The notes below the pieces were generated by a model that saw only the letters and a list, made by a program, of their open reading frames with translations, ran no database searches and was not told the DNA's origin. A stretch of DNA of 64,000 nt, taken from IMG/VR virus record IMGVR_UViG_3300047472_000309, positions 1 through 64,000 of that record; one strand, 5' to 3'. Below, in pieces: positions 1 through 64,000 of this stretch. The translations under genes and the position numbers were made by a program. How positions within the stretch are numbered: the stretch's first letter is position 1; every line of letters starts with the position of its first letter.

Positions 1-785
1 CGATTCATAACGTTGTCATAGTTCATTCCCAATGCAGCCATGGCTTCAAATACATTAGAATAGCGCACACCCTCAATCGAAACAGGCGGAGATTTAGCTC
101 GCTTTGTCTTGATAAGGGAATCACTTAACTTCCGGCGCGCTTCCTCCGAAAGCACGTGACCTATACTTGCGTGTCTAAGTTTCTCTATGTGGCTGTCGGA
201 GAAAACAATTCCTTTTCTCGCAGCAGAAAGATTTTTACGGTGTTCCTCGGACAAAACTTTGCCGACGTTAGCCTGGCGAAGTTTTTCGCGCGTTACTTCT
301 GAGACGTAGCGACCCTGCATCGCAGCACGAATCTTTTCTTTTGTCTCAGGAGAAAGCTTCTTACCAATATTCATCCGGCGCAACGCATCTTTAACTTCGA
401 AGGAATGCGTCATACCTAACATGGCATATCGTGCATTCGGTGCGCGATTAAAAAGCACTCCCAATGGCAGTAACGTATCAAGTAGCTCCTGTTCGTAGGC
501 TTGGGCCTCTTCTTCGGTTTGCGTAACGATGGTCTGAAAATAAATCTCCGGATCATCGTCGTATGCCGCTTGAAGCTCAGGAATTTCGTGAATTCCTTTT
601 CGGAGCAGATCCCGATGCTTGCGATGTCGTTCGTAAAGATGGGTAGTGCTGCCAACGTACATTTTCCCACTTTTCACATGAGTGATGACGTAAACTGCAT
701 TCAGTCTGACACTTTTGCGAAGCTGCGGCATATCTTCGAACTTCTGATGAGTAGATGTCATCAGATCAGAAACGTGAATTGTCAT
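1..785 (-). CDS. GIY-YIG homing endonuclease with NUMOD3 repeats (3' end runs off the window)
   Basis: Absent from the ORF track because there is no stop in the window. Manual translation from ATG 785 gives ...NAVYVITHVKSGKMYVGSTTHLYERHRKH (GIY-YIG motif), repeated S-x-E-x-K/R-x-K-L/I NUMOD3-like units, and a C-terminal PVSIEGVRYSNVFEA HTH. AT-richer than its neighbours. Confidence 0.9.
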   Translation of the reverse strand, partial: MTIHVSDLMTSTHQKFEDMPQLRKSVRLNAVYVITHVKSGKMYVGSTTHLYERHRKHRDLLRKGIHEIPELQAAYDDDPEIYFQTIVTQTEEEAQAYEQELLDTLLPLGVLFNRAPNARYAMLGMTHSFEVKDALRRMNIGKKLSPETKEKIRAAMQGRYVSEVTREKLRQANVGKVLSEEHRKNLSAARKGIVFSDSHIEKLRHASIGHVLSEEARRKLSDSLIKTKRAKSPPVSIEGVRYSNVFEAMAALGMNYDNVMN

Positions 786-805
786 GAGCTAATAACACCT
801 AAAGA

Positions 806-836
806 AGAAAAAAGAGGACGCCGTTAGACGCCCTCT
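806..836 (-). terminator. Intrinsic terminator after the 845-1483 gene
   Basis: Imperfect AGAGG...CCTCT stem with an A-run on the + strand, i.e. a U-run on the - strand. Confidence 0.5.
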
Positions 837-844
837 TAATCACA

Positions 845-1483
845 TCAGAGTTTACTTGCGTACGGCGATGTGGGATCTTCCCCGCCATCTGCGATCAAAG
901 CGTTCATGGCATCCCAGCACTTGAAAATGTCGTGCTGTTCGAGCAGATGCAAGTAACGATCGCCTTCGACCGGTTCGTCGAAGAAGAATTCCACATGGAA
1001 GTCCCCCTCTTCGTGACCGTCCTTATCTTTTACCACAGGCGTCTGGACGAAGCCATGCGCGGCCATCTGGTAATCATAGTGCTGCCATCCGATCTTGCCC
1101 GGATGCATGTCCACATAGGTTTCCGAATAGCCGTCAATCCGTTGGCCGTTATACATCTCCCGCACGACCGGATTAGCCACCAAGAAACGCTGCATCGAAA
1201 GGGGTGCCTGCTGAAAGGCGCCCATCTCCCAGATGCTACGAATCTCGTCGCGCTGCCACATGTGAGACACCATGCGCACCGCCGCCTTCGCGCGACGGAA
1301 TGCTTCGCTATTGCCAAAGCGCTCCCACGCACTACGGGCCGTTTCCATGAAACCCTGGCCAAACCCCGCCATCGAGCTCGACATGTTGTCGAACTGATTT
1401 TGCAGATAGCTCATGGTTCCCGGATGGGGCTCATGATAAATCACAGCGTCAAAGACGTCTGCACCTCCTGTAATTACTCGCAC
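845..1483 (-). CDS. Conserved phiKZ-like hypothetical protein (gp59-like by position)
   Basis: 212-aa ORF, GTG start with GAGGAGG RBS, directly downstream of the nvRNAP beta' gene. Confidence 0.7.
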   Translation of the reverse strand: MRVITGGADVFDAVIYHEPHPGTMSYLQNQFDNMSSSMAGFGQGFMETARSAWERFGNSEAFRRAKAAVRMVSHMWQRDEIRSIWEMGAFQQAPLSMQRFLVANPVVREMYNGQRIDGYSETYVDMHPGKIGWQHYDYQMAAHGFVQTPVVKDKDGHEEGDFHVEFFFDEPVEGDRYLHLLEQHDIFKCWDAMNALIADGGEDPTSPYASKL

Positions 1484-1496
1484 GATGTCCTCCTCG

Positions 1497-2966
1497 TTAA
1501 GCGGCTTCAGCCAACATCATCATCTTGTTCCACTTGGCTTGATCCACCGATTCGTCCGTGTCATGCAAGAAGTTCGCCGTGGTGGCAATCACCGGCTTGG
1601 GCTGCGCGAGGTTACTCGACACCTTCTTCGGCTGGTCGAGACCAAACGTGCTCTTATGCGGCGCAAGTGCCCGCAGTTCTTCCGTCGTGTAGTTATCCAG
1701 ACACGGCGTGAAGTTCAGCTGGTCACCATCGAAGTCCGCGTTCAGGCCCTTCACGTCCAGAATACTGATCGAGACGGTCGGGATCTCCACCACAGACTTC
1801 ACTTGCGTCACATACACGAGCTGCGCCGAGCCGCGTTCCAACGAGGGATTCCGCTGCATGATACACGGAATGCCTTTGTACGGGCACTCTGCAATCAGCT
1901 CCTGGAACAACTGATCCAGGTCCTCGTTGTAAATCGACGCGTGCTTGTTCAGGAACGCGATCCCTTCGTTCGGTGTATAGCCGCGCCGTATCAGCTTGTT
2001 CATCAAGTGGATACGGAACACCGACAGACCGATCCCCCACGGAATGTGGATTTCCTCGTAATCGTGCGCATCCGTCAACGACGAGATCACCGCACGGAAC
2101 GAGAAATGGGACCGAGAGCCGAACACGTGCTTACGGAAAATCCCCTGCTTCTTGGCGAGTGTGGTCTTATACAGACCCTCGTAAAACTCCGCCAATTGCG
2201 AGATCGTCTTCACGGTCCGATTCTCTTTCACACGCACGGTGTGAGAGGTCAGGGAGGAATCGATGCCTGCCATCATGCGAATCGCATCCACCGCACCGGT
2301 GATGATGGGGTCCACATAGGTGCCGACGTTGCTCTCCTCAATCACGAGAAGCGCCCGGTTCGGCAACGGCAGGTGATCGCTAAACACGCAGTCCCGTTGA
2401 TTGCGTATCGCCGTCATGAGCTCCAGATGCTCCTCACTCTTGCGATACTCCTTGAGATCCATGAGCAACGCCATGATCTCGTCGAACTTGTTCACGAAGT
2501 TGTTCAACCCACGCGGGCAGTTCAACTCCTCCAGCCGATACACGACCTGAGGTTTACGCACCGGCGGCGCGTAGTTCGTGTCACAAATCCAGCGAATGAT
2601 CTCATAACCACTGCGGGTGAATCGCTTCTTGAGCATCATCCACACGATCGGGTTGATCAGGCCATCAACGCCTTTCGGCCTTCTGATCCACACGATCGGT
2701 TCGAGGTCACGCTCCACATGCGAGCGCACTTCTGTGCCACAGGAGCTACATACCACACCGACGTTGTAGCCACCAACGATCTCGCCACATTCGCACGACG
2801 GCAGATTGCTCAGCAAATCGCCCGAATAGGTGGTATAGATCAGTCGGTTAAACTCTTGCCGATCCTTCTCCGATGATTCCGCAATCTCGTTGATGATCTT
2901 CGGCTCTCGCGTCGAGTGTTGGTAAAACAGCTCGTTGAAATTGATCAAACTGAGTCTTACGCCCAC
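1497..2966 (-). CDS. Non-virion RNA polymerase beta'-like catalytic subunit (phiKZ gp55-like)
   Basis: NADFDGD catalytic motif, N-terminal zinc-binding CECG...CSSC, QRNPSL motif; lies immediately after chimallin; AAACAAGGAG RBS. Confidence 0.95.
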   Translation of the reverse strand: MGVRLSLINFNELFYQHSTREPKIINEIAESSEKDRQEFNRLIYTTYSGDLLSNLPSCECGEIVGGYNVGVVCSSCGTEVRSHVERDLEPIVWIRRPKGVDGLINPIVWMMLKKRFTRSGYEIIRWICDTNYAPPVRKPQVVYRLEELNCPRGLNNFVNKFDEIMALLMDLKEYRKSEEHLELMTAIRNQRDCVFSDHLPLPNRALLVIEESNVGTYVDPIITGAVDAIRMMAGIDSSLTSHTVRVKENRTVKTISQLAEFYEGLYKTTLAKKQGIFRKHVFGSRSHFSFRAVISSLTDAHDYEEIHIPWGIGLSVFRIHLMNKLIRRGYTPNEGIAFLNKHASIYNEDLDQLFQELIAECPYKGIPCIMQRNPSLERGSAQLVYVTQVKSVVEIPTVSISILDVKGLNADFDGDQLNFTPCLDNYTTEELRALAPHKSTFGLDQPKKVSSNLAQPKPVIATTANFLHDTDESVDQAKWNKMMMLAEAA

Positions 2967-3045
2967 TCGTTTCTCCTTGTTTCCTGTTTACTCGGGTACG
3001 GAATACCACTAGCTAGATGATACTCCAATAGATACCTCACCCCTG

Positions 3046-3081
3046 TAAAAAGAAAAAAAAGAGGGACCCGAAGGCCCCTCT
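3046..3081 (-). terminator. Intrinsic terminator after chimallin
   Basis: GAGGG-ACCCGAAGGC-CCCTC hairpin preceded by a long A-run on the + strand. Confidence 0.8.
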
Positions 3082-3131
3082 TTCGACCGCTTACGCGGAA
3101 ATGGTTACTGCTGCGCTACGTGTTCAGCTGC

Positions 3132-5042
3132 TTACCAGCGCGAGCTGAAGCCCGTGCGGCCCCAGCCAGCGCCTTGGTTCGACTGACCGCCGAAGCCTGC
3201 CGCGAACAGACCGGTTGCACCCGGCGCCATGAGCAGGCCGTTGGCGAACTGCGCCGTTGCACGCTCTTGACCCGCGACGTCGCCGAACGGGTATTGTGCA
3301 CGCAGGACGAGACCCGCATCCACGCAGCCCTTGGCCAGCGCTTCCATGAACGCACCGTCCAGCGTTGCACGACGTGCGAAACCCGTGAAGGTTGCATCGC
3401 CGACCAGACCCTGGATGATGTTCTTGCGACGCGCGAGACGCTGCGCGGGCGAGATTTGCAGATTGACGAACGTGTCGCTCCAGTCCTTGATGACCGTCGG
3501 GTCCTTCTCGCCGATCAGGTTCGCTACCGCGAGGTAGTCGATGTCGCGGATGTCGCGCTTGCGACCTTGCTGGTCGACGTACCAACCCAGGTGAATGCGG
3601 TTGTTGTTGTCGAACGCAACGCGGCCCGTGCCGTTCGTGTAGTGCTTCAGGAAGTTGCCGTTCGTCAGCGTCTGCGCTGCTTCGATGATGAACTCGTTGG
3701 CCTTCGGGCTGCCTTCAGCAGCAGCCGCGAACACCGAGTTCGACCAGGTCGACGGACCGCATTCCGGCACGTCGATCGAGAGCAGCAGGCCCGGACGCAC
3801 GAAAGCTTGCAGCAGCTTGTGCAGCGTGCCTTGTGCCGTGAACGCGTCCGACTTCGTGTCGATGCGCGCGCCGATGCCGTTCGCGTTGCCTTCCGGATTC
3901 GCTTCGATACCGATTGCACCGATGTCGTGCATGTCGATGCCTTGCGCGTAAGGACGCGGTGCGAAACCACGTGCCCAGGCGTTGCCGTCGCGCAGCGTGA
4001 GCGCCTGAACCAGCGCGAACAGCTGTGCCGGAACGGTCATCAGCTCGAGCGTTTCCAGGTGCGTCATCACGAAGTGCGTGATGTACAGCGGGTTGAACTG
4101 CTGTTGCTGCGCTTGACCCCACTGCGCGTACGGGTTCGCGGTCGGCGCGACCGGGTCCCACACGAGGTCGAGGAAGCCGCCGACTTGCGAGACCTTCGTC
4201 GCGCGTGCGTCTGCGTTGGCGCCCTGGCCGGTCGTGATTGCCGTGGCGATCAGGTCGATCATCACGTCGGTGCGGATCGGCTCGCCGACCGGGTCGACCA
4301 GTTGGTCGTGGTTGAACGCGACGCGCGCGGTCAGGTTCGAGTCGCGTGCTGCGCCAGCCAGGTTCAGGTCGCGGAAGTCCGTGCGCATGCGGTTCAGTTC
4401 GTGGTTCGCGGCAAACAGGGCGTTCGCGGCGAGCTGGTACACGAGCTGTTCGTCTGCGACGTCGAACGAACGCGGCACGACTTCGGCTTCAGCGTCGATC
4501 AGACGCGCGCCGTTGAAGGTACGGGCCACGGCATCGGCCACGACTTCGCGGAACTTGTCGTCCCACACGTCGCCGTCGACACGCTGGATTTCGACGTTCT
4601 GGCCGTTGATCTGGTCGTACTTCGGCGGGAACGGTTCGCCCGAGCCTGCGAGGATCAGCGTGTGGTACGCGACGCCCAGGTCCAGGTCGTTCTTGTCGAA
4701 CAGCGCCACGATGAGCGCCGAGCGCGCGATCGCCGGGTTGTTGTTCATGTCGAGCGGCAGCAGCTTGATCTCGAAAGCCGGGTTCGCCGACTTGTACGTT
4801 TCGATCAGTGCCTTCTCGAGCTTGACGAGCACTTCAGCGGCCGGGTTGCGACCCATCGGTGCGTTGCCCAGGCGGCCGAGCGAGCGGAAGCTGAAGCCCG
4901 CCGGTGCGGATTGTTGTTGCTGGTTCATGGTGCCTCGCGGTTGAGAGTTCTGGTTGTCCTTGGCCCGGCTGAAGCCTGCTGCCATTTGCGTTTCTGCCGG
5001 AGCTGCTGCTTGGCCTTCTTGGCCCGGTTGTTCGATTGCCAT
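3132..5042 (-). CDS. chmA: Chimallin, major phage nuclear shell protein (phiKZ gp54-like)
   Basis: 636 aa, the typical size. Directly upstream of nvRNAP beta'. Extreme codon bias suggests very high expression. Q/G-rich flexible N- and C-tails; early promoter upstream. Confidence 0.9.
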   Translation of the reverse strand: MAIEQPGQEGQAAAPAETQMAAGFSRAKDNQNSQPRGTMNQQQQSAPAGFSFRSLGRLGNAPMGRNPAAEVLVKLEKALIETYKSANPAFEIKLLPLDMNNNPAIARSALIVALFDKNDLDLGVAYHTLILAGSGEPFPPKYDQINGQNVEIQRVDGDVWDDKFREVVADAVARTFNGARLIDAEAEVVPRSFDVADEQLVYQLAANALFAANHELNRMRTDFRDLNLAGAARDSNLTARVAFNHDQLVDPVGEPIRTDVMIDLIATAITTGQGANADARATKVSQVGGFLDLVWDPVAPTANPYAQWGQAQQQQFNPLYITHFVMTHLETLELMTVPAQLFALVQALTLRDGNAWARGFAPRPYAQGIDMHDIGAIGIEANPEGNANGIGARIDTKSDAFTAQGTLHKLLQAFVRPGLLLSIDVPECGPSTWSNSVFAAAAEGSPKANEFIIEAAQTLTNGNFLKHYTNGTGRVAFDNNNRIHLGWYVDQQGRKRDIRDIDYLAVANLIGEKDPTVIKDWSDTFVNLQISPAQRLARRKNIIQGLVGDATFTGFARRATLDGAFMEALAKGCVDAGLVLRAQYPFGDVAGQERATAQFANGLLMAPGATGLFAAGFGGQSNQGAGWGRTGFSSRW

Positions 5043-5127
5043 AGTGCTATTCCTTGTTTCAGAATTATCGTTTAATACACTCGAGTGTATGCTAGAAAAG
5101 AGCGATACTCTATTCCAACACAGGTTA

Positions 5128-5156
5128 GTAATATAGGTCTAACAAATCTTTGAATC
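5128..5156 (-). promoter_or_regulatory. Early (virion RNAP) promoter for chmA
   Basis: GATTCAAAGATTTGTTAGACCTATATTAC on the - strand. TATATTAC is the phiKZ early promoter core. 28/29 identical to 44334-44362. Confidence 0.85.
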
Positions 5157-5297
5157 GTGCCTTTATTACTAACTTCTGCTGGAACAAGATCAAACCTCGC
5201 TCATAGGGGGGTCCCCTAGCCAGTGGGTAAGACTGGCTAGGAGTAAAGACAGCGGTTTAGACTGTCTCTATACCATAGGCATTATCGCAGTAAGAAT

Positions 5298-5942
5298 TTA
5301 CTTCGCCAATTCTGCCTGGCGACGCTGCTTGCGCGGCATCGCTTTGTGCTGCTGGAGCTTCTGGGCGGCGAGCTCCGCGTCCGTGTACTGGACGTTGGTG
5401 GTAACACCAATGTAGGGTCGCTTCAGGGCCACCTTCACTTCGCCGTCGTCTTGACGATACACGGCGATGTTGCCGGTCATGATGCCGTGGTACCATTGGC
5501 CGTCGAAGAGTGCTGCGATTTCCGGCTGATGATCGAACTCGCGCTTCTCGTGACAAATGAGCAAGTACTTGACCAGTCCCCACTCACAGGTACGGGCCGA
5601 CGCCGGTTGCGGCCGGTGCGCCATGAACTGCCAAAAGCGTTGCTGCTTCAAGTAGTTCAGATAGGCTTCTTGCTGTTGCGCCATCTGCATGGCCTGCTCG
5701 ACCTGTTCCGGGGTTTGTTCCGGATTGGCAGCCAGGCCTTCGAGCGTGATCTGTTCCAGTTCGTCGGCGTTCATCACGTCGTCGAGTACCGGCACGCTTT
5801 TACGCGGTTCGGCTTCGGCTTGTTCCCGCATGGCTTGTTCGACCATGAGACCCTCTTGGATCTCAGCCAGTCGCGCAGCTTCTTCTTCCGAGACGGGCAA
5901 CGCAGCCGCGCTCTCTACCTTAACATCCATCATCAGTTCCAC
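5298..5942 (-). CDS. Hypothetical protein, acidic N-half and basic C-tail
   Basis: 214-aa ORF with phage-like codon usage; last gene of an overlapping operon. Confidence 0.75.
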   Translation of the reverse strand: MELMMDVKVESAAALPVSEEEAARLAEIQEGLMVEQAMREQAEAEPRKSVPVLDDVMNADELEQITLEGLAANPEQTPEQVEQAMQMAQQQEAYLNYLKQQRFWQFMAHRPQPASARTCEWGLVKYLLICHEKREFDHQPEIAALFDGQWYHGIMTGNIAVYRQDDGEVKVALKRPYIGVTTNVQYTDAELAAQKLQQHKAMPRKQRRQAELAK

Positions 5943-6418
5943 CGATCGCGTTTTCTGTTCTTGGGCAAGGCGGGCCGCTGGGAGCTTTTCCCAGGGTTAT
6001 TCACCTTGAATGCGGGCATAGCGTGTACAACTTCTGCCAAGCCCAATGGCTCGACGTCACTTCTCATGGGATGCACCATCCCAGTAAGTTTTTCCTGGAT
6101 CTTGCGCTCACTCATGCCGCGACTCTTAAGCTCAACGCGCAATTCTTCGGGTGAAGCAATCACAATCAGGGGCAACTTGGCAGCACGAATCGCCTCAATA
6201 ACGTGGGGTGCATGTAAGGCGTGCTCCACGTAAAGAATCGGCAACTCCCGGAAAGCACCTTTATGCTGGGACGTGAGCTCCATGACAGGGGTGCCATCCG
6301 GTAGCGCCACGGTGAGGGGTTCGATGCTCTGGTCGATCGGCTCCAAATAAGCCTTGGTCGCTTCGCGCAGCTGCTCGATGACCCGCGCGCATTCTTCATC
6401 CCGGTTCATTCCCACCAC
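5933..6418 (-). CDS. Hypothetical protein ending ...RKRDRWN
   Basis: 161-aa ORF overlapping both neighbours; GGGAGG RBS. Confidence 0.7.
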   Translation of the reverse strand: [161 protein letters not shown]

Positions 6419-6720
6419 CTCCCTTTCTTGTAGCGTGAGCCCGACTTCGGCCCATGCTTACGTTTCTTCTTACCCCGGCGTTCATCGCGTGAACGATAGT
6501 CTTCCATCGGACCCTGATTCATGTTGGTGTATGTCTTGGCTCCGGTGCTCGCGTTCCCGTACAACGCCACGCTACTGGTATCGTTAACTGCTGCCTGAAG
6601 GGCGATCTGAACCGCAGCGCTGCGTAAGAGCGAACGGGCGTAGCCTGTACGGCCACCCGGCAAGATATGGCCGATGGTGCCCACATTCACGTGCGGCTTG
6701 GTGCGCTCAAACTTCGCCAT
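6406..6720 (-). CDS. Small protein with an EF-Tu-identical N-terminal peptide
   Basis: ATG 6720 with GGAGGAG RBS. Starts [18 protein letters not shown], then unrelated sequence; basic tail ending GRWWE. Confidence 0.8.
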   Translation of the reverse strand: [104 protein letters not shown]

Positions 6721-6997
6721 CTTTCTTCTCCTCCGGCGCGCTCGCACAGACTTTACAACACATCCGGCGCTTGTAGCCCAGGAAGTGATGTCGGCAGTGT
6801 AGGCAGATACATTCGTACATGCCGTTTTCGTGCGGGAAGTCTTCCGGCCAGTGGCGTTCTTTACTGTCCGGATGCTTACGATTGAAGCCGGTGATAATCG
6901 CTGCGTCTAGCTTATCGCGCTGGGCTTCCAGCCGCTTGAGAATCGCGGCTTTAGCGATCTCGGCAGGAGTGGGTTGGAGTTGGATCTCGTCGCTCAT
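6707..6997 (-). CDS. Small zinc-ribbon protein
   Basis: Start MSDEIQ in an ATGA overlap; CICLHC...CCKVC cysteine pairs. Confidence 0.75.
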   Translation of the reverse strand: MSDEIQLQPTPAEIAKAAILKRLEAQRDKLDAAIITGFNRKHPDSKERHWPEDFPHENGMYECICLHCRHHFLGYKRRMCCKVCASAPEEKKDGEV

Positions 6998-7218
6998 GCT
7001 GCTTCTCGTTCTTGGTATCGTTCTAGTGTTGCTTCGGCTTCTTCGAGCGCCGCACGCACTTCCGCTAGGCGGTTGGCTGCTTCCTCGACCGTCCAAGCTT
7101 CGCCACCCCGTTGGGCACTGTGCGCTATCCGGCTAAACTGATGCTGGATAGCACGCGCACCCCGCTCTTGTTCTTGTCGCCATGACGGCGCCCATGGTTT
7201 ATTCTGACGCTTGGCCAT
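6994..7218 (-). CDS. Hypothetical coiled-coil protein
   Basis: 74-aa ORF whose stop overlaps the next start (ATGA). Confidence 0.7.
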   Translation of the reverse strand: MAKRQNKPWAPSWRQEQERGARAIQHQFSRIAHSAQRGGEAWTVEEAANRLAEVRAALEEAEATLERYQEREAA

Positions 7219-7224
7219 GCTAGT

Positions 7225-7473
7225 TCACCGGTGATTCCACCACTGACGACTACGTTGGTTCTTGGTTCGCTTGGCTTGTCGCTCACGTTGCGCTTGACGC
7301 TCTTCCGCAGGTGTGAGGGGCGCTGCCATGTAGCTCAGTTCTTCTTCCGAGTACGGGTTGGGGGTGGGCGGACAGATCTGATTGAACACCCGTTGCGCGG
7401 GACTGTGCGACTTCATAGGTGCGGCGTAAGGTGGCGAAGTGACGGGTTTCTTGTAATCGCGTGAATCAAACAT
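7225..7473 (-). CDS. Hypothetical basic protein ending RSRQWWNHR
   Basis: Start MFDSRDY at 7473 with AGGAG RBS; the longer 5' extension in the track overlaps the next gene. Confidence 0.65.
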   Translation of the reverse strand: [82 protein letters not shown]

Positions 7474-7481
7474 CTCGACTC

Positions 7482-7661
7482 CTAGAAGGCGTACCACATC
7501 AACCAAGCGACGGCGGAGATCAAGCAGCCGATTACCAAGAAGCCAGCCGCGGCAATGCTTTGGAACGGCACCCGCTCCGGCGTCGCCAGACCCAGGGCCG
7601 GTAGCCCCACACAAAACACCGTGATCCAGATCGGCAACCAGTAGGAATGAAAGGAGATCAT
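7482..7661 (-). CDS. Small two-TM membrane protein (59 aa, not in track)
   Basis: MISFHSYWLPIWITVFCVGLPALGLA...AAAGFLVIGCLISAVAWLMWYAF; ATGA overlap with the upstream gene; fills the operon gap. Confidence 0.7.
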   Translation of the reverse strand: MISFHSYWLPIWITVFCVGLPALGLATPERVPFQSIAAAGFLVIGCLISAVAWLMWYAF

Positions 7662-8014
7662 GTCGTGGTCAGAATGTTGGGCAAGGCGAGGAGGATGTTC
7701 TCGAGCGCCTTGGGCACACCTCGGTCACGGGCCGAACCGCGCGACATGACAAACGGAAAGTAGGCTTTGATCTTGTCGACCAATGCCGTATCGGCCACGT
7801 CGCACGTGTAGATGCTGGTATTGGCATCCGGCGTGCCTTGGAACATGTCGATCAAGAGCGCACAGGCGCGCGACATGTAGGGCTCGGCCGCGATGTCCTT
7901 CTCGTCGAAGACTTCCGGATGCTGACGGATAAAGCTGGTCCAACCACGGATAATCCCGACACTGGCGAGAAGGTTATTCGGCTCCACGGTTTCCCGTGTT
8001 TGATCGAAATTCAT
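7658..8014 (-). CDS. Hypothetical protein
   Basis: Start MNFDQ in an ATGA overlap with 8011-8265. Confidence 0.7.
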   Translation of the reverse strand: MNFDQTRETVEPNNLLASVGIIRGWTSFIRQHPEVFDEKDIAAEPYMSRACALLIDMFQGTPDANTSIYTCDVADTALVDKIKAYFPFVMSRGSARDRGVPKALENILLALPNILTTT

Positions 8015-8265
8015 TTGCGTTTTCTCCGACGTTCTTTCTTGGGGGTGTTCCACCACTCGCGCTGACGACTGTATTTAGTCTCGAAGATGTTACTCTTCGG
8101 CACGCCTTCGGTTTCAACACTGATATAGGAACTGTTAGCGAGGACTTCGACGATGGCTTTGGTGACGGTTGCGCTTGGCCCCACGTTCACCAGGAGAATC
8201 TTCTGCTGGCCTGTGATCGCATGACGAATCGCACGCAGGTCCTCATCATCGACGACGGCAGTCAT
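8011..8265 (-). CDS. Hypothetical protein with basic tail RQREWWNTPKKERRRKRK
   Basis: 84-aa ORF with AAGGA RBS; first gene of the operon. Confidence 0.7.
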   Translation of the reverse strand: MTAVVDDEDLRAIRHAITGQQKILLVNVGPSATVTKAIVEVLANSSYISVETEGVPKSNIFETKYSRQREWWNTPKKERRRKRK

Positions 8266-8484
8266 TCCACGATTCCTTCAAATACCCAGCGCCGCAGGGC
8301 AGCTTGAGCAGCAATCTGGCGATCCAATGCACCCCGACGGTAGCCGCTCACGCGCTGCGAATTTCCGTTTGCATTGGTATTACGAATGCGCACGGGATTC
8401 TTGATCGTCGTGCGTTTAACTACGTTTACCCCGAACATCAGCTGGCCTCATCGTATGCTTATCTGACTAATATAGGACGTTTCT

Positions 8485-9621
8485 ATGCACGGCCTTTTTA
8501 ATTTGTTGCCCGGTGTGAATCTGCCCACCATGTATGCAGCAAATTGGCATTACGCCAAAGAGGGACTCAGACACAACCTCAAAAAGGTCGTGGAGTTCTA
8601 CCACACGCATTCCATGGCCGTCGAATCGGAACACTTTCTGATTCGTTTGTTGCAGTCCATCAGCACACCTAAAGCCCTGAGCCTCGATCGGTATTACGCA
8701 ATCGTGGACGCACTGTCATTGAATCTTGGCATGGCGTTAAAAATGACTTCGTCGATTTCCAAGGGTCATGTGTTTTCCGGCGTGTTCTATGGGCCGGGTT
8801 GCACCGAAGTCTTGATTGCGGAAAATGCGGAGTTCGATCCTGTCGACGCCACTCGCAACTGGGAGCATGTCCAGGCGATCCGGGTACTGCGTCATCCGCG
8901 CAGTGATCTGATGCTCAATCTCCCCGATGGGAAGAAGACCGGTTCGGAAGAAGGCATCGCCGTGATTGCGATCAATATCCCGATGCTGGCGGTGCAGTAC
9001 CGGGCGTTTCGCCTACAGGAAGATGCGTATACGGCTCGCACCGGGGAGCCGGGTCGCACCATCCAGCAGTTTGTCCACATGCACGTACTGCCCAATATGC
9101 TCTACACGCATCTGGACTACGTGATCCTGAACCGGATCTGGAATCTGCTGCATGGTGCGCCGATGGGTGAAGGTAAACCCCACTCCTTCTACATCACGGA
9201 CTTCAATCAGAAGCTCAACGCAGTGCACACCACGATCCTCACGAATCTGCAGGCCGTGGGACAGGACTTTACCGGAGTGTTGCGCAGTATTCCGACCGTG
9301 ACCCAAGACAATCTGGATGAGGCCCTGGCGATTCCGGAGATGGCGCCCACCCGGCAAGTGGAATGGGCCTTGGCCTTGTCGCGCTTTCCGGCGCTGGATG
9401 TGATGGTGGATCTCACTGAAGGCGGTAACCAGGGCGGGGCGAATATCCGCAACCAGCAACAGTTGAATATCCTGATGCAAGCGGTGCGCCAGTATCGTTC
9501 AGGCGCTTACTTCTCGAGTGTGCTGACGGGCGATGTGTTGTACGACGTCAATACGGAAATCGACGAGCTGGTAGAGAAGATTCGTCAACGCGGTGGCACA
9601 GTGATGGCAACGCCACAATAA
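8485..9621 (+). CDS. Conserved phiKZ-like protein (gp52-like by position)
   Basis: 378-aa ORF between the DNA polymerase and chimallin genes, on the opposite strand; AGGA RBS and an upstream TATG. Confidence 0.75.
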   Translation: MHGLFNLLPGVNLPTMYAANWHYAKEGLRHNLKKVVEFYHTHSMAVESEHFLIRLLQSISTPKALSLDRYYAIVDALSLNLGMALKMTSSISKGHVFSGVFYGPGCTEVLIAENAEFDPVDATRNWEHVQAIRVLRHPRSDLMLNLPDGKKTGSEEGIAVIAINIPMLAVQYRAFRLQEDAYTARTGEPGRTIQQFVHMHVLPNMLYTHLDYVILNRIWNLLHGAPMGEGKPHSFYITDFNQKLNAVHTTILTNLQAVGQDFTGVLRSIPTVTQDNLDEALAIPEMAPTRQVEWALALSRFPALDVMVDLTEGGNQGGANIRNQQQLNILMQAVRQYRSGAYFSSVLTGDVLYDVNTEIDELVEKIRQRGGTVMATPQ

Positions 9622-9631
9622 CGACTAATAA

Positions 9632-9670
9632 CGGCATAAGGCCCGAGGGTTTCCCTCGGGCTCTATGACG
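9632..9670. repeat. CGGCATA-hairpin-TATGACG intergenic palindrome (probable bidirectional terminator)
   Basis: CGGCATAAGGCCCGAGGGTTTCCCTCGGGCTCTATGACG between convergent genes. Confidence 0.8.
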
Positions 9671-9679
9671 CTGAAACGT

Positions 9680-9961
9680 CTACTTCGTACACCGAGTAAT
9701 GACCCCGCGCTTCTTGCGCTCTTGAACTGCCAAACGCAAAACATCCACGCCCACAATCTTCTTGCAATACAACTGCTGTCCCGAGTAGGTGGCGGCGATA
9801 AATCCATCATCGCCTGCGTAAACGATTTTGGACAGGTACCCGTCGCGTACCAGGGTGTTTACGGCGAGTTTGTCCTCGACCTCGTCTTTATGCAAAGGAC
9901 CTTCCTCGACCATTTTCACCATGATCGCGATGTGACTGGTCTCCAACTGTGTTGCGGACAT
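9680..9961 (-). CDS. Hypothetical protein (possible winged helix)
   Basis: Likely start MSATQLE; the track extends it to 10030. Confidence 0.6.
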   Translation of the reverse strand: MSATQLETSHIAIMVKMVEEGPLHKDEVEDKLAVNTLVRDGYLSKIVYAGDDGFIAATYSGQQLYCKKIVGVDVLRLAVQERKKRGVITRCTK

Positions 9962-10196
9962 TATAACCCCAAAAGTAGCGTATTGTTTCCTTTTCTCGAG
10001 TGGCCCGAAACCCCACTCATAACGATGCACTATTTAACGGCATATGGGGTCGATCACCAACCTCGCCCGGTACAGGACGCGGTCAGTGATCTTTTGCGCC
10101 CCTCTCCAATTAACAGTGAGAGGAGCGCTCGCCCGTTCAGCTCAATAAGGGTAAGGGGTGACGACACTAAGCTGACGTGAATGTCCAGCCTACAAC

Positions 10197-12326
10197 TTAG
10201 TGTGAGTCTGACACCAAACGTGTCAATTTGTCGTTGGACAGATAAATGCCCAACGTTTCGAGGATAATGTAAAACACGCGCGTAGCATCCGCAACGATCT
10301 TACGCACCCCGGCCACCTGGAGGATCTCAGTCGGAATCCCCTTAGTCTGGAGATTCTGTTCCGGCAATTGCACGGAGCCCACATAGCGCTTACCCATTCG
10401 CTTCATGTACGCTTCCATGCGCCCTGCCAGTTCACGATCCTCAAGCGATTCCAACCACTCACGGGTCTTGGTCGGTGTGTCCAGCTCGGTGGCAATCTTG
10501 ACACACGTGTACGGTACAGGGGGGGCGATACCATACTTGGGACCAAATACCTCGTTCCACATTACGTACTGCTGATACGGTGATTCTTCCGCCGACTTCG
10601 CGTACGAATCGGGCGTTTTGATCTGACCCATCCGGAAGAACTGATAGCCACCTTCGCCAATCGCCGTAAAGATCTGGCGCTCGATGTCAGCAATCGTTTT
10701 CAGGATGTCGTGAATCTTGATCTTCTCGCCCTTTAGCACCGAGTTCATGATAAAGAGCATCATCTTCTCGGCTTCCTTAATCACAAAGCGTGGCGCATTC
10801 GACGCCTTCAAGTGCACGCCCTTGATTTCCTTCTTGTACTCCTTGAAGAGGTTGCCTTCCTGGCAGCCAATCAAGGCGAAGTAGTGCTTGGCCACCTGGG
10901 TCGCGACAAACACGTCGAACTTGAATTCGTTCTTCATGGCGACTTTGTGGATGTACTTCTCCACAATCCCAAAGTTCGCACTCATGCGCGCCAACACGTG
11001 AATGATAGTCTGCGCTGCCAGGTACACCATCGAGGCCGCTACCGCATTACACTTCTCATCAAAACCGAGCCAGCCCTGATGCCAGAGCACCCAGTCTTGC
11101 ACGGTAAAGATAGTCGAGTCCGTATCCGACGTAATCGCCGAACGACGAATCGAGTCCGGGAAAAACGCGAGAGAAGCAGGTACGTTGGTCGTCACCCAGA
11201 AGGCCGCGATCAGGTCCCGATACTCTTCCCCCACGTCGCCGATGTTCTTGGCTGTCGAGGCGAGAATACCGCGCGCCTCACCGACGATTTCATGCATCTG
11301 CAAGCCCTTGGTGTAGCGCTCACAGATTTGGGCTGCCAGGTGAACGTGTTCTTCTTGCACCGTCTTCAAGATGCTGTCAGGCTCCGGATGCGGCACTTCC
11401 ACCATCATCGACAACTTGCTGATGAAGGTCCGCACCACCTCGTCATTAAAGCGCATCAGGTGGTACAAGTCCCCCGTGTAGACAAAGGCAGAGCGCTGCT
11501 CGGGTGAGAGCGTCTTCACCAGGTCATACACCTTCTTCATCTTGAACTTGTCGCGCACATAGAAGTTGGTCGAGTACATGATGCATTCCATCGTCTCATC
11601 GACCGACGGATGACGAATGCCAAACTTGCGCATCGCCGCAGCTTGCGCTGCATAGTCCGTGTGGTTGATAATCGAGATGATATTCTGCATGCAGATCTCG
11701 ATCGACCAGTAATGGCGATTGCCCGAGAGGAACTTCTCGTTATTCGCATTGCCAAAGCCCGAGGTCGAGCGACAGTTCGAGGTGAGCGTCGAGTGGGCGG
11801 TCTTGTTGTACAGCGGCGTCGAAGGACTGACGTGCGCACCCGAGATCGAGTTATTCGCCAGCTTCTTATTGGTCTGCTCATTGTCCTTGATCTGCATCAG
11901 GACGACGTCGCCTTCCATTTCCGCTTTGAACTTGGCCTTCTTCGCCACCCCCCGTGCCTTCACGTTGCCCTCGATGTAATCAACGAGCGGTGACTGCTTC
12001 ACATCGGGATGCAAATACGTGGTAAGCGTCGGGGCAATGAGTTCTTTGTTACGGATCGAATCATTCAGGTAGGCTTGTAGCGTACCTTCCATCTGGACCC
12101 GGTCACCGTTTTCTTGGCGCTCCAGGTAGACGATCTTCGGGTCCTTGAATTCGAACTGTCCGCCAGGACGCATCTCTGTTTTCACAAAGGTGGTGCAGTC
12201 CTCGATCGGTGCCCCCGTCATTTGATGCAAATAGGTCGCGCAGTCCTGGACATAATAGCCCAGTACATTTAGATCGCGCTTGTACTGGGAAGGCGCCAGT
12301 ACAAATGGGTTGTTCGCTTCTGACAC
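10197..12326 (-). CDS. Family B DNA polymerase, polymerase-domain half (phiKZ gp50-like)
   Basis: Motif B KKLANNSISG, motif C SDTDS, KHY and IKGV motifs; no N-terminal exonuclease domain, consistent with the split polymerase of phiKZ-like phages. Confidence 0.92.
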   Translation of the reverse strand: MSEANNPFVLAPSQYKRDLNVLGYYVQDCATYLHQMTGAPIEDCTTFVKTEMRPGGQFEFKDPKIVYLERQENGDRVQMEGTLQAYLNDSIRNKELIAPTLTTYLHPDVKQSPLVDYIEGNVKARGVAKKAKFKAEMEGDVVLMQIKDNEQTNKKLANNSISGAHVSPSTPLYNKTAHSTLTSNCRSTSGFGNANNEKFLSGNRHYWSIEICMQNIISIINHTDYAAQAAAMRKFGIRHPSVDETMECIMYSTNFYVRDKFKMKKVYDLVKTLSPEQRSAFVYTGDLYHLMRFNDEVVRTFISKLSMMVEVPHPEPDSILKTVQEEHVHLAAQICERYTKGLQMHEIVGEARGILASTAKNIGDVGEEYRDLIAAFWVTTNVPASLAFFPDSIRRSAITSDTDSTIFTVQDWVLWHQGWLGFDEKCNAVAASMVYLAAQTIIHVLARMSANFGIVEKYIHKVAMKNEFKFDVFVATQVAKHYFALIGCQEGNLFKEYKKEIKGVHLKASNAPRFVIKEAEKMMLFIMNSVLKGEKIKIHDILKTIADIERQIFTAIGEGGYQFFRMGQIKTPDSYAKSAEESPYQQYVMWNEVFGPKYGIAPPVPYTCVKIATELDTPTKTREWLESLEDRELAGRMEAYMKRMGKRYVGSVQLPEQNLQTKGIPTEILQVAGVRKIVADATRVFYIILETLGIYLSNDKLTRLVSDSH

Positions 12327-12389
12327 TTTGTTTTACTCCTTGTCGACCTACATGATCAAGGCGCCCAATAAAAACGAATCGACGGCATA

Positions 12390-12846
12390 AAAAGGAAAAA
12401 AGGGCGAGGAGCGGTTTCGGGCCGCCACCTCGCCTAAATACAGGTCGTTACAAGTACCGAAAAGGAAAACCAGTCACTGAACATGCCCGAGCGATTCGGA
12501 GCCACAGAGACTCTACTACCACTACCACTTCAACCAAAATCGAGGTAGACAGGGGCCAGCTTACTCTTAATCCACGCGATCGACCAACTTCCACAGGAGA
12601 CTCCTATATTCGCCAAAGAGCGCTTGCGGAGGCGCAGAGCAGCGATAGGAGTAGGATCGATGTACGAGGAAACGCCGGTGCCAGGGGAAACAAGGAGGAA
12701 ACCCCAGCAGCGTGAATAAGCCAGCCCCGCGTCTAGGCATACGGCGCGGTAGCCCGCGGGAGGGCTCGCGCGAGAGTCCTTACCGGCACCAGTCAGGAGG
12801 AGGCCTGATGTCGATGAGGGTACAGGCTTGCCGGGCCTTTCTCTTC
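12390..12846 (+). ncRNA. Candidate structured RNA with GGA-rich loops
   Basis: No ORF of 60 aa or more. At least six stems whose mismatches are G-U on the + strand; about 16 GGA versus 4 TCC; ends in hairpin plus TTTCTCTT. Confidence 0.55.
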
Positions 12847-12893
12847 AGAACATTACGGATGGGCGATATAAATTAACTAGGGTAAACCCTGGC

Positions 12894-13295
12894 TTATTTG
12901 ATCGCTACCGTAACGAAGTTGTAACCGTTGGCGGCCAAAATAGCCTGAACCTTCGGAATGTCCTGTGGGGTCACCTGGGCGATGGTCGCCGTGATGGTCT
13001 GCGCGGTGATGAGCGTGACCGACGAGTCGTCGATCCATGCCACGCCCAAAATCTGCGTGTTGCCGTTTTGCGTCTTGACCTTGATGTACAGGTACGCGGC
13101 TGGATCGTTCGGTGTGTTGGTTTGCGGACCGAAGAGCGGGTAGAACTGCACGTGCAAGGACGTGACGTCCTCGTCCTTCATCGCGTCTTCATACGACATC
13201 ACCGAGGTGACCTTGACGTTCTGCCAGTCGCTGCCCAGCAGAGGCGGATAGACGTTAAACGAGTACGTCTGCCCGATAGCAAAATTGTAAGCCAT
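12894..13295 (-). CDS. Conserved phiKZ-like protein (gp49-like by position)
   Basis: Start MAYNFAIG; beta-rich; adjacent to the DNA polymerase gene. Confidence 0.7.
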   Translation of the reverse strand: MAYNFAIGQTYSFNVYPPLLGSDWQNVKVTSVMSYEDAMKDEDVTSLHVQFYPLFGPQTNTPNDPAAYLYIKVKTQNGNTQILGVAWIDDSSVTLITAQTITATIAQVTPQDIPKVQAILAANGYNFVTVAIK

Positions 13296-13328
13296 GGTTT
13301 CCCGTGCCCAAATGAACAAAAAAAAAGA

Positions 13329-13730
13329 TCAGAAGGGCAGGTGATCCAAAATCACGTCGTCACCGAGAAACTGGTGGACGTAGTACGGGAAGCCGTAGCC
13401 GCTACCGGCTGCTCCTGTACGTAGCCCACGCAGCCCCTCGAGACGCGCGTACACACTCTGTGCCAGATTTTGAACCGCTGCCCGCAATCGCTGATACTCG
13501 CTAGACGCCGTGTTTTCATAAACCGGGTCTACTATACGATTGGTAATGGGCAGCGCCTCAAGTCGGGCGGGACCGTTCGCTGAATAGTCCAAAAACACTT
13601 CGAAGATCTGCGTGAGGATTTCGCGCTTATCGTTGAAGTGAATAGGCAAACCTTGCACTTCAAACAGAAACTGCGCCCAGAGATCCGCGGTCTCAAAGAT
13701 CATGAGTCTGCTGTAATGCTCGTTTGCCAT
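13329..13730 (-). CDS. Hypothetical protein, tandem paralogue 7
   Basis: Start MANEHY; C-terminal FPYYVHQFLGDDVIL. Confidence 0.7.
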   Translation of the reverse strand: MANEHYSRLMIFETADLWAQFLFEVQGLPIHFNDKREILTQIFEVFLDYSANGPARLEALPITNRIVDPVYENTASSEYQRLRAAVQNLAQSVYARLEGLRGLRTGAAGSGYGFPYYVHQFLGDDVILDHLPF

Positions 13731-13737
13731 GGTCGAT

Positions 13738-14220
13738 TCACAGGTTAGGGATATGGTCAGCGTGCAGGTGGCGCAGCACCATGTCACGGCCAAGCCAGTC
13801 GTGGAACTGATAGTACAGGTAGCCGTTCTGGTAGGCGCGCATCAGCCGTAGCTTCTGGAGCACCGACTCACCAAACTTATTGATGAGGCCCGCCAGGCGC
13901 GTAAACGACTCTTCGCCGCTCGTGCCTAACTGTTCCTGAAACAGATCGACACAGGCAAAGTTCAGCTCATGCAGCGCCTGCTTCTCGTAGTGGATTGACT
14001 CCATCACGATCTGCGCGACCATGTCCATCACGGTGTGGGGGAACTTATCCACCACCATGATGGGGGTCGTGGCGGTAGCAATTAACGAATCCAACTCGCG
14101 CGCCTTCCACAGCAGCGCCGCCATGTCAGAGTCGGTATCCAGAACCAAAAAGGTCGAAGGGGGCTGGCTGTGGACCGAACTCCTCAAAATCGGCCTTGGC
14201 AAACCGGACAAGATGGTCAC
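13738..14220 (-). CDS. Hypothetical protein, tandem paralogue 6
   Basis: GTG 14220 preceded by GGAGG at 6-nt spacing; C-terminal YLYYQFHDWLGRDMVL. Confidence 0.65.
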   Translation of the reverse strand: MTILSGLPRPILRSSVHSQPPSTFLVLDTDSDMAALLWKARELDSLIATATTPIMVVDKFPHTVMDMVAQIVMESIHYEKQALHELNFACVDLFQEQLGTSGEESFTRLAGLINKFGESVLQKLRLMRAYQNGYLYYQFHDWLGRDMVLRHLHADHIPNL

Positions 14221-14581
14221 TGTGGACCTCCGCAAAATGATAGGGAAAATAGCCGTCAGGCGGCAGATAAGCGTTGTACTCAAAGCGCAACCGATCTCGC
14301 ATGGCGAGCCCCATCTTCATCACCGCTTCAAACATATCGCGATGAGGACCACGGGGAATATCGGCTTCCTCGATGCGGAACTCCTGGTAGCCGCAGTCGT
14401 ACGCCAGTACGATCGCCACTTCCGTAAGCTCAGACTCTGCACAATCATACACGCTAATTGCCGAGAACACGCTCGCCAGCACTTCGTTCAAATCAAAGGG
14501 CGGACGAAAAGGCTGGGTCGCCACGCGCAGAAACCCATGGATCTCTTGCGTGAAGTCGATCAATAGGTTTTCAGTATACAC
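14126..14581 (-). CDS. Hypothetical protein, tandem paralogue 5
   Basis: GTG start overlapping the upstream stop; YFPYHFAEVHSDHLV. Confidence 0.65.
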   Translation of the reverse strand: MYTENLLIDFTQEIHGFLRVATQPFRPPFDLNEVLASVFSAISVYDCAESELTEVAIVLAYDCGYQEFRIEEADIPRGPHRDMFEAVMKMGLAMRDRLRFEYNAYLPPDGYFPYHFAEVHSDHLVRFAKADFEEFGPQPAPFDLFGSGYRL

Positions 14582-15056
14582 GGCGTTTTCCCCAATTACT
14601 GGTGAGGACCTCGATGCCCACCACCAGATCTCGACCGATCCAGCGCGGACTTTGGTCGTCGATGTGGTAAGGTCGGCTGCTAAAGAGATCTTGCATGATG
14701 AGCAGTACTTGCTCTTCAATGGACTGCGTGATCATCTCGAGCTCACCCACGCGGCTCATGTATTCGCTTAAATCCACGGACGTATGTTTAATACGGCCCG
14801 TGCGCTCATCGAACTGTTCATGACGCCGGTTCACGTAACTGTCAAACTTCTTCAACACGAAATCCACCAGCTCACTGTGATGATGTTGCAGCGAGCGCTG
14901 GTACTCAGTGTACGGCGAGGTTTCCTGAAACGACGTGCCCAAGACGGCATTCTTCACGACGGAATGCACCCCGCCCCTCAGAAAGAGCTTGAACAACTCA
15001 TCGTACACCATGGATTCCGTGATCAAATCACACGTCGGCAATATGAAAACGGACAT
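14571..15056 (-). CDS. Hypothetical protein, tandem paralogue 4
   Basis: Start MSVFILP with AAACAAGGA RBS; PYHI...WIGRDLVV. Confidence 0.7.
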   Translation of the reverse strand: MSVFILPTCDLITESMVYDELFKLFLRGGVHSVVKNAVLGTSFQETSPYTEYQRSLQHHHSELVDFVLKKFDSYVNRRHEQFDERTGRIKHTSVDLSEYMSRVGELEMITQSIEEQVLLIMQDLFSSRPYHIDDQSPRWIGRDLVVGIEVLTSNWGKRRVY

Positions 15057-15094
15057 GGTTGCTATTCCTTGTTTCGATTGTAATGACCTGTTAC

Positions 15095-15538
15095 TTACAG
15101 TCTCACGGGCTCGTACACAGGATCGACGGGGCGGGCACGAAACTCCGTGACCACCACATCCCATGCGCCAGTAAGATCAGCGTACGCCTCTGTGGACGTA
15201 TCGCTTAACTTCAAGTGCGGCAACACCGCGCCGATGTAATCGACGATCATGTCAAACGCACGGTTACACAACTGGTGCGCAGCGTTATGGTTCATGCCTG
15301 AGTTCTGCAACAGGGCTTTAGCTGTGACCAGGTATTCAGAAGGATGCTCTTCGCAGGTGTTGTCAAACACGTCCTTGAGCAAAGCTTCCAGGAGCGGGCC
15401 ACTATCGTAGCTTCTCCAGTTCGGATCAAGTGCTGCTTCCGGATTGCGTGGGTTACGCTTGCGTGCTTGATACAGAGCCAGCTCGCGTTGCACGAACATG
15501 CCCACATCCAGCAGCGAAATCACCGTACTGCTTCTCAT
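15095..15538 (-). CDS. Hypothetical protein, tandem paralogue 3
   Basis: 147-aa ORF in the same-strand array. Confidence 0.7.
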   Translation of the reverse strand: MRSSTVISLLDVGMFVQRELALYQARKRNPRNPEAALDPNWRSYDSGPLLEALLKDVFDNTCEEHPSEYLVTAKALLQNSGMNHNAAHQLCNRAFDMIVDYIGAVLPHLKLSDTSTEAYADLTGAWDVVVTEFRARPVDPVYEPVRL

Positions 15539-15563
15539 CTACTCATCCCCGACACGCGCTCTG

Positions 15564-16373
15564 TTAATCTTCAAAATCGCGTCCGTGCTCCATCATCCAC
15601 GAGTAGATCCGATAGTCGATGGTCTTTTCCACCCGCACCGTCGTATTATCCACTTTCATGAAGTGCATGATCCAGCGATCTTGTCCCAAGAAGTCTGTCA
15701 ACTGATGTAGCATGTCGCTTAACTGCAGCGTGATGCTCTCACAGATCTCCTGAGAGGCGTAAAAAAGTTGCTTGTCCTGTTCCGTGATCCGCGAACGGCC
15801 CAGCTCATCAGTCGGTTCGTGCTCGAGCGCGATGATGTTGCCAGTCTCGCCCCAGGTGAATTTGGGATCAGTGGGATCTTTCGGATACTGGAATACCGAA
15901 TCGACCGTGATGCCGGAGCGCTGAAACTGCTCGAGCAGAAACGGCCGGATCACCGCATCAAAATTCAGCTTCTTGTGGCCACGACGAATGCGACCCTGAC
16001 TGGACCATTTTGCATGGTTGATCACCATGTGGTCAATCAGCTCGACGAGCAAGTTACGAGCACGCAGCGAATAGCGTGACTGCGGCTTCAGATACGGCAA
16101 GTGGACTTTGGGGACCACGAGATTGGCTTCCGCGTCGAACACCTCATCGCGCAGCGGCAATTCGAACGAGGTGATCGGAATCGGCACCGCCACACTCTTG
16201 ACTGCTTCACCTGCGTAGAAATACGGCTGCCCTGCGATCATCACCGGCTCACACTGAGTCGGCAGGTACAAGCCTTCCGGATTGGGCAACATGTAGGGAC
16301 CTGCGGCAGCTTCCACCGCGTCGACCCAGTCTCCCAGATCCAGCACCAGCGTTCCAGTGATTTTCAGTTCCAT
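15564..16373 (-). CDS. Hypothetical protein, tandem paralogue 2 (long form)
   Basis: Start MELKITG overlapping the upstream gene end. Confidence 0.7.
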   Translation of the reverse strand: MELKITGTLVLDLGDWVDAVEAAAGPYMLPNPEGLYLPTQCEPVMIAGQPYFYAGEAVKSVAVPIPITSFELPLRDEVFDAEANLVVPKVHLPYLKPQSRYSLRARNLLVELIDHMVINHAKWSSQGRIRRGHKKLNFDAVIRPFLLEQFQRSGITVDSVFQYPKDPTDPKFTWGETGNIIALEHEPTDELGRSRITEQDKQLFYASQEICESITLQLSDMLHQLTDFLGQDRWIMHFMKVDNTTVRVEKTIDYRIYSWMMEHGRDFED

Positions 16374-16771
16374 TTTCTTTGGTAGTCGTAGTTCGTATTG
16401 GCAGGACGATTGTGGATGTAGTACCACAAGTACAGATCAATCCCGCGGATTTCTAAATCGATGAAGCAGTTATCCCCGTACAACTGCGGCACCTTGATGT
16501 ACTGGCCCGTGTAGTAATCCAGATCCAACTGTGAACGGATCTGGTCATGCAGTCGGGCAAAGCGCCAATCCCGCGGATCGTGGTTCACAGAGAACAAATG
16601 ATACACCTGCTCAATCTGTTCTTTCACGATCCATTCGATCAAGCGCTCTTCGCTTAACCCGGAGAAGACCAGTTGACTCGCAACGGCCCTCGTAGCGCCC
16701 TTTAAGACGCTCAGGAAGTCATGGATCTCCTGGATCAATAGCGCCCTAGGTTCGACGGTTAAGAGGTTCAT
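16364..16771 (-). CDS. Hypothetical protein, tandem paralogue 1
   Basis: 135-aa ORF with AAGGAG RBS. Confidence 0.75.
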   Translation of the reverse strand: MNLLTVEPRALLIQEIHDFLSVLKGATRAVASQLVFSGLSEERLIEWIVKEQIEQVYHLFSVNHDPRDWRFARLHDQIRSQLDLDYYTGQYIKVPQLYGDNCFIDLEIRGIDLYLWYYIHNRPANTNYDYQRKWN

Positions 16772-16837
16772 GGCGGCTCCTTATACACAGTATCCAGCGG
16801 CTACGTTTGTTTTGACTATTTGTGTAACTGCGGCATA

Positions 16838-17246
16838 AAAAAATAATCAGTCCCTTTTGCACCCTCCTACTGGAAGGCATAAAAGGGACTCACCTCGTCC
16901 GATGCTCACCCAAACAGCGACCCGTAAAACGGACTGTGGGATTGTTGCGATCGGAACTGAGGTGGTCTGGACATCTCAAGATGCGAGCCAAGAGTTAGGC
17001 CCTATCGCTCATCCTTACCACGACCCATGGGTCTAGTAAACGATTGCCTCGGGTACTCCCTTGAAAACTGTCGCACTTATTGCCTCCTGCTCACCGGGGG
17101 TGGCAGGCCATTACTCACGGAATGTAAAAGACTGCCTAGCCCCTAAATGCACCCCCTGCGCCTGATGCGCGGTTCGGCTGGTATGGGACTAAGAGTCTGC
17201 GCATGGCCAAATCATCGGTCCGAATCAACGGGCCAAGCGCATCGCC
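16838..17246 (-). ncRNA. Candidate structured RNA or long 3' trailer downstream of phuZ
   Basis: No ORF of 60 aa or more. Consecutive long helices, then an AGTCCCTTTT/AAAAGGGACT hairpin and U-run on the - strand. Confidence 0.45.
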
Positions 17247-17471
17247 TCAATGGCTGAAGGTACTACGAGCACCCTTAGCTCGCGTTGCCTTCCCCAGCTG
17301 GGGACGTCGCGCATGATGTCTATTCACCCGAGCTTGCGCCAGCCGAGGTGAGGACCGATGAACTTTGCGATTGGCGGCCGCTTGGAGGGAAGGGAACCAT
17401 GAAAAATCATGGTAGAGCCACTTCATCTCCCGCAGCCACCATCGAGCCAGGTTTCTCACATGGCTAAACAT
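17247..17471 (-). CDS. Small basic hypothetical protein
   Basis: 74 aa, AAGGA upstream, directly after phuZ. Confidence 0.45.
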   Translation of the reverse strand: MFSHVRNLARWWLREMKWLYHDFSWFPSLQAAANRKVHRSSPRLAQARVNRHHARRPQLGKATRAKGARSTFSH

Positions 17472-17514
17472 CGGTTCTTATTGCTTTCCTTATCGTGTTT
17501 GCTGCGTTCTTGTT

Positions 17515-18519
17515 TTAGAGGATCAGCCCCGTTTCATCCGCACGGTCGCCTGCGCCCAAAATGGACTTGTGCGCGACGCGCGATTGCTGTTCCTCGCTCA
17601 GGTGCGTGAGCACCCGTTGCACGTTGTCCACGGCTTCGTGGATCACCCGGTCGCCCGTGATGTAATGCACCGGCGATTCCTTGGCGATGTTCTCGGGCAT
17701 GTCAGCCGGGAACAGACCCAGAAAGCGCACTTCCGGCATGAACGGCAGCGTTGCATCGGCACCCGCTTTCGCCAGCGTCGCGACGCTGATGACGTTGCCC
17801 ACGTGAGCGTGCGATTCGCCGTTCTTGACGATGTGCAATCCAGCGAGCATCGGCTGCTTGAAGGTGGTGACCTTGTCGAAGCGCAACCAGTTGTAGAGGT
17901 CACGCGTGTCGAGCTCGGTGTTCTCGCGGCTAAAGAGCGCAGCGAGGCCGACCACGACGGTTTCGATTTCAGCGTCCACCGCCGCACGCGGCGTGTCTTG
18001 CGTGTTCTGCAAATACGCGATGACGATCGGTGCACCCGCGGCCTTGGCGATGGCTTCGTAGGACTTGATCGTGTTGAGCGTGTTCTCCGCGTACAGACGC
18101 GTCGACGCATCACCCACCATGACCACAACCACCGGCACATCACGTGCGAGCAGCTCTTGCGTGAGGATCGGGCCGATCACCGAACCCGAACCGCCCGAGG
18201 CCGAATGCATCACCAGCGCCAGGTTGCCCGGCTTGTACGTGTGCAAGATTTCCTTGGCACGTTCTTTCACGACGGCAGCGTGTTCGCGACGCACTTGTCC
18301 AGCGCCATCGAGGCCCTGGAAGTGGTACACCGCATCGGCTGCGATGTCGGCGCTGAGTATGTTGGACTTGGAGGTGTCGATATAAACCGGATCGACGATC
18401 GCCATGCCTGCCTGACTCTTGCCGCGGTACTTCTCAAAGCGCGTCGCAATGTTCGTGCCAGCTCCGCCCGCTGCGTAGATGCTGATACGACCTTTGACTT
18501 TCTCGATGATTTCGGACAT
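17515..18519 (-). CDS. phuZ: PhuZ tubulin-like GTPase (phage spindle)
   Basis: GGAGTNI, IDTS, GAG and SGGSGS tubulin/FtsZ signatures; acidic-hydrophobic C-terminal knuckle DETGLIL. Confidence 0.96.
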   Translation of the reverse strand: MSEIIEKVKGRISIYAAGGAGTNIATRFEKYRGKSQAGMAIVDPVYIDTSKSNILSADIAADAVYHFQGLDGAGQVRREHAAVVKERAKEILHTYKPGNLALVMHSASGGSGSVIGPILTQELLARDVPVVVVMVGDASTRLYAENTLNTIKSYEAIAKAAGAPIVIAYLQNTQDTPRAAVDAEIETVVVGLAALFSRENTELDTRDLYNWLRFDKVTTFKQPMLAGLHIVKNGESHAHVGNVISVATLAKAGADATLPFMPEVRFLGLFPADMPENIAKESPVHYITGDRVIHEAVDNVQRVLTHLSEEQQSRVAHKSILGAGDRADETGLIL

Positions 18520-18602
18520 GTTTCTTTCCTAGTTTTTCAAAATGAAGCACTCCTACATAGTAGGGGATGTGCTCGTAAAAAATGCCTGGCGAAGCAGGCA
18601 CC

Positions 18603-19013
18603 TTAAACTGCGGCCAGGTGACCGTTGATGACCGCTTCGGTGATGATGGTGGTCGACATCGGCTTGTCTTCAGCGATGAAGAACTCTTCGAACTTCGATT
18701 CGTGGAAGTGCATTTCCAACGGCACGAGTTCGGTCGAGTTACGTTCCTTGGCGTTCAGGTACTCCATCACCTTGCGCTTGGAACCGGCCCACAGGACACC
18801 TGCTTCCAACTCGCCCTTGAACGTCTTGTGAGCGCCATCAGCCATCGAAGCACGGAAGCCTTCGACGATAAAGTCACCCAGCGCGTTTTGGCTCACGCGG
18901 TACAGGATGGTAGCGCCATTGCTGGACACTTCATCCATTGCATAGTGCTTGTTCATGTACACAAGAGCAGCCAGGTTAGCTGCGTAAGCCTTGATGTTAG
19001 CAACGTTGTTCAT
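18603..19013 (-). CDS. Early hypothetical protein
   Basis: Start MNNVAN with AGGAG RBS, below an early promoter. Confidence 0.75.
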   Translation of the reverse strand: MNNVANIKAYAANLAALVYMNKHYAMDEVSSNGATILYRVSQNALGDFIVEGFRASMADGAHKTFKGELEAGVLWAGSKRKVMEYLNAKERNSTELVPLEMHFHESKFEEFFIAEDKPMSTTIITEAVINGHLAAV

Positions 19014-19079
19014 GGTAATGCTCCTGAGAATAGACGAGATAGAATAGGTTGTCGAAGCTTCTTGCTTCAACTCAAGGAC

Positions 19080-19108
19080 GTAATATAGGTCTGAAATTGT
19101 TTTCAATC
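19080..19108 (-). promoter_or_regulatory. Early promoter
   Basis: GATTGAAAACAATTTCAGACCTATATTAC on the - strand. Confidence 0.8.
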
Positions 19109-19158
19109 GACTTTTAACACGCGATCCTATGTAGATTCTTTTTTAGCGGAGGCCAAGA

Positions 19159-19962
19159 GTGAATCCTATCACCCGAGCTGTGGATGATCTGAAGTTCAGG
19201 ATTCCACGGCGTGTATTGGAAGAGGTGTTTGTCGAGCGCACGGCCCGTTGGCGTACTGCCCCGCGCTCGATCGACGAGTGTATTTTGGAACAAGTGGTGC
19301 GCCCCCGTGTGCTGGTGGACTGTAACCTGGTGGGTGGCACCGAAGCGTTTGTGTATCTGGATGATATTCCGTACGAACGCATGAACGACTACACGTCGGT
19401 GTATCGCATCCCCAAGACCAAGACGCAGGGTCGCTCGATTCTGTCGGTGCTGAACATCACATTCGCTGACCCGACGAAAGTCTCGAGCTACGGGATTGCC
19501 GCAGGCGCGCAGAACACCACGATGCTGCAAGCCGGTCAGGCTGTGATGGATGCTTACGGTGCCTTGCCCGTGACCTCCACCCATCGCGTGCAGTTGATCG
19601 GGGAAAACACCATCATGGTGCGCGATACCATCGTGCTGCCGCCGGACGTGTATCTGCGTTGTATTCTGGCTAACGACGAGAACATGTCGCATATCCAGAT
19701 GCGCAGCTATCGGCCTTTCTGTCGGCTGGTGGAACTCGCGGTGAAAGCCTACATCTACAATGACCAAGTCATCGAGATGGACATCGGCAAGATTCGTGGC
19801 GGTCAGGAAATCGGTAAGTTCAAGGAAATCGTCGAGGAGTACAAGGACGCGGAAGAACAGTATCAGGAGTTCTTGGCGACCACCTGGCAGAAGGTGGCGT
19901 ATATGAACGACAATGAGACGTTCAACCGATTTGTCAGGTCCCTGATTGGCGGCTACCGGTAA
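19159..19962 (+). CDS. Conserved phiKZ-like protein (gp42-like, tentative)
   Basis: 267 aa, GGAGG RBS, GTG start, upstream TATG. Confidence 0.75.
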   Translation: MNPITRAVDDLKFRIPRRVLEEVFVERTARWRTAPRSIDECILEQVVRPRVLVDCNLVGGTEAFVYLDDIPYERMNDYTSVYRIPKTKTQGRSILSVLNITFADPTKVSSYGIAAGAQNTTMLQAGQAVMDAYGALPVTSTHRVQLIGENTIMVRDTIVLPPDVYLRCILANDENMSHIQMRSYRPFCRLVELAVKAYIYNDQVIEMDIGKIRGGQEIGKFKEIVEEYKDAEEQYQEFLATTWQKVAYMNDNETFNRFVRSLIGGYR

Positions 19963-19964
19963 CA

Positions 19965-20002
19965 CGGTCATAGCGGGCAGCCCCAGGGCTGCCCGTATGC
20001 CG
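19965..20002. repeat. CATA-hairpin-TATGCCG intergenic palindrome
   Basis: CGGTCATAGCGGGCAGCCCCAGGGCTGCCCGTATGCCG between convergent genes. Confidence 0.75.
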
Positions 20003-20012
20003 CTGTAGCGGC

Positions 20013-20612
20013 TTATGCGGCGTTGCGCAACTGGAGCTTCACGAAGGTTCCGGCCGCGGCTTCCTGGCCCTTAGCGAAGTCTACGAGACCCTTGGTGAGT
20101 GGCATGATGGTGAGCGTGAAACCTACGCCGTTCTCGTCGACCTTGAACACACAGGTGTTGGAGAGCTGGGAGACGAGGTTACGCATTTGGCTGAAGGCCG
20201 ACGCGTAGTCGAAGTCGATCCCAGCCGCTTTCTGCCAGCGCTTGCCGAATTCCTTCTTGGCAGCTTTTTCCAGACGCGGGTAGATGGCTTTGGCGTTCAC
20301 GTAGGTGCCTGCGTCTTCACCCATCTCGATCGTGACCTTCATCACGAGCTGATCGTCAACGTTCACCCGATAGCCTTCCAGCCGTCGGTACATGCCCTGA
20401 TGGGAGCCCGCGTCGAACACGAAGTCGGTCGCCAGCGCCGGATGGGCGCCCAATTCACGCACAGTACGACGCACGAGACGCATCACCGGTTGCTCGTCAG
20501 CGCTGTAGAGCGAATTGATGTGGTTTTCGATAAACCCTTCATCTGCGTTGGTCGCTTCGAAATTCTTGAAGTCGTAGTTGGCGAAGAAGAAGGAAAGAGC
20601 TTTGTGGTTCAT
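20013..20612 (-). CDS. Hypothetical protein
   Basis: 199-aa ORF with good codon bias. Confidence 0.8.
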   Translation of the reverse strand: MNHKALSFFFANYDFKNFEATNADEGFIENHINSLYSADEQPVMRLVRRTVRELGAHPALATDFVFDAGSHQGMYRRLEGYRVNVDDQLVMKVTIEMGEDAGTYVNAKAIYPRLEKAAKKEFGKRWQKAAGIDFDYASAFSQMRNLVSQLSNTCVFKVDENGVGFTLTIMPLTKGLVDFAKGQEAAAGTFVKLQLRNAA

Positions 20613-20670
20613 GTGAATCTCAGTGGTCTGTGTGGTACTTGGGCAAACCTGGCGTCGCCCCTGGTGTTTA

Positions 20671-20937
20671 TTAAAAGAGGACTAGCAACTGGTACGCGCG
20701 ATCGAACTGTTCGATGGCAAGCGAGAAGAGGTTAATCCTTCGCAGCACAACCCCCGAGCGAAAGTAGGCCGAAGCCAGGGCGTAAGCGGAATTCATCTCA
20801 AGCAACATTTGCGTGTGCTCGCGTTCAACGCGCTTACGTTCTCGTTTTGCCGCTACGTACATGTCACTGCACCGCTGACGTTCTTCCGTCCAAAAGGCAG
20901 GCGGTTGATTCTCGCGGGTTAAGGGGATAGAGTACAT
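20671..20937 (-). CDS. Hypothetical protein
   Basis: 88-aa ORF in a same-strand series. Confidence 0.6.
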   Translation of the reverse strand: MYSIPLTRENQPPAFWTEERQRCSDMYVAAKRERKRVEREHTQMLLEMNSAYALASAYFRSGVVLRRINLFSLAIEQFDRAYQLLVLF

Positions 20938-20945
20938 CGTCGGCC

Positions 20946-21230
20946 TTACGCAGCAAGTGCAGTAGCGCTACCTTCTTCGATAGCCTTGATAAAGGCTTTC
21001 ACCTCGTTGAGCATCGTCTGGTAGGTATTCAGTTGGTGGACCGTGTCGCCACCCAACGCTTCGGGATGCTTGAGCGTTTGCTCGATCTGAGCCAGGCGCA
21101 CGAGTTGCCCGATATTGGAGGTCAGTGCCTTGCATTCCCGGATCGCTCCGTGCAAGGAAATCTTGAGCTTATTCAGGATAGCCTGAAGCTCGGCTTCGGT
21201 AAAGCGCGCGTTAGGCATGCTAGTTCTCAC
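20946..21230 (-). CDS. Hypothetical helical protein
   Basis: 94-aa ORF; start may instead be ATG 21218. Confidence 0.6.
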   Translation of the reverse strand: MRTSMPNARFTEAELQAILNKLKISLHGAIRECKALTSNIGQLVRLAQIEQTLKHPEALGGDTVHQLNTYQTMLNEVKAFIKAIEEGSATALAA

Positions 21231-21314
21231 GCGGGTAGGTTGGGAAAATAAGAAGGGTCTCTCGTCCCCCTCTCATGTAATTTAGGTATCCCGACATACC
21301 AAAAAAGCATCACG

Positions 21315-21503
21315 TCATTTTTGTTTTGCAGGGGGCACTGGAGCGTCCACTTGACCAGGCCATTTCACCACACTGAGCTCTTTATTCTCATGCCGGGGGG
21401 CTTCCGGATACAGGGCATGCAGATTGTACAGGCAGTCCTTGTTAAAGAACGCACCCAGATGCCCGTGCGGGAGTTCCACCAGTGCCACTTCCTTTTTTGC
21501 CAT
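21315..21503 (-). CDS. Small hypothetical protein
   Basis: Start MAKKEVAL, below a terminator. Confidence 0.55.
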   Translation of the reverse strand: MAKKEVALVELPHGHLGAFFNKDCLYNLHALYPEAPRHENKELSVVKWPGQVDAPVPPAKQK

Positions 21504-21525
21504 CACAAACCTAAGAGAAAAGACC

Positions 21526-21567
21526 AAAAAAAAAGACTGAAAAAGAGAGGCCCCGAAGGGCCCCCTT
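21526..21567 (-). terminator. Intrinsic terminator
   Basis: GGCCCCGAAGGGCC hairpin with A-runs on the + strand. Confidence 0.6.
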
Positions 21568-21605
21568 AAACTCACCCCTCAGGCGAGGGGCAAGGGAGTT
21601 TTCGG

Positions 21606-21800
21606 TTAGCGCGGCAGATCCGCTTCGACCTCAATCATACCGGCCAGACGATACAGGAGCGTGGCGGCATGATTGGTGGAGCTCGCCGCGGCTGAGATTT
21701 CCTGGAAGGTCGGCTTATCGTCCAATGAGGCGAGAATATGCAGCGCTTGTTCCAGGCCGCTTTTAATCTCCTTCATCATGAGCTGCTTATTACGCGCCAT
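21606..21800 (-). CDS. Small hypothetical protein
   Basis: Start MARNKQL overlapping the upstream stop. Confidence 0.6.
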   Translation of the reverse strand: MARNKQLMMKEIKSGLEQALHILASLDDKPTFQEISAAASSTNHAATLLYRLAGMIEVEADLPR

Positions 21801-22323
21801 AGCGAGCCCCGTCGATAAAAGAGACTTCGAACTGACCATCAAAGCGCATCGTTACGCGCTCGTAGATCGGATGCTCACCCTCGTGCTCCACTTCACGCGG
21901 CTTCACAAAGCGGATCTTGCACTTGACGGCCGACTCATCGTCGATCACTTTGCACTCGCGCTTGAGGAGTTCTTCGAAACCGCGCTCAAGCGCGAAAGCA
22001 TACTGAGCGTCTTCGCCCAGCTTCACCATGATGACGTTCTGCATCAGCACACGCAGATTATCGACCACGACGTTGTAGGCGCGTTTGCGGCGCAGATCTG
22101 CGGGCTTCACCCCGGCCCGATCGGCCATGATGATAAGGTCAGCCATGGCGCGCAGACTGTCGCGCACCTTACCTGCCCAGAGCGTCGTGTCCAGGTCGCC
22201 ACCGGCGAACTTGAACTTACCGACGATGCGTTGATCGAGGCTCAGGTTAGCGATCTTGCGGATCTCTTCCGTGTGCGCCTTCAGGGACGTGACGGGAATT
22301 GCTGTAGTGTTAGTTTCGGCCAT
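21790..22323 (-). CDS. Hypothetical protein
   Basis: 177 aa, AAGGAG RBS. Confidence 0.8.
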   Translation of the reverse strand: MAETNTTAIPVTSLKAHTEEIRKIANLSLDQRIVGKFKFAGGDLDTTLWAGKVRDSLRAMADLIIMADRAGVKPADLRRKRAYNVVVDNLRVLMQNVIMVKLGEDAQYAFALERGFEELLKRECKVIDDESAVKCKIRFVKPREVEHEGEHPIYERVTMRFDGQFEVSFIDGARYGA

Positions 22324-22358
22324 TTTGGTTCTCCTTAGTTTCGGTAGGGGTGAACGAC

Positions 22359-22685
22359 TTACTGCGGTACATCGAGCAGATTGACGCTTGTTTCGCCGAT
22401 CGTGATATTGAACTGGTCAAAGAGCAACCAGTGATCTTGCCACTCGAGGTTGCCCAACACCGGATGCTGCGTCGCGCCTGCTTGCGGCAGAGTGAAACCA
22501 AAGAGCTCCGACAGGAATGTCTGGTTCGGCAACGCGATGACCTTACGTTTGCTGTGAGGGCCTTCGGGCAACACGTAACGCTGCAGTGCCTTCTTCAGCT
22601 CATTAACCGTGACTTCGGCGGGTGAATGCTGCGCTTCCTGATAGCGCAAGGTGAGCAAGTGGCTCACGATAGAGGTACCGTACAT
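22359..22685 (-). CDS. Hypothetical protein
   Basis: Start MYGTSIV with AAGGAG RBS. Confidence 0.7.
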   Translation of the reverse strand: MYGTSIVSHLLTLRYQEAQHSPAEVTVNELKKALQRYVLPEGPHSKRKVIALPNQTFLSELFGFTLPQAGATQHPVLGNLEWQDHWLLFDQFNITIGETSVNLLDVPQ

Positions 22686-22695
22686 TAAGCGCTCC

Positions 22696-22884
22696 TTAAT
22701 GACCTTGAGACTGGATTTCGTTGATGCGGGCCATTTGCAGCGAGTGACCCACTTCGCAGGTGGTGGCGATAACACCAGCGAACGTCATGAAGCACAGTGC
22801 CACGAAGGCACCCATCTTCACTTTATTCACGAGCTTCTGGCTTTGGCTCAGGTAATCTTTGCTGGCGTGGTCGATCATGGTCAT
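22696..22884 (-). CDS. Small single-TM protein
   Basis: MTMIDH...MGAFVALCFMTFAGVIA; GGAG RBS. Confidence 0.6.
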   Translation of the reverse strand: MTMIDHASKDYLSQSQKLVNKVKMGAFVALCFMTFAGVIATTCEVGHSLQMARINEIQSQGH

Positions 22885-22984
22885 GCTCCAAGAGATGAAA
22901 AGAGGGATGTAAAAACTGAGATTATTTAAACGGCACACTGGCTAGGGGTTGCCCCCTAGCCGCTATGTCGTTCTGTCACTTGCC

Positions 22985-23407
22985 TTAGAACCCGAAGCGT
23001 GCACGCGGGCGAGCCGTAGCACGCACAGAGATGCGCACTTCATCCACCTGACGGCCCGGCAGCGGGCGCGACACGCGCGGCGTACCCAGCATGGATTCGA
23101 TGCTCGACTGGATGCGCACCACAGTCGTGCTGTGGGTGCCGAAGATGGACGCGCGTTCTGACGTATCAGTCGACAGATTCAGGCCCAGACCATCCAGGCC
23201 TTCGACCACCATCGTGGTGACCTTCTGACCATGGATCGAGGGCATGACTTCCGTCTTACCGAGGATCGTGCCCGGCTTAAGCGTGATGTTTTCTTCCTGC
23301 GTCCAGCTACGGCTTTCGTGACCGAGAAGCGTATCTTCTTCGATCGAGTAGCGCACCATGGCGCGCACGGTGTTGGACGAGGCGATATTGAGATTGATCG
23401 TGAACAT
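22985..23407 (-). CDS. Hypothetical beta-rich protein
   Basis: 140 aa, AAACAAGGA RBS. Confidence 0.75.
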   Translation of the reverse strand: MFTINLNIASSNTVRAMVRYSIEEDTLLGHESRSWTQEENITLKPGTILGKTEVMPSIHGQKVTTMVVEGLDGLGLNLSTDTSERASIFGTHSTTVVRIQSSIESMLGTPRVSRPLPGRQVDEVRISVRATARPRARFGF

Positions 23408-23484
23408 GGCTTTGCTTCCTTGTTTAAATGTAGGGGGTCTTCAAACGCGGGGGAGCGTCTTCTCTCCCCCGCGGGTACTACCGG

Positions 23485-23748
23485 TTACTCGCCTGCGAAG
23501 AGCGCATCAAGGGCGTCACTCGACCAGGCTTCGGTGTAGCCAAAGGACGTCTCCTCTGCCAGGCCGAACTGCGCAGGCAGATTCAACTCATGGCGCAGCG
23601 AGACTTCCTGAACCTCCTCGAACACTGACATTTCTTCGATGTCGTAGATGTCCAGGAGTTGCCTGCGCTTCGGCGTATGGTCCTTCGCTTCAGACTTGCG
23701 AAAGACATGGGCCAGATTACCGAAGCGAAAGGGCTTGTTTTGCGACAT
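23485..23748 (-). CDS. Early hypothetical acidic protein
   Basis: Start MSQNKPF with GGAG RBS. Confidence 0.7.
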   Translation of the reverse strand: MSQNKPFRFGNLAHVFRKSEAKDHTPKRRQLLDIYDIEEMSVFEEVQEVSLRHELNLPAQFGLAEETSFGYTEAWSSDALDALFAGE

Positions 23749-23823
23749 GGTTTCTCCAATTGCTTGAGAAGAGGTTGAACTACGGGAGTGGTTAGAACTG
23801 GTTACTTGCTCTAACTCAGCCGG

Positions 23824-23852
23824 AGAATATATGGTTGAAATCTTTTTCAATC
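23824..23852 (-). promoter_or_regulatory. Early promoter (TATATTCT variant)
   Basis: GATTGAAAAAGATTTCAACCATATATTCT, same spacing as the other copies. Confidence 0.7.
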
Positions 23853-23879
23853 CACGTCACTCCGGCATAAAGGCCTGGG

Positions 23880-24095
23880 TCACCCCAGGCTCCTAGCGCG
23901 CTCCATGAGTCCGCAATTACACGGAGCGTTATAGCCGTGGATGGCCGAGAAGCTATCCTCGACACAGGTAGTCTGTTTGCCATCACGCATGATCCAGACC
24001 ATACCGTCTCGGGGTTGGGTGTGTTGCTCTTCTTGTTCGATACTCTCGTGAATCGCCTTGAAGTTAGCGAGGATATGTTTAAAGCGTTGTGGCAT
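23880..24095 (-). CDS. Early small hypothetical protein
   Basis: 71 aa, below a promoter; C/H residues near the C-terminus. Confidence 0.55.
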   Translation of the reverse strand: MPQRFKHILANFKAIHESIEQEEQHTQPRDGMVWIMRDGKQTTCVEDSFSAIHGYNAPCNCGLMERARSLG

Positions 24096-24156
24096 AAGTC
24101 TCTTCGTGGGGTTGAGGAACTGAGCTGCAAGTCTTTACTTGCTTGTGCTCGACGGG

Positions 24157-24185
24157 AGAATATAGGTTTGAATATTTCTAGCATC
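24157..24185 (-). promoter_or_regulatory. Early promoter (TATATTCT variant)
   Basis: GATGCTAGAAATATTCAAACCTATATTCT on the - strand. Confidence 0.7.
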
Positions 24186-24203
24186 CACGGATCGACGGCA
24201 TAA

Positions 24204-24798
24204 ACGCCAGGCTCTCTGCCCGGCGAGGAAGATCACTTTGTAATTAAATATTCTATTCTTACAGAGTATGACTCCAGGGAGTATTCCTTTCTAGGGAATA
24301 ATAAAGAGAGGGGCTCCGCCCCTCTCTACGCTTAATTCTCTTCCTCCGCTTCGCTCCGCGTCGCCTCCGCTCCTTGACACATATCTAAGTTCCTACACAG
24401 TATTTTTTTACTTTATGCTTATAAATCAAGTACTTAGCTTCTAAACCCGATATTAACATATCGGGAGAGGGGCTTAGTCCCCCTCTCCCTTTTTTAAAAA
24501 GTTTAGACCGGGGTTTGTCAACCTAGAGAGTGAGCGCGTAGCGCTAGGGAAAGGAACAAAGGCACGAGCGCAGCGACAGAGATGTTTGGATAGGTATTGG
24601 ATGGTATTGTTGATGAATGACACCGCATGGTCGAAAACCCGCCCAGCGTTGCAAACCATTCTTAGGGGCGCGGCGGGCGGCGGCTTTTTATCGTGTTCCC
24701 CTATCTTGTTATGCACCGCGCGCAGCAGGATCTTTTATCCTGTAGATAGCAATACTGTGAATCTCCAATTCCGTTCCTACTCCCTAAGGAAAGAACCC
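24204..24798. other. AT-rich, palindrome-dense non-coding region at a strand switch (possible replication origin)
   Basis: No credible ORF; several GC hairpins within AT-rich DNA; GAGCGAAGCG and GAGCGCAGCG motifs. Confidence 0.4.
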
Positions 24799-25875
24799 AT
24801 GAGCAAGAGCATGTTCCGAATGGCGCTGGAAGGCGAGACGGTCGAGATGACCTCGCGTCCTAATGAGCCGACCATCGTGATGAGCGGTCCGCTGTCCGAG
24901 ATCTTCACCAAGGCACTGGACGTGGCCTACGCCAAAGAGCCGAGCCAAGGTGAGGGTGTAGTGGCGACCGAGTCACAAGCCCAAGACGTGACGGTCATGC
25001 AAAAGATCGTCGAATCCATTAGCAACAACCAACAGCAGTCGGTGCAGCCGGTGAGCGAAGTCAACGGCGAAATCGGCGCGCCGGGTGCGCAAGGCGCTGA
25101 CCTGCAAGTCTACGGCGTGGCCAAGGCCGACATCACTGACGCTGACGTGGTCGACGTGGCCGACGCACTGATGAATGAAGACAGCGAAAGCCGTCCGAAG
25201 GAATTCGTGGTGGTGGTCGATGGCACGCTGCCCTCGGTCAACGGTCTGGGTGGCGCACCCAAGGAAGAAGTCGAATATCTGTCCGAAGCGATGGAAGCCC
25301 TGACCAAACGGCTAGGCGGTAAATTCTATCGTTCGTTCGAAGAATTCGTCGAAGGCGTCGTGAACCCGGAAACCGATCTCGGCAACGGTGGCAACGATGG
25401 CGCGGACGGTGTGGGGACGGCCGGTGACGTGACGGCCCAACAGGGCGGTGAAGGCGTTGCAGGCGATCCGGCCACCAATCCGTGTCCGCAAGATCCGTCG
25501 ATCACCTCGCGCGTGGTCGAGATCGCGAAGATCGCTGCTGAAGAAGCCGCCGCCGCTGCGGAAGCTCCGGCCGGTGACGACACGGGTGTCGCGCCCGCGT
25601 TGGAAGAAGGCAACACCGACACGGGTCAACCTGTGGTGCAAGCGGTCTCGGCCCTGCCGAACGATCCGGGCGCTTTGAGCCCCGAAGCGCAAGCCGCGAT
25701 CGGCGCGGGTGACGACAAGGTCCCCGCTCCCAAGAAGGAAGGTGAAGTGCCGCAGAACCAGGCTAACGGTGAAGACCCGACGGTGCCCGTCGCCAATGGC
25801 GATGCAGCGCTTGAAAGCTTCCGTGTTCGTCTCGTCACGTTGGCGCCGCGCCAACGCGTGCGCGCACGTAAGTAA
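24799..25875 (+). CDS. Putative virion head protein, acidic, protease-processed
   Basis: Start MSKSMFRMALE with AAGGA RBS; ALE and ATE motifs typical of phiKZ-like prohead protease substrates. Confidence 0.7.
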   Translation: MSKSMFRMALEGETVEMTSRPNEPTIVMSGPLSEIFTKALDVAYAKEPSQGEGVVATESQAQDVTVMQKIVESISNNQQQSVQPVSEVNGEIGAPGAQGADLQVYGVAKADITDADVVDVADALMNEDSESRPKEFVVVVDGTLPSVNGLGGAPKEEVEYLSEAMEALTKRLGGKFYRSFEEFVEGVVNPETDLGNGGNDGADGVGTAGDVTAQQGGEGVAGDPATNPCPQDPSITSRVVEIAKIAAEEAAAAAEAPAGDDTGVAPALEEGNTDTGQPVVQAVSALPNDPGALSPEAQAAIGAGDDKVPAPKKEGEVPQNQANGEDPTVPVANGDAALESFRVRLVTLAPRQRVRARK

Positions 25876-25978
25876 TCTCATCCCTGGAACGGATGGTGTA
25901 AACGGCGGGGCTTCGGCCCCGCCTTTATGCCGTTGATCCTAATTCTGTGTATCGTTGCCCTATCTGAGAGGATGCTAA

Positions 25979-27220
25979 ATGGTAGACGTTTCTATCAAGG
26001 GCGTGTTTGAAAGCGAGTGTGCTCACCTTGCTTTGGACGCGCAACTGGCCAAACGCATCCATTTGTATACTGTCGGTTTCGCCCACAAAAACCAGGACCA
26101 CATCGAGTTCTTTGGCGGGAACCTGACTGGTGTGCAAGTGGTGCGCTTTACCGACGCTGATCGGGACCACTGGTTTACAGAGATTGTTCAGGCCGATGAA
26201 GGTGCCCTCGAAGCTCGCCTTCTCGCCTTGCCCACCGTGAACGAAAATTTCAACGTGTCCTCGGATACGATGAACCTCTCGTGCGCGTGGCTGCTGCACG
26301 CACTCCTGCACAGCAAGAAACTGAGCGACGCTCAGCGCCATCAGGCGATGCTGGATGTCGTGCTGGTGATGCAATACAAGTTCCTCACATCCCGTCTGTA
26401 CCGGCACTTTAAGTATCCGGCGGATCGTGCGACTGCAGAGGCTACCTACGCAGCCCTCACGTTTAAGTACGCTATCAAACAGTACGGCTCTTGGGCCGCA
26501 GTGCTCAATGCCCGCGCTGAAGAAGTGATCAGCCCGACCGGTCTTCACCGCAAAGCCATCGAACTGATGGACCCCGATAGCACCGTCATCTATTTGCTCA
26601 ATGACACGCAAGGTCGAATTCGTGACATGTTGAAAAACATTTACGACGTCTTCTTGCAAGTGCATCGGCAGGGTATCAAGATCAGCTCGACGAGTTCTCT
26701 CGTGGAACACGACGGGGTCGAGATCTTGAAGGACAAGTCGAAAAACCTCCTGGCTTACACCAGGTATATCAACTCGATCATCACCGACCGGAACTCCTTC
26801 ATTCGCGAAGAGCTGCTCACCGTTATTGAGAAGCAGATGAAGACGATGCCGCCCCGTCTTTTTCGCGAATCGCTCGAATGGATGTCGGACAATTACCGCC
26901 AGTCCGGCGCGAGTATGATCGAAGAGCTGCTCAACGAAACCCTGATCCACAGTTTTGACTACCTCGCGGAGAATCGGAACTTGGTGAGGAATTCTACGGA
27001 CTTGGCCAGCCTACTCACACGCTTGCGTGGTGTGTACATGAGTTCGCGGTCCACGGACCCTGCTCTGTTCTCGCTGCGGGAGAAAGCAGAAAAGATCGTG
27101 AAGCTCGCGACTAACAATAAGAACTCCAGTGTGATTGCGGCTGTGCGCACCGGGATACTGCTGTACTTGATCGCCCGCGCGTATTCGATGCGGTATTACT
27201 CCCAGAGCGCCGCTGCATAA
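25979..27220 (+). CDS. Conserved virion structural protein (phiKZ gp32-like, tentative)
   Basis: 413 aa, GAGGA RBS, adjacent to the terminase module. Confidence 0.7.
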   Translation: MVDVSIKGVFESECAHLALDAQLAKRIHLYTVGFAHKNQDHIEFFGGNLTGVQVVRFTDADRDHWFTEIVQADEGALEARLLALPTVNENFNVSSDTMNLSCAWLLHALLHSKKLSDAQRHQAMLDVVLVMQYKFLTSRLYRHFKYPADRATAEATYAALTFKYAIKQYGSWAAVLNARAEEVISPTGLHRKAIELMDPDSTVIYLLNDTQGRIRDMLKNIYDVFLQVHRQGIKISSTSSLVEHDGVEILKDKSKNLLAYTRYINSIITDRNSFIREELLTVIEKQMKTMPPRLFRESLEWMSDNYRQSGASMIEELLNETLIHSFDYLAENRNLVRNSTDLASLLTRLRGVYMSSRSTDPALFSLREKAEKIVKLATNNKNSSVIAAVRTGILLYLIARAYSMRYYSQSAAA

Positions 27221-27247
27221 GGCTTGGTCGCACGACCAGGTTCTACC

Positions 27248-27658
27248 ATGTCGCTTTTGAAGAGGTTAGCTACCCGAGGGTTCCTGTGGCTGGAGCACGT
27301 AAAGGGTAACAGGTCGTTCCAGCAAGAGGTCGTGATCCAAACGAATCGCCGCAATACGCTTCGGGTGATTCATCATTCGGGTTACGACATCACCATCTAC
27401 TGTCAGCGCTTGCAGTTCGAGACGGGCTACTCGCTCTGGCAATGGCCGAAGAAGAAACACCTGGCTTACCAGTTGTTTTCCACGACGACCAATGATGCAC
27501 CGGAATTGATTCGTCGGGCCTGTGACTTAGCCGTTACCTTGCCTGCCCTGTGTCCCGGTTATGTAGAAGACGAAGTGCAAAAGCTCTACGCCATTGATGC
27601 GTACGTGGATTTGATCACGGACAAATTAAGAGCGCTCAAGCAAAGCAGCTTCATCTAG
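27248..27658 (+). CDS. Hypothetical protein
   Basis: Start MSLLKR; followed by a hairpin-TATGCCG element. Confidence 0.65.
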   Translation: MSLLKRLATRGFLWLEHVKGNRSFQQEVVIQTNRRNTLRVIHHSGYDITIYCQRLQFETGYSLWQWPKKKHLAYQLFSTTTNDAPELIRRACDLAVTLPALCPGYVEDEVQKLYAIDAYVDLITDKLRALKQSSFI

Positions 27659-27815
27659 CGCGTATGGGGGAGGCTTCGGCCTCCCTCTATGCCGCGCATC
27701 TGTTGCTTATCTTGTTATGAGACGTATTATCCAGTTTAAGCTGGTTTCTACGGGTCATCCCCGGTGAGACTATGATCTCAAACTGGCTGATCAATTAACG
27801 TAAACGGGTGACAAA

Positions 27816-30083
27816 ATTATACTGTTCGAACAGGATTGGTACCGTTATCCTACTGCGATCATCGACACCAAGACCACCAACAAAAGTTGGATTCGTCTGG
27901 CCGCAGTGTATCGCTCGATGGGTATTAAGAACCACGCATTCCTGCTTGCGCTCGTGAATCCGAAACTGCAAGGGGTGGACCCCTTCAGCAAAGATCTCAC
28001 ACCTGAGCAGATGTACATGATCGCGGTGGAGTGCAAGATCAATCCCTGGTACTTCTTCCGGGAAATCGCCCGCGCGCCGGGTAACTCCGGCTCCGACGCG
28101 GTACCGCTTGAAGCGAACCGGGCCAACATTGCACTTTATTGGTCTTTTTTTAACCACATCTTCTTTACGCTGATTCAGCCACGTCAGACGGGTAAGTCCT
28201 TCTCGACCGATACGTTGATGAGCTACCTGATGAACGTGGTCTGTACGGGCACCAGCATTAACCTGTTGACCAAGGACGACAACTTGCGCCGCAAGAACAT
28301 TGAGCGGATCAAGGAAATCATGTCGGAGTTGCCGCCGTACCTGAGCCAGCGTTCAAAGGACGATGCGCAAAACGGTGAAGAAATCACCGTCAAGGCGTTG
28401 AAGAACTCGTACAACACGCACGTGCCGCAATCGAGCCCGAAGCGTGCGTACAACATGGGACGTGGTCTGACGACAGCGATCTTCCACATCGACGAGCCGC
28501 CGTTCCAGCCGAATATCGCGATTGCGCTGCCTGCTGCGCTGGCTGCAACGGGTGCTGCAGTGGAGCGTGCCAAGGCCGCTGGCGCCCCGTACGGCACCAT
28601 CCTGACGACCACTGCCGGGAAGAAGGACGACAAGGACGGCCGCTTTATTTACAAGCTGCTGGAAGACTCGGCCTCGTGGACCGAGAAGTTCTTTGACTGC
28701 CAGAACTGGGCCGAACTGGATCGCATGGTGCGCCGCAATTCGCGCGCTGGGCTGTTCCGCATCAACGGTACCTTCAGTCACCGTCAGTTGGGTAAGAGCG
28801 ATGAGTGGCTCAAGCAGAAGATTGAAGAATCGCTGCAAACGGGGGACGACGCGAATCGAGATTACTTCAACCTGTGGACTTCGGGTACGGAAAGCTCACC
28901 GCTCTCCACCAGCACCGCCGAGATGATTGCCTCGTCGCGGCTGGATGAGCTCTACACCTCGATCAGTGATCCGGATGGCTACATCACGCGCTGGTATATC
29001 CCGGAAGAGGAGATTGCCACACGGATGGCAACAGGCAAGTTCGTGCTCGGCATGGATACGTCCGAAGCCGGTGGGGGCGATGACATCTCGCTCGTCTTGA
29101 TGGATGTGGAAACGCTCGAAGTGGTGGCAGCGGGCTCGTATAACGAAACCAACCTGATTACCTTCTCGAAGTGGGTGTGCGATACGCTTGTTAAGTACTC
29201 GAACATCACGGCCGTCATCGAGCGGCGTTCCACCGGGGCGATGTTGCTCGATTACCTGCTGCTGATGTTGCCTAACCATGGTGAAGATCCGTTTAAGCGC
29301 ATCTTTAACAAGGTGGTGCAGGATTACGACGAGTATCCGGATCGTTACAAGGAAATCAAGGTGCCGATCGGTCGGCGCCCGACCGACATCTACGTGCGCT
29401 ACAAGACCACGTTCGGCTTTGCCACCTCGGGTTCGGGGGCTAACAGTCGCAATGCCTTGTATGGTCAGGTGCTCCAGGCAGCTGCTCAGCGCAGTGGCAT
29501 GAAGGTGCACGACAAGATGCTGGCCGGTCAGATCCTGGGTCTCGTGTACAAGAACGGCCGGATCGACCACGAAGATGGCGAACACGATGACTTGGTGATT
29601 GGCTGGTTGCTCTGCCATTGGTTCCTCATGCATGGCAAGAACCTGCAACACTATGGCATCGATCCTCGCCAGGTCATGTGTGCAGTCAGGACCAAGCAAG
29701 CTGAGTCGCAAGAGGACTTCTTCCGGCGCATGGAGCAACAAACCGTGCGCAGTCGTATCGAGGAGATCTACAACGCGCTCACCGGCGAGCACGATGACTT
29801 TGTGGCCGCGCGTCTGGAGCAGGAGCTGCGTATGCTGGATAAGAAGATCATTCTCGAACAGGATGAAATCTATTCGGTGGATGAGCTCATCCGTAGCGCT
29901 CGGGAAACCAAGCGCAACAAGGTGCGTAACTCCAATCTGTATCAGCAGTCACAGCAGAATCAGTATCTCGGCCACAATACCGGAATGCTGGTGACGAGTG
30001 ACTTGCCGATCTCGCATGTGGATATGTTTGGTTCACCCGCGAACTACGGGGTGTACTCGACCGCCGCAGGCAGTCGTTGGTAA
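27816..30083 (+). CDS. terL: Terminase large subunit (phiKZ gp25-like); start probably at non-canonical ATT 27816
   Basis: Walker A QPRQTGKS, Walker B FHIDE, coupling motif TTT, nuclease motifs LGMDTS and HDDLVI. The frame is open upstream of the track's GTG 27906 through ILFEQDWYRYP to TAA 27801. Confidence 0.93.
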   Translation: MILFEQDWYRYPTAIIDTKTTNKSWIRLAAVYRSMGIKNHAFLLALVNPKLQGVDPFSKDLTPEQMYMIAVECKINPWYFFREIARAPGNSGSDAVPLEANRANIALYWSFFNHIFFTLIQPRQTGKSFSTDTLMSYLMNVVCTGTSINLLTKDDNLRRKNIERIKEIMSELPPYLSQRSKDDAQNGEEITVKALKNSYNTHVPQSSPKRAYNMGRGLTTAIFHIDEPPFQPNIAIALPAALAATGAAVERAKAAGAPYGTILTTTAGKKDDKDGRFIYKLLEDSASWTEKFFDCQNWAELDRMVRRNSRAGLFRINGTFSHRQLGKSDEWLKQKIEESLQTGDDANRDYFNLWTSGTESSPLSTSTAEMIASSRLDELYTSISDPDGYITRWYIPEEEIATRMATGKFVLGMDTSEAGGGDDISLVLMDVETLEVVAAGSYNETNLITFSKWVCDTLVKYSNITAVIERRSTGAMLLDYLLLMLPNHGEDPFKRIFNKVVQDYDEYPDRYKEIKVPIGRRPTDIYVRYKTTFGFATSGSGANSRNALYGQVLQAAAQRSGMKVHDKMLAGQILGLVYKNGRIDHEDGEHDDLVIGWLLCHWFLMHGKNLQHYGIDPRQVMCAVRTKQAESQEDFFRRMEQQTVRSRIEEIYNALTGEHDDFVAARLEQELRMLDKKIILEQDEIYSVDELIRSARETKRNKVRNSNLYQQSQQNQYLGHNTGMLVTSDLPISHVDMFGSPANYGVYSTAAGSRW

Positions 30084-30099
30084 GGCGTTGATGGCTTAA

Positions 30100-30139
30100 C
30101 GGCATAGAGCCCAGGGGGAAACCCCTGGGCCTTATGACG
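30100..30139. repeat. CGGCATA-hairpin-TATGACG palindrome
   Basis: CGGCATAGAGCCCAGGGGGAAACCCCTGGGCCTTATGACG between convergent genes. Confidence 0.8.
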
Positions 30140-30156
30140 CTTAGGATGCCACAGCG

Positions 30157-31923
30157 TTAGTTGGTTTGCCAGACCGCCATCGGGCACAGCGCCAGCTCGA
30201 GATCGTTCTCCGGCGTGCGGAAGAAGAACTTCACCACCAGCGTGCTGCCTGCCGCAATCGCCTGACCAATCGCCAGTTGAGAGGCCCACTGACTGATCGG
30301 GAACTCCACCGGCGCCTGGTTCGGGAGCAGGAGCGCGAACATGTTCGGCTCCGGTGCCTGCGTCTCGACGTTCGGATCGGTGAGCGGCTTGGCCGGGTAG
30401 TACACCTGATCGAGGAACGCGTCGAAGTCCGTGAGACCCTGATTGATGTACACCTGCATCAGGTTCTGGTTCACGAAGGTCGTCGATGCATGGGTGTTCA
30501 AGCCATACGCAGGCGTTTGACCCGGATCGTACGCGATGGTCCAGTTGGTGCCCGTCTTATCCGTCCCGTCACGATTGAGCACGAGACCGATGGTCTGCGT
30601 GAACTGCACGTTCTTGTAGGCGGGATTGACATCCGAGAGCTTCAACTGGACCTGCAACTGCTGATTCACCCCGTAGCCGTGCGGCAAGAAGGCCGGACTA
30701 TTGGGGGCGAACGTCACATACGGCGTGACCAGTTGCGCGAGGTTGCGATCGAGGTTAAAGAGGTACCAATCCAGATACCAGCCGTTGACCGAGTCAATGA
30801 AGCGCGGCACCGCAAAGAGCTTAAGCGTGTACGCGCCGTCGACATTCTCGGTCGTGGCGTTGTACGTTTCCTGGATAAAGGCTGCGCCACCCGAGCCGTC
30901 CACGTTCGCCGTAGCCCCGTACACCAGCTCGTCTTGCGACAGATTGTACTTGAGCACCAGCTTGAACTTCTGACCGACGATGGTCGCCACGTACGCATCC
31001 AGCCCGAAGAGCTGGAACTTGGTCCCATCCACCGGCATCGAGGCAGTGGTGCCATCCGAGTAATGGACCTGACCCATCAGGTTCAGACCATCCTTCGGCA
31101 CATTGATCGGGTAGACCAAGGTATTCGGATCGCTCGAGCTCATGAACGGCGAAGTCATCGAGATACCGGTGATGTACTTCTCGCTCGCATCGGTCGAGCG
31201 GATAAACGCCGTGTTCTCGATCAGCAGCTGACGCTTGGAGAGCACCGTACCATCCGCTGCGTAGATCACCACCGTAACAATCTCGCCATCGAGCAAGGCC
31301 ACTTTGGTGTAGCACTGCTTGACGACCTTCAGGGCCGTGGTGACCACGCCTTGTTGCGACGTTTGCACGACTTCCAGCGGCACGTTCTCGCCGAGCAGAT
31401 TGCCCGACTGATCGTAAAACGCCGAAATCACCGTGCCGTCGTCGCCCAGGATGGCGCCCTTGAAGATCTTCGCGTACGATGCCTGGCTACCCCCCACGAC
31501 CAGGCGCACGTCGACGGCCAACGAAAACGGCATCACGCTCTGATCGAGATAGCAGCGGTAGGTATCCGACTGCGTGCCAGGACCGACCCCCATTAAGAGA
31601 TCATCTTCGCTGAATTCCCCCGTGGCCGCGGTCGTGATGGAGACGAGCGTTGGAATGAGCGTGGTTTGGTCCAGAGCCGCGACCCGATACCACGCATTGG
31701 AGCCCGGTGAGTTATCCACCACGTAGTCGCCGACATTGGGGACGTACATGTTGGTGCCCGCCAGACCACGATAGATCTCGGACAATGCCCAGATCCGAAA
31801 CCCGCTGTCCGGGTTATAGACGGGGACACCCCCGTCCGTGCCCGTGACGCTGGTATTCCCAATGGATGCGCCGAGGGTAGCCCCCAGCGGCATCGTTAGG
31901 GTTGATTTACCCAAGACGTCCAT
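30157..31923 (-). CDS. Virion structural protein (phiKZ gp26-like)
   Basis: 588 aa, beta-rich; start overlaps the upstream stop (TAATG); synteny. Confidence 0.8.
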   Translation of the reverse strand: MDVLGKSTLTMPLGATLGASIGNTSVTGTDGGVPVYNPDSGFRIWALSEIYRGLAGTNMYVPNVGDYVVDNSPGSNAWYRVAALDQTTLIPTLVSITTAATGEFSEDDLLMGVGPGTQSDTYRCYLDQSVMPFSLAVDVRLVVGGSQASYAKIFKGAILGDDGTVISAFYDQSGNLLGENVPLEVVQTSQQGVVTTALKVVKQCYTKVALLDGEIVTVVIYAADGTVLSKRQLLIENTAFIRSTDASEKYITGISMTSPFMSSSDPNTLVYPINVPKDGLNLMGQVHYSDGTTASMPVDGTKFQLFGLDAYVATIVGQKFKLVLKYNLSQDELVYGATANVDGSGGAAFIQETYNATTENVDGAYTLKLFAVPRFIDSVNGWYLDWYLFNLDRNLAQLVTPYVTFAPNSPAFLPHGYGVNQQLQVQLKLSDVNPAYKNVQFTQTIGLVLNRDGTDKTGTNWTIAYDPGQTPAYGLNTHASTTFVNQNLMQVYINQGLTDFDAFLDQVYYPAKPLTDPNVETQAPEPNMFALLLPNQAPVEFPISQWASQLAIGQAIAAGSTLVVKFFFRTPENDLELALCPMAVWQTN

Positions 31924-34496
31924 TAACTTCCACCTGTGTAGTTTTGGATGTTGACAAAGTTGGCCAGATTCACCAACCCATTCAGATACAGGTTGACTGC
32001 GCGCAGCAAGAACTTGTAGTGGTAGATCGAGGTGCCAATCACCGTCATCAAGTCATGCGGATGGATTTCGACAAAGCGCAGGTCCGGTGTATTGGCCGGT
32101 TGTGTCGGGTCCATCGTGAGCAGGTACTCGTACGGCGCACACAGCTCGCGCACCACGTCGTCGTTGTACTGCAGGTACATGCGCGGATCATCCAGCAAGC
32201 CATTGTTCATGTCGTACAACAGCTTGCAGGCAAAGGGACTGTAGACTGCCCACTTCTGTTCGATCTGATCCGGCCCGTCCGGTTGCGGCATCGGGTAGTA
32301 CTGCGACATGTAGTCGCTCACCACCTGATCCGTTTCCATGGCGATTGCCCGCAACGAATACGTGTCAGTCGTGGTCAGTCCACGCAACGGCACCACGAGG
32401 TCGCGCACCAAGTACGGCGTACCATTCAGGGCATTGGGGGCCGAGACCCCCGCATTGCCTTCCTGGAACAGCAGCGCTGAACGATCGAGCGTCGCCCCAT
32501 TCACCTGGATGCGCAACACCTTATCGTCACGGATGTCAAAGCGGTTGTTATCCGACAGAAGCCCGTACTGGATAAAACCCTTGTCATCTTGCGGCGTGCG
32601 TGACTGGTCGGCATTGCAAAAGCCCGTGAAGCGAATGTCCACATGCTGCGTGCTGTTGCTCGCCATCCGAAACGCCTTGTTGACGATCACGATCTGCGGG
32701 AAATTGACGTAGTAGTCAATATTCTCCACCAGCGCCTTGCCATTTAACCACAGGTCCAGCTCCCCCATCGGGATCTGCATGGTCCAGTTGGTCGTCTGGT
32801 TATTGCGATGCATGCGGTGCGAGAGCGTGAATTCCAACAAGCCGTCGGTGGTGGTCAGATCCAGCGAATACGCTAAGAAGAAGCGATCTCCGCGTACCAG
32901 CGTATAGAACTTGGTCGGGTCCACCAGCCAGGTGAGCTTGCCATTCGCGTCCACTGCGTACGCACCCGAGCCCGTTACATCGGTCCAGACGTTGGTTGGC
33001 ACTCCACCCACGATCGGACAGGTATACATCCGGTAATCGGTCGCTGAATCAAGCGTTTGCGACGTGATCCCGTAGGTCTCATCGAGCTGGGTATTGCCTG
33101 TGCCCGAAATGAGCTCCACCAGCGTTGCATTCGAGTAACCGCACGCGTAGATCGAGCCTGCCTGGTGTGAGGTCCAGCCCAGCAGCGTGCCAGTGCTGTC
33201 GTACTCGTAGCCAGTGGACTTTACCTGCAAGCCATATGGCACATCTACCACGTTCTGGCTGGATTCGACCCGCACTTGCTGCGGCGTATCACCCAGCAGC
33301 TTACTGATCGCGTTGTAGCCCAGCGCATCTTCGACTTCGGCCTTGGAGAGCACCGGCATGAGCGAGCCCATGATCTGCGTATAGGTCGACGACTCCAGGT
33401 TCGCTGCTTTCCAGTTCTCGACGTTCGAGTTGATCCCGAGCATCGCCCCGCGGATCAAGTTATCCGGCAGCTTGTAGAGCTCGTGGATGCGGTTATGCTC
33501 GAATACCAGTGAACGGTTCCAGCCGCCGTTGCGAATGTGCAGCCGCACGTAGCACTGCATCGGGTCCCAGCCCTGGTCCGAACAGAAGGCATTTACATAG
33601 GCCGGAACGATCGCATAGTCTTTGTGTGTGACCATGCGCAGACTATCGCCTGCATTGCGATGGTAATACACGCCCTTCCAGCGATTGGAGGGTTGCGGCT
33701 GGCAGACGTACACGTCGATGTCGTCTTCGTAGTCGATCTCGTTGACGTTACCCGCGTAGTGGAGGAGCCACTTTTGCTTGGTGTCGAGCGTGCTGGTGAA
33801 CGACTGCAGGTCACTGACCTTAAAATCCACCACCTTGTAGATTGAGGCGTCATAAACGAATTCGACCACATCGCCGACGTTGACCGTGAACAGATCGATC
33901 TGACTGACCTTGTAGCCATTCACGTACGCATACACCACACCTTGCTTGGCGCTGTACGCAGCCAGATCGTTTTGCAACGTCAGGATCGCGTCGGTGTTCA
34001 GTGGGGTACGGCCCTCGACATAGACCTTTGCACTCGCATCAGTGGCCGCTTGCGACTTGTAATACGCGTTGCTATAGACCCGCAAGAAAAGCGGCTCGGT
34101 GTCGAGGTTGATGTTGATCTTCGGCTGCACTTGCACCGCGACGATCAGGTTGTGATTCTCCGTGATCATGTACCAACTTTGCGTACGTGGCATTTGCAGG
34201 CCACTGTTCGCATATAGGTCCACCATCAGGTTCTCTTTGTTGCACGCGGCAGCAAACGTATTCCAGGTCCACTTGGGGTAGATCCCCAGCAGCATCGGGT
34301 TGACTTGGCCGATCGAGTAGACATGAAAGCGCGTCTTCTTGACCGGGAACCAGACCGTATTGTTCTGAACCTTGAAATAATTGAACGCACCCCCCACCGG
34401 AGTCAGACGAGCCAGTTCAAGGATCGCCTGATTATCCTGGTAGGGAGCACACCACACGTTTGACAGCGCGTATGCTTCGAGGTAATCGTAAGCCAT
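31923..34496 (-). CDS. Virion structural / baseplate protein (phiKZ gp27-like)
   Basis: 857 aa, N-terminal NVWCAPYQD; located between terminase and sheath. Confidence 0.8.
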   Translation of the reverse strand: MAYDYLEAYALSNVWCAPYQDNQAILELARLTPVGGAFNYFKVQNNTVWFPVKKTRFHVYSIGQVNPMLLGIYPKWTWNTFAAACNKENLMVDLYANSGLQMPRTQSWYMITENHNLIVAVQVQPKININLDTEPLFLRVYSNAYYKSQAATDASAKVYVEGRTPLNTDAILTLQNDLAAYSAKQGVVYAYVNGYKVSQIDLFTVNVGDVVEFVYDASIYKVVDFKVSDLQSFTSTLDTKQKWLLHYAGNVNEIDYEDDIDVYVCQPQPSNRWKGVYYHRNAGDSLRMVTHKDYAIVPAYVNAFCSDQGWDPMQCYVRLHIRNGGWNRSLVFEHNRIHELYKLPDNLIRGAMLGINSNVENWKAANLESSTYTQIMGSLMPVLSKAEVEDALGYNAISKLLGDTPQQVRVESSQNVVDVPYGLQVKSTGYEYDSTGTLLGWTSHQAGSIYACGYSNATLVELISGTGNTQLDETYGITSQTLDSATDYRMYTCPIVGGVPTNVWTDVTGSGAYAVDANGKLTWLVDPTKFYTLVRGDRFFLAYSLDLTTTDGLLEFTLSHRMHRNNQTTNWTMQIPMGELDLWLNGKALVENIDYYVNFPQIVIVNKAFRMASNSTQHVDIRFTGFCNADQSRTPQDDKGFIQYGLLSDNNRFDIRDDKVLRIQVNGATLDRSALLFQEGNAGVSAPNALNGTPYLVRDLVVPLRGLTTTDTYSLRAIAMETDQVVSDYMSQYYPMPQPDGPDQIEQKWAVYSPFACKLLYDMNNGLLDDPRMYLQYNDDVVRELCAPYEYLLTMDPTQPANTPDLRFVEIHPHDLMTVIGTSIYHYKFLLRAVNLYLNGLVNLANFVNIQNYTGGS

Positions 34497-34513
34497 AGCC
34501 TGCCTTGGAGAAG

Positions 34514-35431
34514 TTACTTGCCCATCGCCACGTTCACGAGGTTCACGATCTGGCGCGCGAACTGCTGGTTCACCGACATGCTCGAGCGCTCAGCAATCTT
34601 GGCGATCTGCGAGTTCTTGAAGGTGCGTTCGCTGGTTGCTGCCATCATGATGGAGAGCCAGGTGGGCGGATGTTCGAGGGCCACGGCAATGAGTTCCGGT
34701 GCGTTCGGTCCGAACCAGGTACGGCCCAGAATCTGGTAAAGCACCCCGACGTTAAAATCTTGCAGGCGGATCGACCCCGTCACTTCTTCAGCACGATCAC
34801 AGAACTCTTTGATGCCTGTGAGCGGTGCGGTGAACTGATCGAGCACGTCGAGCACGTCCGTGTTTTTCGCGTGCGTGTTCTTCGCAATCGACTGCACCAT
34901 GCGCAGCTTATCGCGCTCGGTAAGCTCCTTCATGTCGGTGAAGAGCGACTGATAGAAAAAGCCCGTGTAGACCGCCAGCTTCATCTGTTCGAGCGGATCG
35001 AGCGCAAAGCGACGCGCGACGTTCTCGCTCACCCAGGCACAGAACACCTGCATGGCAAAGGGCGACACATCGCGCAGCACTTCGGCCGGGTGCGACAGCC
35101 AGATGGAGTTCAGCTTGGCGCGAAACACCAGCAGATCGTATTCGATCGGGTTGCGTACGACGAACTCGCGCTGATGCGGATTCCATTTGCCAAAGGGTCG
35201 CGTGTCGATGACGAGATCGAGTTGGCTGCCTTCACGCTCGATGAGGAGCGGATGCAAAAAGCTCGGGATGGTGGAGGTGAGCGTATCGCTGCCGTCGACC
35301 TGACGGATGGGCGTATCGGCTACCGGGCTCAGCCAGCCCACGGTCATTGCTTTGGCGACTTCGCCTTGGAGCTTACTGACCGCGAAGCCTTCGCAAGCTT
35401 TCGTGTCGTAGGCTGTTCTGAAGATACTCAT
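34514..35431 (-). CDS. Conserved protein (phiKZ gp28-like)
   Basis: 305 aa, ALEHPPTW motif; divergent from the tail sheath gene. Confidence 0.75.
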   Translation of the reverse strand: MSIFRTAYDTKACEGFAVSKLQGEVAKAMTVGWLSPVADTPIRQVDGSDTLTSTIPSFLHPLLIEREGSQLDLVIDTRPFGKWNPHQREFVVRNPIEYDLLVFRAKLNSIWLSHPAEVLRDVSPFAMQVFCAWVSENVARRFALDPLEQMKLAVYTGFFYQSLFTDMKELTERDKLRMVQSIAKNTHAKNTDVLDVLDQFTAPLTGIKEFCDRAEEVTGSIRLQDFNVGVLYQILGRTWFGPNAPELIAVALEHPPTWLSIMMAATSERTFKNSQIAKIAERSSMSVNQQFARQIVNLVNVAMGK

Positions 35432-35714
35432 GTTTCATCCCAGAGTGGTTGGGGTCGCGTGGACCAAAGTGTCTATTCATAGTGAAAACTTACTGCCCAT
35501 CCTATGGCGATTTTTACTTGGGCGCTTTGCAGCTCGAAAGTCCCCGTCTGTAGCAGCCCCGGCGAATTAAATTTTAAATACTTATGACTGACATTTTCCT
35601 GCAGCTGGTGTTTTTGGCCAACTGATTTGGAGGGATACGGTCAGCCTCACCAGAGGACGCCAGGATGTTCAGCATCGTCTTCGAAACCATACCATTCAAC
35701 TAAGGAATCGCGAA

Positions 35715-37853
35715 ATGGCGAATGCAATTATCAACGCCGCTCCGATGACGAACTTCCTCGGCGTGCAGGATAACAGCACCCGAGCACTGGTTCCGATTCC
35801 GGAGAACCTGCCGACCCACCTGGCGAAGGTCTATCTGTATACGCAGACTGGCCCTGGCCCGAATCAGCCGATGCTGGTTGGCGGTGACGGCATGACCCAG
35901 ATGTACGGTGCCGACTCGTTCGACTATTTGAAGTCGTACGCGAACCACCAAACCGTGCTGGCCAATACGCTCAATGCAGCGGGCAACCAGATGATGATCG
36001 AGCGGGTCATTCCGACGGACGCAGCGCCGCGCGCGAACCTGCGCGTCTACCTCGATGTGCTGCCGACCAACGTGCCGGACTATGTCCGTAACGTGGACGG
36101 CTCGATCAAGCTCGACACGGGCGGCAACCCGGTGCAAGTGACCGGCGAAGGCGCCACGATCGCAGGCTACCAAGTGAAGTGGGTCACGGCCTACATCACC
36201 CCGGAAGAAGACGGCACGACCACCTTCGGCGCGGGCACGATCATTCCGGGCGACATGACCGATGGCACGTCCGCTCAATCGCAGCGCTACCCGATCCTCG
36301 ATCTGGAAGTGCCGCATATCGGTGCCGAAGGCAACTGGCACGGCTTCCGTATGTGGGCGCCCACCTCGGTGTCGAGCACGCCGATCAACGACGCGTATAT
36401 CACGGATGACTTGATGTATCCGTTCCGCTTCGCGTTCGCTAACAAGCCGAGCGCCAACGGTACGGCTGCCATTGTGGCAGGCCGCGATGGCTCGCAGTAC
36501 TACGATCTCGGCTTCAAGCCGGGCGTGATCGACAAGTCGACGACGCAGAAAATGTACGTCGGCGATCGCCTGATCCAGGCTTACCAGAATCTGCAACCGA
36601 CCGACGGTACGCCGCCGGTGTGGGGTCCGTTCGGCAAGCTCAAAGTGTACGACGACAATGTCGCCACGGTGCTGGCGCTGTTCTACGCAGCCGAGTTCCC
36701 GGTGGCGGGTGCCTTCAGCGACTTCACGGGCGCAGCAGGCGAGCAGTATCTGTTCAACTTCGTCTCGGGCGTGTCGAGCCAGAACGTGCCGTATCATTCG
36801 TTCCAGGTCGTCACGCAAGCGGCCAATGCCGTGCGCTTCACGCAGAATTCGACGATCTACGCATCGGGCGGATCGGACGGCACGATGAATGATGCGTCGT
36901 TCGCCACGCTGGTCTCTGCTGCAGTCGCCGGTTACGCTGATCCGAATGCGTACCTGCAAGATACGGCCACGTATCCGGAATCGATCCTGTACGACACGGG
37001 CTTCCCGCTCGCAACGAAGTACGATCTGTGCCAGTTCATCTCGGTCCGTAAGGATACCGCGGTGGTGCTCTCCGTCTACGACGGCAGCGGCCAGGTGATG
37101 ACGGCGGCTCAGGAATCGGCGCTCGCGATCGCACTGCGCACGCGTTTGCAGATGTACCCGGAGTCGGACTACTTCGGCACCGCCACGATGCGCGGCATGA
37201 TCATCGGTCGCTCCGGTACGTTGATCAACAGCCTGTACGGCAAGCGTTTGCCGCTCACCATCGAGTTCGCCGCGAAGGCAGCGAAGTACATGGGTTCGGG
37301 CGACGGCGTGTGGAAGTCGGTGTACTCGTTCGACAGCGACCCGTTGAATCAAGTCACGCTGATGACGGACATCAACGTGACCTTCACGCCTGCCTCGGTG
37401 CGCAACAGCGACTGGGACAACGGTCTCGTGTGGGTGGAATCGTACGGCCGTCGCTCGTACTACTTCCCGGCGTTCAAGACGGTGTACGACGACGACACCT
37501 CGGTGCTCACCAGCTTCTTCACCATGATGGGCTGCGTGGAACTCGAGAAGGTCGGCGACCGTATTCGGCGCAAATTCAGCGGCAACAGCAAGCTGAAGCC
37601 TGGCCAGTTGGTCGACCAGGTGAACAAGGAAGCGGTGAAGCAGACGAACCAGCGCTTCGATGGTCGCTTCACGATCATCCCGAACTGCTACTTCACGGCA
37701 GACGACACGCAACGCGGCTACAGCTGGACGCTGATGCTGAAGATCTACGCGGACAACATGGATACGGTGGAAACACTGATCATCCAGGCGAACCGTTCGT
37801 CGGATCTGTCGACCACCTCGGGTGGTACGGCCCAGCAGCTGATCGCGACCTAA
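35715..37853 (+). CDS. Contractile tail sheath protein (phiKZ gp29-like)
   Basis: 712 aa, YDTGFP and SDYFGT motifs, strong codon bias, followed by the tube gene. Confidence 0.92.
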   Translation: MANAIINAAPMTNFLGVQDNSTRALVPIPENLPTHLAKVYLYTQTGPGPNQPMLVGGDGMTQMYGADSFDYLKSYANHQTVLANTLNAAGNQMMIERVIPTDAAPRANLRVYLDVLPTNVPDYVRNVDGSIKLDTGGNPVQVTGEGATIAGYQVKWVTAYITPEEDGTTTFGAGTIIPGDMTDGTSAQSQRYPILDLEVPHIGAEGNWHGFRMWAPTSVSSTPINDAYITDDLMYPFRFAFANKPSANGTAAIVAGRDGSQYYDLGFKPGVIDKSTTQKMYVGDRLIQAYQNLQPTDGTPPVWGPFGKLKVYDDNVATVLALFYAAEFPVAGAFSDFTGAAGEQYLFNFVSGVSSQNVPYHSFQVVTQAANAVRFTQNSTIYASGGSDGTMNDASFATLVSAAVAGYADPNAYLQDTATYPESILYDTGFPLATKYDLCQFISVRKDTAVVLSVYDGSGQVMTAAQESALAIALRTRLQMYPESDYFGTATMRGMIIGRSGTLINSLYGKRLPLTIEFAAKAAKYMGSGDGVWKSVYSFDSDPLNQVTLMTDINVTFTPASVRNSDWDNGLVWVESYGRRSYYFPAFKTVYDDDTSVLTSFFTMMGCVELEKVGDRIRRKFSGNSKLKPGQLVDQVNKEAVKQTNQRFDGRFTIIPNCYFTADDTQRGYSWTLMLKIYADNMDTVETLIIQANRSSDLSTTSGGTAQQLIAT

Positions 37854-37919
37854 GCAATCCACGGGTGGGGGAGCCACGGCTCCCTCTCTAGCTGACATTC
37901 TTAAGAACAGGAGTTTTAC

Positions 37920-38840
37920 ATGAGCCGTATCGCACAAACGCTGTTGCCGCAAGGTTACGCGTTCGGCGCTGGCGTGAATATCCCGATGGCGGATCTGCAG
38001 TATTCCGCGCAAATGGGTTACGCACCGGATCTGACGGAGTGGGTCGGTAATCAGGCGTACGTGCGCCGGAACCTGATCGCTCTGTTGATCGAAGCCCCGA
38101 CCGCTTTCTCGGACCTGCCGAACCCGGACTACTGGATCGGCACGCTGCGCGCCCTGGTCGAGCTGCACCCGCTCACCATCACGGGCCTGAGCTCCACGCT
38201 CACGGTCGACACCACGGACGGCAACCCCGTCGGCGGTGGCGGTCAGGTGCAAGAAGAATTCACCGACGTGAAGGAAAGCCGTTCGCAGCCGAACTTCCGC
38301 TGGAACGAAAAGTACGGCATGCCGATCAACCGCTTCCTGCGCGGCTGGATTCAGTACTGCATGATGGACCCGAACAGCAAGGTCGCCTCGATCAACACGA
38401 TCGCGGGCAACCAAGTCACCGACATGCTGCCGGACCGTTACACGATGACCTGCGCGTTCATCGAACCGGACCCGACCCACACCAAGGTCAACAAGTCCTG
38501 GCTCGTGACGAACATGTTCCCGAAGACCTCGGGCGAAGTCACTGGTCAGCGCGATCTGAACAGCGGCGGCGAAATCGTGGCATACGACGTCGAGTTCGCA
38601 GGTATTGCGCAGTTCGGTCTGGGTGTCGACGCGTTCAACCAGACGCTGCTCAACGGCATCAACATCACTGGCGCGAACCCGTACGAGCGGGCACCGTTCG
38701 TCGATTCGATCGCCGCTGACGTGGCCAACTGGGGCACCTCGAACTACGCGCAAGGCATCAGCGACCTCGCTGCTGGCGCTGCGCAAGTTCAAGCCGGTCT
38801 GACCGGTAGCGACTCCCTCTCGGTGAACGTCACGTTCTAA
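37920..38840 (+). CDS. Tail tube protein (phiKZ gp30-like)
   Basis: 306 aa, FIEPDPT and NMFPK motifs; directly after the sheath gene. Confidence 0.88.
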   Translation: MSRIAQTLLPQGYAFGAGVNIPMADLQYSAQMGYAPDLTEWVGNQAYVRRNLIALLIEAPTAFSDLPNPDYWIGTLRALVELHPLTITGLSSTLTVDTTDGNPVGGGGQVQEEFTDVKESRSQPNFRWNEKYGMPINRFLRGWIQYCMMDPNSKVASINTIAGNQVTDMLPDRYTMTCAFIEPDPTHTKVNKSWLVTNMFPKTSGEVTGQRDLNSGGEIVAYDVEFAGIAQFGLGVDAFNQTLLNGINITGANPYERAPFVDSIAADVANWGTSNYAQGISDLAAGAAQVQAGLTGSDSLSVNVTF

Positions 38841-38867
38841 GACGCGAACCAAAAAAAGATGGATTAG

Positions 38868-38916
38868 CGGCATAGAGCCCAAGAGACCCGCAAAGGTCTC
38901 TTGGGCTTTTATGCTG
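38868..38916. repeat. CGGCATA-hairpin-TATG palindrome / bidirectional terminator
   Basis: AGCCCAAGAGACC-CGCAAA-GGTCTCTTGGGCT stem between convergent genes. Confidence 0.8.
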
Positions 38917-38924
38917 TTATGCCA

Positions 38925-39158
38925 TTAACGCGGGTAGAGGCGTTTGAACTGATCGGTGCGCTTGTAGCACTTTTCCTTCAGGCTGTACTCCATGTTGCCA
39001 GGAGCGAGCTGGTTGTACAACCCCAGATCGTTAGAAGCCTGCGGTTTCGAGATACCGAAGTAATCTTCGATCAAGCGCCGCCGAACACTGCCATAGTGGT
39101 CCAGCACTGTATCGATCAGGCGAATGCGTTGCTCAACCGCATAGTTCAGTTTGTCCAT
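38925..39158 (-). CDS. Standalone winged-helix protein resembling the N-terminal DNA-binding domain of CapW/BrxR WYL regulators
   Basis: QRIRLID...G.V.R..I..YFGISKPQASNDL..Y..LAPGNMEY matches the recalled CapW/BrxR wHTH pattern; GGAGGA RBS; no WYL domain. Confidence 0.8.
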   Translation of the reverse strand: MDKLNYAVEQRIRLIDTVLDHYGSVRRRLIEDYFGISKPQASNDLGLYNQLAPGNMEYSLKEKCYKRTDQFKRLYPR

Positions 39159-39182
39159 ATTCCTCCAGTTGTTCGCGTTGTA

Positions 39183-40580
39183 TTAAGCCGTTTCGACTTC
39201 TTCCTCTTCCTCGAGCGGCTGATTTTCCAGCCACTTGTTGGAGATCACCTTGAACGAGCGACCGGTGACGTGGTTCTTCATTACGAGGCCTTCACGCAGC
39301 TTGGTGGACCCTGCAGCGAGCAGCGCTGACGGGCCGTCGGCGAGCTTCAGCAGTGCCTTGATATCAGCGGGCAGCTTGATGCGAGTCAGCTTCGGATCAA
39401 CCGGGATGTAATTCAAACCCAGGTAAGCAGCGATCGCTTTGGTTTCATCCGGCGTGAACCGGTAAGTGCCGTTGCCATAAGCACGGTACACAAAGAACTG
39501 ATCGACTGGGAAGCCTTCCGCACCGCCATTGAACGATGGCCCCACCATTTCACCCTGGACTGCAACGATCTTGCCGTGGGCGAATTCCAGCCCGATACCC
39601 TTGGCAATCGACACATCCATCATCAACGCCTTGTTCAGCGCTTTCAGATTGGCAGTAATGTCGTTGTTGATCATCCAACGCACGAGTGGTACACACTTCG
39701 GATCGTACTCGGTCTTCCAGGTCGGTACCGGACAGGCACCACCGCGCAGTCGCCGCGGCACGAAGCGCATCCAGTCCGACAGATAGACACGGAACGATTC
39801 TTTCCAGGTATAAGGGACGGTTTCGGTACGTAGCGAGAAGTTACGTTGCGCCAGACCAATGGAGCCGTCGTCCAGATCCTGGTAGGCCATGGCCGACTCA
39901 CCGTCGAGCTTGATCGAGCCCTCCCAGTCGTCGCCTTCTTTCACGAGCCGTGGGTATTCCTTGCCCAGGTTCTGTACGCGCTCTTCGTCTGACTTCACGT
40001 GACCACGCGGGAAGTCTTGCAGACCATCGACGAGAATCCCCTTGATCAACCGCATGCGTAGCTTCCACCACCAGCTGTTCGTACCGCGCCCGCCTGCACC
40101 AGATTCTTCGGCTAGACGCCGTAGGTATTGCTTGTACTCGACCGGGTTCACGTACTTCAGAATGCCGAGCTCCTGCGTGATGTTGACTTCATCTTCGCTA
40201 TGTACGGCCTGCGTGACCTTCATAAGCAACGCCGGAATGCTCTGCAGGTTCTTCAGCTGCATGAGTAGTCCCTGCGAGAGCGTCGAGCGCAGCTTGAGCG
40301 TCTTGATCACGGCATACTCCTTCTCGCCGTTTTCCATGTCCTTCTTCACCAGCAGGTACTTCTTATCGAAGTCTCCCCAGACCGGCGAGTCAAGCGGCAC
40401 GGCTGCATCGATCTCGAAGTACACAGCCGTCTGTCCGACCTGATACAGGTCTTTCTCGACCACGCACTCCCAACCCCCGACGACCGCGATCTCCAGCCGA
40501 TCGGCCTTCTTGATCGGCTTGATCTCATCGATCTTGACGATACGGGCGAGCGCCCGCGTTTCTTCTTTTACGAACGGCAT
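39183..40580 (-). CDS. RNA ligase (Rnl2/DRB0094-like) with N-terminal OB fold
   Basis: Start MPFVKEE; ADRLE..V.GW OB domain; nucleotidyltransferase motifs KLDGES, QGEMVG, REGLVMK and FKVIS. Confidence 0.9.
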   Translation of the reverse strand: MPFVKEETRALARIVKIDEIKPIKKADRLEIAVVGGWECVVEKDLYQVGQTAVYFEIDAAVPLDSPVWGDFDKKYLLVKKDMENGEKEYAVIKTLKLRSTLSQGLLMQLKNLQSIPALLMKVTQAVHSEDEVNITQELGILKYVNPVEYKQYLRRLAEESGAGGRGTNSWWWKLRMRLIKGILVDGLQDFPRGHVKSDEERVQNLGKEYPRLVKEGDDWEGSIKLDGESAMAYQDLDDGSIGLAQRNFSLRTETVPYTWKESFRVYLSDWMRFVPRRLRGGACPVPTWKTEYDPKCVPLVRWMINNDITANLKALNKALMMDVSIAKGIGLEFAHGKIVAVQGEMVGPSFNGGAEGFPVDQFFVYRAYGNGTYRFTPDETKAIAAYLGLNYIPVDPKLTRIKLPADIKALLKLADGPSALLAAGSTKLREGLVMKNHVTGRSFKVISNKWLENQPLEEEEEVETA

Positions 40581-40591
40581 TGTAATTCTCT

Positions 40592-40993
40592 TTAGATAAG
40601 TACGTCGCGAATAAACGGAACGCGAAACTGCGCCTGCTCTTTCAGCCAAGCGCGGGTCTGCCAGTAGTCCTTGTGCCAGATCGAATCAATCTTACAATCG
40701 TGATCGACACTCAGCGTAAAGCCAAACTCATCCCCCGTCTCTAACACAAAGACGAGATGATAGCCGAGCTGCCAGCATTGGTCCCACCATTCATCTTGCT
40801 GATCAATGATGGCGGGCGTGAAGTACCAGGAGGCGGCTTGCGCGCCAGAGTCAAACGACAGATGCAGTCGCTGAAGGGCGCGCAGATAACCCATCTGAAT
40901 CTCGAGCATCATGAAGTTATACGTTGCTTCATCACGCGCATGGTGATGCAAGAATAACTGCAAACGAGTATCGAGATTAAGATGACGTGCCAT
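40592..40993 (-). CDS. Hypothetical protein
   Basis: Start MARHLNL with GGAG RBS. Confidence 0.7.
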   Translation of the reverse strand: MARHLNLDTRLQLFLHHHARDEATYNFMMLEIQMGYLRALQRLHLSFDSGAQAASWYFTPAIIDQQDEWWDQCWQLGYHLVFVLETGDEFGFTLSVDHDCKIDSIWHKDYWQTRAWLKEQAQFRVPFIRDVLI

Positions 40994-41432
40994 CAGGGAG
41001 CTCCGGTTTCGGAAAATGATCTTTGGTGATCTCACCCATGATCCGTACGCGCCAACCCATGGATTCAAGATGATTCTTCGCGTGCTGGATGAATAAGTGA
41101 CGGTGGCAAAACACCCCCGCCGGGCAGTAGCACCCATACGCAGCGTATGGGTACACGGAGAGGCGATCCCACACTGCTCGATGCAGGTCACGGGACTCCA
41201 CCATCTTGTCTTCGTAAAGCTCCGTGTAGCTCTGCTCGTTCAGGCGCCCTTCCTTGTACGCCTTCACATTCTCCCAGTCGGGCGCAAATGCCAGGACCCC
41301 GTCCTTCGCAGTAGTATTAATGAGTTTTATTTTTTGCTTGCCACGAGCAGTTTCGATTTCCTCATTCTCGATTCGTCGCCATTGGGCTATCTGAATCGTC
41401 CAGAGGAAGAACTGGGGAGGTTTCTCTTCCAT
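40977..41432 (-). CDS. DUF488-like protein (intact copy with a replaced N-terminus)
   Basis: FAPDW and CYCPAGVFCHRHL motifs; AAGGA RBS inside the endonuclease gene. Confidence 0.75.
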   Translation of the reverse strand: MEEKPPQFFLWTIQIAQWRRIENEEIETARGKQKIKLINTTAKDGVLAFAPDWENVKAYKEGRLNEQSYTELYEDKMVESRDLHRAVWDRLSVYPYAAYGCYCPAGVFCHRHLFIQHAKNHLESMGWRVRIMGEITKDHFPKPELPDGTSS

Positions 41433-42198
41433 TTAATTCCTTGTAGATCCCTGCGTTAACGCGATTGGTGATCGTTGTGGTGGTTAGCCCAAGCTCTTTA
41501 GCGGCTAACCCTCGGCTGGCATAGACAACATCGTCTATAACGACTGGTTTAGCGCGATAAAGCATACCCAGGTGTTTGTTAAGCACAGTCTCAGGAGGAT
41601 CTTTTCTCCCTAGGGCTACCTCACTCAGTTTCTTTTTGTGTTCTTCACTGAGATGACCACCAAGTTTTGCTTGTCGCATAACCTCTTTGGCTTCTGGCGA
41701 AACTACGTGCGTTCGGCCAGTACTGCTGAGTCTGAATTTTTCGATTGCTTCTGGAGAATGTCTGTAGCCTTTGTTGTAGCCGGGATTATTCTGATGCTCC
41801 TGAAGCAAAGCTTGTCGCAATTTCTCGACATGTTCAGGAGACAGTTTTCTTCCTACTAATTTCTCCTTCATTCTTTTTATTGAATCCGGAGATTGGCCTA
41901 CAGAACAATGCCGCGCATCATCAGACAAGTTCAAGAAAAGCGGACTCCCATAGAACTCATCAATGATAGATTGTTCAAGGTCAAACGCCGCTTCTCTGTT
42001 CTCAACTTCTACAGACACGAAGTCAAAATTGGGATTACGATTATACGCTCGTTGAAATTTATAATTCGGATGCCGCTTATTCCTCAGAGCACTCCTATGT
42101 TTACTCTCTCGATAAACATCATCTTTCGTACTACCCGCATAAACCTCGTCAGTCTCGGGATTGTGAAAGATGTAGACTTTGTGGTTTTCTTCAGGCAT
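41362..42198 (-). CDS. GIY-YIG homing endonuclease with NUMOD3 repeats
   Basis: KVYIFHNPETDEVYAGST, HPNYKFQRAYN, repeated S-P/E-E units, PVVIDDVVYAS HTH; AT-rich insert. Confidence 0.9.
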   Translation of the reverse strand: MPEENHKVYIFHNPETDEVYAGSTKDDVYRESKHRSALRNKRHPNYKFQRAYNRNPNFDFVSVEVENREAAFDLEQSIIDEFYGSPLFLNLSDDARHCSVGQSPDSIKRMKEKLVGRKLSPEHVEKLRQALLQEHQNNPGYNKGYRHSPEAIEKFRLSSTGRTHVVSPEAKEVMRQAKLGGHLSEEHKKKLSEVALGRKDPPETVLNKHLGMLYRAKPVVIDDVVYASRGLAAKELGLTTTTITNRVNAGIYKELNGRETSPVLPLDDSDSPMATNRE

Positions 42199-42214
42199 CT
42201 CTCATAATCCCTTC

Positions 42215-42544
42215 TTAATGTCGGAACCCCAGCCCCACCCCTGACTTGGCCGTGGTGTCAATCAGCTTGATGTGATCCACATCCCGACCCATCAGGTAGG
42301 GGTTTTCAGCCCCAGCTGGGTCGGCGGTAGCCGGTGATGGGATCGATGACGTCGTGCTTGACGGTGCCGAATCCGAGGGTGGGGTCGACGATGCCGTCGG
42401 GGTTGACGTCAACGCGGCGTTCGATGTCGCGCTTCGTGCGCGCAGCAGCCTGTGCTGCCCAAGCTGAATTGTCCAGAGAAAGAACTGCGGGGTAGGACTT
42501 GGGGATGCTGGTGTGTCGGTAGACGAGATGGCGGATGCGTCCAC
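42215..42544 (-). pseudogene. Orphaned original 5' part of the DUF488-like gene
   Basis: PQFFLWTIQ...IKLIDTTAKSGV duplicates the N-terminus of 40977-41432, then stops just before the endonuclease. Confidence 0.7.
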
Positions 42545-43079
42545 AGGTCGGACCTCCCGTACGGTAGTTAAGGGATTCCCAGTCCGTGCGCTCGAGCACG
42601 TAACCGTTTGCGTCCAGCGACGCTTCGTCGAAGAGGACCGCGCCGACGACCGCGCCTTCGGGGGCCTTCTGGTTAAAGAGCTGGGCGATGTGGATGCGGC
42701 TCGCGAAGCCCATCAGGCTCGGCGTATTACTGCGTTGCACCAGACGGTGGATCGCGCTGTGATGATAGTCGACCATGAAGTGGCCGATCTCGTGGTTATG
42801 CAGCCCAGCCTGGTAATCGAAGTTGTCTTCCCGATACATCTTCGTGATGTCGTCGATATGACTTCCGTTCATGTCCAGCAGATGCGGTGCAACGTGAAAC
42901 TCTTTACAGGCGCTATACGCCTCTTCTGCGCAATGCAGCACCTGACCCTGCAAGACGTTCTTCAGACGGCTCAGAGCGTGGTTTAAGAGCGCCGGAGCAC
43001 CATCCTTGTACACGGGGCGACCCGCTTGGTCCAAAGTGATGATCAACTGCACGTTTTCTTTGCGGTTTTGTTCTTTCAT
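42306..43079 (-). CDS. Hypothetical protein, possibly a degenerate DHFR-like fold
   Basis: LIITLDQAG and RIHIAQL...GAVLF loosely follow the DHFR strand pattern; start may be GTG 43052. Confidence 0.5.
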   Translation of the reverse strand: MKEQNRKENVQLIITLDQAGRPVYKDGAPALLNHALSRLKNVLQGQVLHCAEEAYSACKEFHVAPHLLDMNGSHIDDITKMYREDNFDYQAGLHNHEIGHFMVDYHHSAIHRLVQRSNTPSLMGFASRIHIAQLFNQKAPEGAVVGAVLFDEASLDANGYVLERTDWESLNYRTGGPTCGRIRHLVYRHTSIPKSYPAVLSLDNSAWAAQAAARTKRDIERRVDVNPDGIVDPTLGFGTVKHDVIDPITGYRRPSWG

Positions 43080-43094
43080 GGTCCCTGCAACAAC

Positions 43095-43141
43095 AAAAAA
43101 TAAAGATGTCACAAACTCCCAGGGGCCGAAACCCCTGGGAG
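43095..43141 (-). terminator. Intrinsic terminator
   Basis: CTCCCAGGGG-CCGAAA-CCCCTGGGAG stem with an A-rich flank. Confidence 0.7.
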
Positions 43142-43182
43142 CGTTCTCAGCTACTGCCCCCATAAACGGAAGTGGCGCTCGC

Positions 43183-43668
43183 TTAGTCGCTCAGCGCCGA
43201 CGCGGCGATGTCCGTCAGGTGATCGCGCACCTTCTTGAATTCGCCACGCGATTGCGACGCGCCGTAGAAGTCGAGCTTCATCGAGCCCGTGCCGAACTTG
43301 GTGGTCGGCTCTTGGCCCGGTGCACGCACTTGCGACGAGCGCTCGAAGACGCCTTCGAACTTCGACTTGCCGACCGTCGGGAACACAGCTTGCACTTCGT
43401 TGACGGTCTTGTGCTTCTTGAAGAAGTCGACGCCGGTTTCGCCGAGTGCCAGGAACGATGCTGCGGCGAAGCGCGTGTTGTGGTTGTCGATCGCGAGCAC
43501 CGTGTCGGCGCTCACGCCTTCGGGCAGCAGTTCGACGTACACGCCCTTCAGCTTTTCCGGATCGGCCAAGCCAGTCTTCGGATCGAGGTGGATGTGCTTC
43601 TTGATCTTGTCGGCCAGTTCACGCGTTTCCGGCTTGAAGACGATGGATTCTTTAACAGTCGTGGTCAT
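43183..43668 (-). CDS. Highly expressed early hypothetical protein
   Basis: 161 aa, chimallin-like codon bias, AAACAAGGA RBS. Confidence 0.85.
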   Translation of the reverse strand: MTTTVKESIVFKPETRELADKIKKHIHLDPKTGLADPEKLKGVYVELLPEGVSADTVLAIDNHNTRFAAASFLALGETGVDFFKKHKTVNEVQAVFPTVGKSKFEGVFERSSQVRAPGQEPTTKFGTGSMKLDFYGASQSRGEFKKVRDHLTDIAASALSD

Positions 43669-43736
43669 GATACGTTTCCTTGTTTATCGGATTTAAGAAA
43701 GAGAGTGACTACTGGAGTCCTTGAGCTCAAGAACTA

Positions 43737-44222
43737 CTATTTGCTTCGAGCGTACTGGTTGCCGCCGGAAGGCTGCCGAGAAATCGTCGGGCGGCTCCCG
43801 TACGGCTTCCGCGGCGTTCTCACCTCAGTGCGGTTGGAGGGCACCGAGTTGAACTTGTCGACCAATGCTTCCACTGCCGCCGGGGCTACTGCCACCGGCG
43901 TGTCGATGCGCGCAGCTTTGAGCGCGGGACTGGAAAGGATGTGGCCGGAGATGTGGGTTTTGCCCTTTTGCAGGTCGCGACTGACTTGATCGCGCCCGCC
44001 GAAGACGATGAACTTGCCTTCGAGTTTGAAGAAACTGATCGTGCCGCCATGGAACTGCGGACAGTCTTGCGAGAGGTCGATCATGGCAAGCGCTGCGTCG
44101 GAGAAGTTGATGTCTTTCACCGCGACAGAAGCGATGCTACCGGAGCCAGCTTTGGCCATGACTTTGGTCAGCGAGTACTGCTGGTCTTTGAAGGTCAGGA
44201 TGACTTTCGAAATATCTTCCAT
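43737..44222 (-). CDS. Early hypothetical protein
   Basis: Likely start MEDISK below an early promoter; the track's longer start runs through the promoter. Confidence 0.7.
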   Translation of the reverse strand: MEDISKVILTFKDQQYSLTKVMAKAGSGSIASVAVKDINFSDAALAMIDLSQDCPQFHGGTISFFKLEGKFIVFGGRDQVSRDLQKGKTHISGHILSSPALKAARIDTPVAVAPAAVEALVDKFNSVPSNRTEVRTPRKPYGSRPTISRQPSGGNQYARSK

Positions 44223-44333
44223 GATAGATGCAGAGAATTCCTCGTGTTTAGGGACGATACTGTTATCGCATAGCAGGAGTCGCACACGTAAAATAATTCG
44301 CGTATTTGAATGCTTCTGTTTCTGCTCAATGTA

Positions 44334-44362
44334 GTAATATAGGTCCAACAAATCTTTGAATC
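44334..44362 (-). promoter_or_regulatory. Early promoter, near-identical to the chmA promoter
   Basis: GATTCAAAGATTTGTTGGACCTATATTAC. Confidence 0.85.
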
Positions 44363-44418
44363 ATGCGGATCAACGGCATAAGCCCCAGGGTTTCCCCTGG
44401 GGCTCGCTTACGGTGGTG

Positions 44419-45219
44419 TCACCACTGCAAGAAGGCGGGCTTCTTCGCCCCTTCGGTTTCGGTTGTGTCCCAGCCCATCGCTTGAAACAGTTCCTGTCCC
44501 GTCAAGATGGCTGATTCCTGAGCTACCCCGTACATCGAGTTACGCTTGATGCCGCGCTCGATCTGACCCCGGCTAAACAGGTGGTCGAAGTCCTGCGTGT
44601 TGCGATCGCTCGCGCCCACGTGGGCTCCTTCCAGTGCCGGTGCCTTGAACTTCTCCGCCGCTGCCAGTCCGGGTTCCAACACTTGGTCCCAGGTGACGAT
44701 GGTGCGCAAAATGCGCTTGCAGGTGCCACGCTCCATGAAGTCGTCAGTGAACGCCCGGATCGAGAAGCAGACGTTCTCGTTCGGATTGTCCAGCGATCGA
44801 CGCAGCTGCTCGCCATGGGGACCCGACGGATAGACGCGCGAGATGATAGCGATCACGGGGTTCCCGTGGTCATCTTTCACCCGATCGAAATCCAGGTAGA
44901 TCTCCTTGTGGTGGCAGCACACGTTGTCTTCATAGATCGACATCACGCGCTGTGCAAACTGCTCTTCACTCATGCCAGGCAGTGGCTTGGGATGACCCAG
45001 CTCACCACGCAGCACGCCGCGCTTCACGCGTCGCATGAAGGTGCTCGAGCCCTCGAACAGATCACGGGCTTGGTCGTACACGTAGTACTGACCAATTGAG
45101 TTGAAGACGTTCAGCGCCCCGACCACTAGCTCGTAGTAGCCGTTCTCGTCTTTCTTCAACACCCCGCTCTTGTTCGATGCCGCGAGTGCCGTACACGCGA
45201 ATCGAATTTGATTGCCCAT
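44419..45219 (-). CDS. Prohead (head maturation) serine protease (phiKZ gp175-like)
   Basis: Start MGNQIRF; GELGHP, FSIR and TWD.V.EPG motifs; C-terminal ALE and AQE sites. Confidence 0.9.
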   Translation of the reverse strand: MGNQIRFACTALAASNKSGVLKKDENGYYELVVGALNVFNSIGQYYVYDQARDLFEGSSTFMRRVKRGVLRGELGHPKPLPGMSEEQFAQRVMSIYEDNVCCHHKEIYLDFDRVKDDHGNPVIAIISRVYPSGPHGEQLRRSLDNPNENVCFSIRAFTDDFMERGTCKRILRTIVTWDQVLEPGLAAAEKFKAPALEGAHVGASDRNTQDFDHLFSRGQIERGIKRNSMYGVAQESAILTGQELFQAMGWDTTETEGAKKPAFLQW

Positions 45220-45239
45220 TGTGTTCTCGACTTGTTGAC

Positions 45240-45965
45240 TTATGCTCGCAAGAGAGACTCGATGCGCTCCACGCGATCCGCCGGATTCACGAGAGCAGAC
45301 ACCAGAGCATCTCCAAAGTACGACCCGGCGAGCTTGTTGGTCGTATTGGTCGCTGCGTACTGCACTGAGCGCAGCGGAATGAACGCAGGCTTCACGACGC
45401 TTAGCTGGGAGAGGTCTTCGATCGTGGTCCGGTAATACTGGTTGCGATCTTTCTCCGAGCGCGAGATCATCGAAATGATCAGCTCCGTGACTTCCTGGTT
45501 GGCCCCGATGTTGGCTCCGGCATGATACAGCGCCGTGTCGAAGATTTTCCCGAGCTCCAGATAGCCCAAGTACCAAGGTACCCGACCCTTCGAGATGATC
45601 TCGTCGTAGATTTTGTACACCAACACGTCGGTCTTCACCAGATCCGTGCTTGTGACCACGACGCTACCCGCATCGAAGCTGAACTCGTAATACTCATCCC
45701 CGTCGATTTGTATCTTCAGGGTCGCCGTCGGTTCGATGGGCAACATGGCATTCACCATGGAGACGCCATAGTACACATCCTCTACGACAATCGCATAGAT
45801 TCCCACAATGTAGGTTTCAATGCCGATCTGAGCGAGGCCTCGTTCTGCGAAGCGCGCCGGAATATAGATCTTCACCGGTTTCTTGCAGACGAGGCTCCCA
45901 TTTGGAAGTTCTTCGAGGTAAGCCTGGACCCGTTTGGGATCGCGAATGAGTTTACTCACGTCCAT
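45240..45965 (-). CDS. Conserved protein (phiKZ gp176-like)
   Basis: 241 aa; synteny between protease and vRNAP. Confidence 0.75.
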   Translation of the reverse strand: MDVSKLIRDPKRVQAYLEELPNGSLVCKKPVKIYIPARFAERGLAQIGIETYIVGIYAIVVEDVYYGVSMVNAMLPIEPTATLKIQIDGDEYYEFSFDAGSVVVTSTDLVKTDVLVYKIYDEIISKGRVPWYLGYLELGKIFDTALYHAGANIGANQEVTELIISMISRSEKDRNQYYRTTIEDLSQLSVVKPAFIPLRSVQYAATNTTNKLAGSYFGDALVSALVNPADRVERIESLLRA

Positions 45966-45980
45966 GACTTACCCCCGCGC

Positions 45981-47435
45981 TTAGATGGATTGCTTGAAAC
46001 CCGCGTCGACCACTTGCAGCTGCGAGCCGACCCACCAGGCGACGTATTCGATCACCGAGATAGCGGCCGCTTCACGCACTTCGAGCGACGGGTTCTTCTT
46101 CTTGATGCGATCGATCCCGGCGAGGATACGCTCGGCTTCGGTCTTCGAGAAACGCGAGCGGCACACGAGCTTCAGACCCAGCGTGTAGAGGCATTCCAGA
46201 TCCGACTCGACCACCTCATCGAGCAGCTCATCGAACTTGGCCGTCGCTGCCCCCACGTCGAGGTTCGCGAGATCTTCCTCGGTAAGCTCGCGCAGCTGAC
46301 GACGAAATACCGTCGAGAGCGCTTCCTTGGTACGGGCGAACTTGCGGTTCGCTTCGACCGTGGCCGTCAGCGCAGCATGGTTGTCCCACGCACGCTTGAG
46401 CGTCCCGGCGTTAGCTTCGATGTCCTCGAGCATCACGTACGGGTTCGACTGCAGCAGGTTGCCGAAGAGCACTTCGTTCTCGCCGCCGTTCTCGATGTAC
46501 TGCTTGTAGAGCTGCGGGTTGACGACGATCTCGTTGCTGCTCAGGCTGATCACCAGCGCGCCTGCCGATTCGGCTTGCTCGTAGGCATTCAGTTCCCGGC
46601 ACAGGAAGGCCGCGGCTTGATCACGGAAGTCCGCCATCAGCGTTTCGTACTGCTGCAGGCTCATCGTGATCCCGTCGAGCGGGTTGTCGATCAGCTTGCG
46701 TGCGAGCAAGAAGATGATGAGGGCGTTGTCCACGCCGCAGTCGGGCGAATTGAGCAGATCGACGAAGCGATGCACCCGTGCGTCGTTGATGTCGGCTTGC
46801 TGTTGCTGGAAGGCTTTCGCCCACACGTCAATCAGGCAGCCGTCGCCCAGCGTTGCCGCAAACTGTTCGATGTCAGCATCCAGCGAAGCCGACCCGGTCT
46901 TCATCAGTTCGACGATTTCCGCACCGGTTTGATCCGGCAGGTTGAAATTCAGCGCCGGGGAATCCAGCGGCGTTTCTTCGAACTTGCGCACCATCGCGTC
47001 GAATGCAGCGTTCGTGAGCGGCGCGGGCAGTTCGTCGATGCGCACTTCCATGCCGAGCAGTTGGCTCGGGGTGTGCTGCGACAGAATGTCAGTCACACGG
47101 GTCACCAGATCATCCACGGCCGGAGCCACGACTTCCTTGGCAAACTTCACATGCGATTGGACTGCCGGGATACAGACTTCGGCGATCTGGTCGAACACGT
47201 TGTCGTGATCCGAGTCCCCAAAGACCGGATCTTTGATCGCAGCCGAAGCCGCGAGTTGTTGCAGGTCGACCTTGATCGTCACGCCATCGTGCGAGGACGT
47301 GACGGTTTCGGGACTGCGGGTGCGGTTCACCAGCATTTCCAGCGGCGTGTCCGCACGCGGCAGCACCAGCAGCTTGCGCTGGTCGAAGCGTTCGGCCAGC
47401 GGCAATGCGCTCTCGAGGGCTTGAATGCTCAGCAT
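45981..47435 (-). CDS. Conserved virion/head protein (phiKZ gp177-like)
   Basis: 484 aa; synteny; N-terminal QALES. Confidence 0.75.
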   Translation of the reverse strand: MLSIQALESALPLAERFDQRKLLVLPRADTPLEMLVNRTRSPETVTSSHDGVTIKVDLQQLAASAAIKDPVFGDSDHDNVFDQIAEVCIPAVQSHVKFAKEVVAPAVDDLVTRVTDILSQHTPSQLLGMEVRIDELPAPLTNAAFDAMVRKFEETPLDSPALNFNLPDQTGAEIVELMKTGSASLDADIEQFAATLGDGCLIDVWAKAFQQQQADINDARVHRFVDLLNSPDCGVDNALIIFLLARKLIDNPLDGITMSLQQYETLMADFRDQAAAFLCRELNAYEQAESAGALVISLSSNEIVVNPQLYKQYIENGGENEVLFGNLLQSNPYVMLEDIEANAGTLKRAWDNHAALTATVEANRKFARTKEALSTVFRRQLRELTEEDLANLDVGAATAKFDELLDEVVESDLECLYTLGLKLVCRSRFSKTEAERILAGIDRIKKKNPSLEVREAAAISVIEYVAWWVGSQLQVVDAGFKQSI

Positions 47436-47436
47436 G

Positions 47437-47634
47437 TTAATCAGCTCCCAGAACTTTGCCCGCGCTCTCTTGGAACTTGAGCTGAGCCAGATTGAAAATC
47501 GTGCCGCGCGTGAGGGGCGACCCGTCGATGGTGTCCGCTACGTCGTTACCGACGACTCCCTGGACAATAGCCGCAACCAACTCAGCGGCATTGCCAAGTG
47601 TTGCGACGGTCCGATGCGAATCTTGCAATTGCAT
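47437..47634 (-). CDS. Small hypothetical protein
   Basis: 65 aa, AGGA RBS, abuts the next gene. Confidence 0.65.
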   Translation of the reverse strand: MQLQDSHRTVATLGNAAELVAAIVQGVVGNDVADTIDGSPLTRGTIFNLAQLKFQESAGKVLGAD

Positions 47635-47726
47635 AGCTTTTCCTGTCTAGTAGACGTAAACGTTGAAAGGACGTGAAAAAAGGCCGAGTAGGTCACCCTC
47701 ACCGCAATGAGGGCAACCACACTCAG

Positions 47727-50700
47727 TTAGCTCTTGTAGGCAGCGACTGCTCGTTGGGCAATCACGTCCAGCAGGGTAGTGGTGGTGCCAATGATCGCAG
47801 GGCTATTCACAATACGATCGTAGACACTCTTGTAACCGAATACGCAGTCGATGACTGTGCCCGACTCCGTCTTCAGTTCGTTCTCCATCACCTTACCGAA
47901 CACCGTCTTCATCTGGTTGGCAAACACACCCTTGTCACCGACCCCTGCGCTCACATCAGCCGTGATGTAGATCTGAATCGCCACTGTATCCAACGCCAGT
48001 GGTTCTCCATCGACCCGGAAGCCCTCATCGGTACTTCCCGTGAAGCCCTTTCGTCCAGCGGACTTATGGCGCTTCGCCATCTCACGATCCGACATGTTCG
48101 TCAGTTGCCGCAGCGACTCCGACATGTCCTCTTTGTCCCCGTGATAGAAGACTTCAATACGCTCAACCACACCCTTGGTCTTGGAGAGCGGCACCTGAGC
48201 AGACAGATTGCGCAAGGTGTCCAGCGACTCCTCATCAAAGAGGTGATTGTTCGCGGTGACCGCGTCCTCGATTATGCATAAGATGTCCTCGCTGCCCACG
48301 CGCTGGCCGGTTTTCACCAACCGATGCACGGCTTGATCGAAGTTCACCACGATCTTACGCACCTTGGTGGTCTTCGTGGTCAAGAGACCCGACACCCGTT
48401 TGCTAATCGCCGAGGAGTCTTCCAGGGTATCGGTCGACTCCAACAGAACCGTCTTGACAATCGTCCCAGCCTTCCACACCACCTGATTCGGATTCAACGT
48501 ATCGCGCTCGAAGAATCCGGTGTTGTGACACAAGAGGTCGCCTGCCTTAAACACTTGACCTTCAACGACGTCAGCGACTACTTCATGCGCGACGGTAAGA
48601 CCCGCTGCGTTGCCATAACGACGACCCAGTTCGATCCCTTTGCGCGTACCATCGGCGTACTCGATCACCATGCCGGTGTCCGAGACGCTGATCACCTTGC
48701 CGTCCTTCTTGGCCGTATAGGCGTAGAGGTCTGAAGTCCGATGCGCGAGCACCTGTTCATAGCCGGTACGCACCGAGGCTTGCGTGTAACCCGCGCAGGC
48801 AATCCCGTGAGAATGCTGAATACCCACGAAGTTCACCCGCTTCGCATCATCGCGATCCGAGCCCGGTGACAAGAGCGCCGCAGTTGAGAGCAGGGCCGTC
48901 GCACCCGTCACTCCAATCTCGTACGGATTAGAGGTCCCGCGCAGTGAGTTAAACTGCGGGTCCGCCGACAGGTAGGTGTTGATCGCCACGTCGGAGGAGT
49001 CCTTGGTCGACTCGGAGATGGTCCCCATGTCGTTGCGATGGTACTGACGCGTGCGCTTGGTCATCGAGCGCGACCCCCGTCCACCGGTCCCCGAGAACGT
49101 GACGGCCTCGACGTCTTTCAGGTTTTCCACCGGATTGATGTCCGATACCTGGTTCTTGGCCGGGTCGGTCTGAATCGCCGTCCAGACAGCGTACGGGTTC
49201 AGGTCGATCGGATGCTTGTTCTTGCCCGGGCGGCCGTTATGAATCCGAATCGCCCGAATCAGTTCCGCATACACCGCCCCTGCCATACGCTCGTAGCCCT
49301 TGATCCGCATGTACTTCGGATCGAGCTCGTCGGGGTGGGTATCCGAGAGTAGCATCTCCACCGAGCGCACCAACAGCCCCTGGAACGTCAGCGGCTCTTT
49401 CATGCCCTGCAAGATTTCCCGTGTGATCGGATCGATAAACATCTGGTACATCAAATCGATCTCACGCAGGTAACGCTCCGAGCGACCATTGCCTTCGAGG
49501 ATGTTCAGATAGACGCCGCGCCGATCAAACTCGAACACACTGTAGTTACGGATCTGTCGATGGAACTCGTTAAAGCCGCCGAGGATCATCGCCGCGAAGG
49601 TGTTATCGCGCGGGAAGATCAGCGTCTCATCCGAGAACGCAATCGCGTACTCGTTATCTTGCAGGTTCAGACGCTGGCCCGCGTTCACACGGCGTGCCGT
49701 CACCTTCAGCGCCCGCATGAGCTTTTCCAAGCCCATTTGGTAGCCCAATACCACCGCCAGCGGAATCGTCCGACCCAGTACCTTGAGCTCCGCAAACTCC
49801 ACCGGGGCTTTCTTGGCTTCCAGATCCAGCAACTGCTCAAAGCCCGGCAGAGCGTCATCGGTATTCTGAATCACACCATCGATCAAACCGACCAGGGCCA
49901 TCGAGTTATCCGGATACATGACGATATACTCACCGCCTTCCGCCTGCCCGCAGATGATCTTACCTTCGCTTTCGAGCGCCGCCAAGACGTCCGGTCCGTA
50001 GAGCTTCTCACGCTTTGAGTGATCAAAGAGGAAGTTGAGCTTCTTCGAGAAATGGGCCGAATCCACCGTGAAACCCCGAAAGCCCATCGCCATGGATGAA
50101 TACAGACGCGGCGCTTCAAAGAGGTTGTCGAACACGTCGCCCGGATGCAGATTCACCACCGTGGTGTTCTCGTTATCCAGTCCCATCGCCATGATCGCAT
50201 TACGCATCCACTGCGAACGATCGTTCACGCGTTTTTCGCTCCGTGACACAAACACCTTACCGTAGTAAGACGTCAGCGCCACCCGATCCGGTGCAATCTT
50301 ACGAATCGGCATGTCACCCTTTTGCTTACGGATGCGATAGCGCGTACCGTTGGCCATGTAAGTGCCATCGTCTTGCAACAGCGGCAGCTTAAAGTGCAAG
50401 GTAGAGGCCGTGCCCTGCACCGGCACAATCCGTACGTGGTACATCACGTACGAGCCCATCACATCCTCCACTTCTTCACGCTCGTAGGACGTCACGCAGA
50501 TCCCGGCGTTTTGCAACGCCAGTACCATGCCTGCCACATCCTTTTCCAGCAGCGTCTCGATGTAGCGCTGGTCGAACTCCAGCAGCGACGATTTTAACAT
50601 CGTCTTATCCAGCACGGTCGGAATGTCCTTGATGGCGGGCGATTCCACGATCTTGGTTTCGTGTGGCTGGACTTGCGAGAAGTCGTGCAGGTTACCTTCG

Positions 50701-52265
50701 CCCTTGGGCGCAGGCAGGTTCTTGGGCGACTGTGCCAGTTGCGTGAAACGACGATACTCCGCCGCACTGACCATCCCGTCATCCGCCAGGCGATTGAGCA
50801 AAGCAATCACGCCGTCTTCCGGTTGCGGCACGTCATTCAGCTCGACCACTTCCGCCGGATGCGGAATCTCACCCGCGCTCACCGCGACGGCTTGACGACT
50901 GAGCTTATCGAGCGTTTGCAGATCCTTTTCAATCTGCGCGTCTTCAGTCGGATCAAAGACAAAGTCCTCGGCCTTCTCGGTCGGGGTGAATTCATCGGTC
51001 GGGGTGCTCTTGACCGAGTTGGTCTTCACTGCCGTCGGCTTCAGAATTGCTTCGCCCGTAATCGGATCGACCTTGGGGAGACTGCCCGTTTGCTTGAAGG
51101 TCGGCAAGAGACTCTCGTCTTCCTCGTCGTCCTTGTTTGCATCGAACTGCTCATCGGGATCGTAATGCTGCGCTTCCGGTACGCCATCGGCGCTCGCGTC
51201 TTGCGCATCCGCCGCCTGGATCGACTCTTCGTCTTGGGCGGCGTCTTCAGCTTCCGGACCCACATCCGTTCGCACTTGGAAGAGCGACATCGACATGCGC
51301 AGCAAGCGACGCTGCATCTGCACCGGCGACAGTCCCTTTTGATTCGCCTGCGGATTCGCCGCGAGCTCTTCCTCGGTCGCCACGCGCCAGCGATTGATGA
51401 CACCCAGATTCACCACGAACCACCGACCCGATTCCGTGAAGATCAGATTCACGCGATCCAGATGCTCATCATTGACGTTGGCAATCAGCGAGCTATGGCG
51501 GGCGTCGCCTGCCCACTTCCACAGCTCGAGCAGCATCAGGGCTTCGGGCGTATGGAACACCTTGAGCGTACGCTGGTTCATTGCTTCCATCGCTACGCTA
51601 TCCACATAGTGGGGCGAGGCTTGCACCAGATCCAGATACTCCTGATCGACGGACTCTAGCGCCAGCTTGATACCTTCGGCGGCATGGCTCAGCACGTCGC
51701 CTTCGATAAGCGACTCCGAGGCAATGCGCAAATCCGTCAAGCCCGGCAAAATCTTCGGCAGCCGGATTTCGATGAACTGATGCCGGGTCGAGTCTTTCGC
51801 CAGATCGCCAATGCGCTTCCAGACCGTGGCTGCAATATTGTACCAGCGGTTGTACTCCGCAAACATCGAGCGCTGATAACGGTAGAGCCCCGCCAGAAAG
51901 CCGTAGTTCATCACGAACGGGACATTCACATCGCGCAGCGCAGCGTTCAGGTTGATCTGACGACGAAACCGGCGATGATGCTGGTGGTACTTGCGAATCT
52001 CGGTTTCCACCGGCACTGCGACCCGCCGTGGCATGCCCTTGTCCGAGAGCAACTCGATCTGATGCATGATCGGGATGGGACGCGCCACATGCCGAAAGAG
52101 AAACTCATCCGAACGCGGGCCGATATCCACCGCGCTTTCACTCACGTAGTGAAAGATCGACTCACGCGGCAGCTCCAGCAAATCGAGCTTGGGCATGGGT
52201 GGGTTCGTCAACTGCGAAGCCGTGCGCACACCAAAGCGTCGAAAGAAGTTGTTGTAGAAAATCAT
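47727..52265 (-). CDS. Virion RNA polymerase beta-like subunit (phiKZ gp178-like)
   Basis: 1512 aa; GTGGR, DDAKRVNF..IQ, EDSSAIS and GDK....QMK beta motifs; acidic N-terminal region. Confidence 0.93.
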   Translation of the reverse strand: MIFYNNFFRRFGVRTASQLTNPPMPKLDLLELPRESIFHYVSESAVDIGPRSDEFLFRHVARPIPIMHQIELLSDKGMPRRVAVPVETEIRKYHQHHRRFRRQINLNAALRDVNVPFVMNYGFLAGLYRYQRSMFAEYNRWYNIAATVWKRIGDLAKDSTRHQFIEIRLPKILPGLTDLRIASESLIEGDVLSHAAEGIKLALESVDQEYLDLVQASPHYVDSVAMEAMNQRTLKVFHTPEALMLLELWKWAGDARHSSLIANVNDEHLDRVNLIFTESGRWFVVNLGVINRWRVATEEELAANPQANQKGLSPVQMQRRLLRMSMSLFQVRTDVGPEAEDAAQDEESIQAADAQDASADGVPEAQHYDPDEQFDANKDDEEDESLLPTFKQTGSLPKVDPITGEAILKPTAVKTNSVKSTPTDEFTPTEKAEDFVFDPTEDAQIEKDLQTLDKLSRQAVAVSAGEIPHPAEVVELNDVPQPEDGVIALLNRLADDGMVSAAEYRRFTQLAQSPKNLPAPKGEGNLHDFSQVQPHETKIVESPAIKDIPTVLDKTMLKSSLLEFDQRYIETLLEKDVAGMVLALQNAGICVTSYEREEVEDVMGSYVMYHVRIVPVQGTASTLHFKLPLLQDDGTYMANGTRYRIRKQKGDMPIRKIAPDRVALTSYYGKVFVSRSEKRVNDRSQWMRNAIMAMGLDNENTTVVNLHPGDVFDNLFEAPRLYSSMAMGFRGFTVDSAHFSKKLNFLFDHSKREKLYGPDVLAALESEGKIICGQAEGGEYIVMYPDNSMALVGLIDGVIQNTDDALPGFEQLLDLEAKKAPVEFAELKVLGRTIPLAVVLGYQMGLEKLMRALKVTARRVNAGQRLNLQDNEYAIAFSDETLIFPRDNTFAAMILGGFNEFHRQIRNYSVFEFDRRGVYLNILEGNGRSERYLREIDLMYQMFIDPITREILQGMKEPLTFQGLLVRSVEMLLSDTHPDELDPKYMRIKGYERMAGAVYAELIRAIRIHNGRPGKNKHPIDLNPYAVWTAIQTDPAKNQVSDINPVENLKDVEAVTFSGTGGRGSRSMTKRTRQYHRNDMGTISESTKDSSDVAINTYLSADPQFNSLRGTSNPYEIGVTGATALLSTAALLSPGSDRDDAKRVNFVGIQHSHGIACAGYTQASVRTGYEQVLAHRTSDLYAYTAKKDGKVISVSDTGMVIEYADGTRKGIELGRRYGNAAGLTVAHEVVADVVEGQVFKAGDLLCHNTGFFERDTLNPNQVVWKAGTIVKTVLLESTDTLEDSSAISKRVSGLLTTKTTKVRKIVVNFDQAVHRLVKTGQRVGSEDILCIIEDAVTANNHLFDEESLDTLRNLSAQVPLSKTKGVVERIEVFYHGDKEDMSESLRQLTNMSDREMAKRHKSAGRKGFTGSTDEGFRVDGEPLALDTVAIQIYITADVSAGVGDKGVFANQMKTVFGKVMENELKTESGTVIDCVFGYKSVYDRIVNSPAIIGTTTTLLDVIAQRAVAAYKS

Positions 52266-53890
52266 GAATCGTAACCTGTCAGATTGTGGAACACCAAGGA
52301 CACGGTCGAGACTTCGATACTGGACATGAAGGAGCCGTCGGTACCGACGTAGGCGCGCTTCTTACTCAGGTGTGCCTTGACTTCCGCGATGGATTCGTCC
52401 GAGTACGTGACGTTACCCGAAGCGGTATCGCCGTCAAAGTCCGCGCCCAGTTTGCCAAGCTTGGCTGAGTGCGGCACCAGCGAGTTGATAAACGCACCGC
52501 CCGTAATCGGGAACTGATACGCCACCGGCGCATCCAGTCGTAGTTGCCACTGCTCATCGAGCTCCTTGCGAACCTCAGCCTTAATCGTCGTCTTCACATA
52601 GGCGAGCGACGGATAGATCGAGCCCACCCCGGTCACCGGGTAACGCGTCACAAAGAGCGGCAAGCCATTGATGGCCTGGAAGGTCGACAGATAGAGCAGC
52701 TCACAAAAGGTGAGCGGCGTCACATCTTTGCGACTGCGCTCAATGGGCACATCACCAATGTCCTGGAAGATCTTGTAGGTCCCGTCCGGGCCCTTGTAAA
52801 TGAGACCGAGGTAATAGCCTTCAATCTCCAGCGGCTTATGGCGCAGGTCCTCGTCTCCAAACGACGTGATCACCTTCTCGATGCCTTCGTTGGTCATCCA
52901 GCGATCGTAGCTTTGCGTCTTGAGTGTGACTTCGACTGGGCGCAGCGTCTTCTTGTCAATCAGCTTTACCGGCCGACCCACTTCAAAGAACACCTTGGAG
53001 AGAAAGCCGTTGCGAATGTTGTACATCGCAATCGGACGCGCCGCTTTCAACATCTGGTACAGGCCGATCACGGTGTTATTAAAGCCCACCGCGTCGGGTG
53101 CCCCCAGATAGGGACTGGACGTATCCATCGCCGTAATCACGTTTCGCGTGCCGTCCTGAATCCGCCGACTGGCCCACTTGCCCATCAGCAGCTTCTTCTT
53201 GCCCTGCACCATGTTTTCCAGCATGTCGTACAACTGGTTAAAGGTGAGCTGCAAGTTGTAGCGTGCGGTGTTGATCACTTCCGGTGCAGTCTTGACCGAC
53301 GCTTCGGAGATGGTGTTGGAGATCGCCAGCAGCTTGCGGTAAAAGGTGTTGATTTCATCCATCTGCACCCGACCGCCATCGAGCTCCACGTCACGCATCC
53401 CCGCAGGCATCACAATCACTTTGCTGGTGAGCGCCACGCTCTGGAACTTCTTCAAGAGCGACACATTCATTTCCCGTGTCACACTCTTGGTGTCACCGAA
53501 TTCGATGAGCTTCCAGTATTCCAGAAAGAATGCGTAGCCGGTACGGCCGGTAATTGAATTGCTGCGCTCAAAGTCTTTGGTTTCCGGATTCCACACCGCG
53601 TACTCAGTGCCTGCCATAATCGCAGCATAGAGGCGCTTGAGCTGGGCGAGTGCCCGATAGATCACCGGATGGAACACCGGGGCCTTGATGTCAACAAACG
53701 AAAAGCGCTGACTCCGGCGCTCATCCCCGACTTTGCCGAAGATGCTCACCGAGAAGAGTCCGCCTTCGTCGAAGTTGTGGGTCGCGCCATCGAAGATGTC
53801 TTGCTTCGTAACAGGTTTCACACCCACGAGCTTTTTCTCCGTGAGTTCAAGGATACTCACGTTAAATGGGACTTCGCTTTTCTGGGGCAT
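52262..53890 (-). CDS. Virion RNA polymerase beta'-like catalytic subunit (phiKZ gp180-like)
   Basis: GLFS..IFG, TRNVIT, TRYP and GADFDGD motifs; ATGA overlap with the beta gene. Confidence 0.95.
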   Translation of the reverse strand: MPQKSEVPFNVSILELTEKKLVGVKPVTKQDIFDGATHNFDEGGLFSVSIFGKVGDERRSQRFSFVDIKAPVFHPVIYRALAQLKRLYAAIMAGTEYAVWNPETKDFERSNSITGRTGYAFFLEYWKLIEFGDTKSVTREMNVSLLKKFQSVALTSKVIVMPAGMRDVELDGGRVQMDEINTFYRKLLAISNTISEASVKTAPEVINTARYNLQLTFNQLYDMLENMVQGKKKLLMGKWASRRIQDGTRNVITAMDTSSPYLGAPDAVGFNNTVIGLYQMLKAARPIAMYNIRNGFLSKVFFEVGRPVKLIDKKTLRPVEVTLKTQSYDRWMTNEGIEKVITSFGDEDLRHKPLEIEGYYLGLIYKGPDGTYKIFQDIGDVPIERSRKDVTPLTFCELLYLSTFQAINGLPLFVTRYPVTGVGSIYPSLAYVKTTIKAEVRKELDEQWQLRLDAPVAYQFPITGGAFINSLVPHSAKLGKLGADFDGDTASGNVTYSDESIAEVKAHLSKKRAYVGTDGSFMSSIEVSTVSLVFHNLTGYDS

Positions 53891-53967
53891 ATATCTTATC
53901 CTGCGGGTTTTAAGCCCAAACCTATGAGGGGCTCACGTGCAGCCCGACATCATTGGAGCCTGTGTTT

Positions 53968-56900
53968 ATGGCCAAGCAACAAAAATTCACGTTGAACGAT
54001 TTCCAGTTCGACAAGAACCTTGACGTGCCTGATTTCGATTTCGATCTCAAGCCGCCGAAGGATAACCGCAAGCCGGTTACCAAAGTCGCTGCGGGCCTGA
54101 AAGAAGGCATCAGCCTGTCGGCGAAGAACTCCGAGTTTATCAAGGGCGTCATTGAGAAAGCACTGCCTCGGGGATACGGCTCCGCGTATGATCTCGCCGA
54201 GAAATCGTTCGGATCGATAAAAAGTCTATACGATGATACGACCAAGGAAATCCGGCCGTTCATGAACGACTTGAAGCGCACGACGGCACGCTTGCTCCCG
54301 AAGGTGGAGCAGGCGATGCCGGACAAGCTCAAGAAGCAAGTGAAGGACTGGACTGAGACGGCGGACGCCAAACCGGGCAGCTCGAACTATGATCCTCGCG
54401 AAGCCGAGATCAGTGCGATGCTTGCAGGCTTCGCCCAGGTTCAGTCCGAACTCCAATACAAACAAACCACTGAATCAGACACCAAGGATCGACTCCGTGA
54501 AGGCCTCGAACAAGTCCGCCATCGGGACAAGCTTAAGCAGATGGACTCGCTGCGCGTTGGCATTGCTCAGCTTGTGGATTACCAGTCCAACGTTACCGCT
54601 AACTACCATCGCAAGTCGCTCGAGCTCCAGTACCGCCATTACTTCGTTGCTGTAGACGCACTGGAAGAAACCAAGCGCAGCAACGCAGAGATGCGCCTGC
54701 TCTTGCAAAGCGTGGTGCACAATACGGCGCTACCCGAGCAAGCCAAGCTCAAGGCTTCGGACACCTTCAAGGACATGGCCAAGCAACAGGCCATGAAGCT
54801 GATTGGCGGCACCATTCTTGGGCGCGGCCAGGAGTTCTTGAACAATCTCACCGGGAACCTGAAGAAGAACGCCTTGCGCACGGTGAAGGGCGGGCTGGGT
54901 CATGGTCGCTCAGGGATGGACATGTTAAACGGCGTCCTGGATGCTGATGACATGGCGCGTGCAATGGGCATGCAAACCGATCCGTATCATGCTGGCGGGA
55001 TGGTGGCCGGTGCGTTTGGCACAGGCATCATCGGGCAGTGGCTCGCTAAGAAGATGGCGCCGCACTTGCAAAAGATGCCAGGTGTAAAGAAGTTCGGTAA
55101 CAAATTGCAGTACGGCGTTGAGAACGTGCCGCAGATGCTCGGCGAATGGGCGCGCTCGAACAAGCACGAGAATGGTGGCATCACCGACGGTCTGGTACGC
55201 TTCTTGAAGATGAACGTCAGGAGCTCGCAGAAGATGCAAACCGGTCTGCAAAAGGATACCGTTGAAGGCATGGGGGAGCCGTCCTACTTTAGCCGTCAGT
55301 CGGCAAAGTCGTTGAACGAGATCATTCCTGGCTACCTCGCCCGGATTCTGCGTGAGTTGCAAGTCACCCGCACCGGGGACCCGAACGTCGAGATGACGCA
55401 TTATGACTACACCAAGAACAAGTTCGACACGCAAAGCAATGTGCGTACGAACGCGTTTAAGTCCCTGGTCAAAGACAACGAGCGCAAGTGGACCACCGAG
55501 TCGATCGATAGCCTGATCGATGAAGTTACCACTAAGACGGGCAAAACCCTCACCCCGGAACAGAAGAAGATTCTCGGTAGTCAGCTCTTGCGTAACAACG
55601 TCAAGGGTCGCCTAGGTGGGGAAGAGGTGCTCGGTAACCGGCGCCGTTATGATGGTGATGCCGCACCGCACGCTGATGCGTTTGCCGATCTGTTTAAGAC
55701 GTACTTCCGCAACGATCACGATAACGAGCGCAAGCACTCGTTTGCCAATGCGTACAATGCATTTGGTCAGTATGCGTCCGCCTCGCGTGAAAAGGTCCAG
55801 CATTTTTCCAATCTGGGCATGAACGACTTCTTGAATGAGGCGGGCCTGCTTAATGATGACGAAGATGGCGTGAAGCTCGAGCAGTTCTTTGACTACTATT
55901 ACGGCAAGGACTTTAACCCGGCCGCGGGGAGTACTGCGAATGGTTTTCGTCCCGCTCAGGCTGGGGCAGCCGCGGCTGCTGTGGGTCCGCGTCGTCGTCG
56001 GCGGCGCGGCAATGCAGGCAGTATTGGTCGCGCAAATCGCGGTGGGGTGCATCAAGCCCTGTCTCAATTGGCAGCGGGTCCGGTCCCGTCCTTTGCAACG
56101 CCTGGTCTGATTACGCCGAGCTTTGTACCGACGACCGCTAATGCGGGTGCCTATAGCCCGCAACCGAACGCCGCCGTCGGCACGCCCAAGTATCGTCAGC
56201 AGTTGGCGAACTACTTGCAAAAGCTGGGAGTACCGGTTCAGCAAGTCAATGCGCTGGTGGAGCAAACTGTTTCTGCCATGGGAGCAACGGCGCACGGTGC
56301 AGTACAAGGTGCGGCAGGTTTGCAAGCCGCGGGTACGCAACGCGCTGGCGGGTTCTTTAGCAATGCACGAGATCACGCGCGTGAGTTTGCTAACCGGACG
56401 GCTTCGGGTGCACGCGCGCTGCATGAGAATGCCAAGAACCACATCGAGACGTTGCTCGAGAAGCTCTCTGAAGGTGTAGGGTCCATTAGCGATGGGATCA
56501 AGGCCATCCAGGAACGTTTCGCCGAAGCGCTGCCAGTGATGGTGGTCGGTAACGCCGCAGATGGTTCGATCCCGACGGGTGCCGCAGGTACGGGTCGCAA
56601 GGTACGCTGGTGGAACAAGTCCATCAAGGACGGTGTCAAGAGCCTCGCCTCGGGCGCATGGGGCGGCATGAAGAGTGCAGGCAAGCTGGGTAACTGGTTG
56701 GTCGGCAGCAGCTTCGGTGGTCTCTTCGGCACGGCCAAGGCGGTGGGCGGTATGGCAACCGGTCTCGCAGGCAAGGTGATTGACAAGGCCCGCGGCTTTA
56801 AGGATGTGTATTCAGAAGAGACAGGTCCGCGTAAGGTCCTGCTCTATGCGGCACGTCTGAAGGCTGGTGAATACTTCGATGTCAAGACGGGCAAACCCGT

Positions 56901-59900
56901 CAAGACCTGGCGAGATATTCAAGGCGCAGTGGCCGATGCCTCAGGCATTGTCATGACCGAGGAGCAAGCGTCGACCGCCTATGTGCGAGAAGGGCTCGCT
57001 AAGAAGGCCCTAAGGGGGCTGGGTGCCGGTGTCAAGGTCGCCAGCAAGCTCGGTAGCTTCCTCGGTGGCAACCTCTTGGGTGGCCCTCTGGCGGGCTACA
57101 AAGCGATCGCTAAACTCGGTGAGCTGGCCATCAAAGGCGCGCTGGGTTATGCCAATGGTCCGCAAGATGTGTACGTATTCGACAAGGATCATCCGAAGCG
57201 ACTGCGTAAGGCTCTGGACGCGAAGACCATGCGCGCAGGTGGCTATCACTCGGCAGTCAATGACAAAGCCATCAAGAGTCCGAAAGACATTGATGGCGAA
57301 GTCTACAACTACAAGGGTGTTACGGTACTCGACGAAGAGGAATTCAAGCGCGGTCTCTATGACAAGAACGGCAACCCGCTCAAACACGGGGTGGCACGAC
57401 TTCTGTCAGGCGCCACGAAGATTCTCGGCGGTGGGTTCGGCGCGCTTAAGTGGTTGGCTGGGGGTGTGAACCAAGGTATCGGTCATGCGTTCGGCCTGGG
57501 CAAGGGCATGTTCAGTGGACTGGGTTCCCTCTTTGGCAAGACGGGGATTTTCTTTGGTGGTGGCAAGAAGTTGATGTCCGCTGTGGAAGAGATTCGTGAC
57601 TTGCTCAAGGACCGGCTACCTGAACGGCACAGAATCCGCAAGGGTTCGATCGAGGACCAGCACAAGTCGCGTAAGGAACAGCTCGAAGAGGAATGGAAGA
57701 AGCACCTGGGTCAGAACGGCCAAGGTGATGACAGCCAGAAGAAGGGCGGTATTCTCAGCCTGCTCAGTGGTCTGTTCAAGCGCAAGAAAAAGAAGGACGA
57801 TGACGAAGACGACTCCAAGGGTGGTCTGGTTGATGGGGTCGAGTCCGCAGTCGAACAAACGATTGCTGATAAGATCCTCGGCAAGATTCCTGGAGGCAAG
57901 CTCCTGCGCAAGATTCCGGGCCTAGGACGACTCTTCGGTAAGGGCGGCGCGGGTGCAGCAGCCGGTGCCGCTGAAAACATCGTGGGCGGCGCGGCTAAGC
58001 AGGGTCTCGGTACCCGCATCATGGGCGGTCTGAAGTGGGGCAAAGGCCTGGGTGCCGGTATGGCGCTCACGGGTGCCTCGGCGCTGGCCAATGCCACGGG
58101 CCACGATACCATTGGAAAGGGGTTGGGTTATGCAGGTGATGCTGCGACTGGGTGGTCTCTTGCTTCTGGGGCTGCTGGTCTACTCGGTGTTGAAGGTGGA
58201 GCATTGGGCCTTGCAGGCGCTGCAGGCGGGACACTCCTTACTGGACTTGGGGCGGTGCTTGCTTCGCCTGTGCTCTTGCCTGCTCTCGGTATTGCGGCTG
58301 CTGGGGCTGCAGTGTACAGCGGCTATCGGCTCCTGACCCGTAACAAGCTCGATGCGCTCTCAAAGATCCGTTACGCTCAGTATGGTTGGAAGCCCGAGGA
58401 CGACGGCAATGTGCACAAGGTGTTTGCGTTGGAAAACGCACTGATGCCGGGTGTCACGTACGTCGGTGGTCAGGCGCAGATTGATCCCAAGAAGGTGGAC
58501 ATTAAGAGCGCAGTCGAAGGCCTGGGTGTCGATCTGAAGGATAAGGATCAGGTGCAGAACTTTGCCACCTGGTACGTGCGTCGCTTTAAGCCGGTCTTTA
58601 TCACCCACCTGACCATCTTGAATAACATCAAGAAGGGTACGGCGTTGTCGGATGCCAACGACAAGCTGTCCTCAGCGGAGAAGAAGACTTTCCTGCAAGG
58701 GATTCGCATGCCTGCCGACCCGTATAACTCGATGGTCTCGCCGATTCCGGGCGAGAAGCAATTGAGTGCAGGGGCTGACGACGTGAAGGCCGTGATGGAC
58801 GAGGTGCAAGCCGCCAACGATAAGGAGGTCGAGAAAGATAAGGACAAGAAGACCAACGACAAGGCGGACAAAGCCAAGGACGAGGCTAAGCACGACGCAG
58901 CGACGAAGGGCGATAACAAGCCTGAGCCGAGCTGGATGGATAATCTTAAGTCAGGGATCAGTAACGCCTGGGATAAGACCAAACAGTTTGCAGGCAATGC
59001 GTGGGACGCGACGAAGAGTGCTGCCAGCTCAGTAGGTTCGGCGGCGTCGAGTCTCATCTCGGGTGCAGGCGATGCCCTGAAGTCCGGCTACCAAGCGGCG
59101 AAGGGAGCAGCGGGTAAGATTGGTGCCACCCTCACGGCTTCGGCCTCGGCTATTAAGGGTGCGTTGATTGCGGCGATGAAAACCGCAGGCATGAGTGACC
59201 CGACCGAGCAAGCGATGTTCATGGCACAGATGGACCACGAGAGTGGCGGCTTTAAGTCCCTCTCGGAAAATCTGAACTATCGACCCTCGGTGCTCGCGAG
59301 TCTCTTTAAGTCGCACTTTAATGGCGAGGGGGATGCCGCTAATGTGGCTGCGGCCGGTCCGCAAGCGATTGCGAATCGGATCTACGGTGGTCGCATGGGG
59401 AACACGGGGCCTGATGATGGCTGGAACTATCGGGGTCGCGGGGTCGTCCAGTTGACGGGTAAAGCCAACTACGCCAAGTACGGCAAGATGACTGGTCTGG
59501 ATCTGGTGAACAATCCGGATCTCGCCTCTGACCCGGCCAATGCCGCTAAGATTGCGCTGGCGTACTGGAAGGATCGAGTGTCTTCAGCGGCTGCGAAAGC
59601 AGGCGATGTGCTCTCGGTCACCAAGGCGATCAACGGTGGCACGAACGGCCTGAGCGATCGGCAGGCGAAGTTCCAGGCTTACCTCGGTCAGGCGCAGCAA
59701 GGCCAGTTGGGTGGCAAACCGGACCCGAATGCCAAGGCAGGGGAGGCGGGTACCCAAGTCGCCTCGACCGGTGGTGCTCCGGCCACGGGTAGTGCAGGTG
59801 GTGCGGGCGCAGCGGGTGCGACAGGCGCAGCAGCAGGCGGGATCATCAAGGTCGCGGATCAGACTCCTGGTCCGGCTCCGGCACTGAAGTCAACCCCGGC

Positions 59901-60282
59901 AACTGCTCCGGATGCAGCGCCGGTGGATAATGGTGCGAGCGCAGCAGTTAGCGCCCTGCCTGACTCCATCAATAGCCAAACCGCGGCAGCCATGGGGGGC
60001 TTCCAGAATCGCAGTAAGGATCTGGCAGCCCAAAGCCAAGCCCAGTCGCAAGATCTGGCCAAAACACTCGGCCCGGTCTCTGATGTGCTCAAGCAATCGC
60101 TCGATGTCCAAAAGCAGATGCTGACGGCGTTGCAACAACTCGTGGGTTTTGCCGGTAAGCAAGGGAGCAATTCTCAAGCGAACGCGAAGACTCCGACGGG
60201 GACACTCTCGCCTGATGCTATGCAAAGGAAGACACCGCAGCCGATGACGTCTGCTCCGGTTTCCATGTCCAAAGTGGCTTAA
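53968..60282 (+). CDS. Tail-associated lysozyme / tape-measure-like protein (phiKZ gp181-like) with GH19 domain
   Basis: About 2100 aa; G/A-rich hydrophobic segments; two DVY...G.Y...DI.G repeats; FMAQMDHESG, YRGRG..QLTG..NY and INGG.NG GH19 motifs. Confidence 0.9.
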   Translation: MAKQQKFTLNDFQFDKNLDVPDFDFDLKPPKDNRKPVTKVAAGLKEGISLSAKNSEFIKGVIEKALPRGYGSAYDLAEKSFGSIKSLYDDTTKEIRPFMNDLKRTTARLLPKVEQAMPDKLKKQVKDWTETADAKPGSSNYDPREAEISAMLAGFAQVQSELQYKQTTESDTKDRLREGLEQVRHRDKLKQMDSLRVGIAQLVDYQSNVTANYHRKSLELQYRHYFVAVDALEETKRSNAEMRLLLQSVVHNTALPEQAKLKASDTFKDMAKQQAMKLIGGTILGRGQEFLNNLTGNLKKNALRTVKGGLGHGRSGMDMLNGVLDADDMARAMGMQTDPYHAGGMVAGAFGTGIIGQWLAKKMAPHLQKMPGVKKFGNKLQYGVENVPQMLGEWARSNKHENGGITDGLVRFLKMNVRSSQKMQTGLQKDTVEGMGEPSYFSRQSAKSLNEIIPGYLARILRELQVTRTGDPNVEMTHYDYTKNKFDTQSNVRTNAFKSLVKDNERKWTTESIDSLIDEVTTKTGKTLTPEQKKILGSQLLRNNVKGRLGGEEVLGNRRRYDGDAAPHADAFADLFKTYFRNDHDNERKHSFANAYNAFGQYASASREKVQHFSNLGMNDFLNEAGLLNDDEDGVKLEQFFDYYYGKDFNPAAGSTANGFRPAQAGAAAAAVGPRRRRRRGNAGSIGRANRGGVHQALSQLAAGPVPSFATPGLITPSFVPTTANAGAYSPQPNAAVGTPKYRQQLANYLQKLGVPVQQVNALVEQTVSAMGATAHGAVQGAAGLQAAGTQRAGGFFSNARDHAREFANRTASGARALHENAKNHIETLLEKLSEGVGSISDGIKAIQERFAEALPVMVVGNAADGSIPTGAAGTGRKVRWWNKSIKDGVKSLASGAWGGMKSAGKLGNWLVGSSFGGLFGTAKAVGGMATGLAGKVIDKARGFKDVYSEETGPRKVLLYAARLKAGEYFDVKTGKPVKTWRDIQGAVADASGIVMTEEQASTAYVREGLAKKALRGLGAGVKVASKLGSFLGGNLLGGPLAGYKAIAKLGELAIKGALGYANGPQDVYVFDKDHPKRLRKALDAKTMRAGGYHSAVNDKAIKSPKDIDGEVYNYKGVTVLDEEEFKRGLYDKNGNPLKHGVARLLSGATKILGGGFGALKWLAGGVNQGIGHAFGLGKGMFSGLGSLFGKTGIFFGGGKKLMSAVEEIRDLLKDRLPERHRIRKGSIEDQHKSRKEQLEEEWKKHLGQNGQGDDSQKKGGILSLLSGLFKRKKKKDDDEDDSKGGLVDGVESAVEQTIADKILGKIPGGKLLRKIPGLGRLFGKGGAGAAAGAAENIVGGAAKQGLGTRIMGGLKWGKGLGAGMALTGASALANATGHDTIGKGLGYAGDAATGWSLASGAAGLLGVEGGALGLAGAAGGTLLTGLGAVLASPVLLPALGIAAAGAAVYSGYRLLTRNKLDALSKIRYAQYGWKPEDDGNVHKVFALENALMPGVTYVGGQAQIDPKKVDIKSAVEGLGVDLKDKDQVQNFATWYVRRFKPVFITHLTILNNIKKGTALSDANDKLSSAEKKTFLQGIRMPADPYNSMVSPIPGEKQLSAGADDVKAVMDEVQAANDKEVEKDKDKKTNDKADKAKDEAKHDAATKGDNKPEPSWMDNLKSGISNAWDKTKQFAGNAWDATKSAASSVGSAASSLISGAGDALKSGYQAAKGAAGKIGATLTASASAIKGALIAAMKTAGMSDPTEQAMFMAQMDHESGGFKSLSENLNYRPSVLASLFKSHFNGEGDAANVAAAGPQAIANRIYGGRMGNTGPDDGWNYRGRGVVQLTGKANYAKYGKMTGLDLVNNPDLASDPANAAKIALAYWKDRVSSAAAKAGDVLSVTKAINGGTNGLSDRQAKFQAYLGQAQQGQLGGKPDPNAKAGEAGTQVASTGGAPATGSAGGAGAAGATGAAAGGIIKVADQTPGPAPALKSTPATAPDAAPVDNGASAAVSALPDSINSQTAAAMGGFQNRSKDLAAQSQAQSQDLAKTLGPVSDVLKQSLDVQKQMLTALQQLVGFAGKQGSNSQANAKTPTGTLSPDAMQRKTPQPMTSAPVSMSKVA

Positions 60283-60285
60283 CAC

Positions 60286-60314
60286 GAGGGGAGCTTCGGC
60301 TCCCCTCTTTATTT
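60286..60314 (+). terminator. Intrinsic terminator
   Basis: GAGGGGAGC-TTCG-GCTCCCCTC-TTTATTT. Confidence 0.85.
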
Positions 60315-60327
60315 CGTAGGAGCAGCC

Positions 60328-62439
60328 GTGGCTTCAACAGTCTCGCTGAATAATCTTGAAAAAGACGCCTCGTGGGTACGGCAGTCTTTTCTGGTGAACC
60401 TGTCGCACCTGCAACCGGTGGATCAGCAAAACCGGATCTTCACGCCGGTGAGTCTGGACTTTCAGGACACCCGCCCAGGCGGGAGTTTGTGTATCAACCC
60501 GCCCCCGCAGTTTACCCGCAACGCGGATCTGAAACCCCGCGCGCCCAACGGGAGCTGGAACCCCAACCAGGTCAATCGGGCCGGGAATACTGGTTATGGT
60601 CGCTATTACGGGGAAGCCATCGCCGCGAACTCGCAGATCATCAATATCCGTTGTGGTCTGCCCTCGTTCAATTCGTTGACGACCTTCTTCACGGGCTTCT
60701 ATAACACCAGCGCAGGTACCCTGGCACGCACCGGACGAGCACCCTCAGCGTTTTATGAGCTGGGCCGCGCCGCAGGCTTTGTAGTCTCGATCCTGTCGTG
60801 GAAGTTGCTGGCCGTGACGCTCCTGGGTAATGCAGCACGCTTCTTCTTGCAAAAGCCCTCGAGCAAGTTCTACTACTCGAAGCCTGCCATGCCACTTTAC
60901 TGGAACGCGGTGCAAACCATCGTCAACCAGATTGCGGTGAACATGGGGATTGTGCCACGGATTGGCGGCACCTCGCTTGCCCAACAACTGGGGGAAGGCT
61001 ATCAGTTCGATGCTAAAGCACAAACGCAGCTGCATCAGCTCTTGCCCGACATCATCAACGAAGGCGGTTCGATCAACGTCTACGCGATGGCCAACCGGGC
61101 GCAGCGCCTGGCGACCCTGCATCAGAACAACCTGAAGCAGGCGTTTAATGCCGATAACCTCGATCTAACGAGCGCGGTGCAGAAGGCCTATAGCCAGTCC
61201 TTGAAAGATAACGGTGGCACGGGTTGGAGTGATTACCTGAAGAAGTGGCTGGGTTCGTCTCAGGCCGTTCCGCAAGCCGCCGGGGGTGGGGGTGAGAGTT
61301 CGACCACGGAGTCGCTCAATAACGACGACAATGGCACGACCGCTCCGAATCAGGCTTACGATGCAGGCTTCTTCGAATTCCTTGGCTCAGAGATCAATGA
61401 CGGCTCGGCCTTTGTGGGCTTTCGGGTCAATGCAACTGGTCCAGTGGGTGAGTCGTTTTCCAGTCAGGCGCAGGAATCGGAAATCGCGCAGAAGATCAAT
61501 AGCATCTCCTCGCAGGCCCGCTCGGCTGAGTTTGATCTGGCCAATGGTAACCTGGGGGGTGGGGCGATCGGCGGCATGATCACCAGCGCCTTCGGTGCGG
61601 TGGGCAATTTCATCAAAGGCGGGCTGGACTCCTTGCATTTGTCGGGTCTGGCCGCTCTGGGCGGTGCAGCGTTTGTGGACATCCCGCGTTCCTGGCAGTC
61701 GTCCGCCGCGTCCTTGCCCCGTATGAGCTACACCATCAACTTGGTGAGCCCGTATGGCAATCGCGTCTCGCAGCTGCTTAATCTCTACGTGCCGCTGGCG
61801 ATGCTGCTCGCCATGACCTTGCCGATTGCAACCGGTAAGCAGTCCTACACCAGTCCGTTCCTGTGTGAGATCTTTGACCGGGGTCGTTGCCAGTCGCGTT
61901 TGTCCATGGTGGAGAGCTTGTCAATTACCCGCGGTACGGGCAACACAGGCTTTAACAACAAGGGCCACGCGATGGGCATTGAAGTGAGCATTACGTTCAT
62001 GGACATGTCCACGGTGCTCGCGATGCCGATCAGTCAGGGCTTCTCCTCCAATGCCATGGCAGCAGGCAGTGAGATTGGCGCCGTCGCAGGTGGGGTGGTG
62101 GGTGCAGGCGGGGGTCCGCTGACGGCGATCGGGGGTGCAGCACTCGGCGGGGCAGTCGGCGGCGCACTCGGTGCGGGTGCCGATGCCTTGAACAATGCCG
62201 CGCAAACCATCGGCTCGATGTTCGACGATGACAATACCTTCACGGATTACATGGCGGTGTTGTCAGGCATGGGTCTTACGGACCAGATCTACTCGATGAA
62301 CAAGTTCAAGCTTAACTTGACTCGCGCCATGACGAGCTGGAAGACCTGGTATAGCACGGCGCATTTTGCCAGCTTTGCCGGAGATACCTTGCCGGGCAGT
62401 TTAGTTTCCGCGATCTTTGGTCGCACCGTCCGTAACTAA
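60328..62439 (+). CDS. Baseplate / tail-tip structural protein (phiKZ gp182-like)
   Basis: 703 aa; NPPPQFT..AD, SPYGN and SYTSPF motifs; follows the gp181-like gene. Confidence 0.8.
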   Translation: MASTVSLNNLEKDASWVRQSFLVNLSHLQPVDQQNRIFTPVSLDFQDTRPGGSLCINPPPQFTRNADLKPRAPNGSWNPNQVNRAGNTGYGRYYGEAIAANSQIINIRCGLPSFNSLTTFFTGFYNTSAGTLARTGRAPSAFYELGRAAGFVVSILSWKLLAVTLLGNAARFFLQKPSSKFYYSKPAMPLYWNAVQTIVNQIAVNMGIVPRIGGTSLAQQLGEGYQFDAKAQTQLHQLLPDIINEGGSINVYAMANRAQRLATLHQNNLKQAFNADNLDLTSAVQKAYSQSLKDNGGTGWSDYLKKWLGSSQAVPQAAGGGGESSTTESLNNDDNGTTAPNQAYDAGFFEFLGSEINDGSAFVGFRVNATGPVGESFSSQAQESEIAQKINSISSQARSAEFDLANGNLGGGAIGGMITSAFGAVGNFIKGGLDSLHLSGLAALGGAAFVDIPRSWQSSAASLPRMSYTINLVSPYGNRVSQLLNLYVPLAMLLAMTLPIATGKQSYTSPFLCEIFDRGRCQSRLSMVESLSITRGTGNTGFNNKGHAMGIEVSITFMDMSTVLAMPISQGFSSNAMAAGSEIGAVAGGVVGAGGGPLTAIGGAALGGAVGGALGAGADALNNAAQTIGSMFDDDNTFTDYMAVLSGMGLTDQIYSMNKFKLNLTRAMTSWKTWYSTAHFASFAGDTLPGSLVSAIFGRTVRN

Positions 62440-62443
62440 TCGA

Positions 62444-62481
62444 CGGCATAGAGGCCAGGGGAAACCCTGGCCCTTATGACG
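62444..62481. repeat. CGGCATA-hairpin-TATGACG palindrome
   Basis: CGGCATAGAGGCCAGGGGAAACCCTGGCCCTTATGACG between convergent genes. Confidence 0.8.
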
Positions 62482-62500
62482 TTGAAATAGACGATGAAGC

Positions 62501-64000
62501 TTAGTCGAACGTAATGCTCTTAGCCACGTAGCCTTGGCCGGTATCCTTGTTCGTGTAGACCCCACCAATCTGCCAGTGACCGTCGGGCCAGATGTAGTAG
62601 CCGTTCTGGTTCTTGACACCCGGATCGCTCAGGTCATAAGCCTGACCGGTATCCGGATTGATCGTCTTCGGGTCCGGAGCCGGGTTGACCGTTTGTCCCG
62701 TATTGGGCGAAACATTCGAGTAGCCGGTCGGCACTGTGATCGGTTGAGCCCCCGAAGCCAGTGCCAAGGGGTCTTGTGTGGAGGCCGACTGACTGTTGCC
62801 CTCAAACACCGTCATCGGAAACTGCGAGGCCAGTTTGTCCGCCACGGTGGATTGCTGCACCACCCCTGCCAAAGCCATCACGTTGTTGGTGCGATCCGTG
62901 GTGCTCGTCACGCCCTGCTGAATCACCTTCTTAAAATCATCCGAGCCATTGGTGATCGCATTCAGATTAAATGCCGGATCGTTTTGTGTCACGTCATTAC
63001 CGTCGGCATCGGTAATGGTGGTTTCCCGATTCAGCGTGGCCCAGTCTGGATCAACGCTACTGTACGCACTGGTCAGATTGCTAAAACAGTCCGCATAATC
63101 CACCTGGTTCGTATTGGACGAGGGTGGCGGCAAATAGTACGACGAACTGAAGTCCGCCAGGATGTTCGGGTTATAGGCGTAGGCGCCACGCGCCCCCAGG
63201 CTCGCACCAATTGACATTAGGCTGTGCACATCACCACTGGCAATCACTGAAGGCAATACCCTGGCCGTAATCTGCGCGAGCATGCCGCGATCCGTAATGG
63301 CTGCTGTGAGCGAGCCGAACGAATTCGGAATCCCGTAGCCGCACGAGGTTTGAATCAGGCCCGCATACAGACCGACCTTCACCCCAACGTCGTTGATATT
63401 GAAGTTCGCACTGATACCCAGCGAGTTAATACATTCCCCGAGCGCCTGCATGCCGCCCGCGTACGCCTGGTCCACTTGCTGCATCACCCCGCCTAGCTCA
63501 GCGTAGATCTGACTACCTACCTGACCCACGGCCTGGCCTACTGCGCCCTCGGCTGCACCAATTCCGGCATTGATGGAACTGGCGATATTGTCTAGTCCTG
63601 CTAGACCGAGCGCATTGAGCGCCCCTTTGGTGACGAGCGACGCCCCGAGGATGCGCGCCATGATGTCACCCTTTTGCAGCATGGTGACACCGCGCTGAAT
63701 CTGACCCGCTACGCGCAAGCCAGCGCGCAAGCCTGCCATCACCGCCCCGGCTTCCTGGGCGATAAACTTCCCCCCGCGCAAGACGTCGGAGATGGAGAAG
63801 TCAAACTTCTGAAACAGATTCTGGACGTCCGTGATGATGGCATTGCCACCAGGGGGATTGTAGACGTCCGCGGTAGCCAGCGCGTTATCCGCTGAGCCGA
63901 CCCAGGCATTTTGCGCCAGCGCGGCTTGCTGCGCAGACATTGCACCATTGACACCCGTCAGTGCCGTGCTGGTGCTCGCGGCCACAGCGTTAGTAGCGCT
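62501..64000 (-). CDS. Putative virion structural protein (5' end probably outside the window)
   Basis: The frame stays open upstream of the track's GTG 63985 to the window edge; G/A/S-rich. Confidence 0.7.
   Translation of the reverse strand, partial: SATNAVAASTSTALTGVNGAMSAQQAALAQNAWVGSADNALATADVYNPPGGNAIITDVQNLFQKFDFSISDVLRGGKFIAQEAGAVMAGLRAGLRVAGQIQRGVTMLQKGDIMARILGASLVTKGALNALGLAGLDNIASSINAGIGAAEGAVGQAVGQVGSQIYAELGGVMQQVDQAYAGGMQALGECINSLGISANFNINDVGVKVGLYAGLIQTSCGYGIPNSFGSLTAAITDRGMLAQITARVLPSVIASGDVHSLMSIGASLGARGAYAYNPNILADFSSSYYLPPPSSNTNQVDYADCFSNLTSAYSSVDPDWATLNRETTITDADGNDVTQNDPAFNLNAITNGSDDFKKVIQQGVTSTTDRTNNVMALAGVVQQSTVADKLASQFPMTVFEGNSQSASTQDPLALASGAQPITVPTGYSNVSPNTGQTVNPAPDPKTINPDTGQAYDLSDPGVKNQNGYYIWPDGHWQIGGVYTNKDTGQGYVAKSITFD

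What the first reader, a model, noticed from the sequence alone, without database searches (positions are those of the whole stretch)
9632..62481. Dispersed CGGCATA-[variable hairpin]-TATG(C/A)CG element, about 14 copies
Seen: copies at about 9632, 10038, 12383, 16831, 19965, 22931, 23863, 24196, 25903, 27666, 30100, 38868, 44374 and 62444. The flanking heptamers are conserved while stems vary, and several copies have only one arm. Many lack U-tracts. Two-armed copies lie mostly between convergent genes. Three one-armed copies lie directly upstream of early promoters. Known: TATG is the phiKZ late promoter core. Inference: a phage-RNAP-specific termination or processing signal, a protein-binding site for nucleoid organisation or mRNA export, or outward-facing promoters producing antisense RNA.
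Basis: partly seen in the sequence, partly recalled or inferred. Interest (0 to 1): 0.65.

Follow-up and report, generated by a model that had tools for sequence, protein, structure and literature searches.

The report
PhiKZ-type terminator hairpins with TATG box
The repeated element is most likely the transcription stop signal of nucleus-forming (phiKZ-like) jumbo phages, a GC-rich RNA hairpin followed by a conserved TATG(C/A)CG box instead of the usual run of U; this signal is already described in phiKZ and is found here in a new high-GC relative.

Summary
The window is the first 64 kb of a 310,654-bp, 56% GC chimallivirus genome assembled from rhizosphere metagenomes. The true unit is directional: a GC-rich hairpin, 0-3 nt, TATG, C/A, C, G, then pyrimidines. 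Two-armed copies carry the box on both strands. Genome-wide, 80 of 824 TATG lie just 3' of a strict hairpin, against about 1% for control tetramers. Of 63 heptamers, 53 are intergenic. The units follow gene ends (61 of 354 slots against 15 of 354), not gene starts. They fill 27 of 36 convergent slots and 3 of 36 divergent slots. One-armed copies have UUCG-type loops on the box strand (16 to 2), so the hairpin acts as RNA. In phage FLC9 the stems have turned over, but 40 of 50 arms keep their side. The motif matches the published phiKZ terminator motif (hairpin + yTTATKYYGT), defined on 61 mapped transcript 3' ends. I found the same box in all seven chimalliviruses tested (37-56% GC) and in neither control jumbo phage. 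Verdict: unidirectional and bidirectional phiKZ-type terminators, a new member of a known kind. How the box works is unknown. It has the same four bases as the late-promoter start site.

The parts
9632..9670 (.). Two-armed unit. The box TATGCCG reads on the - strand (9638 to 9632), the stem-loop is 9641-9661, and the box TATGACG reads on the + strand (9664-9670). It lies between the + gene 8485-9621 and a weak - ORF at 9680-9895.
   Evidence: Fold energy is -24.7 (+) and -23.9 (-) kcal/mol.
10038..10044 (-). Heptamer with only a weak, distant upstream structure, downstream of the DNA polymerase gene (10197-12326, -). It is an atypical copy and its status is uncertain.
12383..12435 (-). Composite unit. 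On the - strand, the hairpin 12402-12435 is followed by a T-run (12390-12401) and then TATGCCG (12389 to 12383).
   Evidence: -21.9 kcal/mol.
16831..16890 (-). Composite unit. On the - strand, the long hairpin 16849-16890 is followed by a T-run and then TATGCCG (16837 to 16831).
   Evidence: -29.1 kcal/mol.
19965..20002 (.). Two-armed unit between convergent genes (19216-19962 on + and 20013-20612 on -). TATGACC reads on the - strand (19972 to 19966), the stem-loop is 19974-19995, and TATGCCG reads on the + strand (19996-20002).
   Evidence: The syntenic FLC9 hairpin has a different stem and both arms.
22931..22970 (.). Stem-loop 22940-22961 with TATGTCG on the + strand (22964-22970) and a degenerate TGTGCCG on the - strand (22937 to 22931). 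It lies between two - strand ORFs.
23863..23890 (-). One-armed unit: stem-loop 23873-23890, then TATGCCG (23869 to 23863). An early promoter 8-mer follows at 23824-23831 on the - strand.
24196..24225 (-). One-armed unit: stem-loop 24205-24225, then TATGCCG (24202 to 24196). An early promoter 8-mer follows at 24157-24164 on the - strand.
24454..24495 (.). Stem-loop 24463-24489 with TATGTTA on the - strand (24460 to 24454) and an ordinary T-run on the + strand (24490-24495).
25904..25932 (+). One-armed unit after the + gene 24799-25875: stem-loop 25904-25923 with a UUCG loop, then TATGCCG at 25926-25932. The next + gene starts at 25979.
   Evidence: FLC9 keeps the box with a different stem.
27666..27694 (+). 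One-armed unit after the + ORF 27332-27658: stem-loop 27666-27687 with a UUCG loop, then TATGCCG at 27688-27694.
30100..30139 (.). Two-armed unit between the terminase gene (27918-30083, +) and a virion protein gene (30157-31893, -). The stem-loop is 30109-30130, with TATGCCG on the - strand and TATGACG on the + strand.
   Evidence: FLC9 keeps both arms with a changed stem.
38868..38916 (.). Two-armed unit between convergent genes (37920-38840 on + and 38925-39158 on -). The stem-loop is 38876-38907, with TATGCCG on the - strand and TATGCTG on the + strand (38910-38916).
   Evidence: -34.7 kcal/mol.
44374..44404 (-). One-armed unit after the - gene 44419-45219: stem-loop 44381-44404, then TATGCCG (44380 to 44374). 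An early promoter 8-mer follows at 44334-44341 on the - strand.
60286..60316 (+). Variant unit after the 2104-aa + gene (53968-60282): stem-loop 60286-60307 with a UUCG loop, followed by TTTATTTCG. This is the TTATT form that the phiKZ motif also allows.
   Evidence: motif from PMC10914365.
62444..62481 (.). Two-armed unit between convergent genes (60328-62439 on + and 62501-64027 on -). The stem-loop is 62453-62472, with TATGCCG on the - strand and TATGACG on the + strand.
   Evidence: FLC9 keeps both arms with a changed stem.

Best explanation
These are the transcription terminators (3'-end-forming signals) typical of phiKZ-like, nucleus-forming jumbo phages.

**Proposed mechanism**
- Each functional unit is read on one strand. 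The nascent RNA folds into a GC-rich hairpin, often capped by a UUCG or GNRA loop.
- The hairpin is followed after 0-3 nt by the box UAUG-(C/A)-C-G-y, which stands where ordinary intrinsic terminators have a run of U.
- A hairpin with the box on both strands is a bidirectional terminator for two convergent genes.
- A hairpin with one box ends a co-directional transcription unit.
- The copies 'upstream of early promoters' are simply the terminators of the preceding early unit, as in phiKZ.

**Shown here:** the anatomy, the direction, the position at gene ends, RNA-level selection on the loops, conservation of box and side while stems turn over, and identity with the phiKZ terminator motif.

**Inferred by homology:** that transcripts actually end there. 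This was mapped only in phiKZ and 201phi2-1.

**Inferred only:**
- The box acts as a sequence-specific pause or release signal for the phage's own multisubunit RNA polymerases, replacing the weak rU:dA hybrid.
- It offers two pyrimidine-G steps (U-G and C-G) about 5-6 and 8-9 nt after the stem, near the place where hairpin-driven release normally occurs.
For: - **Hairpin link.** 80 of 824 TATG lie within 5 nt 3' of a strict hairpin, against 0.2-1.5% for unrelated control tetramers; TTTT reaches only 34 of 1511. TATG is the most enriched 4-mer in hairpin 3' flanks (75 against 5.7 expected).
- **Consensus.** The logo is TATG, C/A, C, G, T/C, T/C, with the box starting 0-3 nt after the stem.
- **Gene ends, not gene starts.** With a gene end upstream, 61 of 354 slots carry a unit, against 15 of 354 without (odds ratio 4.7, p 2e-8). 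With a gene start downstream it is 37 against 39 of 354 (p 0.9). Convergent slots carry 27 of 36, divergent slots 3 of 36 (p 8e-9).
- **Direction.** 46 of 53 intergenic heptamers have a stable fold upstream, and 3 of 53 have one downstream.
- **RNA-level selection.** In one-armed units the loops read UUCG or UACG on the box strand 16 times and on the other strand 2 times.
- **Conservation.** FLC9 shows about 73% nucleotide identity over the aligned 63% of the genome. At syntenic FLC9 hairpins, 40 of 50 arms are kept on the same side, 18 of 22 absent arms stay absent, and 1 of 36 stems is identical.
- **Published motif.** phiKZ has 133 mapped termination sites. 61 share a stem-loop followed by yTTATKYYGT (PMC10914365). 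A very similar motif occurs in 59 terminators of 201phi2-1, and eight tested terminators worked in vivo (PMC11512511).
- **My own scan of phiKZ.** It gives the same box, TATG, T/C, T/C, G, T, at the same offset.
- **Family-wide.** The box is also found in LucasX, RsoM3USA, Ea35-70 and Eowyn (7- to 12-fold enrichment). It is not enriched in AR9 or RSL1.
- **Phage type.** The genome encodes chimallin, virion RNA polymerase subunits and a GP123 homologue.
Against: - No RNA data exist for this phage, which is a metagenome assembly with no RNA runs. Transcript ends are therefore not shown here.
- Long-read 3' ends in phiKZ cannot separate termination from processing.
- 12 units face antisense between co-directional genes, and 3 lie in a divergent gap. 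These need unannotated genes or another role.
- My gene calls are home-made.
- The box has the same four bases as the late-promoter start site, so a promoter role for some copies is not excluded.
- About 15 units have an unexplained T-run after the box.
- The tested 201phi2-1 terminators worked in uninfected cells with the host polymerase. Dependence on a phage polymerase is therefore not shown.
Confidence: 0.8

Rival explanations
1. The boxes are late promoters (TATG with the G as start site) that happen to sit right after terminator hairpins. Transcription would stop at the hairpin and restart at the box. Two-armed copies would then fire antisense RNA into both convergent genes.
For: - TATG with G as +1 is the phiKZ late promoter core, and it is necessary in vitro (PMC4666361).
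- The beta-like subunit GP123 binds it (PMC12809450). The target has a GP123 homologue with 8 of 14 pocket residues identical.
- 34 units are followed by a co-directional gene 24-824 nt away, in most cases within about 170 nt.
- Between co-directional genes, TATG without a strict hairpin is about twice as common on the sense strand as on the antisense strand (94 against 46).
Against: - A downstream gene start does not raise the frequency (37 against 39 of 354 slots). Divergent gaps, which must hold promoters, carry 3 units in 1 of 18 gaps, whereas convergent slots carry 27 of 36.
- The heptamer hardly ever occurs without the upstream hairpin.
- phiKZ late promoters show no conservation after TATG, whereas the box has three to four more conserved positions.
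- The P119L promoter oligonucleotide sequence printed in PMC7618050 shows no GC-rich hairpin upstream of its TATG.
- Some boxes lie upstream of an early promoter that already serves the next gene.
Confidence: 0.1
2. The hairpin plus box is an RNA-level 3'-UTR signal rather than a terminator. It could be a cleavage and stabilisation site for a nuclease. It could also be a tag read by an RNA-binding protein, for instance for export of mRNA from the phage nucleus.
For: - The loops are selected at the RNA level.
- The box occurs in all seven nucleus-forming phages tested, and not in AR9 or RSL1.
- Mapped 3' ends in phiKZ cannot tell processing from termination.
Against: - The 201phi2-1 terminators reduced downstream expression in uninfected cells without phage proteins (PMC11512511).
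- No candidate reader protein was identified here.
- The phylogenetic pattern is explained equally well by the phage polymerases.
Confidence: 0.08
3. The element acts as DNA: a cruciform or protein-binding palindrome for genome organisation, or a mobile REP/MITE-like repeat.
For: - It is dispersed, palindromic and intergenic, with a conserved flank.
- REP elements also pair a conserved short flank with a palindrome (my own knowledge).
Against: - Stem sequences are not conserved between copies or between syntenic FLC9 sites.
- Loop choice is strand-specific.
- One-armed copies follow gene direction.
- The positions are syntenic rather than scattered.
- Rfam gave no match in the window.
Confidence: 0.02

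Closest known systems
Conserved phiKZ terminator motif (Putzeys et al. 2024, PMC10914365) and motif A of 201phi2-1 terminators (PMC11512511)
   Same: - A GC-rich stem-loop is followed at once by y-TTAT-K-YY-G-T. The target's commonest form, c/t-TATGCCG-t, fits this degenerate consensus.
- The offset from the stem is the same.
- It is intergenic at gene ends, and bidirectional copies lie between convergent genes.
- It often sits just upstream of an early promoter.
   Different: - In the target, the fourth base of the box is almost always G. Position 5 is C or A rather than a pyrimidine. The tail is CCG rather than U-rich YYG.
- The flank is therefore no longer U-rich (3.4 T in 9 nt, against 4.3 in phiKZ), and a canonical hairpin-plus-T-run scan does not pick these units up.
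- Transcript ends are not mapped in this phage.
Canonical intrinsic (rho-independent) terminator
   Same: A stable GC-rich RNA hairpin lies a few to tens of nucleotides after the stop codon. Bidirectional forms lie between convergent genes.
   Different: - There is no U-tract: none of 75 flanks has 6 or more T in 9 nt.
- A consensus scan of window 19001-39000 found no excess of canonical terminators and none of these units.
- A sequence-specific box takes the place of the U-tract.
phiKZ late promoter (TATG, G = +1) recognised by the non-virion RNA polymerase
   Same: The same tetranucleotide is used, and the target encodes a homologue of the subunit that binds it.
   Different: - The box needs an upstream hairpin and has extra conserved bases.
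- It follows gene ends, not gene starts.
- The phiKZ late promoter P119L, as printed in PMC7618050, has no GC-rich hairpin upstream of its TATG, and phiKZ late promoters have no conserved downstream bases.
T7 class II termination or pause signal (my own knowledge)
   Same: It is a short sequence-specific signal that makes a phage polymerase pause or terminate without a U-run after a hairpin.
   Different: The T7 signal needs no hairpin and is read by a single-subunit polymerase. There is no sequence similarity.

Membership tests
phiKZ-type conserved terminator motif | A GC-rich stem-loop | tested here: met
   Strict hairpins of 7 or more pairs with 5 or more G-C pairs. Window folds range from -15 to -35 kcal/mol.
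phiKZ-type conserved terminator motif | A 3' flank of y-TTAT-K-YY-G-T directly after the stem | tested here: met
   Target logo: TATG (80 of 80 by selection), then C51/A22, C63, G57, T43/C25. The box starts 0-3 nt after the stem. The phiKZ logo made with the same script is TATG, T/C, T/C, G, T. Position 5 allows A, which departs from Y.
phiKZ-type conserved terminator motif | Lies downstream of genes on the coding strand, and is bidirectional between convergent genes | tested here: met
   61 of 76 intergenic units have a co-directional gene end upstream. 27 of 36 convergent slots are filled.
phiKZ-type conserved terminator motif | Transcript 3' ends map to it | not testable with these tools
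   No RNA run holds this genome. 3' ends were mapped only in phiKZ and 201phi2-1.
phiKZ-type conserved terminator motif | The host phage is a chimallivirus with its own multisubunit RNA polymerases | tested here: met
   Chimallin (E 1.5e-108) and RNA polymerase beta-like proteins (E 0 and 2e-201) were found. A GP123 homologue was found (E 2e-77). The early promoters resemble those of phiKZ.
Canonical intrinsic terminator | A U-rich tract directly after the hairpin | tested here: not met
   The 9 nt after the stem hold 3.4 T on average, and 0 of 75 flanks have 6 or more. The units are not picked up by the consensus scan.
phiKZ late promoter | A TATG core | tested here: met
   The core is present in every unit by construction. 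Enrichment is specific to TATG: TATC and TATA stay at background.
phiKZ late promoter | Placed upstream of genes that it drives | tested here: not met
   37 of 354 slots with a gene start downstream carry a unit, against 39 of 354 without. Half of the units face the 3' end of an opposing gene.
phiKZ late promoter | Transcription starts at the G | not testable with these tools
   No RNA data are available.
REP/MITE-like repeat | A conserved palindrome sequence shared by the copies | tested here: not met
   Stems differ between copies and between syntenic FLC9 sites; 1 of 36 is identical.

The most novel reading that the evidence does not exclude
Promoters and terminators of chimalliviruses may share one four-base code.
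- The same pocket of the beta-like core subunit (GP123 in phiKZ) fixes the late transcription start by binding non-template TATG.
- That pocket would also catch a TATG that passes through the bubble of an elongating polymerase.
- On its own this would be harmless. With an RNA hairpin forming just behind, it would stall and release the enzyme.
- This would give a U-tract-independent, polymerase-encoded termination mechanism.

The box survives unchanged from 37% to 56% GC while its U-rich surroundings are lost. It is absent from AR9, whose related polymerase reads a different promoter. Both facts fit this idea.
Probability: 0.2. Interest if true: 0.8.

Novelty: new member of a known kind. Interest (0 to 1): 0.42.

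Why it matters
**Annotation.** Standard terminator finders miss almost all transcription unit boundaries in this phage and its high-GC relatives. A hairpin-plus-TATG rule recovers about 75-80 of them, together with their direction.

**Biology.**
- The high-GC genomes separate two properties that are confounded in AT-rich phiKZ. What is conserved is the specific TATG(C/A)CG box, not U-richness.
- This makes the question of how the non-canonical phiKZ-type polymerases terminate directly testable.
- It also raises the question of why the stop signal carries the same four bases as the late start signal.

**Engineering.** These compact bidirectional units are candidate insulators for work with jumbo phages.

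Tried and rejected
- **RNA evidence.** The one search for sequencing runs found only DNA metagenomes, mostly from rhizosphere and soil, and no RNA. I therefore did not use read laying.
- **Rfam.** The window gave no match at gathering thresholds.
- **Supplementary tables.** The tables with phiKZ and 201phi2-1 start and stop coordinates are not held, and Ceyssens 2014 is not held. I could not check whether mapped late starts coincide with boxes, or where exactly the 3' ends fall.
- **First hairpin criterion.** It was too lax, with about 7% background. An energy-based scan timed out. Both were replaced by a strict stem rule.
- **Fixed spacing to early promoters.** Rejected: the three window copies share it, but other copies differ, and in phiKZ too the gap varies from copy to copy.
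- **Arms selected to pair with each other.** Not supported. No two-armed copy has TATGCCG on both strands, and the partner is usually TATGACG, which leaves a central mismatch. The numbers are too small for a test.
- **A GP123-like pocket in the virion polymerase.** BLAST found no paralogue of GP123 in the target or in phiKZ. It stays open whether the early enzyme could read the box the same way.
Full report
**What the window is.** The window is the first 64 kb of a single 310,654-bp contig with 56% GC. Near-identical DNA occurs only in metagenomes, mostly from rhizosphere and soil, and no RNA run holds it. The nearest deposited genome is Burkholderia phage FLC9. It shows 79.5% nucleotide identity over one large gene and about 73% over the aligned 63% of the genome. 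The window encodes:
- a nuclear shell protein (chimallin, 3132-5042, - strand);
- two RNA polymerase beta-like proteins (47727-52265 and 52262-53890, - strand);
- a DNA polymerase, a terminase, a tail sheath and virion proteins.

Outside the window, at genome 108995-110629 (- strand), lies a homologue of phiKZ GP123, a beta-like subunit of the non-virion polymerase. The chimallin is 80% identical to that of FLC9 and at most about 31% identical to all others. The phage is therefore a phiKZ-like, nucleus-forming jumbo phage of a little-studied high-GC lineage.

**The observation.**
- CGGCATA occurs 16 times in the window, against 6.25 expected, and no shuffle reaches 16.
- All 14 listed places exist.
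- The element is better described as a directional unit: a GC-rich hairpin, 0-3 nt, then TATG, C/A, C, G, T/C, T/C.
- CGGCATA is simply this box read on the other strand.
- A 'two-armed' copy has a box on both strands, and a 'one-armed' copy has it on one.

Genome-wide tests:
- 53 of 63 heptamers are intergenic, although only 11.7% of the genome is intergenic.
- 46 of 53 intergenic heptamers have a stable fold in the 40 nt upstream, and only 3 of 53 have one downstream.
- 80 of 824 TATG lie within 5 nt of the 3' end of a strict hairpin. Control tetramers reach about 1%, and TTTT reaches 34 of 1511.
- TATG is the most enriched 4-mer in hairpin 3' flanks (75 against 5.7 expected).
- The flanks are not U-rich: the 9 nt after the stem hold 3.4 T on average, and none holds 6 or more.
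- A consensus scan for ordinary terminators in window 19001-39000 found no excess over shuffles and none of these units.

**Where the units lie.** I called genes with a home-made Markov model, which gave 355 genes and 88% coding. The strands of the large window genes agree with the family matches. Each gap between genes offers two directed slots.

| Slot type | Units / slots |
|---|---|
| Co-directional gene end upstream | 61 / 354 |
| No co-directional gene end upstream | 15 / 354 |
| Gene start downstream | 37 / 354 |
| No gene start downstream | 39 / 354 |
| Convergent | 27 / 36 (in 14 of 18 gaps) |
| Divergent | 3 / 36 (all in one gap) |

- The gene-end contrast has an odds ratio of 4.7 (p 2e-8). 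The gene-start contrast has p 0.9. Convergent against divergent has p 8e-9.
- The single divergent gap with units is window 23750-24800. It probably holds unannotated small genes.
- The distance from stop codon to hairpin is mostly 3-40 nt.
- The unit therefore marks gene ends, not gene starts.

**RNA or DNA.** In one-armed units the loop reads UUCG or UACG on the strand that carries the box 16 times, and on the other strand twice. Such loops stabilise RNA hairpins only in one orientation. The hairpin is therefore selected as RNA transcribed towards the box. This argues against a DNA-level role.

**Conservation.**
- At syntenic positions in FLC9 the hairpins are still present, but only 1 of 36 stems has the same sequence.
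- 40 of 50 arms are kept on the same side, and 18 of 22 missing arms are also missing in FLC9.
- Structure and box are under selection; stem sequence is not.

**Comparison with what is known.**
- Putzeys et al. 2024 mapped 133 termination sites in phiKZ with ONT-cappable-seq. [quoted passage not shown]
- The tail yTTATKYYGT accommodates the target's commonest form, TTATGCCGT.
- A strongly similar motif occurs in 59 of 132 terminators of 201phi2-1. Eight terminators of that phage were active in reporter constructs in uninfected cells (PMC11512511).
- I ran my own scan on the phiKZ genome. It gave TATG 93 times against 16.3 expected, at the same offset, followed by T/C, T/C, G, T.
The early promoters of the two phages are recognisably alike. 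The spacing between box and promoter differs between copies in both phages, so the box is not part of the early promoter.

**Extension to other phages.**

| Phage | GC | TATG in hairpin 3' flanks (observed / expected) |
|---|---|---|
| LucasX | 55% | 114 / 9.3 |
| RsoM3USA | 52% | 37 / 5.2 |
| Ea35-70 | 50% | 55 / 4.7 |
| Eowyn | 45% | 79 / 7.3 |
| AR9 (control) | 28% | 7 / 5.8 |
| RSL1 (control) | 58% | 6 / 4.0 |

- In the four chimalliviruses the box tail is C/T, C/T, G, T.
- AR9 has related polymerases that read a different promoter, and RSL1 is an unrelated jumbo phage. Neither shows enrichment.
- The box is thus common to all seven chimalliviruses tested, from 37% to 56% GC. It stays TATG while the surrounding U-richness is lost at high GC.
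- I did not find this family-wide, GC-independent conservation stated in the papers I could search. My library is incomplete.

**Mechanism.**
- Termination or 3'-end formation is well supported by position, direction, RNA-level selection and homology with mapped phiKZ terminators. It is not shown directly for this phage.
- How the box works is inference.
- TATG with G as +1 is the phiKZ late promoter core (PMC4666361).
- A 2026 structure shows that the beta-like subunit GP123 holds the four non-template bases in a pocket (PMC12809450).
- In the target's GP123 homologue (30% identity), 8 of the 14 named pocket residues are identical, and two aromatic ones are conservatively replaced.
- Because GP123 is a core subunit, it may also read a TATG that passes through an elongating enzyme. 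That could provide the pause which a U-tract otherwise gives.

Points against leaning on this idea:
- Early units, which the virion polymerase transcribes, end in the same units. I found no GP123 paralogue by BLAST.
- The 201phi2-1 terminators worked with the host polymerase.
- I give this idea about 0.2.

**Rivals.**
- The promoter reading fails as the main role for three reasons. Divergent gaps lack the unit. Convergent gaps are filled with it. The heptamer needs its hairpin, whereas phiKZ late promoters show no conserved bases after TATG, and P119L as printed in PMC7618050 has no GC-rich hairpin upstream.
- A restart at the G in co-directional gaps remains possible.
- A processing, stability or export tag at the RNA level cannot be excluded with sequence alone.
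- DNA-level and mobile-repeat readings are contradicted.

**Verdict.** The finding is real and statistically strong. It is the phiKZ-type terminator in its unidirectional and bidirectional forms, in a new high-GC chimallivirus. That makes it a new member of a known kind. The open and interesting part is why the stop signal carries the late start tetranucleotide.

Noticed in passing
window 5128-5135, 19080-19087, 23824-23831, 24157-24164, 44334-44341 (- strand): There are phiKZ-type early promoters: TATATTAC or TATATTCT preceded by a shared part of about 25 nt (gattcaaa..ttt..cc). They closely resemble the phiKZ early promoter set despite the 20-point difference in GC.
   Followed up: partly
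window 23750-24800: About 1 kb has no convincing ORF. It holds two promoter-plus-terminator modules and two further strong hairpins (24305-24327 and 24463-24489). It may encode small early proteins or small RNAs.
   Followed up: no
window 3058-3083 (- strand) and 24463-24495 (+ strand): Ordinary hairpin-plus-U-run terminators exist but are rare: about 12 flanks genome-wide against about 75 with the box. One of them follows the chimallin gene.
   Followed up: partly
genome 64063, 100277, 126084, 160874, 277992, 292375; window 38874: About 15 of 76 units carry a run of 5-10 T that starts 3-12 nt after the box. That is too far from the stem to act as a normal U-tract. It is unexplained.
   Followed up: no
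all two-armed units, e.g. window 9632-9670, 30100-30139, 62444-62481: No two-armed copy has TATGCCG on both strands. The partner is usually TATGACG, so the arms would pair with a central mismatch. About half of all boxes with A at position 5 belong to two-armed copies.
   Followed up: partly
genome 111500-112400 (outside the window): A cluster of four strong hairpins, several of them with boxes on both strands, lies in non-coding DNA. FLC9 keeps at least one of them, with both arms.
   Followed up: no
whole genome: There is a strong strand bias: 294 of 354 gene junctions are -/-. Only 18 junctions are convergent and 18 divergent.
   Followed up: no
window 562-568, 726-732, 40310-40316: Three copies of the heptamer lie inside ORFs and have no hairpin. 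They look like chance occurrences and are not part of the element.
   Followed up: yes

What the first reader, a model, noticed from the sequence alone, without database searches (positions are those of the whole stretch)
12390..12846. Candidate 450-nt GGA-loop RNA (CsrB/RsmZ-like sponge or Shine-Dalgarno decoy) divergent from the DNA polymerase gene
Seen stems: GGGCGAGG/CCTCGCCT (12402-12435); ACTCCTAT/ATAGGAGT (12600-12652) enclosing GCGCT-TGCGGA-GGCGC; GGGG-AAACAAGGAGGAAA-CCCC (12684-12705); AGCCC-GCGGGA-GGGCT (12751-12766); TCAGG-AGGAGG-CCTGA (12793-12808); and a final hairpin with U-rich tail (12824-12846). Mismatches are G-U on the + strand. A hand count gives about 16 GGA versus 4 TCC. 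One loop reproduces the phage's own RBS, GAAACAAGGA. Known: CsrB and RsmY/Z display GGA in loops to titrate CsrA/RsmA. Inference: a phage sponge RNA for an RBS-binding repressor. If made from the - strand instead, its CCUCCUUGUUU loop could pair with phage RBSs.
Basis: partly seen in the sequence, partly recalled or inferred. Interest (0 to 1): 0.8.

Follow-up and report, generated by a model that had tools for sequence, protein, structure and literature searches.

The report
Jumbo-phage structured RNA with anti-RBS loops
The 567-base gap next to the DNA polymerase gene of this nucleus-forming jumbo phage very likely encodes a large folded non-coding RNA, but it is read from the opposite strand to the one proposed, so its loops show the complement of ribosome-binding sites (CCUCC/UCCUU), not GGA.

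Summary
The stems and the 15:4 GGA:TCC count are real. Both flanking genes lie on the minus strand: a phiKZ-gp49-like baseplate/"SH3DP" gene and the DNA polymerase C-subunit gene. The gap has no conserved ORF. It is conserved in Burkholderia phage FLC9 and about 10 metagenomic relatives.

Covariation supports a fold. In the 229-nt core, 22 of 62 pairs show compensatory changes and 97.9% of cells are paired. No shuffle of 500 reached this.

Wobble pairs place the RNA on the minus strand (G·U 63, A·C 2).

On the minus strand three conserved loops carry CCUCCUCC, UUUCCUCCUUGUUU and CUCCGCAA. The second is the exact complement of the phage's extended ribosome-binding site, AAACAAGGA(G/A).

No Rfam family matches. 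RNA-library contigs from four environments cover only the gap.

The CsrB/RsmZ sponge reading is not supported. I see it as a new RNA family that may work like S. aureus RNAIII or phage P1 c4 RNA.

The parts
12894..13295 (-). Upstream gene. Pfam SH3DP (PF20287); homologue of phiKZ gp49, a baseplate ring protein.
   Evidence: Pfam E 1.5e-31. Profile hit to PDB 9xqs_M 'PHIKZ049', E 4.9e-25. The phiKZ virion atlas places gp49 as 12 dimers in the baseplate (PMC13250141).
12877..12892 (-). Small hairpin just after the upstream stop codon. Possible terminator of the upstream operon.
   Evidence: A hairpin is kept at this place in the subclades, with different sequences. Weak evidence.
12850..12876 (-). 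Promoter-like AT-rich motif UUAAUUUAUAUCGCCCAUCC. It resembles the phage's hairpin+TATGCCGTCGATCC module (10 of 14 positions) and the TATAT core of early promoters.
   Evidence: Conserved as AGTTA(A/T)(A/T)TT-TAT(A)TCG in all clade members. No transcription start has been mapped.
12824..12859 (-). Invariant 36-nt block UCCGUAAUGUUCUGAAGAGAA(A/G)GGCCCGGCAAGCC(U/C) with two small hairpins (12839-12850 and 12824-12838). It is either the 5' part of the RNA or part of its promoter.
   Evidence: Identical in all 10 distinct clade sequences except one covarying pair, A-U to G-C. Unique in the window. RNA-library contigs of two runs stop at 12836.
12793..12808 (-). Hairpin UCAGG-CCUCCU-CCUGA. First conserved CU-rich (anti-Shine-Dalgarno-like) loop.
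   Evidence: The other subclade keeps a hairpin (GCGG-UUCCUCCUC-CCGC) in a shifted register.
12544..12771 (-). Core structured domain (model R1). It holds hairpin 12744-12771; a roughly 20-bp long helix (12714-12735 with 12546-12566); the anti-RBS hairpin; hairpin 12600-12652 with inner stem-loop 12620-12635 (loop CUCCGCAA); and hairpin 12571-12599.
   Evidence: 97.9% of cells paired, 22 of 62 pairs with changes on both sides, 0 of 500 shuffles as high, slid controls 40-48% paired. G.U 63 against A.C 2. One copy in the window. Homologue in L013, E about 0.007-0.02.
12680..12708 (-). Anti-RBS hairpin GCUGGGG-UUUCCUCCUUGUUU-CCCCUGGC. The 14-nt loop is complementary to AAACAAGGAGGAAA.
   Evidence: Predicted 9-10-bp duplexes of -10.9 to -14.2 kcal/mol with the RBSs of pol, chimallin, an nvRNAP subunit and three small genes. 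L013 has UUGGG-UUUCCUUGUUUU-CCCAA at the same place.
12455..12543 (-). Variable 3' region. Indels and little sequence conservation between subclades.
12438..12453 (-). Box A, UUGUAACGACCUGUA(U). An invariant island just before the terminator, complementary to the polymerase leader.
   Evidence: Duplex with the leader island -11.6 kcal/mol, P about 0.02 against shuffles. Extended duplex -15.8 to -18.2 kcal/mol in three subclades.
12390..12435 (-).
   Evidence: -21.9 kcal/mol. Compensatory changes in L010, L012 and FLC9. The T-run follows the hairpin only on the minus strand.
12378..12389 (-). TATGCCGTCGAT, a phiKZ-type TATG promoter for the polymerase gene. Inferred start at G 12386.
   Evidence: The hairpin+TATGCCG module recurs at about 12 of 16 TATGCCG sites in the window. 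TATGCCG is found in 12 of 21 non-redundant relatives' gaps against 0.6 expected. In phiKZ the G of TATG is the start site (PMC4666361).
12327..12386 (-). Inferred 60-nt polymerase 5' UTR, with an invariant island UGAUCAUGUAGGUCGACAAGGAGU (12335-12358) that includes the SD AAGGAG (12336-12341).
10197..12326 (-). Divergent family-B DNA polymerase, C-terminal subunit (phiKZ gp50 homologue), GTG start.
   Evidence: PF20286, E 8.6e-244. PHROG 2927. PMC13648687.

Best explanation
The gap encodes a structured non-coding RNA of about 450-480 nt on the minus strand, the same sense as both neighbouring genes.

Layout. The RNA is bounded upstream by a hairpin plus an AT-rich promoter-like motif, near 12850-12892. 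Downstream it ends at a strong intrinsic terminator, 12390-12435. A separate TATG promoter then drives the DNA polymerase gene.

Structure. The core is a long helix of about 20 bp that encloses a multi-helix junction. Three conserved hairpin loops expose CU-rich sequences that look like the 3' end of 16S rRNA. One of them, UUUCCUCCUUGUUU, is the exact complement of the phage's extended ribosome-binding site (RBS), AAACAAGGA(G/A). That site precedes the chimallin gene, a non-virion RNA polymerase subunit gene, the DNA polymerase gene and three small genes.

Proposed mechanism (inferred, not shown). The RNA base-pairs with these RBSs and masks them, tuning or shutting off translation. Its 3' seed, box A, sits just before the terminator and pairs with the conserved polymerase leader next to the SD. 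The RNA would act in trans, or in cis on read-through transcripts.

What is shown: absence of conserved coding, conservation, covariation, the strand, the terminator and promoter modules, and the complementarity. What is inferred: a discrete transcript, its exact ends and the regulatory effect.
For: - Both flanks are minus-strand genes, and no ORF is conserved across the clade.
- The gap is 68% identical to FLC9 over 92% of the query, with alternating invariant blocks and compensatory stems.
- RNAalifold on 6 sequences gives -114.7 kcal/mol (covariation term -13.5) on the minus strand and -86.5 (-3.5) on the plus strand.
- On 10 sequences the values are -225 and -202, against -152 +/- 7 for column shuffles.
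- In the core, 97.9% of cells are paired and 22 of 62 pairs are compensatory, with 0 of 500 shuffles as high. G.U 63 against A.C 2.
- The terminator folds at -21.9 kcal/mol and has a 12-nt U-tract.
- The hairpin+TATGCCG module recurs across the genome and upstream of the polymerase gene in distant relatives. TATG is the phiKZ late promoter.
- The loop is complementary to six RBSs, -10.9 to -14.2 kcal/mol.
- The box A: leader duplex has P about 0.02. Extended duplexes in three subclades give P 0.015-0.046.
- A hairpin with a large UUCCUU-bearing loop sits in most of the 21 non-redundant SH3DP-pol gaps. TTTCCTT is found in 10 of 21 against 1.4 expected.
- RNA-library contigs from rhizosphere, root, mine-drainage and freshwater samples lie only on 12573-12836, with depth up to 27.
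Against: - No strand-specific or end-mapped RNA data exist. The Logan contigs have no direction, and the runs were chosen by matches to this stretch.
- Complementarity to the phage's own polymerase RBS is not above shuffles: P 0.25 for the window.
- It is also not above cross-phage pairings: permutation P 0.25. So there is no co-evolution signal beyond generic SD/anti-SD pairing.
- Box A and its partner are invariant, so no covariation can support them, and L013 and more distant loci have no counterpart.
- Contigs of two runs stop at 12836, so the invariant 5' block may be promoter rather than RNA.
- The hairpin at 12824-12838 pairs better on the plus strand.
- The structure used for the wobble count was predicted on the minus strand, which favours G.U there. 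However, the helices shared by both strands' predictions still give 28 G.U against 5 A.C once the terminator is left out.
- Only about 6 independent lineages carry alignable sequence.
Confidence: 0.4

Rival explanations
1. A plus-strand RNA of about 450 nt shows GGA or RBS-like loops and sponges a CsrA/RsmA-like RBS-binding repressor, or ribosomes, as CsrB and RsmY/Z do.
For: GGA 15 against TCC 4 on the plus strand. The loops are the same hairpin loops. Hairpin 12824-12838 followed by UUCUCUUC scores as terminator-like on the plus strand and gains two G.U pairs there. RNA-library contigs end at 12836, close to that hairpin.
Against: On the plus strand the core helices would carry 63 A.C mismatches against 2 G.U, dropping pairing from 97.9% to 86.1%. 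The plus-strand consensus fold is weaker. No early or TATG promoter lies upstream on the plus strand, and the TATATT at 12605 is not conserved. No Rfam CsrB/RsmY/RsmZ match at E up to 10. The GGA excess is marginal given composition, and distant relatives show no GGA/TCC bias.
Confidence: 0.05
2. No trans-acting function. The region is a long structured 3' UTR of the upstream structural operon. It would act as a transcription or RNA-decay insulator between a late baseplate gene and the polymerase gene, and its CU-rich loops would be incidental or would only keep ribosomes off.
For: It lies between genes of different function. It ends in one of the phage's ordinary terminator+promoter modules. 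FLC9 and L012 have no convincing hairpin between the upstream stop codon and the conserved block. The tests for target specificity failed.
Against: An insulator does not need 230 nt of covarying multi-helix structure or invariant loop sequences. PhiPA3, RP12 and RSF1 manage with gaps of about 100-185 nt, and L025 with 9 nt. The loop motif is conserved while the stems change.
Confidence: 0.2
3. A decoy or scaffold RNA. Loops that mimic the 16S rRNA 3' end (CCUCCUU) titrate or recruit a protein instead of pairing with mRNA. Candidates are protein S1, Hfq, a hibernation factor or a phage protein. Alternatively the loops draw off a host RNase toxin that cuts UCCUU-type rRNA sites.
For: The CCUCCUU and UUCCUU loops are conserved across divergent phages while the stems vary. 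RNA-library data suggest abundance. From my own knowledge, not tested here: some MazF toxins cut at UCCUU/UUCCU, and phage RNAs such as pseudo-ToxI can counter RNase toxins.
Against: No partner has been identified. The neighbouring SH3-fold protein is a baseplate component in phiKZ, which removes the one protein lead I had. Nothing here separates protein binding from RNA pairing.
Confidence: 0.12
4. A replication element: an origin or a primer transcript, like ColE1 RNA II, placed beside the polymerase gene. Chimalliviruses have no identified primase, and their polymerase complex carries an RNase H domain.
For: Position beside the polymerase gene. The lack of a known primase and the RNase H-clamp subunit are reported in PMC13648687. 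The size is close to that of RNA II (my own knowledge).
Against: No GC-skew turning point near 12.5 kb. No G-rich tract that would favour an R-loop, since G and C are about equal. No iterons or repeats were noted. Related phages with short gaps lack the element.
Confidence: 0.05
5. The gap holds one or more small protein genes, and the SD-like motifs are their ribosome-binding sites.
For: ORFs of 31-57 aa exist on both strands. On the plus strand, AAGGAGG lies 13 nt before a GTG that opens a 54-aa ORF at 12712-12876.
Against: No ORF keeps its frame, start or sequence across the subclades. Indels are not multiples of three, and the predicted products are Arg-rich and of low complexity.
Confidence: 0.03

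Closest known systems
CsrB / RsmY / RsmZ sponge RNAs
   Same: A multi-hairpin non-coding RNA of a few hundred nt with a short motif repeated in the loops.
   Different: On the strand that covariation supports, the loops read CCUCC/UCCUU, not (A)GGA. No match to the Rfam models. No CsrA-type partner is known. The motif bias is absent in distant relatives.
Staphylococcus aureus RNAIII, and the RsaE/RoxS class of C-rich-loop sRNAs
   Same: From my own knowledge, RNAIII is about 514 nt with many hairpins, and several C-rich loops pair with the Shine-Dalgarno regions of several mRNAs to block translation. Here the RNA is about 475 nt with three conserved CU-rich loops complementary to SD/RBS sequences of several phage genes.
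   Different: No sequence or structure homology, and no Rfam hit. No embedded peptide gene. It is encoded by a phage and made by phage RNA polymerases. Targets have not been demonstrated.
Phage P1/P7 c4 antisense RNA
   Same: A phage RNA encoded just upstream of its target, on the same strand, whose exposed loops pair with the RBS region of the downstream mRNA (my own knowledge).
   Different: c4 is about 77 nt and is cut out of the same transcript as its target. Here the RNA is about six times larger, has its own terminator, and the target gene has its own promoter.
Large phage-associated structured RNAs of unknown function (GOLLD, ROOL)
   Same: Large RNAs with many helices and covariation support, carried by phage genomes, with no known function.
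   Different: No match to those Rfam models. This one is smaller. Its distribution is narrow: the FLC9-like chimalliviruses plus L013.
sRNAs reported in phiKZ and 201phi2-1 (PMC11512511)
   Same: Non-coding RNAs of nucleus-forming jumbo phages, bounded by a start site and a nearby terminator. Some are conserved by position between genera.
   Different: Those were filtered to under 250 bp, and the conserved one lies upstream of a tail gene (gp182/gp277). None was reported between gp49 and gp50, where phiKZ-type phages have only about 100-185 nt.
T4 RegA / RegB
   Same: Phage systems that act on the SD/RBS of a set of early mRNAs to turn off their translation (my own knowledge).
   Different: Those are proteins. 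Here the proposed effector is an RNA.

Membership tests
CsrB/RsmY/RsmZ (CsrA-sequestering RNAs) | Many (A)GGA motifs in hairpin loops on the transcribed strand | tested here: not met
   GGA is enriched only on the plus strand (15 against 4), and marginally (P about 0.11). Covariation and wobble pairs put the RNA on the minus strand, where the loops read CCUCC/UCCUU.
CsrB/RsmY/RsmZ (CsrA-sequestering RNAs) | Match to the family covariance models | tested here: not met
   Rfam 15 gave nothing at gathering score in the window. At E up to 10 in 12200-13000 there were only three chance-level hits to unrelated families.
CsrB/RsmY/RsmZ (CsrA-sequestering RNAs) | A CsrA/RsmA-type protein partner in the phage or host | not tested
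   Only 10 window proteins were scanned against Pfam and PHROGs. None was CsrA-like. The host genome is not available.
S. aureus RNAIII (RF00503) | Match to the family model; embedded hld ORF | tested here: not met
   No Rfam match. No conserved ORF.
S. aureus RNAIII (works-like comparison only) | C-rich hairpin loops complementary to the SD regions of several mRNAs | tested here: met
   Loops CCUCCU, UUUCCUCCUUGUUU and CUCCGCAA. Predicted 9-10-bp duplexes with six RBSs. Actual pairing and repression have not been tested.
P1/P7 c4 antisense RNA (Rfam C4) | Match to the family model; roughly 77-nt RNA processed from the target's own transcript | tested here: not met
   No Rfam match. The element is about 475 nt, and a terminator and a promoter separate it from the target gene.
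Group I / group II intron in a polymerase gene | Interrupts a continuous reading frame; matches intron models | tested here: not met
   The polymerase protein matches PF20286 from profile position 4 and has its own RBS and start. In L025 the two ORFs are only 9 nt apart and still separate. No Rfam intron hit.
Intrinsic terminator + phiKZ-type TATG promoter module | GC-rich hairpin, U-tract, then TATG with the start at G; recurs upstream of genes | tested here: met
   Sequence at 12378-12435. Recurs at about 12 sites in the window and in 12 of 21 relatives' gaps. The phiKZ rule comes from PMC4666361. Termination and initiation were not measured.

The most novel reading that the evidence does not exclude
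Nucleus-forming jumbo phages of the FLC9 group, and perhaps a wider set that keeps a 430-850-nt gap with a UUCCUU-loop hairpin at this locus, make an abundant large RNA that mimics the anti-Shine-Dalgarno end of 16S rRNA. It would mask the extended RBS AAACAAGGA of key phage mRNAs (chimallin, nvRNAP subunit, DNA polymerase) as an RNA-based timing switch for translation. Alternatively it would decoy host factors or toxins aimed at that rRNA sequence. Together with the second conserved non-coding region at 16772-17514, this would mean that these phages carry a set of large structured RNAs not yet described.
Probability: 0.15. Interest if true: 0.85.

Novelty: new variant of a known kind. Interest (0 to 1): 0.6.

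Why it matters
Large structured RNAs with covariation support are rare in phages, and I found none reported for this locus in chimalliviruses. These phages separate transcription, inside a protein 'nucleus', from translation in the cytoplasm. How they time translation is largely unknown.

An abundant RNA whose conserved loops are the exact complement of the RBS of the shell protein, RNA polymerase and DNA polymerase genes would offer a direct handle on that question. A cultured relative exists to test it in: FLC9 on Burkholderia glumae.

The work also corrects two things. The Pfam label of the upstream gene ('associated with DNA polymerases') hides the fact that its phiKZ homologue is a baseplate protein.

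Tried and rejected
- Rfam at gathering score and at E up to 10: nothing. tRNA/tmRNA scan: none.
- Intron hypothesis: rejected, because the polymerase ORF is complete and the two ORFs are separate in L025.
- Small-ORF hypothesis: rejected.
- Exact-pattern scans of IMG/VR, JGI metagenomes and GTDB genomes for the loop hairpin. They returned only the same phage clade plus 20-nt chance matches.
- nhmmer, and covariance model R1 on about 30 distant loci with filters on and off. Only L013 is alignable; the other hits are terminator-like hairpins.
- RNAduplex of the whole RNA against the leader: uninformative, because of giant internal loops.
- Contiguous-helix test against shuffles, and a cross-locus permutation test for co-evolution with the phage's own polymerase RBS: both negative.
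- Search for a box A counterpart in distant loci: none.
- Origin of replication: no skew signal.
- The idea that the neighbouring SH3-fold protein is a MazF-like binder of the UCCUU loops. I dropped it after finding that its phiKZ homologue is a baseplate ring protein.
- The AlphaFold model of that protein (pLDDT 84.5) was not taken further.
- The plus-strand TATATT at 12605 as an early promoter: not conserved.
- Literature searches found no report of an RNA at this locus.

Full report
**Setting**

The window comes from a nucleus-forming, phiKZ-like jumbo phage.
- It encodes a chimallin (3132-5042, minus strand; PF25677, E 9e-55) and a piece of the non-virion RNA polymerase.
- Its nearest cultured relative is Burkholderia phage FLC9, with 86% polymerase identity.
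- The finding lies in a 567-nt gap (12327-12893) between two minus-strand genes. The element is therefore not divergent from the polymerase gene.
- Downstream, 10197-12326 is the divergent family-B DNA polymerase (PF20286, E 9e-244). It corresponds to the phiKZ gp50 C-terminal subunit.
- Upstream, 12894-13295 belongs to Pfam family SH3DP.
- The phiKZ member of that family, gp49, matches a solved chain at E 5e-25. A 2026 cryo-EM atlas shows it as a ring of twelve dimers in the baseplate. Another paper calls it a polymerase interactor.

**Checking the observation**

The listed stems are present, and GGA:TCC is 15:4.

The plus strand of the gap is A-rich and T-poor (A 126, T 69). Shuffles therefore already give 11.0 +/- 2.8 GGA, P about 0.11.

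Folding the single sequence is only mildly better than shuffles on either strand (z -1.95 and -1.78). Rfam has no match at gathering score, or at E up to 10.

**Conservation**

- The gap is 68% identical to the equivalent, unannotated gap of FLC9.
- Ten distinct sequences from 14 loci of the FLC9-like clade align along its whole length. Invariant blocks alternate with stems that change in a compensatory way.
- No ORF on either strand keeps its frame or sequence across the subclades.
- A gap of 430-850 nt is kept at this position in most metagenomic relatives, down to about 45-59% polymerase identity.
- PhiPA3, RP12 and RSF1 have only about 100-185 nt, and one relative has 9 nt.

**Structure**

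- RNAalifold on six sequences gives -114.7 kcal/mol on the minus strand (covariation term -13.5; 27 of 112 pairs compensatory). The plus strand gives -86.5 (covariation term -3.5).
- With ten sequences the values are -225 and -202, against -152 +/- 7 for column-shuffled alignments.
- I built a covariance model of the core (window 12544-12771, minus strand) and aligned 11 matches to it.
- On that alignment 97.9% of cells are standard pairs and 22 of 62 pairs have changes on both sides. None of 500 shuffles reached either value.
- Sliding the partners by 1-3 columns drops pairing to 40-48%.

**Strand**

- In the core helices there are 63 G.U cells against 2 A.C. Read on the plus strand, pairing would fall to 86.1%.
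- About 25 of the 62 pairs show a wobble variant in some sequence.
- Helices predicted independently on both strands give 30 G.U against 15 A.C. Leaving the terminator out, this is 28 against 5.
- The structure was derived on the minus strand, which biases the first count. The shared-helix count does not have that bias.
- One exception: the small hairpin 12824-12838 gains two G.U pairs only on the plus strand.

**Transcription signals**

A GC-rich hairpin directly followed by (T)TATGCCG recurs at about 12 of the 16 TATGCCG sites in the window, mostly in front of genes. TATGCCG also lies 60-100 nt before the polymerase gene in 12 of 21 non-redundant relatives, against 0.6 expected.

In phiKZ, TATG is the late promoter of the non-virion polymerase, and its G is the start site. 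So the stem is a terminator for minus-strand transcription through the gap, and the polymerase gene has its own promoter with a leader of about 60 nt.

At the other end, the upstream stop codon is followed by a small hairpin and the motif UUAAUUUAUAUCGCCCAUCC. This resembles both that module (10 of 14 positions) and the TATAT of the early promoter core TATATTAC. Clear early promoters of the 201phi2-1/phiKZ type stand before the chimallin gene and elsewhere.

No early or TATG-type promoter motif was seen on the plus strand at the polymerase end of the gap, and the one early-like TATATT at 12605 (+) is not conserved.

**Loops**

On the minus strand three loops are conserved in sequence:
- CCUCCUCC (12793-12808);
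- UUUCCUCCUUGUUU (12688-12701);
- CUCCGCAA (12624-12631).

A fourth loop, UCCCGC, is not conserved.

The second loop is the exact complement of an extended RBS, AAACAAGGA(A/G). That RBS precedes the chimallin gene, the nvRNAP subunit gene, three small genes and, as GACAAGGAG, the polymerase gene. Predicted duplexes are 9-10 bp, -10.9 to -14.2 kcal/mol.

L013 (59% polymerase identity) is the only distant locus the model finds (E about 0.007-0.02). It keeps the long helix with compensatory changes, a UUGGG-UUUCCUUGUUUU-CCCAA hairpin in the same place, a CCGC-UUUCCUCCUUUGA-GCGG hairpin, and the terminator+UAUGCCG module.

In most of the other gaps, local folding places a UUCCUU-type motif in the large loop of a hairpin. 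TTTCCTT occurs in 10 of 21 gaps against 1.4 expected.

**Link to the polymerase leader**

An invariant island just before the terminator, box A (UUGUAACGACCUGUA), is complementary to an invariant 24-nt island in the polymerase leader that ends in the SD.
- The duplex is -11.6 kcal/mol, P about 0.02 against shuffles.
- Extended versions reach -15.8 to -18.2 kcal/mol in three subclades.
- A seed followed by a terminator hairpin and a U-tail is the usual layout of trans-acting bacterial sRNAs (my own knowledge).

**Negative tests**

- The best contiguous helix between the RNA and the phage's own polymerase RBS is not above shuffles (P 0.25 for the window).
- Across 19 phages, an RNA pairs no better with its own RBS than with another phage's (permutation P 0.25).
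- L013 and more distant loci have no box A counterpart.

The complementarity is therefore real, but it has not been shown to co-evolve.

**Expression**

Eight RNA libraries hold 31-mers of the gap, and all the words lie inside it.

I laid four runs (rhizosphere, root, mine drainage, freshwater) on 11800-13400.
- Contigs at 90-96% identity cover only 12573-12836, with depth up to 27.
- On the flanking genes there are only three short, low-identity pieces (35-47 nt, about 85-89% alike).

Caveats:
- The contigs have no direction.
- The runs were picked by this sequence.
- Coding flanks of relatives may fall under the 85% threshold.

Two runs stop at exactly 12836, although 12837-12859 is invariant in every DNA relative. 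One contig then continues into 68 nt found nowhere in the window. This may mark an RNA end, in which case the invariant block would be promoter. It is not resolved.

**Interpretation**

I am fairly confident (about 0.85) that this is a structured non-coding RNA on the minus strand, and that it is a new family.

How it works is inferred. The best fit is a base-pairing regulator whose anti-SD/anti-RBS loops and 3' seed mask the RBSs of phage mRNAs, the adjacent polymerase mRNA among them. It would work like S. aureus RNAIII or P1 c4 RNA without being a member of either family (confidence about 0.4).

No GC-skew signal supports an origin.

**Elsewhere in the window**

A second ORF-poor region at 16772-17514 (minus strand) is 73% identical to an unannotated stretch of FLC9. 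It folds with 27 compensatory pairs in a two-sequence alignment and ends in the same hairpin+TATGCCG module.

Noticed in passing
window 16772-17514 (minus strand); L068 285-1054: A second ORF-poor region of 743 nt, 73% identical over 98% of its length to an unannotated stretch of FLC9 (record 7024-7773). The two-sequence consensus fold has 197 pairs, 27 of them with compensatory changes. It ends in a hairpin followed by UUUUUUUAUGCCG. A possible 74-aa ORF (17247-17471) at its 5' end was not assessed. This may be a second large non-coding RNA.
   Followed up: partly
window 9638, 12389, 16837, 23869, 24202, 30106, 38874, 44380, 62450 (minus strand); 19996, 25926, 27688 (plus strand): A recurrent module: a GC-rich hairpin directly followed by (T/C)T-TATGCCG(T)(T/C)(G/A)AT, mostly in front of genes. 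I read it as terminator plus phiKZ-type TATG promoter. The same TATGCCG lies before the polymerase gene in 12 of 21 divergent relatives.
   Followed up: partly
window 5135, 19087, 44341 (minus strand); variants at 8474, 23831, 24164: An early-promoter-like motif, GATTCAAAGATTTGTT.GACCTATATTAC. It matches the published phiKZ core TATATTAC and the 201phi2-1 consensus. One copy stands before the chimallin gene.
   Followed up: partly
window 2981, 5058, 15073, 23424, 43684, 12343 (all minus strand): An extended ribosome-binding site, (A)AACAAGGA(A/G), shared by the genes for an nvRNAP subunit, chimallin, three small unknown proteins and, as GACAAGGAG, the DNA polymerase. Most other genes have a plain SD.
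   Followed up: partly
window 12894-13295 (minus strand): Annotation conflict. The Pfam family is named 'SH3 fold domain associated with phage DNA polymerases', but its phiKZ member gp49 is resolved as a baseplate ring protein (PMC13250141). An antisense-oligomer screen found the gene important for plaque formation and called it a polymerase interactor (PMC12571901).
   Followed up: partly
L010 about 1755-1765 against L011 about 1182-1192 (terminator loop): Two otherwise near-identical relatives differ by an inversion of the terminator loop: GGUUUCGGGCC against GGCCCGAAACC. This looks like a flip of a palindromic hairpin tip.
   Followed up: no
window 12836: RNA-library contigs of two unrelated runs (root, freshwater) both end their match at exactly 12836, inside hairpin 12824-12838. 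One continues into 68 nt that match nothing in the window.
   Followed up: partly
window 12845-12853 (minus strand): The invariant 5' block contains a two-codon mini-ORF, AUG-UUC-UGA, with no SD before it. It is kept in every clade member. This may be coincidence.
   Followed up: no
window about 12480-12510 (minus strand): The window's subclade carries about 20 extra nt in the variable 3' region compared with L009, next to a short GGUAGU repeat (12515-12528).
   Followed up: no

Follow-up and report, generated by a model that had tools for sequence, protein, structure and literature searches.

Structured RNAs longer than 500 nt that contain pseudoknots are rare; historically they have proved to be ribozymes or the cores of ribonucleoproteins, recently also RNA-only cages, and each new family of such large RNAs has opened new RNA biology. 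RNAIII of Staphylococcus aureus, a structured RNA of about 500 nt, is a dual-function molecule whose small ORF lies close to the 5' end. The 'ornate large' RNAs GOLLD and ROOL are often carried by phages or prophages, and have been seen by cryo-EM to form RNA-only cages (bioRxiv 10.1101/2024.12.08.627333). Introns are known in jumbo phages (PMC13282480), and a 2026 review describes both their presence in these phages and the expression of non-coding RNAs by phiKZ.

We describe here a segment of about 530 nt downstream of a phuZ gene that is best read, from the comparison of homologous loci, as a family of large pseudoknotted RNAs with several domains, not described before and present only in FLC9-like, phuZ-encoding jumbo phages of soil and rhizosphere. 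No description of such an RNA was found in the published literature that we searched. The phages that carry it are probably nucleus-forming, and RNA-level functions in this group are almost unexplored.

Genome setting of the element

The window (the whole stretch of DNA analysed, 64,000 nucleotides) is the first 64 kb of an IMG/VR record that constitutes a complete genome of 310,654 bp with direct terminal repeats. The initial annotation of the window had proposed a large structured non-coding segment at 16838–17246, read on the minus strand and lying downstream of phuZ. The locus is composed as follows.

17515–18519, minus strand: phuZ, 334 aa, upstream of the element, identified by Pfam and tblastn
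17247–17471, minus strand: small ORF of 74 codons plus stop, with its ATG at 17471 and its stop abutting the segment as initially annotated
17467–17484, minus strand: translation-initiation region of the small ORF, in which 13 bases around the ATG show no variation among the nine homologues
16838–17366, minus strand: the conserved structured RNA in full (about 530 nt, 25 helices), defined by nine-sequence alignment, RNAalifold, pair counts and z-scores
16831–16848, minus strand: U-run followed by a TTATGCCG box (box at 16831–16838), just 3' of helix 25
16364–16771, minus strand: 135-aa ORF, the next gene 3' of the element

Pfam and tblastn comparisons identify the gene 5' of the element as encoding a PhuZ-type tubulin. 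Its product matches TubZ_C_2 with 29.1 bits (cut-off 27) and Tubulin with 30.6 bits (just below the cut-off of 33), and tblastn gives matches in 209 phage records, many of them annotated as PhuZ; the segment was therefore correctly placed downstream of phuZ. An ORF-poor gap of 743 nt (16772–17514) separates phuZ from the 135-aa ORF. Burkholderia phage FLC9 (321.8 kb, host B. glumae), the only cultured relative in the phage collection, has an equivalent gap of 770 nt between gp10 and gp11 that carries no annotation, and is 70% identical to the window across 1.5 kb around the element. None of the nine neighbouring minus-strand ORFs (135–287 aa, 13700–20650) has a match in PHROGs, Pfam likewise gives nothing for the three scanned against it (135, 167 and 287 aa), and the early-region block of the FLC9 clade (13700–20650 of the window, minus strand) is entirely uncharacterised.

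Other ORF-poor gaps occur in the window. Two of about 400 nt are located at 21231–21672, where folding is no better than in shuffles (z = -1.2), and at 24185–24585. A third, of 500 nt at 12327–12827 (minus strand), is 77% identical to the gap between FLC9 gp2 and gp3 (L001:159–694), has a fold z-score of -2.28, ends in a hairpin and a TTATGCCG box, and is unrelated in sequence to the post-phuZ element. The initial annotation had counted the post-phuZ segment as the second of its kind, and 12327–12827 is probably the one it counted as first.

Distribution and conservation

Nine distinct versions of the element were assembled, from the window, L003, L005, L006, L007, L008 and L017 (IMG/VR), L020 (a metagenome) and FLC9. 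They were drawn from IMG/VR pattern scans together with a PhuZ-guided scan, one metagenome scan and the phage collection; L004 is identical to the window, L017 and L023 are one contig, and neither duplicate is counted among the nine. Three more IMG/VR pattern scans returned the same 7 contigs, a pattern scan of genome contigs gave 0 matches, and the metagenome pattern scan gave one true match (L020), with L021 and L022 being chance matches within a lipase-like gene. No paralogue was found in the same genome with nhmmer. About 20 studies of soil and rhizosphere metagenomes contain DNA related to the element.

The nearest other phuZ phages, RP12, RTH11 and RSL2, have PhuZ proteins just 33–39% identical, lack the element, and have merely 125–240 nt following phuZ. 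A covariance model of the core, R1, finds no match in these three genomes, nor in the IMG/VR contigs L018 and L019; the PhuZ proteins of the two IMG/VR contigs scanned with R1 are 41–43% identical. Because the nearest phuZ phages outside the clade are without it, the element is an insertion specific to one narrow clade. Within that clade, DNA identities of the window to its relatives are as follows.

17140–17366: RNA core, 86% to FLC9 and 89% to L006
phuZ DNA: 69% to FLC9 and 68% to L006
Downstream gene: 63% to FLC9 and 64% to L006

Likewise, 76–90% of columns are invariant in each 50-column bin from 17370 to 17165, as against 50–80% in phuZ, and by these measures the core is kept well above its flanking genes. 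The element is also a mosaic, with two versions of the N-terminal part of the small ORF (17346–17471) and two of a variable hairpin (16891–16964) that combine independently of phuZ similarity, as seen in L005, L006, L017, L020 and FLC9; L005, for example, is 94% identical in phuZ and 72% in the ORF part. This pattern suggests recombination within the element among FLC9-like phages, and part of the conservation could therefore reflect recent exchange.

A compensated fold on the minus strand

The 409 nt initially annotated have a minimum free energy z-score of -3.48 on the minus strand and -1.94 on the plus strand. A 535-nt version gives -4.35 and the FLC9 homologue -4.62, with none of 100 shuffles as good in either case. 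RNAalifold, run with seven and with nine sequences, recovers 36 pairs that are kept through changes on both sides. For the final model, both strands of a candidate pseudoknot and the 3' tail were barred from nested pairing in a constrained alifold run and the pseudoknot was added by hand, giving 149 pairs in 25 helices, which were then counted over the nine sequences. Standard pairs occupy 97.4% of the pair cells (91.7% in shuffles) and the covariation score is 0.234 (0.123 in shuffles). There are 37 pairs in which both partners have changed, compared with 18.5 +/- 2.4 in shuffles; none of 500 shuffles reaches 37, and when partners are slid by 1–3 columns just 2–9 such pairs are seen. Compensatory pairs in excess of both shuffled and slid controls are the generic mark of a functional structured RNA. 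With compensatory pairs kept in relatives and an energy below that of every shuffle, the proposal of a large structured segment stands, and the comparisons show that minus-strand RNA from about 17366 to 16838 folds into some 25 helices held by compensatory changes. The 5' limit of the proposed segment needs correction: the conserved fold begins at about 17366, roughly 120 nt further upstream.

The cells of the model include 125 G-U and 12 A-C, and 97.4% pair when read on the minus strand, compared with 88.1% if read on the plus strand; the fold therefore belongs to minus-strand RNA, and not to the plus strand or to DNA. This imbalance bears on the reading of the locus as protein-coding (a missed, frameshifted or plus-strand gene) or as a site acting at the level of DNA, such as a replication origin or packaging site. 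The 74-codon frame, open in all nine homologues, and the presence of short plus-strand ORFs of 59 and 60 aa are in keeping with a coding function. Against these stand the lack of codon periodicity between 17350 and 16840, whichever phase is read, substitutions in the tail of the ORF that are compensatory in the RNA and non-conservative in the protein, and the failure of our searches to find protein relatives; the excess of G-U cells argues for single-stranded RNA of the minus strand and against a DNA-level function. We consider the coding and DNA-level readings highly improbable, and regard the segment as a real folded RNA of about 530 nt that is under strong constraint.

Helices and domains

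The principal elements of the fold, in 5' to 3' order on the minus strand apart from the two pseudoknot strands, which are given together, are listed here.

17352–17361, minus strand: 5' strand of the predicted pseudoknot (helix 1), invariant, within codons 37–40 of the small ORF
17212–17221, minus strand: 3' strand of the predicted pseudoknot, invariant, in the 21-nt loop of helix 9
17324–17351, minus strand: helix 2, a hairpin with an invariant GGCGC loop; 7 of 10 pairs double-changed, 96.7% paired
17256–17292, minus strand: helices 6 and 7, an invariant outer stem with a covarying inner hairpin and a conserved loop
17198–17241, minus strand: helix 9 (17231–17241 with 17198–17208), which carries the pseudoknot loop
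17134–17194, minus strand: helices 10–12, a nested stem that encloses a hairpin, with long unpaired stretches that are invariant
17086–17107, minus strand: helix 14, a hairpin, 100% paired with one double change
16977–17079, minus strand: helices 15–20, a multi-branch domain with a long-range, covarying closing helix
16891–16964, minus strand: helices 21–24, a variable long hairpin
16849–16890, minus strand: helix 25, a terminal hairpin of 18 pairs and the likely 3' end of the RNA

Helices 2, 7, 15, 19 and 21–24 are the best supported. In helix 7 four of the six pairs are double-changed and 100% of cells are paired; five of 11 pairs in helix 15 and all four in helix 19 are double-changed, and the domain formed by helices 15–20 has a variable tip into which FLC9 has inserted 22 nt. 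Four stems had been pointed out in the initial annotation, and all four are found at the claimed places when read on the minus strand, with compensatory changes preserving the pairing in relatives for three of them. The TGCGC-TGGCC/GGCCA-GCGCA hairpin is helix 9, 98.9% paired in the nine homologues with one pair double-changed and four single-changed, and a further compensating change in L020 can be read from the alignment. The stem AGACT..TAGTCCC/GGGGCTA..AGTCT corresponds to helix 10 (17185–17194 with 17134–17143) and is 90.9% paired; G-U pairs occur in it. The long CACCTC...GAGGTG hairpin is accounted for by helices 21–24, in which seven of 14 pairs are double-changed, and which exist as two sequence versions of the same shape with only 36–41% identity between them. 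The fourth, a terminal 10-bp stem with a U-run, is present as helix 25 (98.8% paired, one double change), differing from its description in having 18 pairs, not 10, and a U-run that lies 5 nt beyond the stem.

The two pseudoknot strands, 17352–17361 and 17212–17221, are complementary at 10 of 10 positions in all nine sequences with zero variation, and the duplex has a calculated energy of -20.3 kcal/mol. The 10-bp pseudoknot stays a prediction of the model because neither strand ever varies. Many unpaired bases are likewise invariant, and two invariant loops contain the self-complementary sequence GCGC, the one lead towards possible homo-oligomers joined by loop-loop contacts. The alignment has only nine sequences, from about six lineages within a single narrow clade, and for that reason neither the invariant core nor the pseudoknot carries covariation.

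A small ORF runs into the fold

The 5' part of the element as now delimited sits within the tail of the 74-codon ORF, and for this reason the element is not purely non-coding. This ORF is called by no gene caller and is listed in no database, and its product has no relatives in Pfam, PHROGs, a word search or the Atlas. Its frame is open in all nine homologues (74–81 aa), which include an in-frame indel of 3 nt, and in L017 the stop is shifted seven codons downstream. Variable columns at the three codon positions number 15/9/29 in codons 1–42 and 8/12/10 in codons 43–74; codon periodicity stops near 17351 and is absent downstream in every phase. Codons 1 to about 42 thus evolve as protein, and the tail is shaped by RNA pairing, since substitutions there are compensatory in the stems and non-conservative in the peptide. 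Structure within the 5' part of the ORF has a weak signal, with four of 34 pairs compensated. As expected of a dual-function RNA, a small ORF that appears to be under protein-level selection lies inside the putative transcript.

The start of the ORF has a poor Shine-Dalgarno signal. Nine of ten bases of the pseudoknot 5' strand can pair with the start region at 17467–17484 (as read by eye; duplex energy -11.2 kcal/mol), and the pseudoknot 3' strand with its flanks resembles that start region. A speculative switch can be drawn in which the strand at 17352–17361 would pair with either the ORF start (-11 kcal/mol) or the helix-9 loop (-20 kcal/mol), and ribosomes translating the ORF would have to unwind helices 1–8. 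On this speculative view, translation of the ORF and folding of the core would be mutually exclusive and may be coupled. A ribosome that reached the stop codon would disrupt the fold over its 5' third, which sits uneasily with a stable RNA acting in trans only.

These relationships bear on the reading of the element as cis-acting, either as a long structured 3' UTR with a role in stabilising or localising the message of phuZ and the small ORF, or as a translational operator of the small ORF in which start region, anti-start strand and helix-9 loop form the switch. The coding-type evolution of the ORF, the invariance of its start, the complementarity of the start to the pseudoknot strand and its likeness to the helix-9 loop all speak for a cis-acting element. 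The switch itself draws no support from covariation, as the three complementary strands never vary. Some 25 helices, a 10-bp pseudoknot and long invariant runs far exceed what known stabilisers or operators need, and the core is better conserved than the ORF that it would regulate. We hold a cis-acting role to be rather unlikely; further evidence on both sides comes from the putative transcription unit and the RNA-library contigs.

Two further readings of the 5' part were rejected. A -1 or +1 frameshift site ahead of the pseudoknot is not indicated, as there is no slippery heptamer and both other frames stop within 15 codons. A tmRNA-like reading of the GGGGCUGAU motif 5' of the element, at the end of phuZ, is a coincidence.

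Proposed transcription unit and RNA-library contigs

The region 3' of helix 25, 16831–16848, is probably a termination zone together with a promoter-like box for the 135-aa gene. The 310-kb genome has 35 sites at which TTATGCCG directly follows a GC-rich hairpin, compared with about 5 copies of the bare 8-mer expected by chance. Minus-strand sites include 16831–16838, 12383–12390, 9632–9639, 23863–23870, 24196–24203 and 44374–44381, there is a plus-strand site at 25925–25932, and 28 further sites are found in the genome. The combination looks like a terminator joined to a TATG promoter box of phiKZ type, serving as punctuation along the genome; the TATG core of TTATGCCG resembles the late promoters of the phiKZ-type phage RNA polymerase. 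Helix 25 is strong and conserved and fits this pattern, and departs from a canonical intrinsic terminator in the spacing of its U-run, which begins 5 nt after the stem; a simple terminator scan does not call it for that reason. A second motif, TATATT[AC][CT], is present 19 times on the minus strand of the genome and once on the plus strand, with window copies on the minus strand at 45866, 44341, 24164, 23831, 19087 and 5135. Several copies are about 40 nt downstream of a TTATGCCG box, and the motif may belong to early promoters comparable to those of phiKZ.

Upstream of phuZ there is a hairpin with a T-run and a TATG-containing box. No hairpin with a TTATGCCG box is found between phuZ and the element, and one lies directly after the element. 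With no promoter-like box in between, phuZ, the small ORF and the RNA would form one transcription unit ending at helix 25, an arrangement that also suits a cis-acting element of the phuZ message.

Two rhizosphere metatranscriptome runs from different studies, both picked for sharing words with the kilobase of the element, were mapped to 15000–19500 at 80% likeness. Each yielded one whole-length match, at 17116–17337 and 17045–17220, about 95–97% alike, these being contigs that carry neither strand nor end information; the remaining matches of both runs are 35-nt fragments of unrelated contigs. DNA runs mapped alongside cover 15000–19500 evenly. The RNA-library contigs cover the core, and neither phuZ nor the 5' part of the ORF, and are colinear with the DNA. 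Their restriction to the core is a hint of a stable, abundant core RNA, with DNA carry-over also possible, and tells against a cis-acting element of the phuZ message.

Our leading model is that the element is a stable trans-acting RNA or a ribonucleoprotein scaffold derived from the tail of the phuZ transcript, a guess that we rate as evenly poised between right and wrong. The RNA would be transcribed together with phuZ and the small ORF, the transcript would end at the 18-pair hairpin just before the TTATGCCG box of the next gene, and the folded RNA would then persist and act in trans. Candidate roles would be as a scaffold for phage or host proteins, as a self-assembling 'ornate' RNA, or as a ribozyme. 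A more elaborate version, in which a new catalytic or self-assembling RNA machine, peculiar to jumbo phages that form a nucleus and working for example as a ribozyme or as an RNA or RNP assembly, serves the biology of the phage nucleus or the spindle era and its folding is gated by translation of the small ORF, seems to us quite doubtful.

Known RNA classes and intron-like readings

No family in Rfam 15 (4227 models, among them GOLLD, ROOL, HEARO, OLE, raiA, RNase P, tmRNA, 6S, group I and II introns and small ribozymes) matches the 64-kb window or four homologue loci at gathering score, in agreement with the initial annotation, which could assign the segment to no tRNA, tmRNA, RNase P or intron family. 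At E <= 10, searches of the window and these four loci return only chance-level lncRNA, miRNA and sRNA models, outside or across the core. ARAGORN detects no tRNA or tmRNA in the 64-kb window. A CsrA/RsmA sponge was rejected, as the sole good GGA site is in a non-conserved tip. The best antisense matches to targets in the phage genome are 12–14 nt, at chance level.

The size of the element, its pseudoknot and its invariant junction bases also suit a ribozyme, whether an intron-like mobile insertion that splices or cleaves itself or a new catalytic RNA, situated in the FLC9 clade between phuZ and the gene that follows. The element is an insertion relative to the short post-phuZ regions of RP12, RTH11 and RSL2, coding-type evolution breaks off near codon 42, much as it would where an exon meets an intron, and introns occur in other jumbo phages. 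No group I, group II or small-ribozyme family in Rfam matches even at E <= 10, and the complete 310-kb genome has no reverse transcriptase (PF00078), which was matched in control genomes; on these grounds a group II intron, a retron and a DRT-type non-coding RNA were rejected. A group I intron was rejected as there is no second exon: codon periodicity is not resumed after it ends near 17351, and the RNA-library contigs show no departure from colinearity. Nor would an intron split the small ORF and the 135-aa gene, which has its own RBS and an in-frame stop four codons upstream. The genes that follow phuZ in RP12, RTH11 and RSL2 have no similarity to the 135-aa protein, and so provide no evidence of an exon.

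A group I core was considered in particular for helix 3, a long-range candidate that pairs 17315–17320 with 16970–16975, was picked by constrained alifold and holds in eight sequences. Elements resembling the group I R/S pair, with this helix as P7, are attractive by eye, and the assignment is uncertain, L017 fitting poorly: there helix 3 loses two of its six pairs, to the benefit of a local hairpin. Helices 1 and 3 are about 100 nt apart and in the wrong order for a P3–P7 core, which was rejected. Taken with the points above, we judge a ribozyme very unlikely, and a stable trans-acting RNA remains our leading model.

Comparison with known systems

The element is more strictly conserved than the surrounding genes, which themselves look essential, and because FLC9 is in culture it is directly accessible to experiment. 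In some respects it resembles the introns of phages, in others the ends of transcription units, and in others dual-function and 'ornate' RNAs. Like phage group I introns, it is large, combines long-range pairings with a pseudoknot, is present or absent as an insertion, and has an upstream reading frame running into it; unlike them, it has no match to RF00028, no second exon, a helix order unlike P3–P7 and an intergenic location. Like intrinsic terminators and RNAs derived from 3' UTRs, it has a strong end hairpin with U residues at the 3' end of a putative transcription unit, although the U-run is 5 nt off the stem and termination would not explain the approximately 480 nt of conserved fold upstream.

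The parallel with RNAIII is one of organisation, in that one transcript of the element could yield both a peptide and a folded RNA. The two are unrelated in sequence, no antisense target above chance is found in the phage genome, and the ORF of the element enters the conserved fold, whereas that of RNAIII occupies a separate segment.

In architecture the element compares with GOLLD and ROOL, which are likewise phage-borne and pseudoknotted, exceed 500 nt with many helices, and have highly conserved unpaired bases and GC-rich self-complementary loops (here the two invariant GCGC loops). It differs from them in having no Rfam match to either family even at E <= 10, in overlapping a small ORF, and in not being located beside tRNA genes, there being no tRNA in the window. 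We read the element as a new sequence family among the large 'ornate' phage RNAs, unusual in having a small ORF that continues into the fold together with a predicted invariant pseudoknot.
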